Assembly (NCBI GenBank): GCA_965285935.1
Contig: OZ260666.1
Coordinates: 21,452,001-21,516,000, forward strand
From: Ophelia neglecta
Taxonomy: Eukaryota
Length of the DNA: 64,000 nt
Reading direction: 5' to 3'
Part shown: positions 1 to 64,000 of the stretch, piece by piece
Position numbering within the stretch: position 1 is the stretch's first letter
Layout: the number at the start of each line of letters is the position of its first letter
Notes under the pieces: generated by a model
The model's input: only the letters and a program-made list of their open reading frames with translations
The model's database searches: none
What the model was told of the DNA's origin: nothing
Made by a program: the position numbers and the translations under genes

Positions 1-1290
1 CCCTCAGGCCGGGGGTCTCTCAGTCCGGGGGTCTCTCAGTCCAAGGGGTCCCTCAGTCCGGGGTCCCTCAGTCCGGGGTCTCTCAGTCCGAAGGTCTCTC
101 AGTCCAAGGGGTCCCTCAGTCCGGGGGTCCCTCCGTCCGGTGGGTATTCGTCCGGTGGTCCCTCCGTCCGGGGGTCTCTCAGTCCGGGGGTCCCTCCGTC
201 CGGTGGGTATTCGTCCCGGGGGTCTCTAAGTCCAGTGGTTATTTGTCCGGTGCTCCCTCAGTCCAATGGTTATTAGTCCAGTGGTCCCTCAGTCTGGTAG
301 TCCCTCAGTCCAGTGGTTATTAGTCCGGTGGTCCCTCAGTCCGGTTGTCCCTCAGTCCAGTGGTTATTAGTCCGGTGGTCCCTCAGTCAAGTGGTTATTA
401 GTCCATTGGTCCCTCAGTCCAGTGGTCCTTCAGTCCAGTAGTCCCTCAGTCCAGTGGATATTAGTCCAGTGGTCCTTTAGCCCAGTGGTTATTAGTCCAG
501 TGGTCCCTCAGTCCGGTGGTTATTAGTCCGGTGGTCCCTCAGTCCAGTGGTCCCTCAGTCCAGTGGTTATTAGTCCGGTGGTTCCTCAGTCCGGTGGTCC
601 CTCAGTCCGGGGGTCCCTCAGTCCGGGGGTCCCTCCGTCCGGTGGGTATTCGTCCGGTGGTCTCTCCGTCCGGGGGTCTCTCAGTCCGGGCTCCTTCATT
701 CCGGTGGTCCCTCAGTCCGGGCGTCCCTCGGTCCGGGGGTCTCTCAGTCCGGGCTCCTTTATTCCGGTGGTCCCTCAGTTCAGGGGTCTCTCAGTCAGGG
801 CGTCTCTCAGTCCGGGGGTCTCTCAGTCCGGGCTCCTTCATTCCGGTGGTCCCTCAGTTCAGGGGTCTCTCAGTCAGGTGGTTCTCAGTCCGGGGGTCCA
901 TCAGTCCGGGGAAAACCCATTTCGGGCTTTCTCAGTCCAAGGACTTGAATTCCGGGGGTTTTAAGTCCGGGGTCCCTCAGTCCGAGGGTTCTAATTCACA
1001 GTATTTTTAGTCCTTGGGTTTTCAGTCCGAGGCTCCCTCAGTCAGAGGGTTCTCAGTCCAGGAACTCCTAGTCTGGAGGTTTTCAGAACAGGGGCTCTCA
1101 GTCCGAGGGTTCTCAGTCAGGGGACTCTCAGCCCGGAGATGTTTGTCCCGGGGGTCCTTCAGTCCGTGGTACACTCAATCTGGGTTCTCAGTCCGGAGAT
1201 TCTCAGCCTGGTAATTTTCAGTCTGCGCGTCCGTCAGTTCGGGTTTCTCCAATCGGGGGGTTCCACATCCTGGGGATCCCTCAGTCTTCA
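1..1290 (+). repeat. GC-rich ~16-bp minisatellite (ctcagtccgg[g/t]ggtc[c/t]) upstream of KLHL copy 1; homologous arrays 13650-14380, 27160-27680, degenerate 39690-40350
   Basis: Directly visible tandem units. Confidence 0.95.
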
Positions 1291-1659
1291 GGTTTCAGTC
1301 TTTACGTACCATATTGACTTAAATAATTGACTTAAATTAATTAAGGGGAGCTAAAAGCAATTATTCTCGACCAGATTTTATTATGGACACAGCGTTTATT
1401 ATAGACAGATTTTGTTAATCTCATTATCCAGTCCTTTATCATGGATGCGGCGCGTATTATAGCTCGGCTTTTACTACAGGCCGTTTTTGTCTCCAATTTA
1501 GCTCTACAATATGTAGCCCTCGTGGCCAATAGGTGGGGAGTTGACTCCGTATTGTGATTTTTCACATGGTTAAAGTACAACCGATGATAAAATCACATAT
1601 TGGTTCCTATTGGGAGAAAATCATAGTATTGTGAAAAAATGAACTTACTTACTATAGAT

Positions 1660-1692
1660 CAAATTAATATTTGCAGGGAAATCATAACAATG
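1660..1692 (+). promoter_or_regulatory. Putative 3' splice acceptor 13 nt upstream of the KLHL ATG (5'-UTR intron); equivalent site before every copy
   Basis: atatttgcag|ggaa-tcataac/aaATG is conserved in copies 1-4 and atatttccag|ggaaatcataacaATG in copy 5, whereas the upstream MNLL ATG is out of frame or absent in copies 2 and 3. Confidence 0.6.
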
Positions 1693-3775
1693 AAGGTAAC
1701 GACGACAGACTACCTGGGGTTCCATGAGAGAATGTCTAGTCTGAGGGAGATGGAGATTGGTCTGGACGGAGTTATCTGTGCCAAGGATGGAGAGGTCAGG
1801 GTCCATCTAACATACATGGCTGCCTGTAACCAGACTCTGTTCAACCGTATTGCTGGTCTCTTGAAACAGAGCAAGAAAGAATTGGCCGTCAAAACCATGT
1901 CGGGGAAAGGTTTACAGCTCATTGTAGATTATTGTTACTCTGGAGAGATCACAGTCTGTGAAGATAACTTTGAACATGTCATCGACGCTGCTCTGGGTCT
2001 GGAATTCCTGGACATAGTGGAGGAGTGTTTAAACTTTGCCTTGAATACAAATGCCAATGCAAATATTTGGTGTCACTTCCTGCGAGCCGCTTTTAAACAT
2101 CCTCGGTCAGTCCAACCAAAGGAATTTGTCCCTAATCTGATTTTGGATAATATTACTAAAGTTCCCAAGGAAGCAGTCATCAAAGGATTGGACGCTGCCT
2201 TCATCGGGGAGATTCTAGAACATGGGACGTTGTCTGAAAATAACAGGTGTTACGCAATGAATGTCTTTCTTGAGGTAATATTAGCAGAAGCAGGAGAAAT
2301 TACTAATTGCAAAAATACTTTCGTTGCAATGCGAGATATGGCGCAACCAGGAGATAAACTCATCATACCAAAAGAAGCCTCTGGTACATCCTTCATAGCA
2401 TTGACAGAGTTGTCACTGGGAATAAATTTTGTTGCCCTTATTAAAGCTTGTGTAGAAGGTTTGGTGAAAACGTCCCCTACAGCTCAAGGTACTTCACTCG
2501 CCTTGAAGTGGACCAAGCAGTATGCTGGGTCTGAGTCTGTGAGCTATCTCAACCAGTTATGTCTACATGCCTTCAAGGATCTGTCTGGACATTTCTGAGG
2601 ATGAACTCTGCCTGATGCTGGACAGTGACTACTTAGGACCAATGTTAGAATTCGATATTTTCAAAAATGTGGTGAAATGGATCAAGCACAATAATACAAG
2701 TGCTAAAACAAACTGTAGAGTAGTCGGTCTGATAAGATTTGGTCTGATGACAAAAGAAGAGATGGACGAAATAATTGTCGAGTATGATTTACCAGGTTGT
2801 GAGGCTATCTATGTATCTGCCATGAGGTGCCATTTAAGGCCTATTGACCAAAGAATAGCTATGGGAAACATAAACAAACTACGACGGAAGCATTCAACCA
2901 TTTACATCATGGGGGGACAGGGTTCAGGAAATAATTATAACAAGAATGTTATCACATCACAGGTTACCCATTTACAACACAACTCGTCCCTGTCTCCTTT
3001 TACCTCGTTGTGTGAAACCCCGTTTGCCCTTAGTAACAGTGCCTGTGCTGAGATGAATGGATTTATTTTTATTTCTGGTGGTGCAAACGAATCAGGTTGT
3101 GTTGCAACGATGTTCCGGCTGGACCCTCGTTCCTACTCATGGCTGGAACTAGAAAAGATGCAACAGAAACGACGCTCCCACACTTTGACATCAATAAACA
3201 CTTCGCTTGTCGCTGTTGGAGGAAAGGACAGAGAAATTAATACTGTGTGTGTAGAGATGTATGATATGACTACAATGAAATGGACATTAGGGGCTCCACT
3301 GCCCGGAGCACGTTGTCGGCATGCTGCGTCTTATGAAGACGGAGTTCTGTACATCAGTGGAGGTAGTCTGTCTAAGACACTGTATAGCTACCATGACAAC
3401 GTTTGGGTTGAAAAGTCTCCAATGTTGCAAGTACGTCAGAGCCATGCCATGACTAGTGTGGTTGGTATGCTGATAGTTGCTGGTGGAGCTGGGTTCGTGG
3501 ATGGTCAATGGAATGATGTGATGTCAACAGAGTGCTATGATATAATACAAGATCAGTGGACGGAACTCTCGTCTCCTAAGTTTGCTTGCGGTGTGGGTTG
3601 CTCAGTCAGGATTAATAACTGGTTTTATTTCCTCGGTGGATGCAGTTATAACGACAAAGTCTGGCTGGACTGTATACAAAGATATAATATTGAGGCCAAT
3701 GAATGGGAAATGTGTGAGAACAGGCTACCACACAGAATGTGTTGTATGGTCGCAGCAAGTATTAATAATAGTTGA
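1690..3775 (+). pseudogene. BTB-BACK-Kelch (KLHL-like) gene copy 1, frameshifted near 2581-2588
   Basis: ORFs 1639-2598 and 2567-3775 together are colinear with the intact paralogues. This copy reads gatctgtctggacatt where copies 2, 4 and 5 read atctgtctctggacatt, i.e. a 2-nt (ct) loss. Could be a real lesion or an assembly error. Confidence 0.85.
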
Positions 3776-4065
3776 CGTATTATAGAAATATCCTAATCAC
3801 TATGTGCAAGAATGCAACTATTAGTTCAAATCCAGTTTATTTACTCTGAAATGCGATTATGTCCGCTCGATGTACATAAGATAAGGTTGAATTATTTATT
3901 CAGGTGAAAAATTATTTCCAGGTATTTTTTTAAATAAACCCATGTTGTTAATAACACAGACGGCATTGTGGTCTGTCCTGGAGAGCCGGGATGGTGATTC
4001 GATTTAAATACTTGTTTTGCATTTCATCAGTCAATAACATAGGTTTTTGTTTAAGATTTAAGTTT

Positions 4066-4075
4066 AATAAATAAA
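4066..4075 (+). terminator. Candidate polyadenylation signal of KLHL copy 1; equivalent aataaacgtg after copies 2-4
   Basis: AATAAA about 290 nt after the stop, conserved in units 1-4 and followed by T/GT-rich sequence. Confidence 0.45.
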
Positions 4076-7000
4076 CGTGTACAAAAAAGTTTTCTGTAAT
4101 TGTAATTTACTTATTTAAGTCTCCGACCTTCGAGAACTTCACATGATATTTTTTCTAGTAATAGGCTCAATTGGTGACATTCATCGATGCATTATTGTTT
4201 TGTTTATTCTTATAACTTGCTCTTTTATATGTACTCAATTATCTTGATAGGCTGATTAAAGCTTGATATTAATACATTTTGTTTTTGCAGTAGATATTGT
4301 CCTACTTAAAGAAATACTTGCGTTTTTTGATATTTGTACATCAACGTGGGAGACGATGGCACTTTCATTGTAGATAGAAGTTGACCCGTCTGCCTTGGAT
4401 TTGTTGCTGACATAATTGGAATCAAATAATCCTATCAGTACATCAAGGAGAACATTATCATTATTGTCTGGAATGGCATTTAACTCGTACCAGGTGTTCA
4501 GGGGACATTTCATGAATATAATGAGGCTCAAACTCAAATTTTTGTAGTGATCTGATTAACTTTTGCTTATTATTTAATTGGAGAGGTAATTATACGTGTA
4601 CTAATTATTTAACACGTTCCAATGACAATGTTGTGGGTATTTTATTTTCGCCCGAATAGGCAGTCTGTGTTAACTAAAAGTTAAACGAAAGCAAAAATGG
4701 TCCTTAGCCCACTCGACTTTAAAGTGATTAATAAGGGGTAGCAAAATAAAGATGCAGAAACGGAAATTACGAAGTAAAACAAATCGGTATTTTCGACGTA
4801 ATGTACGTAAAACTGTTGTACAACAAAGCAAAAATTACGAAGAACTTAATTTTATTTGCTATCTTAAAAAAATAAATTTATGATATTTTTATCAAATGAT
4901 GTTGAAAGATTACACAATCTTTGGTTTCATCAGACAAACTCCAAACAAGTACGTATTTGGTAAAGTTCAACATTTAATGCATAAGTTTAGGTTGTGCTCA
5001 CAAAAAGATACTAGTTTAGATGGCTACTAATAAGTGTGTAAAATGACAACACAGTTTGGGCTTGAAAAGGGTTCATAGTTCTTGCTACACGGTGAGTGTA
5101 GTAGCCCCACGTACGTTTTGATTTTAATAGTATTACCGCCATCGCCAGCTAATCTCGCGAGATTTGCATTCTGTGAGATTACAAAAGCGACATGTAGTTT
5201 GATAATCATATGATATTAAACTGGTTTTAATTAAGATAACTAGGGAACTATTTCCTCTACCACTCCCGTGCTATTAATCTGCACTTGCACACAGCGAATC
5301 TTTTTTGAATAAAGTTTTATATCATGTGTGTTTTTATTTGTTGTGATACTTCTTGTCTAAGTAAACGGCTTTATGGAGTGCATTATTGCATTAAAATATA
5401 CCAACGAGCATGTCGTTATTTGCTCTTAGACCTGGATAAATGTCATCAGCTAATATAATAACGATTAAATAGGTCGCAAGTGGTGGATAAAAAAGGAAAC
5501 CTAAACGAACGAAATACCAAATGGTTGAAGCAAATATGTATGTGTTTGTGTGTGTGTATCTTTACTGTGGTGCTGGATCGTGATGTACCTTCCCAATGGG
5601 CTTGAAAGGAATGGGTCTAGACTGTCTGCTTGCAACACCGATATGAAATTCTCCATGTTACATAATAGTCTGTGCAACAGCTAATTTGCCTAATGCATGG
5701 CAATAAGAAGGGATTTAATGCATAATTTACCTTTGAATTGAAATGCGTGATGTTTTATGAATATTTCATAAGCCAAATGTATTATTCAACCACTTAAGTC
5801 GCGGTACTTATTATTTATTTTGTGACATGTAGAGATGGTGTCGCATTGACGAAACTTTAAATGTAATATTTGGTAATCGATTTTGCACACTATAATATTT
5901 AATGGCTGTGAGTAAACTGTTGGAAGACATCTGGATCATACAGCGTCTATAACATTGTAAATATAAAGTATTTCCATTATTTAATGAATCCCGGGATAAG
6001 ACATACATATAGCGATTACAATGTTATGCCTTATACCAATTAATGAAAGATTACAATGGATAGAGTCGTTCAGATTCTGGAGAGAGGTCCTTTAGACACT
6101 CGCGGCTTGATATGAAACTGAAAATCTTGTTATTATACATGACACGCTCTATCATATATGACTAACGGCCATAATAATGTTGTCGCATATTCCTTCCAAA
6201 AAACAAACTATACACATCGTTTAAAATTTGACGATAAATAAAACTACCTTCTATGGTATACTGGCCCTTAATATTGCTTCCAAATAAAAAATCGGCAAAT
6301 AACAAAATGTGACATATGGGCATTGACAATTGAGAATTGAGAATATTCTAGTAAGTGTTTCTACTATTATTGTAACTTGCTATTGCTATATCAGTATTTT
6401 CGAGTCTGGCAGACATTTAGAAGTGTCATTATTAGAGGGAAAATTTAAATACTTCCTCGGAGAGAGGCTTAAAATATAATCTGATGATTGAAAAACACAT
6501 CTATTGATGGTGAACATATCATGTTGCCTGTAGCATGTATCGGAGCTGTGGTGCTTTCTTTAGCCTTGCATGTATAAATTTACATATGGTATTTAGAGCT
6601 GAAGTCAATCATGCGTGTATTATTACAATAGTGTTGGAAATGAATGTATATTGTGCCTATTACACTTCACTCTGACATTCCAGGAGCTCGTAATCTGGGT
6701 TTGGGGCAGGGGGCGGGGAGGCGTAATCCGGGGCGATCTAACTACTGTGGCGAGCTCTCCCATCAGTCCGGGGTCCACTCACCAGGTCTTCATGCAGTCC
6801 GGTGATCTCGTGACCTTAACTTCCTTAGTCTAAGCGTTCCTCTGCCCGGAGGACTATCAGTCCAGAGCTATCTCAGTGTGGGCTCGCACTCCGGTGGTTT
6901 TCAGGTATGGGGTTACCTCCGTCCGGGGGCCCCTTAGTCCGGGGTCTCTCTGTCAGGGGGTCTGTCAGTCCGGGGGTCTGTAAGTTAGTCCTCAGTTTGG

Positions 7001-8109
7001 GGGTCTCTCAGTCAGGGGGTCCCTCAGGCCGGGGTCCATAACATATTCCATTTCTCCGGCTATCGCGCAGCACTGCTAAATGTTTCTTCGAAGGAAATGG
7101 ACGATGTGGTAACAAAGCACATGCTTACTCCTTAATAGCAAGAGGACACACTGACTATCAGCATTGAGTTAATTCCTTAGTGGCCTCTAAGGCATGGGAC
7201 TCTCAGTCCGGTGGTGGAGGGGATGGAGAGTCTTAGTCGGGGAGGGGGGGTGGGGGGTGGGTGGGTGGGTGGCACGCCGTCCGAGAACAAGAAAGAGGTG
7301 GAGGGGGGGGGGTATTTTATCTTATTTATTCCTTTTACACCTGGTCACGTAATAATTAACTAGGCATCTGATTACCAAATATGTTACATGTTAAAATGCT
7401 CTCAATTAAAATAACCTGACATATTAAGCTATTGTTACAATAATGTATTATTACTAATCTGTGGCTTTCACTTAGTTGTCAATGCACGCGTACATTAAGA
7501 CCCGCCAAGTAAGTATGTTTCAGCAAGTAACACGCGGCAAAGCACAAAAACCCTCAGCATGCTTGTTTATTTAACAAATATAATATGCAGATAACCTTTC
7601 AAGTTTGTGAGTAATGGAATTTACCTGATTCTCGGCATTAAGTTTATGACATGTTACTACCTGGCAACGACAGGTACATGTCTCCCCTCTTATAACAATG
7701 ACTTGTACATGTAGCGTCTTATTCAAAATAGAGTGTTTGTCCGATGTAATTACGCCATTCCTTAATACATTGGGAATTCTTTGTAAATCAGGTAAGTTAC
7801 AATTCATGTATCTTCCGAACAAATCTTTGTGCTATATGTACCATTAGCTGACCCATATAGTGAGTCCATTGATCCATCAGTACTTGGGTTCCTCAGCCCG
7901 GGGGACTCTCAGTCCAGAAGTCTTTCAGTGCTCCCACCATCCTAATTCCGACTCTCAGTTCGGGTGTCTCTCAGTCAAGGAGCCTGTTGCATAAATCTTT
8001 AAGCATCTTAACGCGCTGACTTTGACGGCTAACTTTTGACTAGTAAGATAATTGGGTTAAATAAACCTAGTGGTTTAAAATTTACGGGTTTAATCGGTTA
8101 AATTCCAAT

Positions 8110-9310
8110 CCTCAGTCCTGGGGCCTCTCAGCCCAGGGGTCTCTCAGTCCTGGGGTCTCTCAGCCCTGGGGACTCTCCGCCCTGGGGGCTCTCAGCCCTG
8201 TGGTCTCTCGGCCCTGGGGACTCTCAGCCCTGGGGTCTCTTAGCCCTGGGATCTCTCAGCCCTGGGGTCTCTCAGTCCTGGGGTCCCTCAGTCCTGGGAT
8301 CTCTCAGCCTTGGGGTCTCTCAGTCCTGGGGTCTCTCAGTCCTGGGGGCTCTCAGCCCTGGGGTCTCTCAGCCCTGGGGTCTCTTAGCCCTGGGATCTCT
8401 CAGCCCTGGGGTCTCTCAGTCCTGGGGGCTCTCAGCCCTGGGGACTCTCAGCCCTGGGGTCTCTTAGCCCTGGGATCTCTCAGCCCTGGGATCTCTCAGC
8501 CCTGGGGCCTCTCAGCCCTGGAATCTCTCAGCCCTGGGGTCTCTCAGCCCTGGGGTCTCTCAGCCCTGGGGACTCTCCGCCCTGGGGGCTCTCAGCCCTG
8601 GGGACTCTCCGCCCTGGGGGCTCTCAGCCCTGTGGTCTCTCGGCCCTGGGGTCTCTCAGCCCTGGGGTCTCTCAGCCCTGGGGTCTCTCAGCCCTGGGAT
8701 CTCTTAGCACTGGGGTCTCTCAGCCCTGGGGTCTCTCAGCCCTGGGGTCTCTCAGCCCTGGGGTCTCTCAGCCCTGGGATCTGTTAGCACTGGGGTCTCT
8801 CAGGCCTGTGGTCTCTTAGCCCTGGGGGCTCTCAGCCCTGTGGTGTCTCGGCCCTGTGGTCTCTCGGCCCTGGGGTCCTTCAGCCCTGGGGTCTCTTAGT
8901 CCTGGGGTCTGTCAGCCCTGGGGTCTCTTAGCCCTGGGGTCTCTTACCCCTGGGGTCTCTCAGCCCTGGGGTCCCTCAGCCCTGGGGTCTCTCAGTCCTG
9001 GGGTCTCTCAGCCCTGGGGTCTCTCAGCCCTGTTGTCCTTCAGTCCTAAAATCTCTCAGTCCCGGGGGCTCTCAATCCCGGGGGCTCTCAGGCCTGTGGG
9101 TGCTGATCCCGGGGCTATCAATCCTGGGGGTCTGTCATTCCGTGGAGGACTTAGTCTGGTGGCCCTTCTGCCCAAATGTACTTGGTCTTGGGGTCTCTTA
9201 GTCCTGGGGAATTCCTAGTCCGCAGCGGGGGGGGGGGGGGGGGGAGACTCTTAGGTCGTGGACTATCCTCGGTGTCTCCTAGTCCGGGAGCATCTCAGTC
9301 AGGGGAGCTT
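8110..9310 (+). repeat. 16-bp minisatellite (ctctcagccctggggt); homologous arrays 23885-24810 and 35752-36890
   Basis: Directly visible tandem units. Confidence 0.95.
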
Positions 9311-9464
9311 TTAGCCTTGGAACGTTCATATGTACGCCAAGGGTGGGGTTCGCGGAGTAATGTGACTTTGAGGGCATCTACTTTGTACCCGTGTCAGGAG
9401 CGGGCCATCCATTGTTCCACCATCTATTGCCGAAAACTTGAGAGTTTTTTTTAGAAATCGGATG

Positions 9465-10053
9465 AAATTCAAATTCAAATTCAAATTCAAAATATCTTTT
9501 ATTGCCTATTGTGAGTTAACAATACAGTGTTAACTATAATAGTTAAGGGCTATATCTACCAGATTCACACATTACTTCATGCTAGGGATACATGTATATA
9601 GGTTCAGCGAGTTGTACATCTACACCCATGCGTTACCTTCAGTATCAATAGTAGTTTTATAGATGAAATACGTGACTTTGAAGCTTCTATACTTTACATA
9701 GTTTAGATACAAGTTACAACTACAGTCTTCCCGAGTTTCGGTTCCAACTCCTAGTTTACTTATTTTTATACATACTAACTATTACATTTAACACCTCCTA
9801 CACATATTTTGCAAACCTGGGTGTTATATTTGGGTCATTTGCTTTAATTAGATATTGAAACATAGGCTATGTGGGCGGGGCAACAAGCCAATCTGATTAG
9901 AGAGGGCTACCACATCATTTAAGAAAGTGTGTCTTAGGGCAGTTAGTTTAGGACAAAAACACTTCATCAGGACATGGAAAGGTGTTGCATGAACATCGGC
10001 ACCACATGACCTGCAATTGGGATCGACTTTAAAACGATTTCTATGTACAAATT
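9465..10053 (-). mobile_element. 5'-truncated non-LTR retrotransposon (LINE ORF2 C-terminus + 3' UTR), unit-1 specific
   Basis: Minus-strand CRSC-x8-H-x4-C zinc knuckle (ORF 9848-10060), AATAAA then (TTTGAA)n tail at 9465-9491, possible aaatt TSD. Empty site ggatgaaaatggtacat in unit 3 (~37036). Confidence 0.82.
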
Positions 10054-11548
10054 GGTACATTATATGTGAAATTGGAGCGGGGGGGGGGGGGGGGGCGGCA
10101 AATTAGGGGAGGTGGGTGGTGGACGGAGTGGAGAGGGGGGACGGCAAATCAGGACGGGGGTCAATTTTTAAGGCTGTCCAAAATCACCAGGAATCGTCAG
10201 TCACACAAAATCAGGGCTCAATCATCTAACGCTTACTAAGATTATACTTGGAAATACGACCTTATAACGTATAGGCCATGATTTGACTTCAAGTGGCAGT
10301 CAACCACGTTCACATTTCATTCGGGGGCGTTCCGAGTCCACGGGAGGCAGGGGGGGGGGGGGGTATATCAGGCAGGGAAGAGAGGAAGAGGCGATGGAGC
10401 TAGGGCTTCCGGTATTAGGTCCTTCCACATAGACTTGTATGTTAACGTTTTGACTACATGATGTTATTCCAGTAGATGCACAGAAAACACAGGCCTCAAA
10501 TCACCTGCCATGTTAATACGACCCCCACCCATCCGCTGTCGCTCACCCAATACCGGGTCATGCTGTGATAATCTGGGCAACTGGTTATCAAGTATTTTAT
10601 TTACCTGTTGTATTATTTTCGTTTTAAATGTACCCGTAATATTAGGTTATTTTTGCTGAACTGTTCTTATCAGTTATCGGTGGCTATCGATCACTTAATA
10701 GTCGAACGTAAAGTACAACGTACATCACGTAACCGACGGCTATATTACAGCCCCTTTTGGCATGTTTACACGCTTAAGCGTTTAACTTGTTGTACACTTC
10801 TAGCCTAGCGAGTTTATGAGTAATGGAAATTCCCTATTTCTCGTTTTTCTGAAGTGTGTCCCATGTTGCTGCCTAGCAACGATAGACATACAGTTATAAG
10901 TACATCGTATGTAACAACTATCTGATTATACATCACGACATACCACGGATAACACATCAAACCCATTTGGCAGGATAGTTTCTTTCTCTGATATAATTTC
11001 GCCATTCTTTACCTCGTTTAAGGGAATTGTCAATTAATCTGGTAAGTGCCATTTTACTAGCTTTATTACCACACTGAGTGTTAAATCTACCATTATACAC
11101 TGTAGATCTATATTATATGTCTCAATGTAGATCTATTTTATATGTCTCAATGTTATAGCGGGACACCGCATCAACCCAGGTGATATTCACCTGTTGTAAG
11201 TCTAGCTGACATATTAACTTTTCAGGAAGCTATACACATTGATATGAATTGACAATAATGAATAAGTTACCGTTAAATGACGACTTTCAAACCTATAAAT
11301 CACCGATCAAATGGACTAATATGCTCAAGGCACTATGTTATTTAGGTGGATGGTTACGTTGGTAGACGCTGGGTCAGCGAATGATCAGTTCTTAAGTTTT
11401 CAGTTAGTATTACAGATTTTCATATAGTCGGTCTTTGCAATTCATTTTCTTTATACCTAGCAAATAAGTCGACATTTTCAAATGGCAACGGCAAGTATAT
11501 ATATTGTATGCGTCAACAGGTCCAAGATAAATACATGAAGCTGTCACT

Positions 11549-12460
11549 ACCGGGGTCTCTCAGTCCCCGGGGGTCTCTCTCGGGGGTTCTGAGTCCCCGG
11601 GGGTCTCTCAGTCCCCGGGGGTCTCTCAATCCGGGGGTCTCTCAGTCCCCGGGGTCTCTCAGTCCCCGGGGGTCTCTCAGTCCCGGGGGTCTCTCACTCC
11701 GGGGGTCTCTTAGTCCCCGGGGGTCTCTCAATCCGGGGGTCTCTCAGTCCCCGGCGTCTCTCAGTCCCCGGGGGTCTCTCAGTCCCCGGGGGTCTCTCAC
11801 TCCGGGGCCTCTCAGTCCCCGGGGTCTCTCAGTCCCCGAGGGTCTCTCAGTCCCCGGGCGTCTCTTAGTCCCCGGGGGTCTCTCAGTCCCCGGGGGTCTC
11901 TCACTCCGGGGGTCTCTCAGTCCCCGGGGGTCTCTCACTCCGGGGGTCTCTCAGTCCCCGGGGGTCTCTCAGTCCCCGGGGGTTCTGAGTCCCCGGGGGT
12001 CTCTCAGTCCCCGTGGGTCTCTAACTCCGGGGGTCTCTCAGTCCCCGGGGTCTCTAACTCCGGGGGTCTCTCAGTCCCCGGGGGTCTCTCAGTCCCCGGG
12101 GGTCTCTCAGTCCCCGGGGTCTCTCAGTCCCCGGGGGTCTCTCAGTCCCAGGGGGTCTCTTAGTCCCCGGGGTGTCTCAGTCCCCGGGGGTCTCTCAGTC
12201 CCCGGGGGTCTCTCAGTCCCCGGGGTCTCTCAGTCCCCGGGGGTCTCTCAGTCCCCGGGGGTCTCTCAGTCCCCGGGGGTGTCTCAGTCCCCGGGGGTCT
12301 CTCAGTCCCCTGGGGTCTCTCAGTCCCCGGGGGTCCCTCAGTCCCCGGGGTCTCTCAGTCTCCGCTGGTTCTGAGTCCGGGGGTCAATCAGTCTTGGGTT
12401 TTCAGTTCGGGGGCCCTCAGTCCGGGTGTCTCTCAGTCCATGGGTCCTTAGTCCGGGGGA
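11549..12460 (+). repeat. 17-18-bp minisatellite (ctctcagtccccgggggt), expanded only in unit 1
   Basis: Directly visible tandem units; no equivalent array at the matching position in units 2 and 3. Confidence 0.95.
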
Positions 12461-14762
12461 AGGGGAGGGGGAGGGGGAGGGTTGGATGGCTGACGCTTTT
12501 CAGCTTCTGAATCCGGAGCTCTTAGTACAGGAAGTGAGGGGGGAGGGGCATGACTCTCGATGCATGGAAGATCCTTGAAATCCAACCCACTTCCCCAATA
12601 AGTATTTACAATTAAGGTTTAAACTACAAAGTATGTGAGCGCGGGATTCCTTTTTAAAAAGTAATTTCTCCAGCGTCTTGTGCTCACCATTCACCGGAAG
12701 GGGGGTCTATATTCCAATGATTGTTTATCAAGGTCACAATGAGGGATATATGGAACAAGATATAGAACAAGACATATTACCTGAAAGGTAGGTAGGGCGG
12801 AGGTAGGGAAGGGGGGGGGGTAGGGGTTGCCGTGCATTAATATACACCATCTGCCATTGACCTGGTTGTATGAGCTTGCATGGTAGCATCATCACTAGAT
12901 TTTAGGATCATCTTAATATAATAAAAATTCAATACCACGTGACTGACCCCCATGCGTTCATATATATACCTCTTTTTCTTCTGAATACATTGGCCATACA
13001 CAGAGAAAACGATATGTAGACTTTAGTTGCTAGCCTATTTAAATCAGAGGAATCAATGGCTTTTATACTAATTCTTTTCTAAGACTCAAGTCTAAGACAA
13101 GAGCTTCCCATACTTCCTCATCTCTATGTTTTTCTACTTAACATTGCAATAAACGCAGCAGTTATAATCCTTGGTTGAAAGGACGATATAATAATATAAA
13201 TTCTCCTATAAGGATGGCGTACGTGCATGCTATCAGCTTAATGTTACCGCTAAAGGTCGGATTCCGAGCAGGACCTCGGCTTTTCCACGAGTCTAGGTTT
13301 TCACTGTCTCGAGATTGGGGAAAACGAAAGCACATGCATTCAAACAAGAGGCGGAAACAGGGAGGGAAGATGTTAGATGGGGTGATGAGGGTCCGGCGGG
13401 ATCGGTCGGGTTGTTATGTGGAGTAAACTATTTTCCCTATCAGGCCTCATAAGGAGGTAAACTTCTGGGCCATTCTGTCTCCATTTGCCCCCCCCCCCCC
13501 CCCGCAACAAATGCCTATATGCTTACAATGACTTTTGCGAGGAAATTGATACAACCACGTCGGGAAATTTTTATCGCTCATTGTTTGCTCCTCCCCCCTC
13601 CCAGCCCCCACCACCTTCCTGGCGTTAAATAATAAAAGTTCCCGAGAACCTCAGTCCGGGGTCCCTCAGTCCGGCCTCAGTCCGGGGTCCCTCAGTCCGG
13701 GAGTCTCTCAGTCCGGTGCTCTCTGAGTCCGGAGGTCTCAGTTCGGGGGTCCCTCAGTCCGGAGGTCTCTCAGTCCAAGAGGTCCCTCAGTCCGGGCTCC
13801 TTCATTCCGGTGGTCCCTCAGTCCGGGGGTCCCTCAGTCCGGGGGTCCCTCAATCCGGGGGTCTCTCAGTCCGGGCGCCTTCAGTCCGGTGGTTCCTCAG
13901 TTCAGCAGGGGTCTCTCAGTCCGGGCGCCTTCATTTCGGTGGTCCCTTAGTTCAGGAGTCTCTCAGTCCGGGTGTCCATCAGTCCGGGGAAAACTCATTT
14001 GGGGCTTTCTCATTCCAAGGAATTGAATAACGGGGGTTTTAAGTCCGGCGTCCCTCAGTCCGAGGGTTCTAATTCACAGTATTTTTAGTCCTTGGGTTTT
14101 CAGTCCGAGGCTCCCTCAGTCAGAGGGTTCTCAGTCCAGGAACTTCTAGTCTGGAGGTTTTCAGAACAGGGGCTCTCAGTCCGAGGGTTCTCAGTCAGGG
14201 GACTCTCAGCCCGGAGGTGTTTGTCCCGGGGGTCCCTCAGTCCGGGCTTCACTCAATTTGGGTTCTCAGTCCGGGGATTCTCAGCCTGGTAATTTTCAGT
14301 CTGCGCGTCCGTAAGTTCGGGTTTCTCCAATCGGGGGGTTCCACATCCTGGGGGTCCCTCAGTCACCAGGGTTCAGTCTTTACGTACCATATGGACTAAA
14401 ATAATCGGCAGGCGTTTATCAATTAAGGGGAGCTAAAAGCGTCTATTTTAGACCAGATTTCATTTTGGACACAGCGTTTATTATAGACCGATTTTGATAA
14501 TCTCACAATCCAGTCAACTATTATTGATCCGGCGCGTGTTATAGTTCGGCTTTTACTAAAGGCCATATTTGTCTCCATTTCACAATATGTAGATCTCGTG
14601 GCCTATAGGTGGGGAGTTGACTCCAAACAGTAATTTTTCATATGATAAAAGTACACCCGGTGATAGAATCAGGGTTTTGGTTCCTATTGGCGGCAAAGCA
14701 AAGTGATGTGAAATTATGAACTTATTATAGATCAAATTAATATTTGCAGGGAATTCATAACA

Positions 14763-16850
14763 ATGAAGGTTACGACGACAGACTACCTGGGGTTCCACGA
14801 GAGAATGTCTCGTCTGAGGGAGATGGAGATCGGTCTGGACGGAGTTATCTGTGCCAAGGATGGAGAAGTCAGGGTCCATCTACCATACATGGCCGCCTGT
14901 AACCAGACTCTGTTCAACCGTATTACTGGTCTCTTGAAACAGGACAAGAAAGAATTGGCTGTCAAAACCATGTCGGGTAAAGGTTTACAGCTCATTGTAG
15001 ATTATTGTTACTCTGGTGAGATTACGATCTCGGAAGATAACTTTGAGCACATCATTGACGCTGCTCTGGGTCTGGAATTCCTGGACATAGTGGAGGAGTG
15101 TTTAAACTTTGCCTTGAATACAGATGCTAATGCAAATATTTGGTGTCACTTCCTGCGAGCTGCTTTTAAACATCCTCGGTTAGTCCAACCAAAGGAATTT
15201 GTTCCTAATCTGATTTTGGATAATATTACTAAAGTTCCCAAGGAAGCAATCATTAAAGGATTGGACGCTGCCTTCATCGGGGAGATTCTAGAACATGGGA
15301 CATTGTCCGACAATAACAGGTGTTACGCAATGAATGTCTTTCTTGAGGTTATATTAGCAGAGACAGGTGAAATTACAAATTACAAAAATACTTTCGTTGC
15401 AATGCGAGATATTGCGCAACCAGGAGATGAACTGATCGTACCAAAAGAAGCCACTGGGACATCCATCATAGCATTGACAGAGTTGTCACTGGGAATAAAT
15501 TTTGTTGGCCTTATTAAAGCTTGTGTAGAAGGTTTGGTGAAAACATCCCCTACAGCTCAAGGTACTTCACTCGCCTTGAAGTGGGCCAAGCAGTATGCTG
15601 CGTCTGAGTCTGTGACGTATCTCAACCAGTTATGTCTACATGCCTTCAATAATCTGTCTCTGGACATTTCTGAGGATGAACTCTGCCTGATGCTGGACAG
15701 TGACTATTTAGGAACAATATCAGAAATGGATATTTTCAAAACTGTGGTGAAATGGATCAAACAAAACAACACAAGTGCTGAAACAAACCGTAGAATAGTC
15801 GGTCTGATCAGATTTGGGCTGATGACGAAAGAAGAAATGGAAGAAGTAATATTAGAGCACACTTTACAAGGTTGTGGGGATATATATGTATCTGCCATGA
15901 AGTACCATTTAAGGCCAAATGACCCACGACTAGCTGAGGGAAACATTAACAAACTACGACTGAAGAATTCAACCATTTACATCATGGGGGGGAAAGATTC
16001 ATTTAATAATTATATAAACAAAGTTGTGGCGTCAGAGGTTACACATTTAAAAGGCAACGTATCCCTGTCACATTTTACTGACGTCTGTGAAACCCCGTTT
16101 GCCATTTACAAAAGTGCTTGTGCTACTATGGATGGACTTATATTTGTTTCTGGTGGTGAAAACGAATCTGGCTGTGTTGCAACGATGTTCCGGCTTGACT
16201 CGCGTTCAAACGCATGGTTGGAACTACAAGACATGCGACAGATACGACATTCCCACACTTTGACAACTGTTGATGATTCCCTTTTCGCTGTTGGTGGATC
16301 GGTCGACAAAACCCATTTAGTCTGTGTGGAGAAATATGACGTGCGAAAAAACAAATGGTCACCTATGGCGCCACTGCCACGAGCACGAAGTCAGCATGCT
16401 GCGTCTTATGAAGACGGAGTTCTGTACATCAGTGGAGGTAGTCATTCTAAGACACTGTATAGCTACCATGACAGCGTTTGGATTGAAAAGTCTCCAATGT
16501 TACAAGTACGTCAGACACATGCCATGACTAGTGTGGTGGGTATGCTGATAGTTTCTAGTGGAGCTGTGTTCGTGGATGGTCAATGGAATGATGTGATGTC
16601 AACAGAGTGCTATGATATAATACAAGATCAATGGACGGAACTCTCGCCTCCTAAGTTTGCTTGCGGTTTGGGTTGCTCAGTCAGGATTAATAACTGGTTT
16701 TATATCATCGGGGGTTTTAGTCAAAATGACAAAGTCAGGCTGGATTGTATACAAAGATATAACATCGAGGCCAATGAATGGGAAATGTGTGAGAACAGGC
16801 TACCACACAAAATGTGTTTTATGGTCGCAGCATGTATTAATAATAGTTGA
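14763..16850 (+). CDS. BTB-BACK-Kelch (KLHL-like) protein copy 2, 695 aa, intronless CDS
   Basis: BTB motifs (VHLPYMAAC..LF; LQLIVDYCYSGEI; IDAALGLEF..VEEC), BACK motifs (LCLMLDSDYL..E.DIFK.VVKWI; IRFGLM) and six Kelch repeats (GG..Y/F..W). Confidence 0.95.
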   Translation: MKVTTTDYLGFHERMSRLREMEIGLDGVICAKDGEVRVHLPYMAACNQTLFNRITGLLKQDKKELAVKTMSGKGLQLIVDYCYSGEITISEDNFEHIIDAALGLEFLDIVEECLNFALNTDANANIWCHFLRAAFKHPRLVQPKEFVPNLILDNITKVPKEAIIKGLDAAFIGEILEHGTLSDNNRCYAMNVFLEVILAETGEITNYKNTFVAMRDIAQPGDELIVPKEATGTSIIALTELSLGINFVGLIKACVEGLVKTSPTAQGTSLALKWAKQYAASESVTYLNQLCLHAFNNLSLDISEDELCLMLDSDYLGTISEMDIFKTVVKWIKQNNTSAETNRRIVGLIRFGLMTKEEMEEVILEHTLQGCGDIYVSAMKYHLRPNDPRLAEGNINKLRLKNSTIYIMGGKDSFNNYINKVVASEVTHLKGNVSLSHFTDVCETPFAIYKSACATMDGLIFVSGGENESGCVATMFRLDSRSNAWLELQDMRQIRHSHTLTTVDDSLFAVGGSVDKTHLVCVEKYDVRKNKWSPMAPLPRARSQHAASYEDGVLYISGGSHSKTLYSYHDSVWIEKSPMLQVRQTHAMTSVVGMLIVSSGAVFVDGQWNDVMSTECYDIIQDQWTELSPPKFACGLGCSVRINNWFYIIGGFSQNDKVRLDCIQRYNIEANEWEMCENRLPHKMCFMVAACINNS

Positions 16851-17544
16851 CGTATTATAGAAATATCCTGAACACTATGTGCAAGAATGCAACTATAAGT
16901 TCAAATCCAGTTTATTTACTATGAAATGCGATTAAGTCTGCTCGATGTACATAAGATAAGGTTGAATTATTTATTCAGGTGAAAAATTATTTCCAGGTAT
17001 TTTGTACATAAACCCATGTTGTTAATAACACAGACGGCATTGTGGTCTGTCTTGGAGAGCCGGGATGGTGATTCGATTTAAATATTTGTTTTGCATTTCT
17101 TCAGTCAATAACATAGGTTTTTGTTTAAGATTTAAGTTTAATTAATAAACGTGGGCAAAAGAGTTATCTGTACTTGTAATTTACTGATTTTTAGTTTCCA
17201 AACTTCGAGATCTTCACATGCTATTTTTCCTAGTAATAGACTCAACTGGTGACATTCATCGATGCCTTAGTATATTGTTTATTCATATAACTTGCACTTT
17301 TATATGTACTCAATTATCTTGATAATTTCATTAAAGCTTGATATTAATACATTTTGATTTTGCAGTAGATATTGTCATACTTAAAGAAATACTTGCGTTT
17401 TTCGATATTTGTACATCAACATATATAGTCATGATAACAGTTTTTAGCTTTATACATTCGATTTCCATGATATTTAATCTTCAAAAACTTCTTTGACTAT
17501 ATTGGATGACAATTTGGAAGACTATTCCCCAATAGTATATTATT

Positions 17545-18535
17545 TCCGTCACTTACTTGAGTACAGTATGCGTTTTGCGCCAATCATTTTCGGAAAAATG
17601 GGGGGGATATGCATTCGGCCTCGAGGTTGTCCTGTAGTCCCCACGCCGCCCCACATCCCCCCGCCTCGCCAACGCCCCGCCGCCCCCGCCGACCCCGCCA
17701 CCCACCGGATTAATTTGTTTTTGCTGTAATTAAGCAAAGCCTGAACGCCCTGAAACGGGCTGGGGAATTTTTCGGGAATACTGTTCATAAACTACTACTG
17801 CCGAAGTTACGAACTGTATTTCACCAGTTACACGTTTTAGAAAAAAAAGTATGATAGATATGGCGCCGAAATTGGCAGGGAAGAAGCGCCTATGCCTGGC
17901 CATTCACTGATTTACCCTGGGGTGAAATAGGAAATAGTTAATGACTTGCCAACGGATTTAGAAAATGAAAGTCAAGCTTCTTTAATACGGCAGTAAGGCC
18001 TATATTTACTCTGGGAAGGGTTTGTCATATTTGACATTGACCCACATTTTAAGGTCAAATTGATAAAATCATAATTTCAGACTTTATTTTAGCAGTAGTA
18101 CCTAGAGGTACATTGGACACCTATAAAGAACAAAATTATTCGCATTTTATCGCGTTCTCTTGTTTACTTTGGGGTTCATTTTCACGGTCCATTTACCAAA
18201 GTGATGGTATTCAGCCTTTATGTCCGCAGTTAGAGTCTAGAAGTATATTGAGAACTTATAGGAAGCGACATTTTTCGAATATTATCGAGTTCTCAGATTT
18301 GAACTTAGGTTTCATTAACAATGTCAAATTACAGACAATGATGATTACAGCCTTTATTTTAGCAGTTAGAGTATAAAAGTATGTTGGGAACCTATAGGAA
18401 ACACACTTTCGCATCTTCGCGAGTTCTCCGCTTTGATCTTGGCGTCCATTTCCAAGGTCAAATTACCGGAATGATGATTTCCGCCATTTTCTTAGCAGCA
18501 AAAGTCTAGCACTACATTGAGAACCTATACATTAA
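17545..18535. repeat. Interspersed-repeat-like block with GC-rich head and ~135-bp degenerate internal tandem units; also ~30845-31830 and ~43525-44435
   Basis: (tta/cc)gcagt..tctag..gaacctata and tgacc..aaggtcaa motifs recur near 18088, 18226, 18359 and 18492. Confidence 0.55.
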
Positions 18536-18585
18536 CGTTGGTGGATCCCTGGGTAAAGTAATCAGAACACAAAGCCTAAGTGTCC

Positions 18586-19422
18586 TGTTACGCTGTGGCA
18601 TTTTTACCCATTAGAATCTTCTCGCACTATTAAACGGTTGTAAGAAACCATGCGGAGCCCGCTGTTTATTTGGACTAATGTTCAGGTGTCGCACTGACAA
18701 GCGCCGGCCTCCTTGAGTGAATAGTCGAATGAACTCTGAAGGTGCTGGTGAATCCTGTATTGTGCTAAGGACTCTGTGTGTTCCTCTGACAAGTTGTGCG
18801 GATAAGCTCGGAGCTATTGCGGCCCTATATAATTGTTGTCGCCACTATTCTCTTGGCCAGTCGTTATGCAGAGAACCTTGATAGTGTGCCGTTCCTGACG
18901 TGTTCCTGACCGTGTATCCAGATCTCCGGGGGCTGTTTTGTCTCGACTCGTTACTGGCCCGGGTCGAGCCCTTACCCCCAATAACCAAGCTATCAAGTCT
19001 CTGTGCTTCCTGTGAACTTCGCTGTCCTGAACCGCTGCTGCCTATGGTCGTCCACCGGTCTGCACCTCAAGCTAAGAGAAACTCCGTCGGCATTCAGTGA
19101 GTCCAAACATCTTCGCTCCGTCGACTACCCAGAACCTGCCTTGACTCCATTGACTACCTCGTAGCTACCTTCACTTCGTCGCCAACTTCGCACTTACCTT
19201 CACTTCGTCGCCAAGGACCATCAAGACGCTGTATACCTGGTATTATAAACTGTTATGTATATTGTATGTAGATGTGGTGTATATATATATTGGAGTAGTA
19301 ATTAAAGGTTTATTTAATTGTACTTCCTGTCAGAGTCTTACTTGCTGCCAAGTCGTCTAAATTTGGACGTATGGGGGTTTGTCAGACATTTAACCATGAA
19401 TGGCCTTCACCCGTACGTAACA
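18586..19422 (+). mobile_element. Solo LTR (837 bp) of an LTR retrotransposon, unit-2 specific
   Basis: Termini TGTTACG...CGTAACA, flanked by 4-bp direct repeat GTCC (18582-85, 19423-26). Empty site cctaagtgtcctttgc is present in unit 4 (~44480). Internal TATA-like (~18825) and ATTAAA (~19301). Confidence 0.9.
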
Positions 19423-19799
19423 GTCCTTTGCTAAAACCACGCAAAGACGCACATGATATTACAGAGACCACACGTCTCGACGTACACACCTCGTATGCTG
19501 GGAAATTGGGAACTGCTGGCCCTAACTCTGGGCGGGTAGGGGGAGCCCCCAGTTCGGGGGGCACTCAGTCCGGGGTCCCTGACCCTAGGGGGCTCCTAGT
19601 CTGCGTGGGTCGTGGGGCATACAATACAGGTCATAAACATAAACTAGGCTTATTGAAGTTATAACCTGTTATCTTTAATACCGGACTGTTCTGATGTTTA
19701 TTTGTTAGATTGTTCCTCTCCCTCTCTAGTTTCCTCTTCAGTTACATGTATTGATCGTGTGTAGCAAAAAACTCAGTGGCTACTTGAAGGACAACATAC

Positions 19800-19980
19800 C
19801 TAAGTACGAACATTAAGATGGAATGTAATTTTATTCCCGAGATCGGCTCAGTGGGTAATTTAGTAGGGTCTTTTGCTTGTGCGGTAAGCTTTGTATAACC
19901 TTGCTGGGTTCCTTTAAATGCTGCCACAGTTAGGCTACTCGGTGAACAGAAAGGCTCGATCTCAGTGAATGTATCTGGTT
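19800..19980 (-). pseudogene. Cadherin-like exon relic (also at ~33664-33844)
   Basis: tttttgtag| ... |gtatgt boundaries. Translation EPFCSPSSLTVAAFKGTQQGYTKLTAQAKDP resembles cadherin PxFxxxxyxxxvxExxxxGtxvxxvxAxDxD. Confidence 0.5.
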
Positions 19981-22900
19981 CTACAAAAATGATATCGAAT
20001 GGCCAAGAGCATTAAACCCTTTCCCTTGGTGACCTGCAAGAGTGCAAGTCATACGACATTCGCTCTTGGCATTTTACTTCTATTCCTATCAGTGTCTTTC
20101 GGGTGCTGCTCGAGGTGTAGACTCGGATATCCAACGCAAACTAACGGACTAGTGGCGCTTGTATCTGCATTGCTTTAACGATGGCCAACTTCGCTTTTAA
20201 GATATTATTGAAATCCTGTTTAAAATCCCCATATTTCTGCGACAGGTAAACTGGGCCTTCTACTAAGGCATAGCCGCGTGTTATTTCTTTGGCTCGCTAG
20301 TAGCATTTTTCGAAGCGCCATTCTTGCTACACGGTGAGTGTAGTAGCCCCACATACGGTTACGAAAGCAAAAATATTCCACTCTGCTTTAAAGTGATTAA
20401 TAAGCGGTAGCAAAAGATGCAGCAACGGAAATTACTAAGTAAAACAAATCGGTATTTTCGAGGTAATGTACGTAAAACTGTTGTGCAACAAAGCAAAAAT
20501 TACTAAGAACTTTATTTTATTTGCTAACTTAAAAAAATAAAGTTATTATATATTTTTCAAATGATGTTGAAATATTACACAATCTTTGGTTTCATAAGAC
20601 AAACTCCGAACAAATACGGATTTTGTAAAGTTCAACAGTAAATACATAAGTTTAGGTTGTGCTCACCAGAAATACTAGATTAGATGGCTACTAATAAGTG
20701 TGTAAAATGACAACACAGTTTGGGCTTGTAAAGGGGTCGTAGTTCTTGCTACACGGTGGGTGTAGTAGCCACACCTACGTTTTGATTTTAATAGTATTAC
20801 CGCCATCGCCAGCAACTCTCTGGAGAATTGCATTCTGTGATGTTACCCAACCGATATGTAGTTTGATAAACCTATGATATTAAACTGGGTTAAATTTAGA
20901 TAACTTTGGAAATATTTCTTCTCACACTCCCGAGCTATTACTGCGGTATTCTGCACTAGCACACAGCGAATCTTTTTTAGTAAACTTTTATGTCATGAAT
21001 GTTTTTATTTGTTGTGATAATTCTTGTTTAAGTGAACGGCTTTAAGGAGTGCATTATTACATTAAAATATACCAACGTGCATGTCGTTATTTGCTCTTAG
21101 ACCCGGATAAATGTCATAAGCTAATATAATACCGATTAAATAGGTCGTAAGTGGTAAATAAAAGAGGAAATCTAAACGAACGAAGTGACAAATGGTTGAA
21201 GCAAAACATGTGTGTGTTTGTGTGTGTATATCTTTACTGTGGTGCTGGATCGTGATGTAAATGTAGATTCCCAAAGGGCAAATGAATGGACCTAGACTGT
21301 TTGCTTACAACACCGATATAAAATTTTCTCTGTTACATTTTATTCTGTGAAGCAGCTAATTTGCCATAGGCATGGCAATAAAAAGGGATTCAATGCATAA
21401 TTTACCTTTGAATTGAAATGTGTGATGTTTTATGTATATTTACATAAGCCAAGTGTATTATTCAACCAGGTAAGTCGCGGTATTTGTTATTTACTTTGTG
21501 ACATGTAGAGATAGTGTCGTATACCAATGAATGAAAGAGCACCATGGATAGAGTCGTTCAGATTCTGGAGAGAGGTCCTTTAGACACTCGTGGTTTGATA
21601 TAAAAACTGAACAGCTTGTTATTATACATGACACGCTCCATCATATATGACTAACGGACATAACATTGTTTTCGCATATTCCTTCAAAAAAAAAAACTAC
21701 ACATCGATTAAAACTACCTTGACTATTAATAAAACTACCTTCTATGGCATACTGGCCCTTAATATTGCTTCCAAACTAAAAATCGGCAAATAACAAAATG
21801 TGACATATGGGCATTGACAATTGACAATTGAGAATTGAGATTATTCTAGTAAGTGTTTCTACTATTATTGTAACTTGCTATTGCTATATCAGTATGTTCC
21901 GAGTCTGGCAGACATTGAGAAGTGTCATTATTAGAGGGAAAATTTAAATATTTCCCCTGAGAGAGGCTTAAAATATAATCTGATGATTGAAAAACGCATC
22001 TATTATTGGTGAACATAGCATGTTGCCTATAATATGTATCGGTGCTGTTCTGCTTCTCAAGCCTTGCATGTATAAACTTTCCCACATTATTTAGAGCTGA
22101 ATTCAATCATGCGTGGACCATTCCAATAGTGTTGTAAAAGAATGTATATTGTGCCTAGTAATCTTCACTCTGGCATTCCAGGAGCTCGTAATCCAAGTTG
22201 GGGGCCAGGGGGGGGGGGGGGGCGTAATCCGGGGCGATCTAATTACTGTGGCGAGCTCTCCCATCAGTCCGGGATCCACTCCCAAGGTCTTCCAGCAGTC
22301 CGGTGGTCTCGTGACCTTGACTTCCTTAGTCTAGGGGTTCCTCTGCCCGGAGGACTATCAGTCCAGACCTATCTCAGTGGGGGCTCGCACTCCGGTGGTT
22401 TTCAGGTATGGGGTTACCTCCGTCCGGCGACCCCTTTGTCCGGGGTCTCTCTGTCAGGGGTTCTATCATTCCGGGGGTCTGTATGTTAGTTCTCAGTTCG
22501 GGAGTCTCTCAGTCAGGGGGTCCCTCAACCGGGGTCCATATTATCCCATTTCTCCGGCTATCACGCAGCACTGCCAAATGTTTCTTCGAAGGAAATAGAC
22601 GATGTGGTAACAAAGCACATGCTTACTCCTTAATAGCAAGAGGACACACTCACTAACAGCATTGAGTTAATTCCTTAGTGGCCTCTAAGGCATGGGACTC
22701 TCAGTCCTGTGGTGGAGGGGATGGAGAGTCTTAGTCGGGAAGGGGGGGGGGGGGCACGCCGTCCGAGAACAAGAAAGAGGTGGAGGGGGGGGGGGTTATC
22801 AGGGAGCTACTTTTCGTTTTACACCTGGTCACGTAGTAATTAACCAGGCATCTGATTACCAAATATGTTACATGTTAAAATGTTCTTAATTAAAATAACC

Positions 22901-23629
22901 TGACATATTAAGCTATTGTTACAATGATTTATTATAACTAATCTGTGGCTTTAACTTAGTTGTCAGTGCACGCGTACATTTAGACCCGCCAACTAAGTAT
23001 TTTTCAGCAAGTTACACGCGGCAAAGCACAAAAAACCTTAGCATGCTTGTTTATTTAACAAATATAATATGCAGATAACCTTTCAAGTTTGTGAGTAATG
23101 GAATTTACCTGAATCTCGGCATTCAGTTTATGACATGCTACTACCTGGCAACGACGGGTACACAGTCATAAAGTTAAAGTAGGTCCCCTCTTATAACATT
23201 GACTTGTACATGTAGCGTCTCACTCAAAATAGAGTGTTTGTCCGATGTAATTACGCCATTCCTTAACACATTGGGAATTCTTTGTAAATCAGGTAAGTTA
23301 CAATTCGTGTATTTTCCCGACAAATCTGTTTTCTATATGTACCATTAGCTGACCCATGTAGCGAGGTCATGGATCCATCAATCAGACAGTGGATTCCTCA
23401 ACCCGGGGACTTTCAGTCCAGAAGTCTTTAAGTGTCCCCACCATCCTAATTCCGACTCTCAGTTCGGGTGTCACTCAGTTAAGGGGCCTGTTGAATAACT
23501 CTTTTAGTATTTAACGCTATCTTGACGGCTAACTTTTGACGAGTAAGATAATTGGGTTACCTAAACCTAGTAGTTTAAAACCCAACCATTTTAATCGGTT
23601 AAATTCCAATCCTACCTAATGTCAACATA

Positions 23630-23793
23630 CAGTAAAACCCGTGAATTGAGACCACACAAGGGAAACAAGGAAATACTGGTCTGATAAAAGAGGTGATCTG
23701 TTTATACAAGTTATTTTACAATGATAGCGAACGGTATGGTATTTATATTACTGGTCTGAATTGACAAGTGGTCTTAATATCGAGGTTTCACTT
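23630..23793. mobile_element. Tc1/mariner-pogo-type MITE
   Basis: ta|cagtaaaacc..gagaccac ... gtggtctta..ggtttcactt|ta imperfect TIRs with TA flanks. Confidence 0.55.
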
Positions 23794-25999
23794 TAAAAAG
23801 ATGTGCCTGTCTGCAGGTGGATATTGTTCAAAGGGCTAAAGCTCAGCTCTAGGGGCTCGCAGTCCTAAGGGCACAGATAACTGAGGACTCTCCGCCCTGG
23901 GGTCTCTCAGCCCTGGTGTCACTCAGCCCGGGGTCTCTCAGTCCTGGGGTCTCTCTGCCCTGGGGTCCCTCAGCCCGGGGGTCTCTCAGCCCGGGGGTCT
24001 CTCAGCCCTGGGGTCTCTCAGCCCTGGGGTCTCTCAGCCCTGGGGTCTCTCTGCCCTGGGGTCCCTCAGCCAGGGGGTCTCTCAGCCCGGGGGTCTCTCA
24101 GCCCTGGGGTCTCTCAGCCCTGAGGTCTCTCTGCCCTGGGGTCCCTTAGCCAGGGGGTCTCTCAGCCCGGGGGTCTCTCAGCCCTGGGGTCTCTCAGCCC
24201 TGAGGTCTCTCTGCCCTGGGGTCCCTTAGCCAGGGGGTCTCTCAGCCCGGGGGTCTCTCAGCCCTGGGGTCTCTCAGCCCGGGGGTCTCTCAGCCTTGGG
24301 GTCTCTCAGCCCTTGGGTCTCTCAGCCCTGAGGTCTCTTTGCCCTGGGGTCCCTCGGCCCTGGGGTCTCTCAATCCTGGGGTCTCTCAGCCCTGGGATCT
24401 CTCAGCCCTAGGGTCTCTCAGCCCTGGGGTCTCTCAGTCCTGGGGTCTCTCAGTCCTGGGGTCTCTCAGCCCTGGGGTCTCTCAGTCCTGGGGTCTCTAA
24501 ATCCTGGGGTCTCTCAGTCCTGGGGTGTCTAAGCCCTGGGGTCTCTCAGCCCGGGGGTCTCTCAGCCCTGGGGTCTCTCAGTCCTGGGGTCTCTAAATCC
24601 TGGGGTCTCTCAGTCCTGGGGTGTCTAAGCCCTGGGGTCTCTCAGCCCGGGGGTCTCTCAGCCCTGGGGTCTCTCAGTCCTGGGGTCTCTAAATCCTGGG
24701 GTCTCTCAGTCCTGGGGTGTCTAAGCCCTGGGGTCTCTCAGCCCTGGGGTCTCTCAGTCCCGGGGACTCTCAGGCCAGTTGGTGCTGAGCCCGGAGCTAT
24801 CAGTCCTGGGGGTCTGTCATTCCGTGGAGTCTGGTGGCCCACAAAATCAGTGCTCAATCATATAGCGCTAACTAAGATTGTACTGCAACTTCTACCCCCT
24901 CCCTTTTTCCCCTCCTCCTCCCTACCCCCGCCATACCTACCTTACAGGTAATATTATTGGAAATACGAAATTATAACGTATAGGCCATGATTTGACTTCG
25001 AGAAGCGTCAACCACGTTCACATTTCATTCCGGGGCGTGGCAGGGGGGGGGGGGGGTTATCTCAGGCAGGGAAAAGTGGGAGGGGAGATGGAGCTAGGGC
25101 TTCCGGTATTTGGTTCTTTCACATAGACTTGGATGTTAACGTTTTGACTACATGATGTTATTCCAGAGGATGCACAGAAATAACAGGGCTCGAATCACCT
25201 GCCATGTTAATACGACCCCCACCCATCCGCTGTCGCTCACCCAATACCGGGTCATGCAGTGATAATCTGGGCTACTGGGTATCAAGTATTTTACTTACCT
25301 GTTGTACTATTTTCGTTTTAAATGTACCCGTAATATTAGGTTAATTTTGCAGAACTGTTCATATCAGTAATCGGTGGCTATCGCTCACTTAATAGTCGAA
25401 CATAAAGTCCAGGGTACGTTAAAATCCCTGAGTTAAAACTGTTTAGCACGTAACAGACGGCTATAGCACAGCAGCATTTGCCATGTTTACATGCTTAAAC
25501 GTTTAACTAGTCTTGCTTAGCGAGTTTATGAGTAATGGAAATTCCCTAGTTCTCGTTTCTCAGAAGTGTGTCACATGTTACTGCCTAGTAACGATAGACA
25601 CACAGGTATAAAGTACATCGTCTCTTACAACTGTATGATTATAGATCACGATATACCAAGGATAACACATCAAACCTATTTGGGAGGATAGTTTGTTTCT
25701 CCCATTCCTTACCTCGTTTAAGGGAATTGTCAATTAATCTGGTAAGTGCCTTTTTACTAGCTATATTACCACACTATATTATCTATATTATCTATATTAT
25801 ATGTCTCAATGTTATAGCGGGACACGTCATCAGCCCAGGTGATAGTCACCTGTTTTAGGTCTAGCTGACATATTACTTTAGGATGTCTGACGCTTTTAGT
25901 CTCGGGGGTTCAGATCCTGGAGGTTTTAGTAGAGGACGTTGGAAGGGGGAGGGGGGCATAACTCACGGTGCATGGAAGATCCAACATCCAGCCCACCAA

Positions 26000-26197
26000 T
26001 ATCCACCAAAATAACAAATTATATACAATCTACGGTTTAGATTACAAAGTATGTGAGCGCGCAATTCATATTTACAAAATAATTTCTCCAGCGTCCTGGG
26101 TACTATTCCACCGGAAGGGGGGTCTATATTCCAATGATTGTTTATCAAGGTCACAACGAGGGAAATATGGAACAAGATATGGAACATGACATATTAC
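26000..26197 (-). pseudogene. Cadherin-like exon relic (homologues at ~12600-12780 and ~38440-38627)
   Basis: Translation NNHWNIDPPSGGIVPRTLEKLFCKYELRAHIL resembles cadherin FxIdxxtGxIxxxxLdxExxxxYxLxvxa; cag| acceptor near 26198. Confidence 0.55.
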
Positions 26198-28056
26198 CTG
26201 TAGGGCGGTGGTAGGGAAGGGAAGGGGAGGGCAGTCGATAGGATTTGCCGTACATTATCTGCCATTGACCTGGTTGTATGAGCTAGCATGGTAGCATCAT
26301 TACTAGATTTTAGGATCATCTTAATATAATAAAATTCAATACCACGTGAGTGACTCCCATTCGTCCGTATATATACCTCTTTTTCTTCTGAATACATTGG
26401 ACATAGACAGAGAACACGATATGTAGACTTTAGTTTCTGACCTATTTAAATCAGAGAAATCAATGGCTTTTATACTATTTCTTTTCTAAGACTCAAGTCT
26501 ATGAAAAGAGCTTCCCAAACTTCCTCATCTCTATGAAGGTTCTTTACTACTTAACATTGCAATAAACGCAGCAGTTATATTCCTTGGTTGAAAGGACGAT
26601 ATAATAATATAAATTATCCTATAAGGCTGGCGTACATGCATGCTATCAGCTTAATGACACGACTAAAGGTCGGATTCCGAGCAGAACCTCGGCTAACGTG
26701 TTATCGCTTCCTAGAGTCTAGGTTTTCACTGTCTCGGGATTTGGGAAAATAAAAGCACATGCATTCAAACAAGAGGCGGAAACAGGGAGGGAAGATATTA
26801 GATGGGGTGATGAGGGTCCGGCGGGGTCGGCCGGGTTGCTATGTGGAGTTAACTATTTTCCCTATAAGGAGGTAAACTTATGGGCCATTCTATCTGTATT
26901 TGCAACCCCTCCCCCCCGCCACCAATGCCTATATGTTAATAATGACCACCCCTTATTGCTACTCGAAACAGCAGTTTCTAATTACACAGTTGACTCCCGC
27001 TCTCTGGCAGCCTCTGTTGAAAGTTGCATGGCGGTACGTGATAACTCCACGTTTCGTCTCATGCGCGAACATTGATACAACCACGTCGGGAAAATTTTAA
27101 TGCTCACCGTTTGCTCCCCCCCTCCCCCGTCCGGGCGAAAAGTATTAAAAGTTCCCGAGGGTCCCTCAGTCCAGTGGTCTCTCACTGCGGTGGTTCTCAG
27201 TCCGGTGGTCCCTCAGTCCGGTGGTCTCTCAGTCCGGGGGTCTCTCAGTCCGGGGGTCTCTCAGTCCGGTGGTTTTCAGTTCAGGGGTCTATCAGTCCGG
27301 TGTTTCTCAGTCCGGGGGTCTACCAGTCCGGGGGTATCTCAGTCCCGGGGTCTATCAATGCGAGGGTTCTCAGTCCAAGGACGTGAATTCCGGGGTTTTA
27401 AGTCCGGCGTCCTTCAGTCCGAGGGTTCTAATTCACAGTACTTTTAGTCCTGGGGTTTTCAGTCTGGGGCTCCCTCAGTCCGAGGATTCTCAGTCTGGGG
27501 ACTCACAGCCCGGAGGTGTTTGTCCCGAAGGTCCCTCAGTCCGTGGTACACTCAATCTGGGTTCTCAGTCCGGGGATTCTCAGCCTGGTAATTTTCAGTC
27601 TGCGGATCCGTCAGTTCGGGTTTCTCCAATCGGGGGGTTCGTCATCCTGGGGATCCCTCAGTCTTCAGGGTTCAGTCTTTACGTACCATATGGACTAAAA
27701 TAATTAAGGGGAGCTAAAAGAGCTTATTTTAGACCAGATTTCATTATAGACACGGTGTTTATTATAGACAGATTTGGTAAATCTCACAATCCAGTCAATT
27801 ATTATTGACCCGGCGCGTATTATAGCTCGGCTTTTACTAAAGGCCGTATTTGTCTCCAATTTAGCTCTACAATATGTAGCTCTCGTGACCTATAGGTGGT
27901 GAGTTGACTTCGAACTGTAATTATTCACATGGTAAAAGTACACCCGATAATAGAAACACATATTGGTCCCTATTGGCGGCAAATCATAGTAATGTGAAAA
28001 TATAAGCTTATTTACCTACTAAAGATCAAATTACTATTTGCAGGGAATTCATAAAA

Positions 28057-30141
28057 ATGAAGGTAACGACGACAGACTACCTGGAGTTCCACGAGAGAAT
28101 GTCTCGTCTGAGGGAGATGGAGATTGGTCTGGACGGAGTTATCTGTGCCAAGGATGGAGAAGTCAGGGTCCATCTACCATACATGGCTGCCTGTAACCAG
28201 ACTCTGTTCAACCGTATTACTGGTCTCTTGAAACAGAACAAGAAAGAACTGAACGTCAAAACCATGTCGGGTAAAGGTTTACAACTCATTGTAGATTATT
28301 GTTACTCTGGTGAGATCACAGTGTGTGAAGATAACTTTGAACACGTCATTGATGCCGCTCTGGGTCTGGAGTTCCTGGAGATAGTGCAGGAGTGTTTAAA
28401 CTTTGCCTTGAATACAGATGCCAATGCAAACATTTGGTGTCACTTCCTTCGAGCAGCTTTTAAACATCCTCGGTCTGTTCAACCAAAGGAATATGTCCCT
28501 AATTTGATTTTAGATAATATTACTAAAGTTCCCAAGGAAGCAATCATCAAAGGATTGGACGCCGCCTTCATCGGGGAGATTCTAGAACATGGGACATTGT
28601 CTGCAAATAACAGGTGTTACGCAATGAATGTCTTTCTTGAGGTAATATTAGCAGTAACCGTTGAAATTACAAATTACAAAAATACTTTCTGTCGCATGCG
28701 AGATATTGCGCAACCAGGAAATGAACTGATCATACCAAAAGAAGCCACTGGTACATCCATCATAACATTGACAGAGTTGTCACTGGAAATAAATTTTGTT
28801 GGCCTTATTAAAGCTTGTGTAGAAGGTTTGGTGAAAACATCCCCTACAGCTCAAGGTACTTCACTCGCCTTGAAGTGGACCAAGCAGTATGCTGGGTCTG
28901 AGTCTGTGACGTATCTCAACCAGTTATGTCTACATGCCTTCAAGGATCTGTCCTTGGACATTTCTGAGGATGAACTCTGCCTGATGCTGGACAGTGACTA
29001 CTTAGGACCAATGTCAGAATATGATATTTTCAAAAATGTGGTGAAATGGATCAAACACAATAATACAAGTGCTGAAACTGACTGTAGATTAGTCGGTCTG
29101 GTAAGATTTGGTCTGATGACGAAAGAAGAAATGGACGAAGTAATTGTCGAGTATGATTTACCAGGTTGTGAATCCATCTATGTATCTGCCATGAGATACC
29201 ATTTAAGGCCTGTTGACCAAAGAATAGCTATGGGAAACATAAACAAACTACGACGGAAGCGTTCAACCATTTTCATCATTGGGGGACTGGATTCAGGAAA
29301 TAATTATAACAAGAATGTTATCACGTCACAGGTTACCCATTTACAACACAACTCGTCCCTGTCTCATTTTACCTCGGTGTGTGAAACCCCGTTTGCCCTT
29401 ATGAACAGTGCATGTGCTGAGATGAATGGATTTATTTTTATTTCTGGCGGTGAAAACGAATCTGGTTGTGTTGAAACGATGTTCCGGCTGGACCCTCGTT
29501 CCCACTCATGGCTGGAACTAGAAAAGATGCAACAGAAACGGCGCTTACACACTTTGACATCAATAAACACTTCGCTTGTCGCTGTTGGAGGATGGAACCG
29601 AGAAATTGATATTGTGTGTGTAGAGATGTATGATATGACTACAATGAAATGGACACTAGGGGCCCCACTGTTGAGAGCACGTTGTCAGCATGCTGCGTCT
29701 TATGAAGACGGAGTTCTGTACATCAGTGGAGGTAGTCATTCTAAGACACTGTATAGCTACCATGACAACGTTTGGGTTGAAAAGTCTCCAATGTTGCAAG
29801 TACGTCAGATCCATGCCATGACTAGTGTGGAGGGTATGCTGATAGTTGCTGGTGGAGCTGTGTTCGTGGATGATAAATGGAATGACGTGATGTCAACAGA
29901 GTGTTATGATATAATACAAGATCAGTGGACGGAACTCTCGTCTCCTAAGTTTGCTTGCGTTATGGGTTGCTCAGTCAGGATTAATAACTGGTTTTATATC
30001 ATCGGTGGATGCAGTTATAACGACAATGCCAGGCTAGACTGTATACAAAGATATAATATTGAGGCCAATGAATGGGAAATGTGTGAGAACAGGCTACCAC
30101 ACAAAATTTGTTCTATGGTCGCATGTATGAATAATAATTGA
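28057..30141 (+). CDS. BTB-BACK-Kelch (KLHL-like) protein copy 3, 694 aa
   Basis: Uninterrupted ORF colinear with copy 2, same motifs. Confidence 0.95.
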   Translation: MKVTTTDYLEFHERMSRLREMEIGLDGVICAKDGEVRVHLPYMAACNQTLFNRITGLLKQNKKELNVKTMSGKGLQLIVDYCYSGEITVCEDNFEHVIDAALGLEFLEIVQECLNFALNTDANANIWCHFLRAAFKHPRSVQPKEYVPNLILDNITKVPKEAIIKGLDAAFIGEILEHGTLSANNRCYAMNVFLEVILAVTVEITNYKNTFCRMRDIAQPGNELIIPKEATGTSIITLTELSLEINFVGLIKACVEGLVKTSPTAQGTSLALKWTKQYAGSESVTYLNQLCLHAFKDLSLDISEDELCLMLDSDYLGPMSEYDIFKNVVKWIKHNNTSAETDCRLVGLVRFGLMTKEEMDEVIVEYDLPGCESIYVSAMRYHLRPVDQRIAMGNINKLRRKRSTIFIIGGLDSGNNYNKNVITSQVTHLQHNSSLSHFTSVCETPFALMNSACAEMNGFIFISGGENESGCVETMFRLDPRSHSWLELEKMQQKRRLHTLTSINTSLVAVGGWNREIDIVCVEMYDMTTMKWTLGAPLLRARCQHAASYEDGVLYISGGSHSKTLYSYHDNVWVEKSPMLQVRQIHAMTSVEGMLIVAGGAVFVDDKWNDVMSTECYDIIQDQWTELSSPKFACVMGCSVRINNWFYIIGGCSYNDNARLDCIQRYNIEANEWEMCENRLPHKICSMVACMNNN

Positions 30142-33100
30142 CGTATTATAGAAATATTCTAAACACTATGTGCAAGAATGCAACTATTAGTTCAAATCCA
30201 GTTTTTTTTACTATGAAATGCGATTATATGCGCTCGATATACATAAGATAAGGTTGAATTATTTATTCAGATGAAAAATCATTTCCAGGTATTTTTTAAA
30301 TAAACCCATGTTGTTAATAACACAGACGGCTGGTGTGGTCTTTCTTGGAGAGCCGGGATGGTGATTCGATTTAAATATTTTTGTTTTGCATTTCATCAGT
30401 CAATAACATATGTTTTTGTTTAAGATTTAAGTCTAATTAATAAACGTGTACAAAAAAGTTATCTGTAATTGTAATTTACTGATTTTTAGTTTCCAAACTT
30501 CGAGAACTTCACATGCTATTTTTTTCTAGTAATAGGCTCAATTGGTGACATTCATCGATGCATTATTGTTTTGTTTATGCATATAACTTGCACTTTTATA
30601 TGTACTCAAATATCTTGATAATTTCATTAAACTTGATATTAATACATTTTGTTTTTGCAGTAGATATTGTCATACTTAAAGAAATACTTGCGTTTTTCGA
30701 TATTTGTACATCAACATATATAGTCATGATAACAGTTTTTAGCTATATACATTCGATTTCCATGATATTTAATTTTCAAAAAGCTTCTTTGACTATATTT
30801 AATGACAATTTGGAAGACTATTCCCCATAGTAAATTATTTCCGTCACTTACTTGAGTACAGTATGCGTTTTGCCCCAAACATTTTCGGAAAAATGGGGGG
30901 ATATGCATTCGGCCTCGAGGTTGTCCTGGAGTCCCCCCGCCGCCCCACATCCCCCCGCCCCGCCAACGGCCCGCCGCCCCCGCCGACCCAGCCACCCACC
31001 GGATTAATTTGTTTTTGCTGTAATTAAGCAAAGCCTGAACGCCCTGAAACGGGCTGGGGAATTTTTCGGGAATACTTTTCATAAACTACTACTGCCGAAG
31101 TTACGAACTGTATTTCACCAGTTACACGTTTTAGAAAAAAAAGTATGATAGATATGGCGCCGAAATTGGCAGGGAAGAAGCGCCTATGCCTGGCCATTCA
31201 CTGATTAACCCTTGGGTGAAATAGGAAATAGTTAATGACTTGGCAACGGATTTAGAAAATGAAAGTCAAGCTTCTTTAATAGGGCAGTAAGGCCTATATT
31301 TACTCTTGGAAGGGTTTGTCATATTTGACATTGACCCACATTTTAAGGTCAAATTTATAAAATCTTAATTTCAGTCTTTATTTTAGCAGTAGGACCTAGA
31401 GGTACATTGGACACATATAAAGAACAAAATTATTCGCATTTTATCGCGTTCTCTTGTTTGACCTTGGTGTTCATTTTCACGGTCCATTTACAAAAGTGAT
31501 GATATTCAGCTTTTATGTCGGCAGTTAGAGTTTAGAAGTATATTGAGAACCTATAGGAAGCGACATTTTTCGATTCTAATCGAGTTCTCAGATTTGACCT
31601 TAGGTTTCATTAACAATGTCAAATTACAGACAATGAAGATTACAATGATGACAGCCTTTATTTTAGCAGTTAGAGTCTTAAAGTATGTTGGGAACCTATA
31701 GGAAACACACTTTTGCATCTTCGCGAGTTCTCCGCTTTGAGCTTGGCGTCCATTTCCAAGATCAAATTACCGGGATGATGATTTCCGCCATTTTCTTAGC
31801 AGCAACAGTCTAGCATTACATTGAGAACCTATATAAAACCACATTCTTTGCATCTTATAGAATTTTAGAATTTGCCTCGTTGTATATTCTTTCACAGGAG
31901 TGGACTGTCTGACAAACATGTTTCCCATACCTTTAATTGTTGATGGCATATACATTTTGTTAACCTTAACGCTGGAATCTGTTTTTACGAATGAAAGTTA
32001 AAACAAGGCTGTACACACACCGGACAAAACGGAATTGTTAATCTAGAACGTTACTTAAAAAAAACAGGAACGCGTTCAATCTAAAATAACCAGGAGCCGG
32101 CAGCTGCAAGCCCACAAATACCAGTCATCAAATTACCATGAAGAGCTGGTAATATCACTCCTCTTTATCTAATAGTTTGCATTGACTTGTGGCAGCAAAG
32201 AAACATTGATTAGTAAAGTTGAGTAGTTTTCACTGGTCTTGGACAGAATGTGTATTATTATTTGTGGAGGATGGCAAAAAGCCTCAACAGATAATAAAAA
32301 CAAGTTTTCAAAGTATGATTTCAGTAAAACATTTATTTAAACTTAAATATTCCCTTACTCGCACGTTTTTGATATATGAATTTATCTATTTTTCCTTTTT
32401 AAGTAGAGTGTGAGAACAACTAACTTGAAGAAGAACACAATAGTCAATGGACAAGGGCTTATCAGACTTTCAAGGTATTTCACAACAGGTTTTGACTAAC
32501 TTATTGTGAACAAGAATAGTAAAATGGAAACAACGTTGATTATTCCCAATTGAGCTTGTGTACATATAAAGGCAGTTTACAGCACTTCTTGCCAGTGCTT
32601 GTGTGACTGAAATATATTTCTAGTAGTTTATCTAACTTAGCTAAAAAAGAACTGACCTGATATAACATGTGTTTTAAACCAGCTATTTGCTGGTCGTTCA
32701 TCAATAGTGTTTCTGCAGGTGGTGGTTCCCATCATGCATCAAAACTGTTCACTGCTATCCATTGCAAGTGATATAAATTTTAATTAAGTATTAAAATTGA
32801 ATTCCAAGGCTTTTAACTGCTATCATGCTGGATATTTGAGTTTATGGGCCTGCTGGTGGTGGTTCCTATTGATATCTTAACGATGGTGGATCCCTGGGTA
32901 AAGCAATCAGAACACAAGGGCTAAGTGTCTTTTGCTAAAACCACGCAAAGACGCACATGATATTACAGAGACCACACGTCTCGACGTACACACCTCGTAT
33001 GCTGGGAAATTGGGAATATTGCTACCAAGCAATGGGAAGTGTTGGGAAATCAAAATAATTTTCAAAATGGCGACACTTTATTCTTCATGATTACGAACCT

Positions 33101-36100
33101 GACTTCAGTACCATAAATAATCTCGCTTTTATGAGAGAGCTTATTCCATTATAAGCTCTATGGCAGATTTAATATTTGCCTTACCTTGCTAACTGACTCG
33201 GGGACTCGCAGGGGGATATGATAGTTTGGTTCTTATAAGTAATCGGGGGCACTTACTCTGGGATCCTGCAGTGTGGGGGTCTCTAAGTGTCTCAAACTTC
33301 CCGCAGTTTCTCAGTCCGGTGGCTGCCAGGTCGGGTCCCTGACTCTAGGGGGTCCCAGCCGGGGCCTCTCAGTATGCTGGCCCTAACTCTGGGCGGGTAG
33401 GGGGAGCCCCCAGTTCGGGGGGCACTCAGTCCGGGGTCCCTGACCCTAGGGGGCTCCTAGTCCGCGTGGGTCGTGGGGCCTACAATACAGGTCATAAACA
33501 TAAACTAGGCTTTTATAACCTGTAAACTTTAATACCGGATTGTGCTGATGTTTATTTCCTAACCTAGATTGTTCCACTCCCTCTCTAGTTTCCTCTTCAC
33601 ATACATGTATTTATCTTGTGTATCAATTTGGAAAACTCAGTTGCTACTTGAAGGACAACGTACCTAAGTACGAACATTAAGATGGAATGTAATTTTATTC
33701 CCGAGATCGGCTCAGTGGGTAATTTAGTAGGGTCTTTTGCTTGAGCGGTAAGCTTTGTATAACCTTGCTGGGTTCCTTTAAATGCTGCCACAGTTGGCCT
33801 ACTCGGTGAACAGAAAGGCTCGATCTCAGTTAATGTATCTGGTTCTACAAAAATGATATCGAATGATCAAGAGCATTAAACCCTTTCCCTTGGTGACCTG
33901 CAAGAGTGCAAGTCAAACGACATTCGCCCTTGGCATTTTACTTTTATTCCTATCAGTGTCTTTCGCGTGCTGCTCGAGGTGTAGACTCGGATGTCCGACG
34001 CAAACTAACGGAGTAGTGGCACTTGTATCTGCATTGCTTTATCGATGGCCAACTTCGCTTTTAAGATATTATTGAAATGATATTTAAAGTTCCCCGTATT
34101 TCTACGATATGTAAATTGAGCCTTCTACTAAGGCATAACATTTTCCAATGACAATGTTTTGGATATTTTACTTTCGTCCGAATAGACAGTCTGTGTTAAC
34201 TAAAAGTTAAACGAAAGCAAAAAATGTTCTTTAGCCGAGGTGATTAATAAGGGGTAGCAAAATAAAGATGCAGAAACGGAAATTACGAAGTAATACCAAT
34301 CGGTATTTTCGAGGTAATGTACGTTAAACTGTTGTAAAACAAAGCAAAAATTACTAAGAACTTAATCTTATTTGCTAACTTAAAAAAATAAAGTTATTAT
34401 ATATTTTTCAAATGATGTTGAAATATTACACAATCTTTGGTTTCATAAGACAAACTCCAAACAAGTACGGATTTTGTAAAGTTCAACAGTAAATACATAA
34501 ATTTAGGTTGTGCTCACAAAAAATACTAGATTAGATGGCTACTAATAAGTGTGTAAAATGACAACACAGTTTGGGCTTGAAAAGGGGACGTAGTTTTTGC
34601 TACAGGGTGAGCGCAGCAGCAGCACCTACGTTTTGATTTGAGACATTTAGTGTGATAATCATATGATGTTAAACTGGTTTAAATCAAGATAACTAGGGAA
34701 ATATGTCTTCTCTCATTCCCGTGCTATTACTACAGTATTCTGCACTTGCACACAGTGAGTCTTTCTTGAATAAACTTTTATATCATGAATGTTTTTATTT
34801 TTTGTGATACTTTTTGTTTAAGTAAACTCTCAGTCCGGTGGTGGAAGGGATGGAGAGTCTTAGTCGGGTGGGGGGGGGGGGGGGGGGTAGGGGGAGGGGG
34901 GGCACGCAGTCCGGGAACCAGAACGAGGTTGGGGGGGGGGGGGTTATCAGGGAGCTACATTTCCTTTTACACCTGGTCACGTAGTAATTAACTAGGCCAC
35001 TGATTACCAAATATGTTATTTACATGTTATAATGTTCTCAATGATTTTAACCTGACATATTAAACTATTGTTACAATCTTTTTTTTTTTATTACTAATCT
35101 GTGGCTTTCAGTTAGTTGTCAATGCACGCGTACATTAAGATCCGCCAAGTAAATATTTTTCAGCAAGTAACACCCGGGAAAGCACAAAAAACCTTAGCAT
35201 GCTTGTTTATTTAACGAATAGAATATGCAGATAACCTTTTAAGTTTGTGAGTAATGGGATTTACCTGATTCTTGGTATTAAGTGTGTGACATGTTACTGC
35301 CTGGCAACGACAGGTAAACAGTCATAAAGTTCAAGTACGTCCCCACTTATAACATTGACTTGTAAAAGTAGCGTGTCATTCAAAATAGAGTGTAATTACG
35401 CCTTCCTTAACACGTTGGGATTTGTTTGTAATCATGTAAGTTACAATTCGTGTATCTTCCCGACAAATCTGTGTACTATATGTACTATTAGCTGACCCAT
35501 GTAGCGAGTCCATGTGTCCATCAGTCCGTGGGTTCCTCGGCCCGGGGACTCTCTGTCCAGAAGTATTTAAGTCCCCCCACCATCCTAATTCCGACTCTTA
35601 GTTCGGGTGTCTCTCAGTAAAGGGGCCTGTTGCATAAATCTTTAAGCATCTTAACGCGCTGACTTTGACGGCTAACTTTTGACTAGTTAGATAATTGGGT
35701 TAAATAAACCTAGTGGTTTAAAATTTACGGGTTTAATCGGTTAAATTCCAATCCTCAGTCCTGGGGCCTCTCAGCCCTGGGGTCTCTCAGTCCTGGGGTC
35801 TCTCAGCCCTGGGGACTCTCCGCCCTGGGGGCTCTCAGCCCTGTGGTCTCTCGGCCCTGGGGTCCCTCAGCCCTGGGGTCTCACAGCCTTGGGGTCTCTC
35901 AGTCCTGGGGTCTCTCGGCCCTTGGGTCTCTCAGTCCTGCGGCCTCTCAGCCCTGGGGGCTCTCAGTCCTGGAATCTCTCAGCCCTGGGGTCTCTCAGTC
36001 CTGGGGTCTCTCAGCCTTGGGGTCTCTCAGTCCTGGGGTCCCTCAGTCCCGGGGTCTCTCAGTCCTGGGGCCTCTCAGCCCTGGAATCTCGTAGCCCTGG

Positions 36101-39100
36101 GGGCTCTCAGTCCTGGGGCCTCTCAGCCCTGGAATCTCTCAGCCCTGGGGGCTCTCAGTCCTGGGGCCTCTCAGCCCTGGGGTCCCTCAGTCCCGGGGTC
36201 TCTCAGTCCTGGGGCCTCTCAGCCCTGGAATCTCTCAGCCCTTGGGGCTCTCAGTCCTGGGGCCTCTCAGCCCTGGGGTCCCTCAGTCCCGGGGTCTCTC
36301 AGCCCTGTGGTCTCTCAACCCTGGGGTCTCTCAGTCCTGGGGTCCCTCAGTCCAGGGGTCTGTCAGTCCTGGGGTCTCTCAGCCCTGTGGTCTCTCGGCC
36401 CTGGGGTCTCCCAGCCCTGGGGTCTCTCAGCCCTGGGGTCTCTCAGCCCTGGGATCTCTCAGCCCTGGGGTCTCTCAGTCCTGGGGCCTCTCAGCCCTGG
36501 AATCTTGTAGCCCTGGGGCTCTCAGCCCTGTGGTCTCTCGGCCCTGGGGTCTCTCTCAGCCCTGGGGTCTCTCAGCCCTGGGGTCTCTTAGCCCTGGGGT
36601 CTCTCAGCCCTGTTGTCCTTCAGTCCTAAAGGCTCTCAGTCCCGGTGGCTCTTAATCCCGGGGCTCTCAGGCCTGTGGGTGCTGATCCCGGGGCTATCAA
36701 TCCTGGGGGTCTGTCATTCCGTGGAGGACTTAGTCTGGTGGCCCTTCTGCCCAAGAGTACTTAGTCTGGGGGTCTCTTAGTCCTGGGGAATTCCTAGTCC
36801 GCAGCGGGGGGGGGGGGGGGGGGGGACTCTTAGGTCATGGACTGTCCTCGGTATCTCCTCGTCCAGGAGCATCTCAGTCAGGGGAGCTTTAAGCCTTGGA
36901 ACGTTCATATGTATGCCAGGGGTGGGGTTCGCGGAGTAATGTGAGGTGGGGGCATCTACTTTGTACCCGTATCAGGAGCGGGCCGTCTATTGTTCCACCA
37001 TCTACTGCCGAAAACTTGAGTTTGTTTCGGAAATCGGATGAAAATGGTACATTTATATCTGAAATTAGAGCGGGGGGGGGGGGGGGGGGGACGGCAAATT
37101 AGGAGATGTGGGTGGTGGACGGAGTGGAGAGGGGAGGGTGCACTCAATCCGTATCTGAACTTATGTTTTTGGATAAATCGTCCAAATATACATTATAAAA
37201 AAATAAATAACGGGGATCAATTTTTAAGTCTGTCCAAAATCACCAGGAATGATCAGTTTAGGCCCACAAAATCAGGGCTCAATCATATAACGCTAACTAA
37301 GATTGTACTTGTCTATTGGAAATACGAAATTATAACGTATAGGCCACGATTTGACTTCGAGAGGCGGTCAACCACGTTCACATTTCATTCGGGGGCGTTC
37401 TGAGTCCGCGGTATGCAGGGGGGAGGGTATCTCAGGCAGTGGAAAAGAGCAAGGGGCGATGGGACCTGGGGCTTCCGGTATTTGGTTCTTTCACATAGAC
37501 TTGGATGTTAACGTTTTGACTGTATGATATTATTCCAGTAGATGCATAGAAAACACAGGGCTCGAATCACCTGCCATGTTAATACGACCCCCACCCATCC
37601 GCTGTCGCTCACCCAATACCGGGTCATGCAGTGATAATCTGGGCTACTGGTTATCAAGTATTTTATTTACCTGTTGTATTATTTCCGCTTTAAATGTACC
37701 CGTAATATTACGTTATTTTTGCAGACCTGTTCTTATCAGTAATCGGTGGTTATCGATCGCTTAATAGCTAACGTAAAGTACAACGTACATGTACATTAAA
37801 ATTCCTGAGTTAATACTGTTTAGCAGGTAAGAGACGGCTTTAGCACAGCACCATTTGCCATGTTTACATGCTTAAACGTTTAACTAGTTCTACACTTCTA
37901 GCCTAGCGAGTTTATGAGTAATGGAAATTCCCTATTTCTCGTTTCTCAGAAGTGTGTCACCTGTTACCGCCCAGCAAAGATAGACACACAGGTATAAAGT
38001 ACATCGTATCTAACAACTATCTGATTATACATCACGACATACCAAGGATAACACATCAAATCCATTTGGTAGGATAGTTTGTTTCTCCGATATAATTTCG
38101 CCATTCCTTACCTTGTTGAAGGGAATTGTCAATTAATCTGGTAAGTGCCATTTTACTAGCTGTATTACCACACTGAGTGTTAAATCTACCATTACACATT
38201 GTAGCCAGAAGATCTATATTATATGTCTCAACGTTATAGCGGGACACGTCATCAGCCCAGGTGAAAGTCACCTGTTTTAGGTCTAGCTGACATATTAACT
38301 TTAGGATGTCTGACCCTTTTAGTCTCGGGAGTTCAGATCCGGGAGGTTTTAGTAGAGGACGTTGGAAGGGGGAGGGGGGCATAACTCACGGTGCATGGAA
38401 GATCCAACATCCAGCCCACACCACCAATATCCACCAAAATAACAAATTATATACAATCTACGGTTTAGATTACAAAGTATGTGAGCGCGCAATTCATATT
38501 TACAAAATAATTTCTCCAGCGTCCTGGGCTTAGCATTCAACCGGAAGGGGGGTCTATATTCCAATGATTGTTTATCAAGGTCACAACGAGGGAGATATAG
38601 AACAAGATATGGAACGAGACATATTACCTGTAAGGTGGGTAGGGCGGTGGTAGGGAAGGGAAGGGGAGGGCAGTCGATAGGAGTTGCCGTGCATAAATAT
38701 ACATCATCTGCCATTGACCTGGTTGGATGAGCTTGCATGGTAGCATCCTTACTAGATTTTAGGACCATCTTAATATAATTAAGTTTCAATACCACGTGAC
38801 TGGCTTCGATGGGTCCGTATATATACCTCTTTTTCTTCTGAATACATTGAAGACAGAGAAAACGATATGTAGACTTTAGTTTCTGACCTATTTAAATCAG
38901 AAAAATGGATGGCTTTTATACTATTTCTTTTCTAAGACTCAAGTCTAGGAAAAGAGCTTCCCAAACTTCCTCATCTCTATGAAGGTTCTTTACTACTAAA
39001 CATTGCAATAAACGCAGCAGTGATATTCCTTGGTTGAAAGGACGATATAATAATATAAATTCTCCTATAAGGCTGGCGTACGTGCATGCTATTAGCTTAA

Positions 39101-40737
39101 TGTTACGACTTAAGGTCGGATTCCGGGCAGGACCTCAGCTTACGTGTTATCACTTGCAAGAGTCTAGGTTTTCACTGTCTCGGGATTCGGGAAAACGAAA
39201 GCACAAGCATTCAAGCAAGAGGCGAAAAGGGGGAGAGAAGATATTAGTTGAGGGGGTCAGGTTCCGGCCGGGTCGGCCGGGTTGCTATGTGGAGTAAACT
39301 ATTTTCCCTATTAGGCCTCATATGGCGGTAAACTTCTGGGCCATTCTGTCTCCGTTTGCCCCCGCCCGTACCCCCTCCCCCCGCCACACATGCCTATATG
39401 TTAATCATGATCATGACCACCCCCTTAGGGGCCGACCATTTGATAATGTAGGGGGGGGGGGGGGAGAAAAATTTAGAAAAAAAAAGTTTGTTGGCCAGCT
39501 CTGGCCACAAAAATGGCTGTCACAGTACTTGAGAAAAAAAAATGTTTGTCTTGCACATTGTGAACAAATCATAAATGATCTTCCAGAAGAAAAAATGTTT
39601 GCAGGCGAATTATGAGGGGAAAAAAAGATTGTTTTGAAGGAGGCAAAAAAAAAAGTTAGGAAAAAAAAAATTTCTCACCCCCCCCCCCCGGTGGTCCCAC
39701 AGTCCGGGGGTCTCTCAGTCCGAAGGTCTATCAGTCCGGGGGTATCTCATTTCGGGTTTTCTCAGCCCCGGGATCGCTCAGACAAAAAAAGCCAGTATTA
39801 TCATATACGAATATTTCAATATAAATTAATTTGACAATAATTCTGTATCTCGAAGACTATTGTCAATAGGTCCCCCATTGTAGCGATTTGTAGCAAGGGT
39901 CCTCAATCTGGGGGTCGCTCCTTCAGAGAATACCGAGACCGAAGGTCCCTCAGACTGAGGTCTCTCAGTCCGGAGCTTGGAATCATCGGATTGCTTAGTC
40001 AGGCTGTTCCTAGTATGGGGACTCTCGGTCCAGAGGTCTAGGGGTCCCTCAGTCAAGGGTTTATCAGTCTGGGGGTTCTCAGGTCAAGGGACCCATCCAA
40101 GGGCTTTCTGTCCGGGATCGGTCCGAACTGTGAGTCGAAGTGCACTTTGAGTCGGGGCGTGTGAGGGGGGGGGGGGCTTTGTGTCCATGTGGACTTTGAG
40201 TCCAGGGCGCGGGGGGAGGGGGTTATTTTCCGTCAGGGAGAAAGAGAGGAGCTGCAGCCTCAGAGTCTCTAAATCTGAGGGTTTTAAATGCCCAGGATTC
40301 TCGGGTCATGGTGGTCTCGTTGGAGGCTCTCAGTTGGAGGGAGGGGGGGGGGGGGTCGGTGTCTTTTGGCCTAAGGGTTTATCAGTAACGTGTGGGTTCG
40401 TCTGTCTCTTGAGGACGGGGAGCTTTGAGTCCAGGGGACAAGGAGACCGGTGGTGGTGGTGGTGATGGTGGTTGGTGGGATGGGGGATGGGGGTGGGGGG
40501 GGGGGGATGGTGGCTGGGGTGGGGGTTTCTCCAATTTAGCTCCACAATATGTAGATATCGTGACCGATTTCGTTCCAATAGGTGGCGAGTTGACTGCGAA
40601 CTGTAATTTTTCACATGGTAAAGTACACCCGATGAGATAATCACATATTGGTTCCTATTGGGAGAGGATCATAGTAATGGGAAGAAATGAACTTACTAAC
40701 AACAGATCAAATTAATATTTGCAGGGAAATCATAACA

Positions 40738-42825
40738 ATGAAGGTAACGACGACAGACTACCTGGGGTTCCATGAGAGAATGTCTCATCTTAGGGAGATG
40801 GAGATCGGTCTGGACGGAGTTATCTGTGCCAAGGATGGAGAGTTCAGGGTCCATCTGCCATACATGGCTGCCTGTAACCAGACTCTGTTCAAGCGTATTA
40901 CTGGTCTCTTGAAACAGAACAAGAAGGAACTGGCCGTCAAAACCATGTCGGGTAAAGGTTTACAGCTCATTGTAGATTATTGTTACTCTGGAGAGATCAC
41001 AGTCTGTGAAGATAACTTTGAACACGTCATCGACGCTGCTCTGGGTCTGGAATTCCTGGACATAGTGCAAGAGTGTTTAAACTTTGCCTTGAATACAAAT
41101 GCCAATCCAAATATTTGGTGTCACTTCCTGCGAGCAGCTTTTAAACATCCTCGGTCAGTCCAACCAAAGGAATTTGTTCCTAATCTGATTTTGGATAATA
41201 TTACTAAAGTTCCCAAGGAAGCCATCATCAAAGGATTGGATGCTGCCTTCATCGGGGAGATTCTAGAACATGGGACATTGTCTGACAATAACAGATGTTA
41301 CGCAATGAATGTCTTTCTTGAGGTAATATTAACAGAGACAGGTGAAATTACAAATTACAATAATTCTTTCGTTGCAATGCGAGATATTGCGCAACCAGGA
41401 GATAAACTGATCATACCAAAAGAAGCCACTGGTACATCCATCATAACATTGACAGAGTTGTCACTGGAAATAAATTTTGTTGGCCTTATTAAAGCTTGTG
41501 TAGAAGGTTTGGTGAAAACGTCCCCTACATCTGACGTTACTTCACACGCATTGAAGTGGGCCAAGCAGTATGCTGGGTCTGAGTCTGTGAGCTATCTCAA
41601 CCAGTTATGTCTACATGCCTTCAAGGATCTGTCTCTGGACATTTCTGAGGATGAACTCTGCCTGATGCTGGACAGTGACTACTTAGGACCAATGTTAGAA
41701 TTCGATATTTTCAAAAATGTGGTGAAATGGATCAAACACAACAATACAAGTGCTGAAACAAACCATAGAGTAGTCGGTCTGATAAGATTTGGTCTGTTAA
41801 CAAAAGAAGAGATGGACGAAGTAATTGTCGAGTATGATTTACCAGGTTGTGAGGCTATCTATGTATCTGCCATGAGATACCATTTAAGGCCTATTGACCA
41901 AAGAATAGCTATGGGAAACATAAACAAACTACGACGGAAGCAGTCAACCATTTTCATCATTGGGGGACTGGATTCAGGATCTAATTATAACAAGAATGTT
42001 ATCACATCACAGGTTACCCATTTACAAGACAATACGTCCCTGTCTCCTTTAACCTCGGTGTCTGAAACCCCGTTTGCCCTTAAGAATAGTGCATGTGCTG
42101 AGATGAATGGATTTATTTTTATTTCTGGTGGTGAAAACGAATCAGGTTGTGTTGCAACGATGTTCCGGCTGGACCCTCGTTCGCATTCATGGCTGGAACT
42201 AGAAAAGATGCAACAGAAACGACGCTCTCACACATTGACATCAATAAACACTTCGCTTGTCGCTGTTGGAGGAAGGAAAGGAGAAATTAGTACTGTGTGT
42301 GTAGAGATATATGATATAACTTCAATGAAATGGACACTAGCGGCGCCAATGCCACAAGCACAAGCTCAGCATGCTGCGTCTTATGAAGACGGAGTCCTGT
42401 ACATCAGTGGAGGTAGTCAGTCTAAGACACTGTATATCTACCATGACAACGTTTGGATTGAAAAGTCTCCAATGTTACAAGTACGTCAGGGCCATGCCAT
42501 GACTAGTGTAGTTGGAATGCTGATAGTTGTTGGTGGAGCTGTGTTCCTGGATGGTAAATGTAAAGATGTGATGTCAACAGAGTGCTATGATATAATCCAA
42601 GATCAGTGGACGGAACTCTCGCCTCCTAAGTTTGCTTGCGGTTTGGGTTGCTCAGTCAGGATTAATAACTGGTTTTATATCATCGGTGGATGCAGTTATA
42701 ACGACAATGCCAGGCTGGACTGTATACAAAGATATAACATTGAGGCCGATGAGTGGGAAATGTGTGAGAACAGGCTACCACACAAAATGTGTTGTATGGT
42801 TGCAGCATGTATTAATAATAGTTGA
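40738..42825 (+). CDS. BTB-BACK-Kelch (KLHL-like) protein copy 4, 695 aa from MKVTT
   Basis: ORF 40687-42825; start placed at the MKVTT ATG shared by all five copies. Confidence 0.95.
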   Translation: MKVTTTDYLGFHERMSHLREMEIGLDGVICAKDGEFRVHLPYMAACNQTLFKRITGLLKQNKKELAVKTMSGKGLQLIVDYCYSGEITVCEDNFEHVIDAALGLEFLDIVQECLNFALNTNANPNIWCHFLRAAFKHPRSVQPKEFVPNLILDNITKVPKEAIIKGLDAAFIGEILEHGTLSDNNRCYAMNVFLEVILTETGEITNYNNSFVAMRDIAQPGDKLIIPKEATGTSIITLTELSLEINFVGLIKACVEGLVKTSPTSDVTSHALKWAKQYAGSESVSYLNQLCLHAFKDLSLDISEDELCLMLDSDYLGPMLEFDIFKNVVKWIKHNNTSAETNHRVVGLIRFGLLTKEEMDEVIVEYDLPGCEAIYVSAMRYHLRPIDQRIAMGNINKLRRKQSTIFIIGGLDSGSNYNKNVITSQVTHLQDNTSLSPLTSVSETPFALKNSACAEMNGFIFISGGENESGCVATMFRLDPRSHSWLELEKMQQKRRSHTLTSINTSLVAVGGRKGEISTVCVEIYDITSMKWTLAAPMPQAQAQHAASYEDGVLYISGGSQSKTLYIYHDNVWIEKSPMLQVRQGHAMTSVVGMLIVVGGAVFLDGKCKDVMSTECYDIIQDQWTELSPPKFACGLGCSVRINNWFYIIGGCSYNDNARLDCIQRYNIEADEWEMCENRLPHKMCCMVAACINNS

Positions 42826-45800
42826 CGTATTATAGAAATATTCTAATCACTATGCGCACGAATGCAACTATTAGTTCAAATCCAGTTTATTTACTATGAA
42901 ATGCGAGTATATGCGCTCGATGTTCATAAGATAAGGTTGATTTATTTGTTCAGATGAAAAATCATTTCCAGGTATTTTTTAAATAAACCCATGTTGTGTA
43001 TAACGCGGCCGGCTGGTTTGGTCTGTCTTAGAGCGCCGGGATGGTGATTCGATTTAATTAATTGTATTGCATTTCATCAGTCAATAACATAGGTTTTTGT
43101 TAAAGATTTAAGTCTAATTAATAAACGTGTGCAAAAGAGTTATCTGTAATTGTAATTTACTGATTTTTAGTTTCCAAACTTCGAGAACTTCACATGCTGT
43201 TTTTCCTAGTAATAGACTAAACGGGTGACATTCATCGATGCCTTATTATATCGTTTATTCATATAACTTGCACTTTAATATGTACTTAATTATCTTGATA
43301 ATTTCATTAAAGCTTGATATTAATACATTTTGTTTTTGCAGTAGATATTGTCATACTTAAAGAAAAAATACTTGCGTTTTTCGATATTTGTACATCAACA
43401 TATATAGTCATGATAACAGTTTTTAGCTATGAACATTCGATTTCCATTATATTTAATTTTCAAAATTTCTTTGACTATATTTGATGACAATTTGGAAGAC
43501 TATTCCCCAATAGTATATTATTTCGGTCACTTACTTGAGTACAGTATGCGTTTTGCCCCAAACATTTTCGGAAAAATGGGGGGATATGCATTCGGCCTCG
43601 AGGTTGTCCTGTAGTCTCCCCGCCGCCCCACATCCCCCCTCCCCGCCAACGCCCCGCCGCCCCCGCCGACCAAGCCGCCCACCGGATTAATTTGTTTTTG
43701 CTGTAATTAAGCAAAGCCTGAACGCACTGAAACGGGCTGGGGAATTTTTCGGGAATACTTTTCATAAACTACTACTGCCGAAGTTACGAACTGTATTTCA
43801 CCGCTCCCTGTTACACGTTTTAGAAAAAAAGTATGATAGATATGGCGCCGAAATTGGCAGGGAAGAAGCGCCTATGCCTGGCCATTCAATGATTAACCCT
43901 TGGGTGAAATAGGAAATAGTTAATTACTTGGCAACGGATTTAAAAAATGAAAGTCAAGCTTCTTTAATACGGCAGTAAGGCCTATATTTACTCTGGGAAG
44001 AGTTTGTCATATTTGACATTGACCCTCATTTTAAGGTCAAATTGATAAAATTAGAAATTTCAGTTTTTATTTTAGCAGTAGGACCTAGAGGTACATTGGA
44101 CACCTATAAAAAACAAAATTATTCACATTTTATCGCGTTCTCTAGAAGTATATTGAGAACCTATATGAAGCGACATTATTCGAATCTTATCGAGTTCTCA
44201 GATTTGACCTTAGGTTTCATTAACAATGTCAAACTACAGACAATGATGATTACAGCCTTTATTTTAGCAGTTAGAGTCTAAAAGTATGTTGGGAACCTAT
44301 AGGAAGCACACTTTCGCATCTTCGCGAGTTCTCCGCTTTGAGCTTGGCGTCCATTTCCAAGGTCAAATTACCGGGATGATGATTTCCGCCATTTTCTTAG
44401 CAGCAAAAGTCTAGCACTACATTGAGAACCTATATATTAACGTTGGTGGATCCCTGGGTAAAGTAATCAGAACACAAAGCCTAAGTGTCCTTTGCTAAAA
44501 CCACGCAAAGACGCACATGATATTACAGAGACCACACGTCTCGACGTACACACCTCGTATGCTGGGAAAATGGGAATATTGCTACCAAGCAATGGGAAGT
44601 GTTGGAAAATCAAAATAATTTTCAAAATGGCGACACTTTATTCTTCATAATAATTACGAACCAGACTTCAGTACCATAAATAATCTCCGTTATATTCCGT
44701 TATAAGCTCTATGGCAGATTTAATATTTACCTAACGTTGCTTACTGGCTCGGGGGACTCGCAGGGGGATATGATAGTTTGGTTCTTATAAGTAATCGGGG
44801 GCACTTACTCTGGGATCCTTCAGTGTGGGTGTCTCTCAATGCTTCAAACTTCCCGCAGTTTCTCAGTCCGGTGGCTGCCAGGTCGGGTCCCTGACTCTAG
44901 GGGGTCCCAGCCGGGGCCTCTCAGTCTGCTGGCCCTAACTCTGGCCGGGTAGGGGGAGCCCCCAGTTCGGGGGGCACTCAGTCCGGGGTCCCTGACCCTA
45001 GGGGGCTCCTAGTCCGCGTGGGTCGTGGGGCATACAATACAGGTCATAAGCATAAACTAGGGTTTTTAAAAGATGACTCCGGATGAGTTCGACGAGCTAT
45101 TGCAACGGATATCTCCCAGAATCGTGAAACCTTTTTTTTATTTATTTTAATGATAACAAGTTTTATTCTCAGATTTTTTCATCGGTGGTTAGTATCAGTT
45201 CATCGCTGGCATATCGGTGGCTTATCGGTGGTTTATCAGTGATATCGGTTGTAGACAGGTTGTTAATCGGTTATTTGTAAGATATCTTCACCGATCGAGA
45301 ATTTTAAACACGTTTAAAAATCCCAATCGGTAGTTTTTCCCCGACGAAACTCATCTTTACCCAATCGCATTTGATCGGTTGAAAACAGGGGACCAATAGG
45401 CAATATCGGTGGTAAATAGGCTTGCATCGGTTTGCCGCCCTAATCTGGCTAAGAAAACTAGCGATCTATCACCGATAGCTCTGTGGGACCATAGACATAG
45501 AGAATGATATGTGGTTTACTGTGCTGACGGTCTACATGGCCCCTGAATCCAGCATCAGTTTTTAAAACTTTGTTGCATTCTGGACATTTGTAAGTGTTCT
45601 GCTTAGGCTTCGACGGCTCTGTTTTTAACTTTCGTTTTTTTGAGCTAGGGGGTCATTTTCTTCTTCAAGTTCTGGGTCTGCCTGGATAGCAGATTGTACA
45701 CTCACTGTGTCCATAATCTCATCGCCTGACAAGCATTCTACATCCAATTCCCGCTACGATTCAATATTGTCCGTATCTATCTCAGTCTCCGTCAGAATTA

Positions 45801-46261
45801 TCTGGTCCCAGTTTATATAATCCGTCTTATTCGCTTGCCTATTTCGTGCCATTATAACAGAATATATCGATCGTTAGCGTGAAAGTAAACACATTGAACA
45901 ATTTGCAAGATGGCTGCCTTTGACGATAACGTTTAGAATCTCGCGATATTTGCGGATATTAGTGTGGTTTGGATATAAGAGGCGAAATCTGGCGGAAATT
46001 TTCCAAACTGCTAGAGCGAGGCTAAGGCCTTATCAAGGAGCTAATGGCAGCTGCGTATCTATGGATTATACATATCAATGGTGTGACTGGGGTGTTAGGT
46101 TTAAATATATTAATATTTTTTCACACATATATCGGATTTGACCGCGCCTGGTAACAGCTCCCGAACAGGTTCAATTTCAAACTATAGAAAGCCTAGTGAT
46201 CAGAAATATCAGTAACAAGAATATCATGAAACAAGTCTTTAAGACTTGGTAATATACATCT

Positions 46262-46267
46262 TTTATT
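46262..46267 (-). terminator. Candidate polyA signal of the FReD gene
   Basis: tttatt (AATAAA on minus strand) about 400 nt beyond the stop. Confidence 0.4.
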
Positions 46268-46669
46268 TCTGTTTACTTACTATAAGCAGTTTTAGAAATA
46301 AGACTGGTGGTGTTATAGATGTCAACATTGGTTTTAAGGGTTAATAAATCATTCATAGTCTAGGACAATTTGTTGTTATTTAATTAACACATCAGGAATA
46401 TAATAGACTAAATGTAGTTATCTTCAGCTTTGGAAGAATCGTCAGTTTGGCAAACAAACGACAACTTTGCAGATAATATGATCAAGAGCTTTGAGTTCTA
46501 ACACCAAGCTTCTAAATCTTAAAAATAGGATATACCAAATAATCATAAGCAGTGCCCAACACTTCAATACCAAAGATTACGTAAGGATTCATGAAGGAGT
46601 AGTATAGTGTAATAGTGTAGCAAAAATTCAGTTTGCTCTCTTTAAAGAATAAGTCAATCTTAACTTCAA

Positions 46670-49600
46670 TCAAATGGGTTGTATTTTCAGTACCATGTGT
46701 TTAAAGGTGTACCAATGATTAAAAGTGGTGTGCCAAACAATTCCGTTACCAGCACGCCAGCCCATACTTGGGTAATGTCTGCCGTTTGGATTTGCAAAGA
46801 GACAAGCATTAAACCACCATCCGCCTGCAGTATTTACAGCACAAGAACCAGTAGGACCGAGATCGTTGTCACTGTCGTAGGTCGAAAACTTCATGTTATT
46901 ACTAAGTCCCTGCCAGCCCAGCTCCGTTGTTAGACTGTCTCCGGCTGTCGAGTAGTTTTGGTAGCCGGACACGCTCAGGGTGTATTTGGAAGACTCCGGT
47001 CCCACGGAAAAGGAGGAGTATTCGGAGAAATACTGTGTAGCATTCCAAGCTGTCATCTCAACACGGAGCTTGTACGGCCGGCTTGAGGTCAGTGTGTGAA
47101 GAGCTTCTAGTCCCAGCCAGAACTCCCCACACGGATCCCCAAATCCAGCGCGGTAGTCCGCCCATGATCGGTTGAAGTTCACCGATCCGTCCAGGCGGCG
47201 AACGACAATTTGCCACCCACCATCAAATAGGCTAGTCCATGTCTGAAACGGAATTCTTCTAAGTCGATATACAATGTTTGAATAACATAGAGTCAGTAGC
47301 GAGCCTAGATTCGGCAATGGAGCTCCAATAGGCAAAACACAGGAGCCTGAAGTACACGTTCATAGAATAACGTCGAATGAAAAAAGATGCAAAATTTACA
47401 GATGGTCTGAATTATTACAGTGGAACTTGTCTAATCAGGTTAGTCATGGGGCTGGAAAAAACTGACCACATTATGTAGGTGACCTTAATAGGCAGGTCAG
47501 TTAATACAGGGATTCATAGGTTATAAAATCAGCCTATTGTTGTTATTGTTGTATTATCTACCTTGCTGTTTGATGAGCATCTTTCCTTTGAGAAAACCGA
47601 CGAAGTGTTCCCAGGAATGCCAGTTTGTTTTCCGTCCGAAAACAAAAAACAGGTTTCGTCCTCTCGGTCGTAATGGTAATGTACACAATCCGCCAAGGTA
47701 CACTGTGTGACACAGTCGACTCGAGAACTACTCTTCCTCTTTGACACGAGGGATTTGGACCATATATTCACTTCCCAATTTGACTGGTACACGACTTGCT
47801 TCTCGGGTACCGCATCTGCAGCTGAAAACAATGGTGTAACTTCTTATAGCTAATGTTTGAATGAAACCTTCGGTTGAAATGAATATTTGCTTCAGCGACA
47901 TGTTCATCAAATTAAAATTTTAAGACCAACGATGCGATTTGTTTAACTGCAGGTTTATTGTTCTTGCCTTCAGTCTGATCGTCTTGTAACAGCACATGAA
48001 ACGGAAGCAACGCCCAAAATATTGGGGTCGAATTAAATTCTTGGCAGTCAGTCCCAAAACCTCATTTTTTAAATGTGGCCCAATTTCTATATACAGTGGT
48101 CCCTGCGATGTAGGGACACCTCTACATCCATGCAAATGTGTCCTTACAAGACAGGTGTCCCTTCATCAGAGGAACATTAACATAGGAAAGATAGGACAAG
48201 GGCATTGAAAATCGTCCTATGGTCGGAGGGTGTCCCTTCATTACCAGAACCACATTGTAATTTCTAGTCCGGCATTTTTTCCATATTAGGCTATAAATGT
48301 AACCAAATGGATATGTGTCACTCGTTGCTATTATTTAGTGGTGCTATGTATTGTCATCCACTCTCTAGTCAAGGGCCATAATGGAAATAAGTCCTCATCT
48401 GCAGAACTTTTTATGCTTCCTTTTCAGGAAATTGGGAAATGTGATGGTGCCATATATTTATTGTCTTCTGTGATATACATTGTATTTTGTACACCGTCTA
48501 TTTACTTTTTCTGAATCAAATCAAATCAATCAATCAACCACTGTGATCCCAGTGTCATGTCTGCATTGTTGATTTATTCCAATACAATCGCCACTGGCAA
48601 TGTGGAACTGTATCAAAACTTGTTTAATCTATAAAACCATCATTGTTCAAACCAGCACAATATCAATTAGTTGTCAAATAATTTTAAACAAATTATATCA
48701 ATAGGTAACAAAGGGATATTTTTTCATTTTATCCATTTTCGCTGAATGCAATGCAAATCCTTTAAAACAAAGAATACCAAACCGGGATGAAAGGGTTAGT
48801 GTTCGATTAAAAAATAACTGATGTCGTCCATTGTCCTCACGATATCAAAAATGTTAGAATTTCTAGACACTGTGAAATTGTACACCGGCAGATTTTATTA
48901 CAAGTAATGATGTTGTCCTGGATTTGATACAAACGTCTACACAGGACACACTCGGTGCCGCAATTAAAGCACCTGAGTACGTAGAGCACGGGGCTGGATG
49001 TCTTATCAGATAGTTACTTAGTTCATCCACCTTTCTAGCAACTTTAAATAAAGAAGTGAAGGGACTTCAACGACAAAAAAAGAAGAAGATGCAATTAGCA
49101 GGAAAGAAACCTTACTACGAAGCAATGTTTCAAATTGATTAAGAAAAAATAGAAAAAAAATTGTAATTGGAAAGAGAATAGATGTTCATACCGTGGACTA
49201 CATTTTCATTTATCAATAGTTATAGAGAAACCAATACTCCAAAATGCAAGTTAAACCGGCCGTTCATTTATTATAAAAACCGTTTTGATCAAATCAATTG
49301 AAGTAACTTATATAACATTTTTTGCACAAACTACTTTATTAAGTCTCATACATGACGTTGCCTTACAACGTTCTGAAAGTCTGTCATCATAGAAATCTGG
49401 CATACAGGCTTACAATAAAATAGCAAATATATGACACAAATATCATATATTTGGGTGTGATTTGATTTCCAGGAGGAGATATGTGTTTTAGGAAAACAAT
49501 ATATAACTGAGAAATTTGCATAAATAAACACTAAGAAGGCGATCAGGAAAACAAACTTAAAACCGAAATGCTAGCGGAAACCACACCGACTTCCCTCCAG

Positions 49601-49730
49601 GATGTATATAAGTGAGTAAACTAGAGTTTTTAGATTTGTATTAGACAATAATACCTTCTCCTGAAGTTCCCGAGATCCATCCAAAAATGATAAAAAGAGA
49701 TAAAGTCATCTTAATGTTTGACGTATACAT
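46670..49730 (-). CDS. Secreted PAN/apple + fibrinogen C-terminal (FReD; ficolin/tachylectin/MFAP4-like) protein, 3 exons: 49730-49655, 47821-47562, 47242-46670; 302 aa
   Basis: Exon 1 MYTSNIKMTLSLFIIFGWISGTSGE is signal-peptide-like and ends G|gtatt (phase 1). Exon 2 starts ttttcag|CT (phase 1), has a PAN-like pattern (SRVDCVTQCTLADCVHYHYDREDETCFLF) and ends AAG|gtag (phase 0). Exon 3 starts tttcag|ACA (phase 0) and has FBG motifs (GGWQIVVRRLDGSVNFNRSWADYRAGFG, EFWLGLE, FSTYDSDND, GGWWFNAC). Lengths 76+260+573=909 nt, in frame. Confidence 0.88.
48094..48257. mobile_element. Tc1/mariner-pogo-type MITE in FReD intron 1
   Basis: ta|cagtggtccct..agggacacc ... ggtgtccctt..accacattg|ta inverted ends. 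Confidence 0.5.
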
Positions 49731-49865
49731 TTCTTACGGTTCTAGAATCACTTGGTGCGCTTCCCTGAGTAACTCGACGACACCACTGAGCGGAGTATTA
49801 TACAACCAGCATTAACAACGTCTCTGGTAAATACGCATGAGCAATCATTCAGGCCAATGTTCAAT

Positions 49866-49977
49866 AGGGAAGTTAAGATGTATACATGTATACGGCTATA
49901 CTTGGCGTGCTCCCATACAGCCAATTTACCCATCAAGCTATGTGGTTCACACTCAGAACATTTGTCTTAACTTCCCT
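49866..49977. mobile_element. 112-bp MITE about 135 bp upstream of the FReD ATG
   Basis: 13-bp perfect TIR agggaagttaaga / tcttaacttccct with flanking AAT direct repeat. Confidence 0.7.
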
Positions 49978-50268
49978 AATGAAACGCATGCACCTGCTCC
50001 ATGTATCCAGAAGTAGCCCTAATTTGGTTAATAAACAAATTATATTTCGCCGAAAGTTACTCAGACAAAGTGGCGAGACCACTAGAGTGTGTGTTTACAC
50101 ACATTAACTTTCATGAATGTATAATGTAATATACAGTTTGTCATTTTATGGTCAACAGAGCCCGTGTACTGAACACTTACATTGCAAACAGATGTTCAGT
50201 AATCTCCCCTCTAATGTGATATTACTCTTAGTATAGACATGCCTAAGCTGTTAATAATTAATAAGCCT

Positions 50269-51071
50269 TTACAATCCTTTTATTAAAAGTACTTCCCTTG
50301 ATGTCTTCCTTGAGAGGTTTGTTAACAGGGCTACATTACTGAAATATGTTGCTTTTATCGTCCTTATCAAAGCTGTATATTGTAAACTGGTCGTTAAAGG
50401 TTGTTATGGTATCTAGGGAACCTAAATGTATATTTTAGTATCTGGATTGATTCCATGAAGGGACCTATTCGGAGATTCAAGTTTGGTGAGCGCCCTAGGG
50501 AGATTGTTTGGTACTTTTTATTATTATCCGAACCTCTATCATTGCTCCTATTTTTGAAATTATTTAAATAGCCTCTCCATACCTTGCAACCCACCCAACA
50601 TTTTTACCTTCCAACCCCACCCATTTTTATTGCATTCCAACCCCACCCATTTTTATTGCATTCCAACCCCACCCATTCTTATTGCATTCCAACCCCACCC
50701 ATTTTTATTGCATTCCAACCCCACCCATTCTTATTGCATTCCAACCCCACCCATTTTTATTGCATTCCAACCCCACTTATTCTTATTACATTCCAACCCC
50801 ACCTATTATTACCTTCCAACGCCACCCATTCTTATTACCCACCCATTCTTATTACCCACCCATTCTTATTACCTTCCCCACTCATTCTTATTACCCATCC
50901 ATTCTTATTACCCATCCATTCTTATTGCATTCCAACCACACCCTCAATGGACTTCAGCCTCCTGACGGGAATGGCAAACGACCTGCACAGAAACTTAAAA
51001 CTATCCAACTGATCACTGCGAATGTTCTGCGATATGTCATTCAGCATCCGTCTATACTGAAACTCCTCCAT
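50269..51071 (-). pseudogene. Death effector domain (caspase-8/cFLIP/FADD-type) gene relic or mini-gene; candidate exons 51071-~50943 and 50372-50269
   Basis: MEEFQYRRMLNDISQNIRSDQLDSFKFLCRSFAIPVRRLKSIE matches the DED helix 1-3 pattern (y/frxxLxxisexlxxxdlxxlKFLCxxxIpxxxlexi). The downstream piece after tatacag| reads LIRTIKATYFSNVALLTNLSRKTSREVLLIKGL*, resembling DED helices 4-6 with a degenerate RxDL (REVL). Confidence 0.7.
50586..50940 (+). repeat. 26-bp minisatellite (ccaaccccacccattt/cttattgcatt) inside the DED relic
   Basis: Units start at 50611, 50637, 50663 and onward, decaying to ~17-bp units. Confidence 0.92.
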
Positions 51072-52107
51072 TCTCAGTTGGTTCTTAACAATGAATTTGT
51101 TTTCTAGATTCAAACATATAAATGCGAAAAATATGCCATTATCTGTGAACTAATGTAGGCCCACCCGTCTGGCACTTGGGGATTTCCGTCTTTTATATTC
51201 GGCACTTTAATGCCTGATAGACTGTAATTCGTGTAAATTTACAGGACGTATCCGGCTAAGAAGCAGTAGTGAGAGTAAAGTGGGCCTTAATGTTATGTTG
51301 CCGTGTGCATAAGTGGGTGTTCCTTAGCGTAGGCATACATGTAGTCTCGGTGGGGCCCAGTCCATTGATGAGGGGGGGGGGGGTTAGGGGAGGGTCTGTT
51401 CCCAGATCACAGTTTTGAAAATTGACATTTCCCAGTTCCCAGTGAAATAAATTGAAATTTCCCAGGTAATTACATTGTTCCAGTTTCCCGGAGACTAAAA
51501 TAAAAAAATCCCGATTCACAAAAATAGAAACACAGTTGTGTATGCATTATCAGATTGGTATTTCTTACAATCAAAATCATAATCCAAGCCCATGTAAGCA
51601 CATGTCATAGGAGCTCACTTCAGGTATTTTGTGACGTGACGTCCTGGGCGTGATGTTCCCAGCTTTAAACCGCAAACCCAGTTGACCGATTTTTAAATGA
51701 GCGATCACGGGGGTCGAATCGGTCATTCCCAGTTCCAGGATATTATAAACGGGATATTCCGTTTCCCAGGTATCTTCTGAGCCCGATCCCGAATCACGGG
51801 AAATACGTAATTCCCAGTTCACGGCCATATCTAAGTTAAATTCCCGGTGGTCGAAATTTTAAAAATAGTCTGTCTCGGGATTCGGGAAAACTCAGTGTTC
51901 ATAAATAAACAATCAAAGTGGGGTGGGGTGGGGTGTCATAATTTGCTTCAACTCATAGAAGGTGGTGGCGGTCCGGATATTTTGTTCTGGGTTAGGGGTG
52001 GTTCGGAAAAATTCTATATCTCTAGCCCCCCCCCCCCCCCCCCCGATAAATAATGAACTTTCCCTACAATACGCTAATGCACGCTTGGCTGTTTACCCAT
52101 TTAGGCC

Positions 52108-52170
52108 TATATATGGCAATAACCCCGCAGGCTTATGAGTCATGGATTTTCCCCGTTTCTCGGTTTTCCC
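52108..52170 (-). promoter_or_regulatory. Candidate immune-type promoter: two kB-like sites, AP-1 site and TATA-like box
   Basis: GGATTTTCCCC 52144-52154, GGTTTTCCC 52162-52170, TGAGTCA 52136-52142 and TATATA 52108-52113; order fits minus-strand transcription toward the DED relic. Confidence 0.4.
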
Positions 52171-52469
52171 AAAGTACGTTACATATTGTCCCCGTCTTAT
52201 GATATGACCACACGTATACAATCCAAGTCGACTTTTACATCTTTTATTCATACAAGCTGATCTACCAAAGTTAGCACATCAATCAGATTTGTCAGAAATT
52301 GATTGACATTTCTTAACTCGTTGAAGGGAAGTCTTAACAAGTCTGGTAAGAGACAATTTATTTATGTAAATTACAACACAAATGAAGGCTGCCATTACTC
52401 CCTGGGAGTAGTAGATCTGTAAGTTATAGTTCTCAGCGTTATAGCCGTACACCACATCAACCCAGACGA

Positions 52470-53000
52470 CAGTCCGGGGGTTCTCAGCCTGGGGGTCTCT
52501 CAGCCCGGGCGTCTCTCAGCCCTGGGGTCCCTCAGCCCTGGGGTCTCTCAGCCCTGGGGTCTCTCAGCCCTGGGGTCCCTCATCCCTGGGGTCTCTCAGC
52601 CCGGGCGTCTCTCAGCCCGGGCGTCTCTCAGCCCGGGCGTCTCTCAGCCTGCTACTTTTCGGTCTGCGGGTCCGACAGTCCGGGTTTCTACATCCGGGGG
52701 TTCCTCGTCTTGGGGATCTCTCAGTTAGAGGTTCGGGTATAGATTCCCGGATCCCGGACTGAGAGGGGTCTTCGGAATGAGGGACCACGGAGTGAAAGAC
52801 CCCTGACTAAGGGATCCCAACCCGAGAGTCCCGGACTGAGGGAACCCGGAATGAGAGGCGTCCGGACTCAAGGAACCCAGGAGTGAGAACCCACCGAATT
52901 AAGGGACTCCCGACTGAGAAGCCTGGACTCAGGGGCTCCCTGAGGTGGAACCCACAGACTGGGGGTTCCACTGAGAATCCCCAGACTACTGAGGGTCCCA
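52470..53000. repeat. Minisatellite array present in both orientations (foldback arrangement)
   Basis: ctctcagccc/cagtccgg units at 52470-52725, then reverse-complement ccggactgag units at 52753-53000. Confidence 0.8.
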
Positions 53001-53728
53001 TTGAACGAAAAATTCTAGTTGGTTGGTCGCCTGTTCTGTCGGACTACTATAGACAAAGCCTCAGGAGTCTGTCCGATGTGTTTTCAGTCCGAGGACTCAC
53101 AGTGCAACAGCCTCTGAATCTATGCCCAGGGTTTCTCGGGTCATGGTACTCTCTGTTTGGAGACGCTCAGTCAGGGGGGGGGGGGTGCTCAAAATCCGGG
53201 TGTCTTTTTTTGTCTTGGGGTTCATCAGTAATGCGTGGGTTCGTCAGTCTGGAGGGCTCTTGAACAATGGAGCTTAGACAAGGGCGCAGGGGGGAGGGGG
53301 AGGAGGAGGTGGAGGGGGGGGGGGCTTCAGCGTTCAGTTCTTACATACCGTATGCACTAAAATAATCGGCGAGCGTTTAGAAATAACGGGGAGCTAATAG
53401 AACCGGCGCTTATTTTAGGCCGGATTTCATTATAGACAAGGTGTTTATTATAGACAGATTTTGTTAAGCTCACAATCCAGTCAATTATTATTGATCCGGC
53501 GCGTATTATAGCTCGGCTTTTATTAAAGCCCGTATTTATCTCCAATTTAGCTCTACAATATGTAGCTCTCGTGGCCTATAGGTGGGGAGTTGACTTCGAA
53601 CTGTAATTTTTACATGGTAAAAGTACACCCGGTGATAGAATCAAATATTGGTTCCTATTGGCGGCAAAACAATTGTGATGAACTTACTCAATGTAGATCA
53701 AATTAATATTTCCAGGGAAATCATAACA

Positions 53729-55810
53729 ATGAAGGTTACAACAACAGACTACCTGGGGTTCCACGAGAGAATGTCTCGTCTGAGGGAGATGGAGATCGGT
53801 CTGGACGGAGTTATCTGTGCCAAGGATGGAGAGGTCAGGGTCCATCTACCATACATGGCTGCCTGTAACCAGACTCTGTTTAACCGTATTACTGGTCTCT
53901 TGAAACAGAACAAGAAAGACCTGGCCGTCAAAACCATGTCGGGTAAAGGTTTACAGCTCATTGTAGATTATTGTTACTCTGGAGAGATCACAGTCTGTGA
54001 AGATAACTTTGAACACGTCATCGACGCTGCTCTGGGTCTGGAGTTCCTGGACATAGTGCAAGAGTGTTTAAACTTTGCCTTGAATACAGATGCTAATGGA
54101 AATATTTGGTGTCACTTCCTGCGAGCTGCTTTTAAACATGCTCGGTTAGTTCAACCGAAGGAATTTGTCCCTAATCTGATTTTGGATAATATTACTAAAG
54201 TTCCCAAGGAAGCAATCATCAAAGGATTGGACGCCGCCTTCATCGGGGAGATTCTAGAACATGGGACATTGTCTGAAAATAACAGGTGTTGCGCAATGAA
54301 TGTCTTTCTTGAGGTAATATTAGCAGAGACACGGGAAATTACAAATTACAAAAATACTTTCGTTGCAATGCGAGATATTGCGCAACCAGGAGATAAACTG
54401 ATCATACCAAAAGAAGCTACTGGAACATCCATCATAGCATTGACAGAGTTGTCACTGGAAATAAATTTTGTTGGCCTTATTAAAGCTTGTGTAGAAGGTT
54501 TGGTGAAAACATCCCCTACAGCTCAAGGTACTTCACTCGCCTTGAAGTGGGCCAAGCAGTATGCTGGGTCTCAGTCTATGAGCTATCTCAACCAGTTATG
54601 TCTACATGCCTTCAAGGATCTGTCTCTGGACATTTCTGAGGATGAACTCTGCCTGATGCTGGACAGTGACTACTTAGGACCAATGTCAGAATATGATATT
54701 TTCAAAAAAGTGATGAATTGGATAGAACACAACAATACAAGTGCTGACACAAACTGTAGAGTAGTCGGTCTTATACGATTTGGTCTGATGACGAAAGAAG
54801 AAATGGAAGAAGTTATTGGCGATTACGATTTTCCTGGTTGTGAGGCTATTTATTTTTCTGCCATGAGGTACCATGTAAGGGCTTATGAGCAGCCGTTAAC
54901 TAGGGGAAACATTAACAAACTACGGCTGAAGAATTCAAAGATTTACATCATGGGCGGAAAGGATTTAACAAATAACTATAACAAGAAAGTTATCACGTCC
55001 GAGGTTACCCAAGGCAACGCATCTTTGTCTCCTTTTACTGATGTGTGTGAATCCCCGTTCGTCGTTTACAAAACTGCTTGTGCTGAGATGAATGGATTTA
55101 TATTTGTTTCTGGTGGGCAAAACGAATCTGGCTGTGTTGCAGCGATGTTTCGGCTTGACTCTCGTTCAAACGCATGGCTGGAACTACAAGACATGCGACA
55201 GAAACGACGTTCCCACACTTTAACATCAATTGATGCCTCCCTTGTCGCTGTTGGAGGTTGGGACGCTGAATGTCAAATTGCCTGTGTGGAGACGTATGAT
55301 GTTAGAGAACAGAAATGGACACTAGTGGCGCCATTGCCAAGAGCACGATCTCAGCATGCTGCGTCTTATGAAGACGGAGTTCTGTACATCAGTGGAGGTA
55401 GTCAGTCCAAGACACTGTATAGCTTCTGTGACAATGTTTGGAATGAAAAGTCTCCAATGTTGCAAGTACGTCAGAGCCATGCCATGACTAGTGTGGTTGG
55501 TATGCTGATAGTGGTTGGTGGAATAGTGTCATTGGAGAGTAAATGGAAAGATGTCATGTCAGCAGAGTGTTATGATATAATACAAGATCAGTGGACGGAA
55601 CTATCGCCTCCTAAGTTTGCTTGCGATTTGGGTTGCTCTGTCAGGATTAATAACTGGTTTTATATCATCGGAGGTTATAGTCAAAACGACAAAACCTGGT
55701 TTGACTGTATACAAAGATATGACGTCGAGGCCGATGAGTGGGAAATGTGTAATTTGAAACTTCCGCATAAAATGAGTAGAATGGTCACAGCATATATTTA
55801 TAATGTTTGA
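53729..55810 (+). CDS. BTB-BACK-Kelch (KLHL-like) protein copy 5, 693 aa from MKVTT, most divergent 3' end
   Basis: ORF 53648-55810. C-terminus (CNLKLPHKMSRMVTAYIYNV) and 3' flank diverge from copies 1-4. Confidence 0.95.
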   Translation: MKVTTTDYLGFHERMSRLREMEIGLDGVICAKDGEVRVHLPYMAACNQTLFNRITGLLKQNKKDLAVKTMSGKGLQLIVDYCYSGEITVCEDNFEHVIDAALGLEFLDIVQECLNFALNTDANGNIWCHFLRAAFKHARLVQPKEFVPNLILDNITKVPKEAIIKGLDAAFIGEILEHGTLSENNRCCAMNVFLEVILAETREITNYKNTFVAMRDIAQPGDKLIIPKEATGTSIIALTELSLEINFVGLIKACVEGLVKTSPTAQGTSLALKWAKQYAGSQSMSYLNQLCLHAFKDLSLDISEDELCLMLDSDYLGPMSEYDIFKKVMNWIEHNNTSADTNCRVVGLIRFGLMTKEEMEEVIGDYDFPGCEAIYFSAMRYHVRAYEQPLTRGNINKLRLKNSKIYIMGGKDLTNNYNKKVITSEVTQGNASLSPFTDVCESPFVVYKTACAEMNGFIFVSGGQNESGCVAAMFRLDSRSNAWLELQDMRQKRRSHTLTSIDASLVAVGGWDAECQIACVETYDVREQKWTLVAPLPRARSQHAASYEDGVLYISGGSQSKTLYSFCDNVWNEKSPMLQVRQSHAMTSVVGMLIVVGGIVSLESKWKDVMSAECYDIIQDQWTELSPPKFACDLGCSVRINNWFYIIGGYSQNDKTWFDCIQRYDVEADEWEMCNLKLPHKMSRMVTAYIYNV

Positions 55811-57139
55811 AGTACAATTTGTACAATTGAAATATCCAAATCACTGTGTTCCAGAAAGTAACTGTTAAGCTAAAAACAAATGCCTTTATTGATGCGACCG
55901 TCAAACAATTTAGTGCTGCCGGAAAAAATTGATAAGGTTGAATTATATTTATCAGAAACAGACTGTTATGAATTTTTATACCAATACCGAAAATGACACA
56001 GAAGGGTGCAGTTGTCTTTCTCTAAGATCCAGGGGGAAGTTCTAAGAAGTTCTAAGAGTTGGGAATTATGTCTTGGGGTTACGTTACGTTTTGTTTCAGG
56101 TTTAATTCTAAGATAAAAAAGTGATGAAGCCCATGTTTATGAACAGACTTAAATCTCCAACCTACCACAAATCCATCGTCGGTTTTTGTTGTAGTATTAA
56201 GTATATAAGTGCATTCATCCATGTTTTGATTCATGCATTATCAGTGTTTTTATACATCCATCTTGCACTTAAGCATATACTTAATTTCATTTAGATAGGA
56301 TGACTAAAGCTTAATATTAGTACGTTTTGCTATTACCGAAAATATGTACCTATATAAGAGGAGTGTGCACATGTGATTTTATCTGTTGGGGATCAGTACA
56401 TAAACGTATAAATAATGATAACAGTATTCAGCTTTTTTCATTCAGTGTTAATGATATTTAAATTTTCAAAAATCGTCTTTGACTATGTTTTGTGCGTCGC
56501 AACATGAGTAGACCTTTTGCATCTGTTGTATTAAAACCACTAGTATTTACTTGCACGACTTAGATTTTTCACGTTTTGGGAGATTTAAACATTTTCTTTG
56601 ATTATGTTTGATGACATTTTTTGTGCTATTTGCACAAAGTGTGTAACCGCCGTCACTTCTTTGGCATAAACGTATTGCCACTTATGTGACTTGGTAAATT
56701 GAATGCAGTAGACCATTTAATCTGTGTGTTAATTCTGGTACTAAGCGTATCGATAATAGCCAATAAAAACGGCCTTCAAGTTACATTTCTTGATTTGAAC
56801 GTTCTTTCATAGTTAGGAGTAGTACGTACATTCCCGCCAATCATTAATAAGCGATTAAACAGGTTCCTATACCCGGCAGATAAAACGAAATCCTTTATCT
56901 GGAATGTAGCGTTTAAAAAACCAGAGGAGATACCTAAATATGTCTGAAATCATCTGGTACCGTCTGGCTCAGGCCTACAAATACCAGTTCGCAGTTCTAT
57001 ACCAGTACAACTGTATATGTATTGTCAGTTTCATGTATGTGTCATTTTGTGTGGTGTTGGTGTTTCAAAGACACCCCTGGTGCAAAAAACAACCAAAACT
57101 AGGAAATGAAGAAACATTGACATTTCCACATTTATCATC

Positions 57140-57740
57140 TAAACTCCACCATATTGCCAACGCTGAACCGTTACGCCGCTCAGTATTCCTTGATTGCCTC
57201 TCTGGGCCCACAGCAGTTCTGGTATGATGATGACCTTAAGGGGAAGAAACATAAACAAGAACGGAGATGGAAAACAACTATCCATTTATACGATGAGGAG
57301 GTTTCCTTGCCTGCCAAGAAAACCTCTAAAAAGACACCAGAAACTACCAAAATTATACAATAACAGGTAAAATACTAAGGTTCGTGGAGGCAGGCTTTGA
57401 CGCGAAGTCGGTTCAGTCCATTCTTGACAGTTTGCTACCAAAGAGTAAGACAGTGATACTACCCGATCACAGCTTCTATTAAGAATTTGCTGACTGGTTC
57501 TCACATTTTTTCATTGAAGAATTTGAGACGATTCGGGATGCCTTGCCAGCTTGGTCGCATGCCTTGACACACATTTATGTGGCACCATGTCCAGAGCGCG
57601 CCTCTCTTCATTTGTTGAGCGGCGCTTCAGAGGAAGAAGTCGCTAAACTAATTACTCGTTCACAGCGGCTTCGTGTTCTCTTGACGCTATTCACACTTAG
57701 CTGTTGAAGAAATTACTTGATGAAGCACTTTAACTGTGGT
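57140..57740 (+). mobile_element. Degenerate L2/CR1-group LINE ORF2 fragment (EN-RT linker to RT start)
   Basis: Broken translation gives WYDDDLKGKKHKQERRWKTT, LPDHS..EFADWFSHFFIEEFETIRDAL, SEEEVAKLITRS and SCSLDAIHT*LLKK, matching typical PWy...ERxWrkt, FxxfFxxKixxIr and scxLDPiPtxllK motifs. Confidence 0.7.
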
Positions 57741-59376
57741 ACATACCAGCATACGTCTCTTCAGCCACTCAGTGCACAACCGTTGCATCTTTTTATATTT
57801 TTCTCACCAGTAGAGAGTAGAGGATTGAACCAGTAGCGAATAATTGTTTGGTGGTTTGATATAACAAGTGACTCTGAGCCTGATTCAGTGGCCGAGCCTG
57901 AGCACAGCGGGGGACCCGATATGTCCCGAGTAATATATAGTATATGACTAGTCTGACACAGAGAATACTATTCTGTATCTTTAAAAATAAGTAGAAATAT
58001 TAACGTAAGAATGCAACAACAATCAGAAGTAGGCATAAACCACTTTTTTTCCACACATGCACAATGAGTTGATAACCTTAAAAGAGGTTTATCATGTTTA
58101 TACTACATAAGATATGATCGTGAATACGCGTCAGATGAACGCCGGCAGTATACATACATTTTGTATTGGTTTTAACTTCTACAGATTTTTTTTTTTTTGG
58201 TGTACATTTCCCTTTGAAAGCTAAATTTTATTTCTGGTTAGAAAGCAAATACAGAAATTTCCAGAAAACACCTGCCAACAGTTACAGTGACGATCTTGTA
58301 ATTTAACGTAGCATGGTTACACGTCACGGCAACAGGACCCCATGGAAACTAATTAAGGGTAATAACACAGTGTCCTCCCAGTCCGGGGGTTCACAGGCCG
58401 GGGTGTTCTCGGTGCGAGGAAGAGTGGGAGGGGGGGGGGGGAAGAGGCCACTCAGTCCAGGGCGTTCTCAGTACGAGGAAGGAGGGAGTGGAGGTGGGGG
58501 CGGGGGGGGGGGGTGGGGATTAAGAGAAAGGGGGAAGAAGGGAGGGGGGGGGAGGGGGGTTGTCACTCAGTCCCAGGTGTTCTCAGTACGAGTAAGGAGG
58601 GAGGTGAGGTGTGTGTGTGGGGGGGGGGGGGGAGGCCGGGGGGAGGGAGGGGGGAGCCCGGGGGGAGGATGTCACTCAGTCTGGGGCATTCTCAGTATGA
58701 GGAAGAAGGGAGGGGGGGGGGAGGATTTCCGGTGTCTGGTCCTTTAGCATATACTTAGATGTTGACGCTTTGACTACATGGTGATCTTATCCCAGTAGAT
58801 TCTGAGAAACACACAGACCTCAATTTCGCCTGCCTTGTCAATACTCGCCCCCCCCCCATCTGCTGCCCCCCCCCCCCTCAGCGCGGCACATTCCTACTAA
58901 TCTAGGCTACTGATAATCAAGTATTTTCATTAACATGATTATTTTATTACTGTAAATTTACACGACGTATTAGACTATTTTGCAGTACTTTCCTATATTT
59001 TCAGTAATCTGTGGCTATTCGTCACTTGATACTCTAACATAAAGAAGGCCAGCGTACATTTAGTCCGTCTCACTAAATATTGATCCGCAGCTAACAGACG
59101 GCTATAGCGTAGCACCATTTGTCATGTTTACATGCTTATACATTAAACGAGTTCCACACCGCTAAACATGGCGAGTTTATGAGTAATGGAAATTCCCTAT
59201 TTCTCGTTTCTCAGAAGTGTGTCACCTGTTACCGCCCAGCAAAGACAGACACCCAGTTATAAAGTACATCGTTTCTTACAACTCTCTGATTATACATCAC
59301 GACATACCAAGGATAACACATCAAACCCATTTGGGAAGATAGCTTGTTTCTCCGATATAATTTCGCCATTCCTTAC

Positions 59377-59536
59377 CCTGTTGAAGGGATTTGTTAATTA
59401 ATCTGGTAAGTGCCATTTTACTAGCTGTATTACCACACTGAGTGTTAAATCTACCATTATACACTGTAGCCAGAAGATCTATATTATATGTCTCAATGTT
59501 ATAGCGGGACACGTCATCAGCCCAGGTGATAGTCAC
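59377..59536 (-). pseudogene. 160-nt open exon of the antisense cadherin-like gene (near-identical open copy 38112-38271; damaged copies ~11010-11190 and ~25710-25848; diverged copy ~52315-52470)
   Basis: taaaacag|GTG...CAACAGG|gtaagg; encodes VTITWADDVSRYNIETYNIDLLATVYNGRFNTQCGNTASKMALTRLINKSLQQ without stops. Confidence 0.5.
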
Positions 59537-59670
59537 CTGTTTTAGGTCTAGCTGACATATTAACTTTTCAGAGAGCTATACACATTGATATGAATTGACA
59601 ATAAGGAATAAGTTACCGGAAAAATTATGACTTTCAAACCTATAAATCACCGATAAAATGGACTAATATG

Positions 59671-59672
<2 letters not shown>

Positions 59673-59701
<29 letters not shown>
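59673..59701. repeat. (TA)n microsatellite
   Basis: Directly visible; it marks the end of homology to the unit-1 spacer. Confidence 0.95.
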
Positions 59702-59702
<1 letters not shown>

Positions 59703-60235
59703 TTAAACTCACACCCTTATTGGGACTGCCGGCCCACGCCTGTCTATTGGGACCTCCTTGATCCAGGCTAGCTACGGGTCTGAATTTTTTTGTCGTAATT
59801 CTTTTTTTCACGCTGATTTCAACTATATCTGAAATTTTTTGACGTAGATAAAACTTTGGCGATAATTTGCAGTCCCTTCCACACCTGATTGTTGGACCAG
59901 GCTTTTGTTGGGTCTTTTACGTTTACTACTTATGCCACAAGGTGTCACCACATGTAGGACCCAATAAACATGGCATAATTCGCAGTGTGTTATAAAATCT
60001 TCAGCCATCCTCATCATTTGATTGTGTCCATGTGTTTGGCTGTTTTGGGGCGAGGAATACCAACCTGCTTATTATATTATTTCACCGGGCTGTTCCTTAT
60101 GCAGCTTTTCTTAATGCAGTTTATAATTTTAACCCCTGTCATACATGTTACTCAGTTTATATGCAATTAAAATATAAGTGTAACAAGCCATATGTCTTCC
60201 AGTTAAATATAAACCCAATATATATTGATTTCATG

Positions 60236-60592
60236 CAAGACCCAATAAGCACGTTCCATGCAGGTGACCTAATAACTATGCATATATATATATATATATA
60301 TACATGACCCAACATATTGTATAAAGGAAAGACCCAATAGTTATGTATATACATGACCCAATAGCTTGTATACAGATAAGACCCAATAACTATGTATATG
60401 CAGTGTTTATGCACATGACCCAACATATTGTATAACGGAAAGACCCAATAATTTTATATATATATGACCCAATATATTGTAGACAGATAAGACCCAATAA
60501 GTATGTATATGCACATGACCCAACATATTCTATAAAGGAAAGACCCACTAACTAACGTTATGTATATACATATGACCATAAATGGGCACAAA
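60236..60592 (+). repeat. Degenerate ~50-60 bp tandem repeat built of gacccaa subunits
   Basis: catgacccaacatattgtataa.ggaaagacccaata..tatgtatat recurs about six times. Confidence 0.85.
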
Positions 60593-61135
60593 TGGTCCCA
60601 CTGTAATTAATAGCAGACTGAAGTTTTTAGTTGTAGTTTGAGAAGTCATATTTTCCCCTTTGGGTGGCTCATTCCATATATGTCGTCACATAGTCATGTC
60701 GTCACACTCTTTAGTCGAACGCGTAACCTGGAGATTAACTTGAATATTGGGCAGTTAATGCTTTCCTCATTACGGACCGCTATTAAAGGGCAAAGGTCAA
60801 CGTATCCGTTGGACACTTCTTTAATTGAAATTTGTTTCCTTCACTTCCAACACAGTTGTGGCCTTTCCCGTGACGCCATTATGACGTCGCCTGTTTTCGT
60901 GTAAATAATGTTCGGAGAAACTTTGTTGGGAGTATTTATTCTGTGAACAGGCAGAAATAATTTGATTATCTATTATCTAGACTAGATGAAATTCTACTAC
61001 CGAAGGGACTCCATCTACCAATGATGTTGCTATATTAAAGAGTGTGTGTTGGACAGGACATACATGATAGGCAATGAAATCCATACAAAAGTGAGCATTT
61101 ATCAGTATAGATATGGTGTTGCATAGGTGCTAACA

Positions 61136-63368
61136 GGCTGTTTCGTACCTTGTGCGTTTCGTACCTGCCACTTTTGGATGTTTCGTACCCGAACCTTTGG
61201 ACGTTTCGTACCCTGCTTTTGGACGTTTCTTACCGACCGGAGATTTCTATATTATAATGCATCTATTAAATATAAGAATAGTTAAATTATTTTACATTAA
61301 TAATTAAGACAATTTTAGCATCTGTGCTGTGTGCTTAATTTCTATATTTGATGTATACAAGGAACAGTACATACTAACATAGGCCTATATGAATTGAGAT
61401 CTAGAGTATTACCTCTCTGGTTAATACATTTTCATACTATATAAGGACCATTAAATGCAGTGTTCCCGAAAAGTCGTCGGCCCCGTCGGACAAAGCCGGT
61501 GTAAAATCGTTTTGTCCGGCTTAACATCGGTCATTTTGTCCGACGGACAGGTGTTTCAGGTGAATGCTGCTTTGTATTGTAAAAGCCTTTATTTTTCGGC
61601 CGAAACTGCGTGATCGCGAATTTCATGTTGAACAACCACCATCTGTTTCTGACCGGCACTAGGTGGCGAGTCTGCCTTGGCCAGATTTGCATAGGGCGGA
61701 GCGATTATCCCAGAGCGTGTCATGCGCATAGGCATGAGTGTTTTAGTAAAATGGCGTCCTTGACAGCAGCCGCTGCTGCTAACCAACATGTAGGGAAAAG
61801 CAAGGACAAGGACCTCAACAAACTTAGACTATTCAGCCCTGTCATTAACTTTTGGAGTAGCCATGCCATGCTTAAATGAATGCGGCTACCTCCAACGCCA
61901 GCTCCGCTTCACCATTTTGGTCTACTGCTATACATGTTGAAATCTCGTGCGGTATCTGTCATGGCCGCCCAGGATTGCGAAATGCTCACGATGCAATAAA
62001 AAAGCGATAGTTCTGTCAAGTAGTTAGGGTTATTTTGTCCGACAAGCGCGAGAATTAAAATCGAACTATAAGACTCAAAAAATCCTGCAACATTTTGACG
62101 GAAATTCCTCCCGAGTAGGCGGCGATTTTCCGATAGTAGGCGGCGAAATCGCCGGCTGTCGGCTGCTACTGACAGGACTGACTTCATTCATTTACTGAAG
62201 CACAAAGCTGGTCATCATCACAATTCAATGTCTTGCAAGACAGTGCCATGGTAATAAAGGCTTGTTTCACTCACAGCAGCTGTATTCCTGTGCCAAATAA
62301 AAGTGTGTATGCTATTAAACAATTAAAATGTTATTGTTCTAACATTGTGGGGTTAACACGCCCTAGGAGATACAAAAATGCTGCAGGGGCTAATTATTTG
62401 TTGTAATCATGGCAGTGTCCCTTCCTGGCAGGGACGACCTATTTGCCAGCTAGGACTCCAGCTTTTGCCATCTGGGGCAAGGCTTTCCCAGGTAGATGAA
62501 AATAACCTACCAGCTGACAACTTCCCTGACTTTCCTGGCTGCCAAATTTTGCACATAATTCTGTTGACAGTGCGGTGCAGATCACATTTACAAGGAAATT
62601 TTGATATGTACCCAGAATAATTTTTATAGATCAATGTGACTCAAACTTACTAGTATATTGTATCTGTTTGGTGCCAGCTTATAATTTGTCATGGTGTACT
62701 CCCATCACAGGGGTTTTAACATGAACCTCTTAGGTCCCAGCTGGCCTTTAGCCATAAAACTGGCCTACTTGACTGACATGCTGTGCCTAATTAATGGGCT
62801 AAAAAGGAGACCCTTCTATTTACAAGGCACACTTTAGAATTCAGTGAATGATGTATGGTTTCACTATGTCTCGACCAGCAGATCTCTCTATTCAGTGTTC
62901 AAAATGAAGACTAGGTAGGCATCTACATTATAGTGACCCGTCCGAAAAATGCTGGATTTGGAAAAAAGGTGACAACTATAATGTTATTTAAATTGAAATG
63001 CACGGTAACTTCATATAAGAAGCATCAATTCATGTATGAAGTTAGCCCCATTTCACCTAAGGCTGATGGGTCATGAAAACTTCGATTGTTACTATTTTAT
63101 CCGTGTACTACTTATACAGACTGAGACCTTTGCGGACCAAATCTTGTTAAATTGTTAATGTTGAGTTATTTTACTGTTTTAGAACTATTTTGCATCATAT
63201 TCTTTAAATGTCCTTACACATATGAATATATCGAGTGAAGCTGCATCAATCTCCCCTAGGTACGAATCGACCAATTGCAGGGTACAAACCGTCCAAGGGC
63301 TCTGGTACGAAACATACAAATGTGGGTACGAACTGGCAGGTACAAAACGCACAGGGTACGAAACGTCT
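61136..63368. mobile_element. Non-autonomous TIR (foldback-like) DNA element with subterminal TTTCGTACC repeats and nested insertions
   Basis: Left end gtttcgtaccttgtgcgtttcgtacctgcca with several tttcgtacc copies; right end tggcaggtacaaaacgcacagggtacgaaac is its reverse complement, with several ggtacgaa copies. Confidence 0.75.
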
Positions 63369-63529
63369 AGAAAGCTTTCATATATTATGCAGTGTGGCTA
63401 ACTTCTCTTAGCATATAAACAAAAGAAAATTCTTCATGCGCGCGTAATAAAAGAACTGCAGTAGCTACATATTGGGTCAGACCCAATATTGTGAGCATGG
63501 TATGAAGCTTTTAATTAGAGGTCACTTAA

Positions 63530-64000
63530 GCCCCTGTCACACTGTGACGAGTTTGGCCCACGAGTTACGACGAGTGCTGGCGAGTTATAACTCACCGAAA
63601 ATTCGACGAGTTAACCATGATTTCGAGTGATGGAGACATCAGTTCGACTCCTGCTCGAGTTGTGCTCGAGTTCTCTTCCACATTGACACGAGATTAGTAC
63701 GATAACATTCTATTTAACACGAGTTTAATCGACATCTGTACGACCTGTGTACGACATCTTCTCGACAGCTGAAGACTTTTCTACGAGAATGTACGAGTTT
63801 AGGCGAGACTACACGAGTTTTGGCGACATGTGTACGGGTTAATGACGAGTTATGACGAGTGAGCTGCGAGAAATGTACGTGTGAGGCCAACATATAGTAA
63901 TTTGGGTATAAATTCTGGTGGTCCAGCACTTTTTGGATCAATCTCCAGTTGGTTCTTGTAGGAAAAAACATCACAGCCATGGCTCAGAGGTTCAGAAACA
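63530..64000. mobile_element. Probable PIF/Harbinger-like non-autonomous element, left part
   Basis: Starts ta-agcccctgtcacactg, followed by many short acgag/acgagtt repeats; other end not in window. Confidence 0.4.

What the first reader, a model, noticed from the sequence alone, without database searches (positions are those of the whole stretch)
1690..55810. Five-gene KLHL array with hypervariable Kelch substrate-binding loops on a constant Cullin3-binding scaffold: candidate diversified intracellular (ubiquitin-based) receptor system
Seen: BTB/BACK halves are almost identical. Propeller differences cluster right after each GG (blade 1 Q/K/L/L/K; blade 2 A/E/E/E/Q; blade 3 KDREINT/SVDKTHL/WNREIDI/RKGEIST/WDAECQI; blade 4 SL/SH/SH/SQ/SQ; blade 6 C/F/C/C/Y). 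They also cluster in the inter-blade loop (LSN/IYK/LMN/LKN/VYK; CR/SQ/CQ/AQ/SQ; RQ[S/T/I/G/S]H; AC[GV/GL/VM/GL/DL]G; RMCC/KMCF/KICS/KMCC/KMSR), often between invariant neighbours. Established: these B-C and D-A loops form the top substrate pocket in KEAP1/KLHL propellers, BTB/3-box binds CUL3, and nematode and plant F-box and MATH-BTB adaptors show this constant/variable split under positive selection. Inference: an arms-race repertoire targeting foreign or selfish-element proteins for degradation.
Basis: partly seen in the sequence, partly recalled or inferred. Interest (0 to 1): 0.9.

Follow-up and report, generated by a model that had tools for sequence, protein, structure and literature searches.

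The report
Diversifying KLHL-type ubiquitin-adaptor gene array
An invertebrate chromosome carries about 30 tandem copies of a Kelch-type ubiquitin-ligase adaptor gene whose scaffold half is conserved while residues lining the predicted substrate pocket change faster than neutral, suggesting a diversified intracellular receptor repertoire of unknown target.

Summary
The window has five single-ORF BTB-BACK-Kelch units about 13 kb apart. Four are intact; copy 1 has a 2-bp frameshift.

The array is larger than described. The genome holds at least 30 full-length units in three clusters within 1.8 Mb. Twenty are intact and ten are disrupted.

The BTB domain is 95% identical between copies (omega about 0.2). 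The Kelch propeller is 75% identical (omega about 0.5).

Paralogues are recombination mosaics, so I used per-segment trees.
- M8 versus M8a gives 2dlnL of 89-180 across 6 to 28 partitions.
- Null simulations reach at most 1.6 when the mosaic is modelled and at most 74 when it is badly under-modelled.
- About 6-12% of codons have omega of 2.4-3.2.
- The robust sites sit just after the GG doublets (B-C loops) or just before strand A (D-A loops). That 36-codon class has omega 1.5-1.7, against 0.54 for the rest of the propeller.
- Tree-free tests are weaker (p 0.005-0.03 for extreme sites; pairwise class ratio 1.1).

Untested: expression (no RNA data), CUL3 binding and targets. The BTB phi-x-E motif reads L-K-Q, and a 150-aa helical insert separates BTB from BACK. 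The immune arms-race reading remains an inference; a germline-conflict role is equally open.

The parts
1690..3775 (+). Copy 1. Full-length BTB-BACK-Kelch unit disrupted by a 2-bp deletion near 2585; a pseudogene or an assembly error.
   Evidence: Split into ORFs 1639-2598 and 2567-3775. Sequence comparison with copy 2 shows the deletion. The pieces are 92% and 76% identical to copy 2.
14763..16850 (+). Copy 2. Intact 695-aa gene, used as the numbering reference.
   Evidence: AlphaFold2 model has mean pLDDT 89.3.
28057..30141 (+). Copy 3. Intact, 694 aa.
   Evidence: L012.
40738..42825 (+). Copy 4. Intact, 695 aa counted from the conserved MKV start.
   Evidence: L013.
53729..55810 (+). Copy 5. 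Intact, 693 aa.
   Evidence: L017.
14811..15116 (+). BTB domain of copy 2 (residues 17-118). Omega is about 0.22. The phi-x-E position reads L58-K59-Q60.
   Evidence: Pfam PF00651 at 34 bits. Omega. Motif alignment.
15117..15569 (+). Family-specific helical insert of about 150 aa between BTB and the Pfam BACK domain (residues 119-269).
   Evidence: Eight helices in the model. No significant Pfam match. Canonical KLHL homologues are gapped here, whereas P0001 and P0007 share the insert.
15570..15857 (+). BACK domain (approximately residues 270-365).
   Evidence: Pfam PF07707 at 39 bits, residues 274-362.
15969..16838 (+). Six-bladed Kelch propeller (residues 403-692). The last strand (688-692) closes blade 1.
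   Evidence: Pfam Kelch_1 at 111 bits. DSSP of the model. Foldseek TM 0.87-0.92 to KLHL2, KLHL3, KLHL12, KLHL17 and KEAP1 propellers.
15993..16820 (+). Hypervariable codons of copy 2 with M8 posterior above 0.95 under both partitions. Residues are 411, 449, 497, 518, 543, 561, 567, 585, 603, 635, 654, 659 and 686. Their codon starts are 15993, 16107, 16251, 16314, 16389, 16443, 16461, 16515, 16569, 16665, 16722, 16737 and 16818.
   Evidence: These columns carry 4-11 different amino acids among 20 paralogues.
14741..14749 (+). Conserved splice-acceptor-like motif TATTTGCAG, 14 nt before the MKV ATG. It is also present at 1668, 28035, 40716 and 53707. It suggests a 5'-UTR intron and the MKV start.
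   Evidence: 5 matches against 0 expected. The upstream in-frame ATG is not conserved in copy 3.
8111..9101 (.). GC-rich 16-bp minisatellite that forms part of each repeat unit of about 13 kb. Also present at 1-909, 11552-12393, 23888-24773 and 35754-36612.
   Evidence: Whole-unit homology between intergenic regions is 81-93%.

Best explanation
The window is a slice of a large tandem family of single-coding-exon genes that gains and loses copies rapidly. Each gene encodes BTB, a 150-aa helical insert, BACK and a six-bladed Kelch propeller. The N-terminal half is held constant by purifying selection and possibly also by gene conversion. A ring of residues on the upper face of the propeller changes faster than neutral: the first residues of each B-C loop after the GG doublet, and the last residues of each D-A loop before strand A. 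Paralogues also exchange segments, which recombines pocket variants. By homology with KEAP1 and other KLHL proteins, each paralogue would dimerise through BTB, dock on a cullin-3 ligase and present a different substrate pocket. Together they would form a repertoire of intracellular substrate receptors for ubiquitination. Shown here: domain architecture, fold, family size, pseudogene fraction, mosaicism, and site-specific omega above 1 on the pocket loops. Inferred only: cullin binding, ubiquitination, expression, and the nature of the targets (pathogen or selfish-element proteins, or germline-conflict proteins).
For: Architecture and fold. Family: at least 30 full-length units in three clusters, 20 intact and 10 disrupted. 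Constraint: pairwise omega is 0.16 in BTB and 0.52 in Kelch; overall omega of 0.44-0.5 shows that the ORFs are maintained as coding. Mosaicism: trees of the N-terminal and Kelch halves reject each other (AU p<0.001, dlnL 393 and 709), and a GARD-like dynamic programme prefers 4-5 segments by BIC and 8 or more by AICc. Site models with per-segment trees: M2a-M1a 2dlnL=166, M8-M7 215, M8-M8a 180 with 6 segments; 165 and 153 with 8; M8-M8a 150 with 14 blocks and 89 with 28 blocks. Null simulations without positive selection give M8-M8a of -4 to 1.6 when the mosaic is modelled. They give at most 42 and at most 74 when a 14- or 28-block mosaic is analysed as 6 segments. The class 'GG+1..3 plus strand A -3..-1' (36 codons) has omega 1.7 (1.5-1.9), 2dlnL versus omega=1 of 41.6. 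It is still 1.5-1.7 with 14 or 28 blocks. The rest of the propeller has 0.54 and the bottom loops 0.5-0.56. Tree-free counts: 10 Kelch sites with amino-acid diversity of 0.8 or more against 4.1 under the null (p=0.019), and a maximum of 11 residues at one site against 7.8 (p=0.005). The framework residues GG, R, W and Y next to the variable ones are invariant even in homologues of 25% identity. B-C and D-A loops shape the Kelch substrate pocket (PMC3597819).
Against: There is no expression evidence: no RNA run was found, and the three holders behave as DNA. Cullin binding is untested and two features deviate. The phi-x-E motif is L-K-Q in all copies, and 150 aa separate BTB from BACK. The tree-free pairwise estimate for the 36-codon class is only 1.11 (bootstrap 0.74-1.63), or 1.43 for close pairs. 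Its mean amino-acid diversity matches a neutral null. Positive selection therefore rests on a subset of about 10-15 sites and on model-based inference. My codon models use fixed branch lengths and naive empirical Bayes posteriors. Under-modelled recombination inflates individual site calls (null median 8-14 sites above 0.95). One third of the units are disrupted.
Confidence: 0.6

Rival explanations
1. Neutral birth-and-death family. The loop tips are simply unconstrained (omega about 1), and frequent short-tract gene conversion among about 30 paralogues creates homoplasy that site models misread as omega above 1. There is no adaptive diversification.
For: Under-modelled recombination inflates M8-M8a to 42-74 and the class omega to 1.3-1.6 in my simulations. 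The pairwise class ratio of 1.11 is not significantly above 1, and class diversity equals the neutral null. A third of the units are disrupted.
Against: The observed LRT (89-180) exceeds every one of 66 null replicates. The signal persists when every 25-50 codons get their own tree, and the matched null is well calibrated. There is a tree-free excess of extreme sites (p 0.005-0.03). The selected sites form a regular pattern, one or two per loop at equivalent positions in all six blades, while bottom loops stay at omega of about 0.5.
Confidence: 0.2
2. The diversification is real, but the driver is germline or reproductive conflict (sperm competition, meiotic drive, or toxin-antidote elements) rather than immunity. 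This is the reading given to KLHL10-like expansions.
For: A 37-copy BTB-BACK-Kelch expansion in the termite Zootermopsis was interpreted through the spermatogenesis role of KLHL10 (PMC4348803). Fast-evolving tandem families with many pseudogenes are typical of testis-expressed genes (general knowledge).
Against: Nothing ties this family to KLHL10. Its best named relative is KLHL9 at 27% identity, and its best solved-structure sequence matches are KLHL20 and KLHL17. No expression data exist either way.
Confidence: 0.25
3. The proteins are not cullin-3 adaptors. With phi-x-Q and an insert at the 3-box position, they would use the propeller for cullin-independent binding, for example as scaffolds, sequestering proteins or decoys.
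For: E to Q at the phi-x-E position is invariant in the family and in relatives of 35-37% identity. The 150-aa insert sits between BTB and BACK.
Against: The hydrophobic phi residue is kept, and Q can still hydrogen-bond. BTB is under the strongest purifying selection in the protein (omega 0.16-0.22). The full-length model aligns with KLHL22 from a CUL3 complex (8khp). The start of the insert resembles the start of a BACK domain, but the similarity is not significant (E=0.16).
Confidence: 0.15

Closest known systems
KEAP1 and other KLHL CUL3 substrate adaptors (KLHL2, KLHL3, KLHL12, KLHL20, KLHL22)
   Same: BTB, BACK and a six-bladed Kelch propeller are all present. The model superposes on these propellers at TM 0.87-0.92 and rmsd 2.1-3.0 A. 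The variable residues lie on the B-C and D-A loops that form their substrate pocket (PMC3597819).
   Different: Sequence identity is only 20-27%. The proteins are 693-695 aa long, with a 150-aa helical insert after BTB. The motif is phi-x-Q instead of phi-x-E. The coding region is a single exon. There are about 30 tandem paralogues instead of single conserved orthologues.
Expanded MATH-BTB (BATH) and F-box adaptor families of Caenorhabditis and plants (Thomas 2006, as cited in PMC4091423)
   Same: Lineage-specific tandem expansion with gain and loss of copies. A conserved cullin-docking module is joined to a substrate-binding module that has positively selected surface sites.
   Different: The variable module here is a Kelch propeller pocket, not a MATH or FTH/FBA domain. 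The host is another invertebrate lineage. Segment exchange among paralogues is documented here.
KLHL10-like BTB-BACK-Kelch expansion in the termite Zootermopsis nevadensis (PMC4348803)
   Same: Tens of BTB-BACK-Kelch copies in one invertebrate genome.
   Different: That report counts domains and proposes a spermatogenesis role. The text I read gives no site-level selection analysis, no pocket mapping and no evidence of orthology with this family.
TRIM5/TRIM22 and teleost finTRIM B30.2 families (from my own knowledge)
   Same: These are E3-ligase-linked intracellular receptors. They combine a constant catalytic or docking half with hypervariable, positively selected loops on the binding domain, and they occur in tandem arrays.
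   Different: The fold is unrelated (RING-B-box-coiled-coil-SPRY), and the ligase is intrinsic rather than recruited through a cullin.

Membership tests
BTB-BACK-Kelch (KLHL/KBTBD) proteins | N-terminal BTB/POZ domain | tested here: met
   PF00651 at 34.2 and 32.9 bits against a cut-off of 20.5, residues 17-118.
BTB-BACK-Kelch (KLHL/KBTBD) proteins | BACK domain | tested here: met
   PF07707 at 39.2 bits against a cut-off of 20.9, residues 274-362.
BTB-BACK-Kelch (KLHL/KBTBD) proteins | C-terminal six-bladed Kelch propeller | tested here: met
   Kelch_1 at 111 bits. The model shows six four-stranded blades at pLDDT above 90. Foldseek matches KLHL2, KLHL3 and KEAP1 at E of about 1e-23.
BTB-BACK-Kelch (KLHL/KBTBD) proteins | BACK (3-box) directly following BTB | tested here: not met
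   About 150 residues (119-269) with no Pfam match lie between BTB and BACK. Canonical homologues are gapped there. I could not establish whether the first helices of the insert act as a 3-box.
CUL3 substrate adaptors | phi-x-E motif in the BTB alpha3-beta4 loop | tested here: not met
   The aligned position reads L-K-Q in all 20 copies, and L-Q-Q or L-D-Q in P0001 and P0007. Canonical homologues have M-R/K-E. The hydrophobic residue is kept and the glutamate is replaced by glutamine.
CUL3 substrate adaptors | Physical binding to the CUL3 N-terminal domain | not testable with these tools
   The cullin genes of this genome are multi-exon.
Adaptively diversifying expanded cullin-adaptor families (the MATH-BTB and F-box paradigm) | Lineage-specific tandem expansion with pseudogenes | tested here: met
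   At least 30 full-length units, 10 of them disrupted, plus fragments. The nearest outside relatives are only 35-37% identical and lie alone on their contigs.
Adaptively diversifying expanded cullin-adaptor families (the MATH-BTB and F-box paradigm) | Conserved docking domain and variable substrate domain | tested here: met
   Omega is 0.22 in BTB, 0.44 in the propeller framework and 0.9 in the top loops. Identity is 95% in BTB and 75% in the propeller.
Adaptively diversifying expanded cullin-adaptor families (the MATH-BTB and F-box paradigm) | Site-specific omega above 1 on the substrate-binding surface | tested here: met
   with null calibration. Tree-free support is moderate. The mapping uses loop topology, not coordinates.
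Immune receptor repertoire | Expression in immune or barrier tissues, induction by infection, and binding of foreign proteins | not testable with these tools
   No RNA run was found. The only contextual hint is a PAN-fibrinogen-related gene nested in the array, which is weak.

The most novel reading that the evidence does not exclude
This is an undescribed class of diversified intracellular receptors in an invertebrate. A repertoire of about 20 KLHL-type propellers would have substrate pockets diversified by point substitution and by exchange of segments between paralogues. Each would route a different foreign protein (viral, microsporidian, transposon or toxin) to cullin-dependent ubiquitination. 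That would make it a Kelch-based counterpart of the TRIM5/finTRIM and nematode MATH-BTB/F-box systems.
Probability: 0.2. Interest if true: 0.85.

Novelty: new variant of a known kind. Interest (0 to 1): 0.6.

Why it matters
The idea that expanded cullin adaptors act as an innate, ubiquitin-based recognition repertoire is long-standing for nematode and plant MATH-BTB and F-box families, and it remains poorly tested. Here the same evolutionary signature appears on a different and structurally well-understood binding module, the Kelch pocket. About a dozen defined specificity positions, twenty natural variants and a conserved scaffold make this a tractable system. Paralogues or pocket residues can be swapped and substrates compared. 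It also adds a case in which segment exchange among paralogues, and not only point mutation, shuffles a binding surface. If the driver proves to be germline conflict instead, the array is still a clean example of pocket-focused diversifying selection in a KLHL family.

Tried and rejected
- Expression: the look-up of sequencing runs found no RNA holder. The three runs cover genes and spacers alike with short collapsed contigs, so they behave as DNA and say nothing about transcription.
- CUL3 complex prediction: not run.
- Taxon: the PAN-fibrinogen ORF has at most 52% identity to bivalve, coral and fish proteins, so the phylum stays undetermined. The Atlas search gave only generic KLHL clusters, some of them mainly molluscan.
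- Insert as a duplicated BACK: the internal BLASTP E-value is 0.16 and there is no Pfam hit, so this is not established.
- Whole-loop classes: B-C and D-A loops taken whole have omega 0.90-0.94, not above 1. Only the loop tips exceed 1.
- Pairwise NG86 on the 36-codon class gave a ratio of 1.11, which is not significant.
- A 'minimum changes' comparison with fourfold sites: I do not rely on it, because fourfold sites saturate sooner. Simulation-calibrated counts replace it.
- N-terminal 'selected' sites (61, 66, 140, 183, 322) have only 2-4 states. They fall within the false-positive rate seen in the null simulations, so I do not claim them.
- Flank divergence across all 20 loci was dominated by alignment noise from minisatellites and is not used.
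- Rfam found nothing in the window.
- Literature searches found no report of a positively selected KLHL array.

Full report
WHAT IS THERE

The window has five long + strand ORF units spaced about 13 kb apart. Their translations carry BTB (PF00651), BACK (PF07707) and Kelch repeats above Pfam's cut-offs.

Copy 1 is not intact. Relative to copy 2 it lacks 'CT' in a TCTC run near 2585, which splits it into ORFs 1639-2598 and 2567-3775.

The conserved start is the MKV methionine. It lies 14 nt downstream of a conserved splice-acceptor-like motif, TATTTGCAG, present in all five units. The upstream in-frame ATG is not conserved.

The whole unit of about 13 kb is duplicated, not only the gene. Spacers are 81-93% identical and carry GC-rich 16-bp minisatellites.

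THE FAMILY IS MUCH LARGER

A six-frame search of the window's own genome (762 Mb; another note of this scan, s1-732026, calls it an invertebrate) finds units in three places:
- 22 units at C9:21.32-21.59 Mb, which include the window;
- four on the opposite strand at 22.79-22.82 Mb;
- four plus fragments at 23.05-23.10 Mb.

Twenty units are intact over about 695 codons. Ten full-length units have stops or frameshifts. Members of the three clusters are interleaved in the tree.

More distant single-ORF relatives at 38-52% identity lie elsewhere in the genome.

Outside this genome, the only close full-length relatives among 1.84 billion representatives are two proteins of 35-37% identity. Both come from eukaryotic contigs of one ENA assembly, where each lies alone on its contig. 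The best named relative is a KLHL9 at 27% identity.

STRUCTURE

An AlphaFold2 model built on a 37-sequence alignment has mean pLDDT 89.3. It shows these parts:
- a BTB domain;
- an all-helical region;
- a six-bladed propeller, closed by the C-terminal strand.

Foldseek matches the KLHL2, KLHL3, KLHL12, KLHL17 and KEAP1 propellers at target TM 0.87-0.92. It aligns the full length with KLHL22 from a CUL3 complex.

Two features depart from canonical KLHL proteins:
- About 150 helical residues (119-269) with no Pfam match lie between BTB and BACK.
- The BTB position aligned with the phi-x-E CUL3-contact motif (M-R/K-E in canonical homologues) reads L-K-Q in all copies. The glutamine is also present in the relatives of 35-37% identity.

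I could not test cullin binding. The genome's cullin genes are multi-exon.

CONSTANT AND VARIABLE HALVES

| Region | Mean identity among 20 intact copies | Pairwise omega | dS |
|---|---|---|---|
| BTB | 94.7% | 0.16 | 0.17 |
| Residues 119-365 | 87% | 0.41-0.43 | 0.16-0.18 |
| Kelch propeller | 75% | 0.52 | 0.29 |

The lower dS of the N-terminal half means that its constancy may owe something to gene conversion as well as to purifying selection. Overall omega is well below 1, so the ORFs are maintained as coding sequence.

RECOMBINATION

Trees of the N-terminal and Kelch halves reject each other (dlnL 393 and 709; AU p<0.001). A GARD-like dynamic programme over 528 segments keeps improving AICc up to 8 segments, and BIC prefers 4-5. 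The paralogues are therefore mosaics. A single-tree site model would be unsafe.

SITE MODELS

I wrote a GY94/F3x4 pruning likelihood with per-segment ML trees. Each segment has its own kappa and branch scale, branch lengths are fixed, and M1a/M2a/M7/M8/M8a are fitted as mixtures over a dense omega grid.

| Partition | M2a-M1a 2dlnL | M8-M7 2dlnL | M8-M8a 2dlnL |
|---|---|---|---|
| 6 segments | 166 | 215 | 180 |
| 8 segments | 165 | not run | 153 |
| 14 blocks of 50 codons | not run | not run | 150 |
| 28 blocks of 25 codons | not run | not run | 89 |

The selected class holds 6-12% of codons at omega 2.4-3.2.

Fitted separately under the 8-segment partition, the propeller gives 12.5% of sites at omega 3.0 (2dlnL 138). 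The N-terminal 400 codons give 4.8% of sites (2dlnL 44).

NULL CALIBRATION

I simulated the family with no positive selection: the M8a parameters, 32% of sites neutral, and all 36 loop-tip codons set to omega=1. The simulations used mosaics of trees estimated from the real data.

| Simulated mosaic | Analysed as | Replicates | M8-M8a 2dlnL | Class omega |
|---|---|---|---|---|
| 14 blocks | 14 blocks | 13 | -4 to 1.6 | 0.86-1.2 |
| 14 blocks | 6 segments | 26 | up to 42 | up to 1.3 |
| 28 blocks | 6 segments | 27 | up to 74 | up to 1.6 |

Unmodelled recombination does inflate these tests, and individual site posteriors with them (median 8-14 false sites above 0.95 in the two under-modelled sets). 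The observed values still exceed all 66 null replicates, and they persist under fine partitions.

WHERE THE SITES ARE

Blade topology comes from DSSP of the model.

| Class of propeller codons | Omega |
|---|---|
| B-C and D-A loops, whole (131 codons) | 0.90-0.94 |
| Strands (129 codons) | 0.40-0.44 |
| Bottom A-B and C-D loops (30 codons) | 0.50-0.56 |

Thirteen propeller sites pass a posterior of 0.95 under both partitions: 411, 449, 497, 518, 543, 561, 567, 585, 603, 635, 654, 659 and 686. Eleven of them lie in B-C or D-A loops (Fisher p=0.004 against the rest of the propeller).

All six D-A loops contribute a site one to three residues before strand A. Five of the six B-C loops contribute a site within six residues of the GG doublet.

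- Its omega is 1.7 (1.5-1.9), with 2dlnL against omega=1 of 41.6.
- It remains 1.5-1.7 with 14 or 28 blocks.
- The rest of the propeller is at 0.54.

These columns hold 4-11 different residues, including charge reversals. The adjacent framework residues (GG, R, W, Y) are invariant even in homologues of 25% identity.

According to Canning et al. 2013, the substrate site lies on the upper face of the propeller. Its shape is set by the inter-blade D-A loops and the protruding B-C loops (PMC3597819).

I had no model coordinates, so the mapping is by loop topology only. From memory, the equivalent positions in KEAP1 include Nrf2 contact residues. I did not check this.

TREE-FREE CHECKS

Pairwise dN of the 36-codon class over the propeller's dS is 1.11 (bootstrap 0.74-1.63), and 1.43 for the closer pairs.

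Against 214 null simulations whose neutral divergence slightly exceeds the real one:

| Statistic (propeller) | Observed | Null mean | p |
|---|---|---|---|
| Sites with amino-acid diversity of 0.8 or more | 10 | 4.1 | 0.019 |
| Sites with 7 or more residues | 8 | 3.6 | 0.033 |
| Maximum residues at one site | 11 | 7.8 | 0.005 |
| Mean diversity of the 36-codon class | 0.447 | 0.429 | 0.35 |

A subset of about 10-15 pocket positions evolves faster than neutral. The loop tips as a whole evolve at about the neutral rate or somewhat above it.

INTERPRETATION

I put about 0.8 on genuine diversifying selection at the pocket. I put 0.6 on the full mechanistic reading, a repertoire of cullin-linked substrate receptors with diversified pockets.

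The immune or selfish-element driver is not supported by any direct evidence. A PAN-fibrinogen-related gene nested between copies 4 and 5 is only a weak contextual hint. A germline-conflict reading has precedent in the 37-copy KLHL10-like expansion in a termite (PMC4348803).

I found no paper describing a positively selected KLHL array. The general principle is established for MATH-BTB and F-box families (Thomas 2006, as cited in PMC4091423). I therefore class this as a new variant of a known kind.

Noticed in passing
window 46670-47831 (-): A gene fragment nested between KLHL copies 4 and 5 encodes a PAN domain (47532-47831) and a fibrinogen C-terminal domain (46673-47335; Pfam E=1.6e-54). 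The spacer here lacks most of the homology seen between the other units. Its best outside matches are at most 52% identical, and the PAN+FReD architecture is shared with oyster and coral proteins.
   Followed up: partly
window 15117-15569 (copy 2 residues 119-269), and the same region in all copies: A helical insert of about 150 aa lies between BTB and BACK, with no Pfam match. It is shared with the ENA relatives of 35-37% identity and absent from canonical KLHL homologues. There is a weak, non-significant internal similarity to BACK (E=0.16).
   Followed up: partly
window 14934-14942 (copy 2 residues 58-60): The BTB phi-x-E CUL3-contact motif reads L-K-Q. The glutamine is invariant in all 20 paralogues and in the distant relatives. 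Neighbouring residues 61 and 66 were flagged by the site models, but they have only three states each and fall within the false-positive range.
   Followed up: partly
window 1-909, 8111-9101, 11552-12393, 23888-24773, 35754-36612: GC-rich minisatellites of 16-18 bp (50-60 copies each) recur in every repeat unit upstream of the genes. They produce spurious long ORFs such as 11508-12374.
   Followed up: partly
L020 (C9:21525409) and L021 (C9:21587750): Two copies 62 kb apart are almost identical: branch lengths are about 0.002, and pairwise identity within the family reaches 99.8% in the N-terminal 400 residues and 99.0% in Kelch. This is either a very recent multi-unit block duplication or an assembly duplication.
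   Followed up: no
window 1668-1687, 14741-14760, 28035-28054, 40716-40735, 53707-53726: A conserved polypyrimidine-CAG splice-acceptor-like motif lies 14 nt upstream of the MKV ATG. The 200 bp upstream is about 82% conserved and contains CCAAT/ATTGG-like boxes. This suggests a 5'-UTR intron, or a promoter close by.
   Followed up: partly
L031 and L032 (ENA ERZ25069296 contigs): The nearest outside relatives (P0001, P0007) are single intronless BTB-BACK-Kelch genes on low-coverage eukaryotic contigs of a metagenome assembly. One lies beside dynein heavy-chain exons. No array is visible there.
   Followed up: partly
G000 C2:95014417-95016510, C2:100179351-100181435, C2:100769063-100771150, C9:66438986-66441064: Additional single-ORF BTB-BACK-Kelch genes of similar length (38-52% identity) lie outside the arrays. 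They are a likely source lineage of the expansion.
   Followed up: no

Follow-up and report, generated by a model that had tools for sequence, protein, structure and literature searches.

In a 64,000-nucleotide window of the Ophelia neglecta genome (contig OZ260666.1, positions 21,452,001 to 21,516,000 of the forward strand), we found a tandem family of Kelch-like proteins with an extended arm in which BTB helices 5-6, the 3-box and the first BACK helices occur a second time, as an old copy. The evidence supports the order BTB, truncated BACK, partial BTB (helices 5-6, perhaps 4), 3-box, BACK and six Kelch blades. The explanation that we favour, if only slightly, is that the second copy is a likely spacer in proteins that likely form long-armed dimers, engage varied targets through their propellers and lack the usual docking to CUL3.

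Five copies of the gene lie on the same strand of the window at a spacing of ~13 kb (Table 1). Pfam places the BTB first and the Kelch part last in these copies. BTB1 is recognized as PF00651 above cut-off in 5/5 window copies and 7/7 distant members, and the BACK before the propeller (profile probability 98.8%) as PF07707 above cut-off in five of the seven distant members and below it in two. The Kelch part has six GG/SG motifs, reported by Pfam as four to six Kelch_1 stretches across the window copies and distant members. As the first-pass annotation had stated, the extra segment occurs in all five window copies; four are intact, because copy 1 is frameshifted by a 2-base deletion that falls in its second BACK. 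This deletion (2585-2586) leaves copy 1 as two frames, one of 319 aa for the BTB and arm and one of 402 aa for the BACK and Kelch part, and several further genomic copies are also broken between arm and propeller. GC-rich 16-18 bp satellite arrays lie between and upstream of the gene copies, within the duplicated unit, and could promote unequal crossover. A 288-aa ORF at 11508-12374 was dismissed as a gene, being a translation of satellite DNA. Mutually related tandem repeats of 134-136 bp are found downstream of copies 2 and 4 (18169-18529 and 44141-44434).

Table 1. Features of the window, with the parts of the protein encoded by copy 2.
Feature	Position	Strand	Description or basis
Window copy 1, split by 2-base deletion near 2585	1639..3775	+	
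Window copy 2 (P0001), extended BTB-BACK-Kelch protein	14763..16850	+	Single-exon ORF, 695 aa
Copy 2: BTB domain 1, aa 1-118, sole complete BTB	14763..15116	+	Pfam PF00651 E 3e-8; profile probability 98.9%
Copy 2: helix 3 / phi-x-E region, aa 52-60	14916..14942	+	Alignment to 4hxi; tallies; KLHL3 numbering as given in PMC3616122
Copy 2: first 3-box and truncated, strongly diverged BACK, aa 119-199	15117..15359	+	Profile and model; conserved within family
Copy 2: helix and extended linker, aa 204-229, probably a copy of BTB helix 4 and next strand	15372..15449	+	Model pattern, self-alignment; no canonical sequence match
Copy 2: second copy of BTB helices 5-6, aa 230-262	15450..15548	+	Profile comparisons
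Copy 2: second 3-box and complete BACK, aa 263-382	15549..15908	+	Pfam PF07707 E 7.7e-10; KLHL3 115-277 match E 5e-10; fold searches
Copy 2: six Kelch repeats, aa 404-692	15972..16838	+	Pfam, motif counts; R+1/R+2 of blades highly variable between copies
Window copy 3, intact	28057..30141	+	Architecture as copy 2
Window copy 4, intact	40687..42825	+	Architecture as copy 2
Window copy 5, intact	53678..55810	+	Architecture as copy 2
GC-rich satellite arrays	1-909, 8111-9101, 11552-12393, 13649-13989, 23888-24773, 27155-27376, 35754-36612, 52470-52649		

The segment singled out by the first-pass annotation (15430-15840) corresponds to aa 223-360 of the ORF at 14763-16850, and the peptides quoted from it are located there. 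In this 695-aa ORF, BTB helix 6 is separated from the 'E..F' motif of the BACK by 207 residues. Measured from the cysteine of helix 6 to the glutamate of the BACK, the distance is 203-222 aa in 8/8 diverged members compared with 70-75 aa in 26/26 canonical BTB-BACK proteins, an excess length in the arm of ~136 aa. Pfam recognized one BTB (aa 17-118) and, where a second BACK had been proposed, one BACK (aa 274-362), and made no significant match in the stretch that separates them; no single BACK therefore spans the region. On aa 118-300 of six members, Pfam returned sub-threshold noise only (for example, IL22). The suggested Pfam and HMMER check thus succeeded for the BTB and BACK on either side of the insert and failed for the insert pieces alone, HMMER searches against solved structures with aa 200-298, 119-203 or 200-262 giving no BTB or BACK match.

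We then compared a family profile built from the eight diverged members with a canonical BTB-BACK profile built from P0003 and 25 of 30 BACK loci of the same genome (left out were two loci without a long frame, two without an in-frame BTB and one near-duplicate). Sliding windows fell on the canonical profile at an offset of 0 to +2 over aa 10-200, and a second time at +137 to +142 over aa 230-391, with four weak windows off both diagonals; both the marker distance and these two diagonals depart from one BTB followed directly by one 3-box/BACK. Taken alone, aa 200-262 matched BTB helices 5-6 with a probability of 84% and a score of 35.0, compared with 0/100 shuffles reaching that score (maximum 18.9), 11.2 on reversal and 0/46 CUL3 helical windows (maximum 18.1), in keeping with the earlier claim that the segment after the first BACK repeats the C-terminal helix/3-box pattern of the BTB. 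Self-alignment, one of the checks proposed, placed unit 1 on unit 2 over 101 columns in the register first described, with a score of 30.0 (0/100 shuffles, maximum 21.3), and the profile of aa 200-395 gave an unbroken alignment to KLHL3 115-277 (E 5e-10). The copy matches the canonical profile from positions 89-119 onward only. The first BACK (aa 119-199) was weak alone, scoring 18.4 against a shuffle maximum of 17.9, a score reached by 1/45 CUL3 windows, and we identify it by its position and by three successive windows that keep the register of the BTB. The excess length, the two diagonals and the aa 200-262 match uphold the architecture BTB-BACK-(partial BTB)-BACK-Kelch6, and Pfam and self-alignment both speak against a single BACK spanning the region without self-similarity.

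An AlphaFold model of aa 1-395 (pLDDT 88.3) has a helix, an extended stretch and seven helices at 72-199, a pattern repeated at 204-335, so that eight extra helices are predicted in the arm. Modelled alone, aa 200-395 reached a pLDDT of 87.5. Foldseek returned no match for this second model at E <= 0.001; the best E was 0.013, and ranks 1-13 among the matches listed were all KLHL11, KBTBD2 or KLHL22. The top VIA row for the same model was KLHL11 145-334 (Z 9.1, rmsd 7.3, 164 aligned), with an unrelated helical domain tying on Z. The fold evidence, modest alone, agrees with the sequence evidence.

The genome search returned 60 matches, among which we count ~31 distinct close copies, grouped into three clusters on contig C9. 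An open frame of at least 680 aa is present in 20 of the 25 best loci, the remaining close loci being split or stopped, and 11 of the ~31 close copies are broken or split. This distribution is that of a birth-death tandem expansion. Five distant paralogues on contigs C2 and C9 are 35-52% identical and intact, with the extra segment present, and when the insert of a distant paralogue served as the genome query, each of the 40 matches fell at a known family locus. One distant paralogue (L034:943-3294, minus strand) has a propeller that begins with ~85 additional low-complexity residues. Just upstream of another, an open frame (L032:4288-5157, minus strand) combines a W-x-C-x2-C-x10-C-x2-C motif with FG repeats, which we take to resemble a nucleoporin exon. 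Other BACK-frame clusters, unrelated to the insert, lie in the same genome (G000, C2:107.8-109.8 Mb and C9:11.5-19.0 Mb) and suggest further BTB-BACK expansions. Beyond this genome, the search for the same architecture that the first-pass annotation had recommended yielded two ENA proteins with the extra segment (P0002 and P0004). A whole-protein profile search gave 2/7997 at E <= 1e-20, one with the repeat; an insert profile search gave two matches among 1.84 billion representatives; and a single-sequence search with aa 100-380 gave 0/4550 candidates. The word-based database searches are of limited reach, and these counts do not imply absence in other taxa. Contigs from two of three sequencing runs, too short to show more, contained no joint skipping the extra segment. 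We regard a lineage-restricted, tandemly expanded Kelch-like group as the best explanation for the family.

The repeat is old, as had been supposed, being common to members 35-51% identical. In a tree of eight members and canonical proteins, units 1 and 2 formed one well-supported clade each, with matching member pairs, which places a single event before the split of all eight members. The event may have been one unequal crossover, in which a BTB-BACK cut after the 'E..F..V..W' helix would have been joined to a point near BTB helix 4. Two questions bear on what this segment is and where it came from. That it is an unrelated helical insert merely resembling BTB and BACK helices fits the empty HMMER searches with the pieces alone and the many unrelated solenoids at Z 7-9, but a score of 35 against at most 19 in all controls, the exact register on both profile diagonals and the unbroken match to KLHL3 115-277 largely refute this reading, and we consider it extremely improbable. 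On origin only, the crossover may have involved two different Kelch-like genes, the front coming from one and the back from another, a possibility to which we give appreciable weight while holding it to be the lesser one. With each other the units share 12% identity, no more than with canonical proteins (15-16%), and they are not sisters in the tree; however, that tree has long branches, weak deep support and a warning of long-branch joining, and rapid divergence after a self-duplication would look identical. With these identities, self-duplication and two-gene fusion are indistinguishable.

To describe constraint along the arm, we compared identity among the eight diverged members, which is 44% in BTB1, 41% in 3-box 1, 19% in the linker, 28% in the helix 5-6 copy and 20% in 3-box 2. 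Among 20 close intact copies, pN/pS from pairwise counts is 0.17 in BTB1, 0.21 in the first BACK, 0.60 in aa 200-262 and 0.92 in 3-box 2; it is 0.65 (0.45-0.92) for aa 200-298, where 3/99 columns are conserved among the diverged members. Since the repeat is the least conserved part, we infer a segment under loose constraint that likely acts as a spacer. The first 3-box (15132-15227) is beyond Pfam recognition, yet 11 of its 39 columns are near-invariant in the family (including W127, F146, P148 and N149), and it is a candidate surface for a new partner.

The residues that would contact CUL3 in BTB1 are changed throughout the family. Aligned to KLHL3 (4hxi), N52, R53, L58 and Q60 fall at A77, M78, M83 and E85. 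We tallied 27 members, 25 from the genome (20 of them close copies) and two from outside. The E85 position is D or E in 0/27, compared with E in 22/26 canonical proteins; the M78 position is R, K or Q in all 27, compared with hydrophobic in 25/26 canonical proteins; and N, K, S or R occupies the A77 position in all 27. The phi residue is hydrophobic in 27/27, and 26/27 have E or D at the BTB1 helix 5-6 loop residue. Thus phi is kept, whereas the phi-x-D/E motif and the small or hydrophobic helix-3 contacts are not. In the published account of KLHL3, the disease mutations A77E, M78V and E85A each severely disrupt CUL3 binding (PMC3616122), and the A77-equivalent residue is described as the key contact of vaccinia A55 (10.1101/461806). 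The matching CUL3 exon of this genome is 94-99% identical to other animals (99% gastropod, 96% annelid), so no compensating change is seen in CUL3. Judged from these substitutions, canonical CUL3 binding has probably been lost. The first-pass annotation had proposed that the extra segment lengthens the arm between CUL3 and the propeller; the longer arm stands, with its eight extra predicted helices, whereas an arm starting at CUL3 is in doubt, because the equivalents of KLHL3 A77, M78 and E85 are replaced in 27/27 members. A complex prediction of gastropod CUL3 (P0008 aa 13-385) with aa 1-390 scored 0.00 in two runs, made without alignments or control folds, and is no evidence either way.

The propellers vary in a different manner. 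Comparison of the 20 close copies places the two residues that follow the blade 'R' in each repeat (R+1/R+2) among the most variable sites; we assume these positions to face the substrate, as in KEAP1 structures. The 12 R+1/R+2 codons have a pN of 0.39 compared with 0.11 in the rest of the propeller, a value reached by 0/20000 random site sets; against the Kelch-wide pS of 0.24 the bootstrap ratio is 1.07-2.27, and the local pS is 0.37. A loop-site test gave a pN of 0.22 with a local pS of 0.32 (51/20000 random sets). These sites were picked after inspection of the data, and pairwise counts among tandem copies are non-independent. Positive selection on the binding face of the propeller is thus suggested only, because the local pS of 0.37 is near the pN, the sites are post hoc and the pairs are not independent.

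From direct observations (the repeat, its age, the conservation profile, the CUL3-site substitutions and the variability of propeller positions), the preferred reading of long-armed, CUL3-independent dimers can be set out as follows. The full first BTB, whose helices 1-3, which bear on the homodimer, are in the model and conserved, would still dimerize, and the second copy, without the N-terminal BTB elements, could not. Packing of the second 3-box and BACK on helices 5-6 of the copy would explain why these helices were retained. BTB1 and the first 3-box, conserved yet remodelled, would present a docking surface for a fixed partner, with propellers diversifying to bind changing, possibly foreign, ligands.

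A CUL3 adaptor with a modified interface is a serious contender, if a less probable one: BTB1 and 3-box 1 would still bind CUL3, and the extra segment would move the propeller outward to larger or differently placed substrates. Several observations count for it and against our preferred reading. Phi, which buries the most surface on CUL3, and the acidic helix 5-6 loop residue are retained as tallied above; BTB1 and the first 3-box are the most conserved parts, under the strong purifying selection expected of a CUL3 site; and the genome has a well-conserved CUL3 exon. The phi-x-E motif is reported as not absolutely required in A55 (10.1101/461806), and 4/26 canonical proteins are also without the E. 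In addition, the CUL3 N-terminal extension is described as adding ~100-fold affinity through the 3-box groove (10.1101/2023.02.15.528651). However, all three positions at which KLHL3 is disrupted are polar or basic in 27/27 members, and the CUL3 exon that would have to accommodate them shows no visible compensating change. The modest fold scores of unit 2 and the borderline score of the first BACK alone also weigh against the preferred reading. A second CUL3 contact, raised in the first-pass annotation, fares worse. The KLHL3-CUL3 contacts are described as four regions: helix 3 and the next loop, strand 4, helix 5 and its loop, and helix 7 of the 3-box (PMC3616122). Only two of the four (helices 5-6 and the 3-box) are kept in the copy, which is without helix 3, the phi-x-E loop and strand 4, and both LZTR1 BTB-BACK units are said possibly to bind Cul3 (PMC8154269). 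Yet the copy is the least conserved part of the arm (19-28% compared with 41-44%), with the few conserved columns and relaxed pN/pS of aa 200-298, and six diverged members have N, D or G at its helix 5-6 loop residue. In our judgement it is very unlikely that CUL3 has a second site on the partial BTB and second 3-box, or that these took over its binding from BTB1. A bolder extension of the preferred reading, which we put forward as rather unlikely, is that this lineage of ubiquitin adaptors left CUL3, doubled the arm, gave BTB1 and its 3-box over to docking a new fixed partner, and grew into a tandem repertoire of intracellular receptors with propellers that track foreign or fast-evolving ligands.

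Kelch-like adaptors are thought of as having a fixed CUL3-to-propeller geometry. With eight more predicted helices kept across members ~35% identical, the family offers a natural test of arm length and of change at the CUL3 site. Such repeats would be missed in routine annotation, since Pfam calls these proteins ordinary BTB-BACK-Kelch. The general weight of the finding is limited by the narrowness of the family, with only two outside proteins found. Should the family have left CUL3 while its propellers diversified, it would qualify as a candidate repertoire of intracellular receptors in an invertebrate that has received little study.

The best sequence and fold matches are the KLHL/KBTBD CUL3 adaptors (KLHL3, KLHL11, KBTBD2, KLHL22 and KEAP1), which share the N-terminal BTB, the 3-box/BACK and the six Kelch repeats. 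Unlike them, the family has ~136 extra residues (the cut BACK and partial BTB), replacements at the A77, M78 and E85 equivalents, and ~36 loci in one genome with variable propellers. An additional BTB-like portion may be present in long forms of KLHL33. For that Kelch-like protein there is a short BTB model of 63 positions (Pfam PF21536), which matches BTB1 only, below cut-off. A duplicated BTB-BACK region in a Kelch protein is described for LZTR1 (PMC10146909; PMC8154269), where the propeller comes first and the two BTB-BACK units are described as whole; in the present family the propeller comes last, the second BTB is represented by its C-terminal part only and the first BACK is cut short. 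Neither a Kelch-first order nor a complete second BTB was found here. Tandem BTB-BACK arms are thus already known, in another domain order, and the BTB-first version with a cut BACK and partial BTB is apparently undescribed, searches of a mostly open-access literature having listed no account of such a Kelch protein. Precedents for Cul3-independent BTB-Kelch proteins are KLHL39 (NS1-BP) and vaccinia C2, reported not to bind Cul3 owing to changed or missing contact residues (PMC4818519, PMC7614845); in the passages on them, neither an extended arm nor a diversified tandem family is described. Nematode and plant F-box and MATH-BTB proteins form unstable, expanded families of ubiquitin adaptors for which a role in pathogen defence is proposed on indirect evidence (PMC1866355). 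The Kelch family is likewise expanded; its recognition domain differs, and in it the cullin site itself looks remodelled.

What the first reader, a model, noticed from the sequence alone, without database searches (positions are those of the whole stretch)
15700..16390. Patchwork gene conversion shuffles propeller segments between paralogues; copy 2 is a chimera
Seen: copies 2 and 5 share a blade 1-2 type (RLKNS, GGKD, SEVT, FTDVCE, YK, FVSGG, LDSRSNAWLELQDMRQ) distinct from 1/3/4 (RRK.S, SQVT, LDPRS.SWLELEKMQQ), yet copy 2's C-terminus and 3' flank group with 1/3/4. Other blocks pair differently: GPMLEF (1,4) vs GPMSEY (3,5); IFIIGGLDSG and NDNARLD (3,4); GSQSK, IVVGG, KDVMS, EADEW (4,5); WTKQY, VWVEK, SSPK (1,3). 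The block catgctgcgtcttatgaagacggagt.ctgtacatcagtggaggtagtc is nearly identical in all five. Inference: recurrent conversion or unequal crossover recombines blades and creates new specificities.
Basis: partly seen in the sequence, partly recalled or inferred. Interest (0 to 1): 0.75.

Follow-up and report, generated by a model that had tools for sequence, protein, structure and literature searches.

The report
Mosaic BTB-Kelch gene array
Five neighbouring genes for BTB-Kelch proteins, part of a family of about thirty copies on one chromosome, have swapped pieces with each other over evolutionary time, so that copy 2 carries one half of its binding domain from one lineage and the other half from another; this is a familiar way for gene families to diversify, seen here in an unfamiliar family.

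Summary
Of 47 sites that split copies 1/3/4 from 2/5, 39 lie in CDS nt 1080-1604.

The five copies belong to a family of 30: 22 in this array and 8 in two clusters about 1.3-1.6 Mb away. The scan met this family before on other DNA (s1-741950).

One tree does not fit the gene:
- Segment trees conflict, with AU p from 4e-9 to 1e-50.
- PHI z is -22.7, against 0.3±1.0 in 40 single-tree simulations.

Copy 2 is a chimera. Blades 1-3 are sister to a copy 60 kb upstream (L002). Blades 4-6 and the 3' flank group with copies 1, 3 and 4. The junction lies at the near-invariant 49-nt block.

Corrections: copies 2 and 5 are not one type, being 20.6% apart and in different clades. Conversion and crossover cannot be separated. 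New specificities and somatic shuffling are untested. Only short contigs were available, so long reads could not confirm the chimera.

Verdict: germline recombination between paralogues, a known process in a new family.

The parts
1690..3775 (+). Copy 1 (A12), a BTB-BACK-Kelch coding region broken by a 2-nt deletion between window 2583 and 2584. It has S2 type III and S3 type X.
14763..16850 (+). Copy 2 (A13, L001), an intact 695-aa BTB-BACK-Kelch gene and the chimera. It is the only S2 type I unit in a run of type III/X units.
15508..16389 (+). Tract of copy 2 (CDS nt 746-1627: end of the helical region plus blades 1-3) that is closest to L002, 60 kb upstream. It shows 0-3 mismatches per 100 nt over nt 700-1200 and none in nt 1512-1627. 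Small mismatch clusters lie at nt 1222-1243, 1416-1419 and 1440-1511. The 5' limit is not resolved.
15663..15716 (+). Low-diversity island (CDS nt ~901-954) at the first major breakpoint.
16395..16443 (+). Near-invariant 49-nt block encoding the first two strands of blade 4 (aa 545-560). It lies at the second major breakpoint. The same block is at 3320-3368, 29689-29737, 42370-42418 and 55355-55403.
16390..18350 (+). Blades 4-6 and 3' flank of copy 2, of the type shared with copies 1, 3 and 4 (S3 clade X, flank group F1).
28057..30141 (+). Copy 3 (A14, L012), intact, types III/X.
40738..42825 (+). Copy 4 (A15, L013), intact, types III/X. Its open frame starts at 40687.
53729..55810 (+). Copy 5 (A16, L017), intact, types II/Y. 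Its relatives L020, L021 and L023 lie outside the window.
52564..53865 (+). Upstream region and first ~137 nt of copy 5. It is almost identical (2 mismatches in ~1300 nt) to the same part of L021, 82 kb downstream, whose coding body matches L020 instead.

Best explanation
The five genes are members of a ~30-copy, lineage-specific family. Each has a single coding exon and encodes a BTB-BACK-Kelch protein with the fold of a Cul3 substrate adaptor. Its germline history includes repeated homologous recombination between non-allelic copies, by interlocus gene conversion, unequal crossover, or both.

Shown:
- The coding region behaves as three linkage blocks: nt 1 to ~900 (BTB plus most of the helical region), ~950-1630 (end of the helical region plus blades 1-3), and ~1680-2088 (blades 4-6, linked to the 3' flank).
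- The blocks meet at two islands of low diversity.
- Block types are reassorted among copies.
- Copy 2 joins blades 1-3 of the L002 lineage to blades 4-6 and a 3' flank of the lineage of its neighbours, copies 3 and 4.

Inferred:
- The 5' block is kept similar by more frequent exchange. Its mean dS is 0.16, against 0.35 for the middle block.
- The propeller blocks keep old, divergent types.
- Reassortment adds to the variety of the binding face, which varies most at a few loop positions.
For: Family and fold:
- There are 30 copies, 20 intact.
- Pfam finds BTB, BACK and Kelch domains above their cut-offs.
- The model's mean pLDDT is 79.9. It matches the KLHL22 and KBTBD2 Cul3 complexes over its full length. 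Its propeller matches KLHL3, KLHL2 and KEAP1 Kelch domains at TM 0.80-0.84, normalised to the target.

Incongruence between segments:
- Copy 2 and L002 are sisters in S2, with support 100/99.
- In S3, copy 2 falls in clade X (99/96) and L002 in clade Y (100/98).
- AU tests: S3 rejects {copy 2, L002} at p 1e-50; S2 rejects clade X at 3e-43; S3 rejects S2 clade I at 4e-9.

Tests for recombination:
- PHI for the family is 0.531 against 0.640±0.0045, with 0 of 500 permutations as low.
- PHI z is -22.7, against 0.31±1.0 (range -2.1 to 2.3) in 40 alignments simulated on one tree with three rate partitions.
- An unguided breakpoint scan gains +788 lnL at nt ~908 and +632 at nt ~1688. The AIC penalty is 132 per extra tree.
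- S2 types recombine with S3 types: type I occurs with W, X, Y and Z; type III with X, Y and Z. S3 type matches 3' flank group in 29 of 30 copies.

Synonymous sites, which argue against convergence:
- Mean dS is 0.160 (S1), 0.347 (S2) and 0.234 (S3).
- Copy 2 against L002 has pS 0.133, 0.064 and 0.218 across the three parts. Copy 2 against copy 3 has 0.195, 0.262 and 0.147.
- 15 of the 39 clustered 134|25 sites are synonymous.

A recent event: L021 joins copy-5-type upstream DNA to an L020-type gene and downstream DNA, at about 99.7-99.8% identity on each side.
Against: - No long reads were available. The three runs come from one sample and are kept as contigs of about 100-250 nt, which cannot bridge a junction.
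- The copying-model painting over-segments. It gives 288 segments in the real data but 196±15 with no recombination, so only about a third are in excess.
- My run-length test has a weak null and too few permutations for multiple testing.
- Clades for the AU tests were named after the trees were seen.
- The gains in the breakpoint scan include rate differences as well as topology.
- The 5' limit of copy 2's L002-like tract is unresolved: S1 cannot reject {copy 2, L002} (p 0.455).
- In S3, sister copies show no excess of shared states (0.73 against 0.78 simulated).
- Expression and function are unknown.
Confidence: 0.85

Rival explanations
1. Assembly artefact. The mosaics are chimeric consensus sequences or misplaced haplotype copies, created when a tandem array of similar units was assembled.
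For: - No long-read check was possible.
- A 100-N gap lies within 10 kb downstream of L021, the copy with the most recent-looking chimera.
- There are 8 frame-breaking indels, several in short repeats, which could be consensus errors.
- L020 and L021 are almost identical (10 mismatches in 3.4 kb).
Against: - Units differ by 6-25%, while the junction block is only ~50-75 nt long.
- Copy 2's L002-like tract is not identical to L002: 38 differences in S2.
- Mosaicism affects the whole family, and block type is tied to flank type.
- Synonymous divergence changes stepwise across the junctions.
- Short contigs at 97% identity or more cover copy 2's own middle block and 3' flank.
Confidence: 0.05
2. 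One duplication tree with no exchange. Blades 1-3 simply evolve faster, and shared motifs arise by convergent selection on the binding face.
For: - The middle block is the most variable, and loop positions vary most.
- Two codons show a nominal excess of amino-acid changes.
Against: - AU tests reject shared topologies.
- Single-tree simulations with region-specific rates give PHI z 0.31±1.0, against -22.7 observed.
- Synonymous sites carry the same splits.
- Non-coding 3' flanks sort with blades 4-6.
Confidence: 0.03
3. Programmed or somatic diversification. Copies and broken copies serve as donors for targeted conversion in particular cells, as with immunoglobulin pseudogene conversion in birds.
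For: Circumstantial only:
- 10 of 30 copies are broken yet share tracts with intact ones.
- Conserved islands flank the variable blocks.
- Two solo fragments cover only the middle block.
Against: - Nothing here bears on somatic tissue.
- Tracts have diverged since exchange, as expected of old germline events.
- The solo fragments are degenerate, at 60% and 45% identity with 4 and 7 stops.
- Germline recombination explains everything seen.
Confidence: 0.02

Closest known systems
KLHL / KBTBD proteins (BTB-BACK-Kelch substrate adaptors of Cullin-3 ligases, e.g. KLHL22, KBTBD2, KLHL3, KEAP1)
   Same: Same domain order and fold. Pfam finds BTB, BACK and six Kelch repeats. Sequence hits include KLHL17, KLHL20, KLHL22 and KEAP1. 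The model matches KLHL22 and KBTBD2 Cul3 complexes over its full length and matches Kelch domains at TM 0.80-0.84.
   Different: - The nearest public protein is only 37% identical.
- The helical region is long (aa 121-385).
- The coding region is a single exon.
- There are about 30 tandem copies rather than single conserved genes.
- Cul3 binding was not tested.
Plant NLR resistance-gene clusters with sequence exchange between paralogues (e.g. coffee SH3 cluster, PMC3113787; RPP8 family, PMC6771003; for both I saw only the search listing and the start of the abstract)
   Same: Tandem families in which gene conversion and unequal crossover make chimeric paralogues, while the recognition domain stays diverse.
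   Different: A different protein class (ubiquitin-ligase adaptor rather than NLR) and an animal genome. Population data and phenotypes are lacking here.
Podospora anserina hnwd family (PMC2873952; abstract read)
   Same: Paralogues with a beta-propeller recognition domain whose repeats are exchanged within and between family members.
   Different: There the repeat units themselves are nearly identical and are shuffled, gained and lost at high rates. Here the blades are not interchangeable, blade number is fixed at six, and exchange is between homologous positions of different genes.
GOT1 paralogues of Tigriopus californicus (PMC3728101; abstract read)
   Same: Gene conversion gives a mosaic of low-divergence and high-divergence regions. 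Rare transfer of divergent regions makes new combinations.
   Different: That case is two-copy enzyme genes, not a 30-copy array with a binding domain.
MATH-BTB adaptor expansions in nematodes and grasses (recalled: Thomas 2006; listing and abstract start of PMC4091423 seen)
   Same: Lineage-specific expansion of Cul3 adaptors with a conserved BTB and a variable substrate-binding domain.
   Different: The binding domain is MATH rather than Kelch. I did not check whether exchange between paralogues has been described there.

Membership tests
BTB-BACK-Kelch (KLHL/KBTBD) Cul3 adaptors | N-terminal BTB domain | tested here: met
   PF00651 scores 34.2 bits (cut-off 20.5) at aa 17-118 of copy 2, and 32.8 bits in copy 5. 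Sequence match to the KLHL3 BTB.
BTB-BACK-Kelch (KLHL/KBTBD) Cul3 adaptors | BACK domain between BTB and Kelch | tested here: met
   PF07707 scores 39.2 bits (cut-off 20.9) at aa 274-362. The model is all-helical over aa 121-385.
BTB-BACK-Kelch (KLHL/KBTBD) Cul3 adaptors | Six-bladed Kelch beta-propeller | tested here: met
   Kelch_1 scores 110.8 bits. The model has six four-strand blades over aa 403-680. TM is 0.80-0.84 to KLHL3, KLHL2 and KEAP1 Kelch domains.
BTB-BACK-Kelch (KLHL/KBTBD) Cul3 adaptors | Binds Cullin-3 and delivers substrates for ubiquitination | not testable with these tools
   I did no contact-residue analysis, and no binding data exist. The full-length fold match to Cul3-bound KLHL22 and KBTBD2 is only suggestive.
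Multigene family shaped by interlocus gene conversion / unequal crossover | Adjacent segments support conflicting trees | tested here: met
   AU p 4e-9 to 1e-50; two breakpoints, +788 and +632 lnL.
Multigene family shaped by interlocus gene conversion / unequal crossover | Nearby sites are more compatible than distant ones, beyond what rate variation gives | tested here: met
   PHI: 0 of 500 and 0 of 1000 permutations as low. z is -22.7 against 0.31±1.0 in 40 single-tree simulations.
Multigene family shaped by interlocus gene conversion / unequal crossover | Conversion proper: a tract bounded on both sides by less similar sequence, with the donor unchanged | tested here: inconclusive
   Copy 2 against L002 has pS 0.133, 0.064 and 0.218 across the three parts. 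The 3' limit is sharp at nt 1627/1628. The 5' limit is blurred (AU p 0.455 in S1). Upstream DNA is 88-90% identical to L002's. Reciprocity cannot be judged from one genome.
Multigene family shaped by interlocus gene conversion / unequal crossover | Mosaics present in raw long reads, not only in the assembly | tested here: inconclusive
   Only short contigs of three runs from one sample were available. They cover the stretch but bridge no junction.
Recognition repertoire under diversifying selection | Excess of amino-acid over silent change at binding-face sites | tested here: inconclusive
   A crude parsimony count found 2 of 688 codons (543 and 635) at nominal p<0.05, uncorrected. Every structural class has dN/dS below 1 (0.39-0.85), highest in the loops between blades and after the GG motif. 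All 30-codon windows are below 1.
Somatic gene-conversion diversification (bird immunoglobulin type) | New mosaics in somatic cells that are absent from the germline | not testable with these tools
   No tissue-resolved reads were available.

The most novel reading that the evidence does not exclude
The array is a germline 'cassette' repertoire of intracellular ubiquitin-ligase adaptors. Conserved nucleotide islands between variable half-propellers are themselves maintained as exchange points. Blades 1-3 and blades 4-6 are therefore reassorted often enough, perhaps still within populations, to act as a combinatorial recognition system. Broken copies and solo fragments would serve as a reservoir of variants.
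Probability: 0.12. Interest if true: 0.8.

Novelty: new member of a known kind. Interest (0 to 1): 0.45.

Why it matters
Exchange between tandem paralogues is a standard route to diversity in recognition families such as plant NLRs, MHC and fungal hnwd genes. Finding it in a large BTB-Kelch array that is private to this lineage suggests the animal may use Cul3-type adaptors as a variable binding repertoire. The result also gives two practical leads: a map of which blocks move together and where the junctions lie, and a caution that gene trees, dating and selection tests for this family must be done block by block.

Tried and rejected
- **The repeat finder on the whole window.** The output was swamped by a 16-nt minisatellite. 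I used BLAST and MAFFT in scripts instead.
- **Flank BLAST upstream of the genes.** The same minisatellite inflated the totals. I replaced this with a 700-nt proximal alignment and 10-kb collinear BLAST.
- **Run-length (GENECONV-like) test.**
  - 434 of 435 pairs were tested; one was dropped for fewer than 10 differences.
  - 51 pairs had 0 of 2000 permutations reaching the observed run.
  - The null ignores rate variation, and 2000 permutations cannot reach a Bonferroni threshold. I use it only as illustration.
- **Copying-model painting.** The null gives 196±15 segments against 288 real. Individual short segments are therefore not trusted.
- **Parsimony count of selection.** Only 2 codons reached nominal significance. 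It does not confirm strong diversifying selection.
- **Reads.** No long reads and no RNA runs were available. The long-read test and any expression test were not possible.
- **The search for homologous proteins.** It returned only 2 hits. The exhaustive search shows the nearest full-length relatives at 37% and 35% identity.
- **Literature.** None of these five searches listed a paper on recombination within animal BTB-Kelch arrays. That is all I can say about what is in print. Supplementary files were not consulted.
- **Failed scripts.** (missing key; thread setting; log pattern). Each was corrected and rerun.
- **First report hand-in.** It was turned back for a schema slip: the confidence field was misplaced. 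I corrected it and sent it again.
- **Rejected readings.** Convergence on one tree; copies 2 and 5 as one lineage; the solo middle-block fragments as active donors (they are degenerate).
Full report
**What is in the window**

The window holds five co-oriented open frames of about 695 aa, spaced 12.7-13.3 kb apart.
- Copy 1 is at 1690-3775. It is split by a 2-nt deletion.
- Copy 2 is at 14763-16850.
- Copy 3 is at 28057-30141.
- Copy 4 is at 40738-42825.
- Copy 5 is at 53729-55810.

Pfam finds BTB, BACK and Kelch repeats above their cut-offs. A model built from 21 aligned sequences has mean pLDDT 79.9. It shows a BTB domain (aa 1-120), a long helical region (121-385) and six blades (403-680). 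The model matches Cul3-bound KLHL22 and KBTBD2 over its full length. Its propeller matches KLHL3, KLHL2 and KEAP1 Kelch domains at TM 0.80-0.84 (sequence hits). Pairwise CDS identity among the five copies is 87.5-93.9%.

Every listed motif pairs the copies as stated. The 49-nt block occurs exactly five times, identical in four copies and with one change in copy 4.

Among 448 variable columns, 115 are informative. The 1,3,4 | 2,5 split has 47 sites, and 39 of them lie in CDS nt 1080-1604. Fifteen of those 39 are synonymous. In that segment:
- copies 1, 3 and 4 differ from one another by 6-7%;
- copy 2 differs from them by 24-26%;
- copy 5 differs from them by 21.5-23%;
- copies 2 and 5 differ from each other by 20.6%.

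Splitting the three distances for copies 1, 2 and 5 by my own arithmetic gives branches of about 12.7%, 11.8% and 8.9%. These are three deep types, not two.

In the last 484 nt, copy 2 is 7-8% from copies 1/3/4 and copy 5 is 14-15% from all the others. Copy 2's 3' flank aligns with copies 3 and 4 over 1500 nt, and with copy 5 only weakly.

**The family is much larger than the window**

A six-frame search of the genome finds 22 copies in this array (C9: 21.32-21.59 Mb). It finds four inverted copies at 22.79-22.82 Mb and four more at 23.05-23.09 Mb, plus fragments and a 52%-identical outlier on another contig.

Of the 30 family members, 20 are intact and 10 are broken. The nearest public protein among 1.84 billion representatives is 37% identical. 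The scan had already met this family in the 22.8-Mb cluster (note s1-741950).

**Does one tree fit?**

I cut the 30-copy alignment into S1 (nt 1-940), S2 (941-1604) and S3 (1605-2088). These boundaries were chosen.
- In S2, copy 2 is sister to L002 (support 100/99) inside an 11-copy clade I. Copy 5 sits with L020, L021 and L023 (100/99, type II). Copies 1, 3 and 4 lie in a long-branched 12-copy clade III.
- In S3, copy 2 joins copies 1, 3 and 4 in clade X (99/96). L002 and copy 5 fall in clade Y (100/98).

The AU tests give the following. The clades were named after the trees were seen.
- S3 rejects {copy 2, L002} at p 1e-50.
- S2 rejects clade X at p 3e-43.
- S3 rejects clade I at p 4e-9.
- S2 rejects {copy 2, copy 5} at p 3e-71.
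- S1 cannot reject {copy 2, L002} (p 0.455).

A breakpoint scan that knows nothing of my boundaries puts the best break at nt ~816-953 (+788 lnL). The next is at ~1643-1688 (+632 lnL). The AIC penalty is 132 per extra tree. The gains include rate differences as well as topology.

PHI is far below its permutation range, with 0 of 500 permutations as low for the family and 0 of 1000 for the five copies. As a control, I simulated 40 alignments on one tree with three rate partitions. They gave PHI z 0.31±1.0, against -22.7 for the real data.

**Not convergence**

Mean synonymous divergence is 0.160 in S1, 0.347 in S2 and 0.234 in S3. For copy 2 against L002, pS runs 0.133, 0.064 and 0.218 across aa 1-233, 234-542 and 543-695. 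For copy 2 against copy 3 it runs 0.195, 0.262 and 0.147. Non-coding flanks tell the same story: S3 clade and 3' flank group agree in 29 of 30 copies, while S2 and S3 types are reassorted.

**Anatomy of copy 2**
- Against L002, copy 2 has 0-3 mismatches per 100 nt over nt 700-1200, and none in nt 1512-1627.
- From nt 1628 it has 13-25 mismatches per 100 nt. Its 3' flank is unalignable with L002's.
- Against copy 3, the pattern is the reverse.
- The switch lies at codon 543, just before the 49-nt block. That block encodes the first two strands of blade 4.
- The block is a low-diversity island. Its third-position diversity is 0.072, against 0.215 in S2 and 0.160 in S3. A second island lies at nt 901-954.
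- Short-read contigs branch at both edges of the block, at window 16367 and 16442. This fits a stretch shared among paralogues.
- In array order, copy 2 is the only type I middle block in a run of type III units.
- Its upstream 4.5 kb is closer to L002's (88-90%, contiguous) than to copy 3's (80-85%, fragmented).

A crossover between an L002-like unit and a copy-3-like unit, followed by later exchange, fits as well as a bounded conversion tract. I cannot separate the two.

**Fine patches**

Mismatches between copy 2 and L002 cluster at nt 1222-1243, 1416-1419 and 1440-1511. Painting assigns these stretches to other copies. However, painting yields 196±15 segments even without recombination, against 288 observed.

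A more direct test looked at sister pairs. At 73% of the S2 sites where sisters differ, both states also occur in other copies, against 51±4% in the simulations. The excess is slight in S1 (0.62 against 0.54) and absent in S3 (0.73 against 0.78). Short-tract exchange in blades 1-3 is therefore likely but not firmly shown.

**A recent event**
- L021, 82 kb downstream of copy 5, has upstream DNA collinear with copy 5's over 10 kb. There are 2 mismatches in the ~1300 nt nearest the start codon.
- Its coding region and 8 kb downstream match L020 instead, with 10 mismatches in 3.4 kb.
- L020's upstream DNA is unrelated to either.
- An assembly gap of 100 N lies within 10 kb downstream of L021, so this case needs read support before it is trusted.

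**Selection and specificity**

Variation is highest in the loops after the GG motif and between blades. One residue just before the first strand of each blade is hypervariable: aa 449, 497, 543, 585 and 635. The 20 intact copies carry 19 different residue sets at nine such positions.

My crude count finds only 2 of 688 codons with a nominal excess of amino-acid change. All structural classes and all 30-codon windows have dN/dS below 1. Copy 2 and L002 differ at five of six left-half positions despite sharing the tract. Local change therefore matters at least as much as reassortment. 'New specificities' remains inference.

**Artefact check**

The only runs that hold the stretch come from one sample and are kept as short contigs. 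They cover the region at 97% identity or more, but none bridges a junction. The argument against an artefact is indirect:
- tracts have diverged from their nearest relatives;
- the pattern is family-wide;
- it extends to flanks and to silent sites.

**Verdict**

This is germline recombination between paralogues in a lineage-specific BTB-Kelch array. Copy 2 is a well-supported chimera. The process is well known; the family is new. The closest comparators are plant NLR clusters (listing only), the Podospora hnwd family (abstract) and the Tigriopus GOT1 paralogues (abstract).

Noticed in passing
window 1-909, 8111-9101, 11552-12393, 13649-13989, 23888-24773, 27155-27376: A GC-rich 16-nt minisatellite (period 16, also read as 47 or 63) recurs several times in every 13-kb unit, including 0.7-1.1 kb upstream of each gene. 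Whether it promotes misalignment of units was not tested.
   Followed up: partly
L021 (C9:21586250-21591325) with L031 and L033; window 52564-53865: L021 is a very recent-looking chimera: copy-5-type upstream DNA joined to an L020-type gene and downstream DNA. A 100-N assembly gap lies within 10 kb downstream of it.
   Followed up: partly
G000:C9:21399797-21400384 (inside L035) and G000:C9:21346613-21347191: Two degenerate solo fragments cover only aa ~328-527, the middle block. They have 4 and 7 stops and are 60% and 45% identical to copy 2. They share the same limits and lie 53 kb apart.
   Followed up: partly
window 2583/2584 (copy 1) and loci L004, L009, L022, L024-L028, L030: 10 of 30 copies are broken. 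Eight carry frame-breaking indels of 1, 2 or 7 nt, several in short repeats. L009 and L022 carry in-frame stops but no frame-breaking indel. Real decay and consensus error cannot be told apart here.
   Followed up: partly
copy 2 aa 449, 497, 543, 585, 635 (window 16107-16109, 16251-16253, 16389-16391, 16515-16517, 16665-16667): There is one hypervariable residue at the same place in each of blades 2-6, just before the first strand. Up to 11 different residues occur among 19 copies.
   Followed up: partly
window 1639, 40687, 53648 versus 14763, 28057: Copies 1, 4 and 5 have an open 17-codon extension (MNLL...) before the shared MKV start. Copies 2 and 3 do not. Neither point was tested.
   Followed up: no
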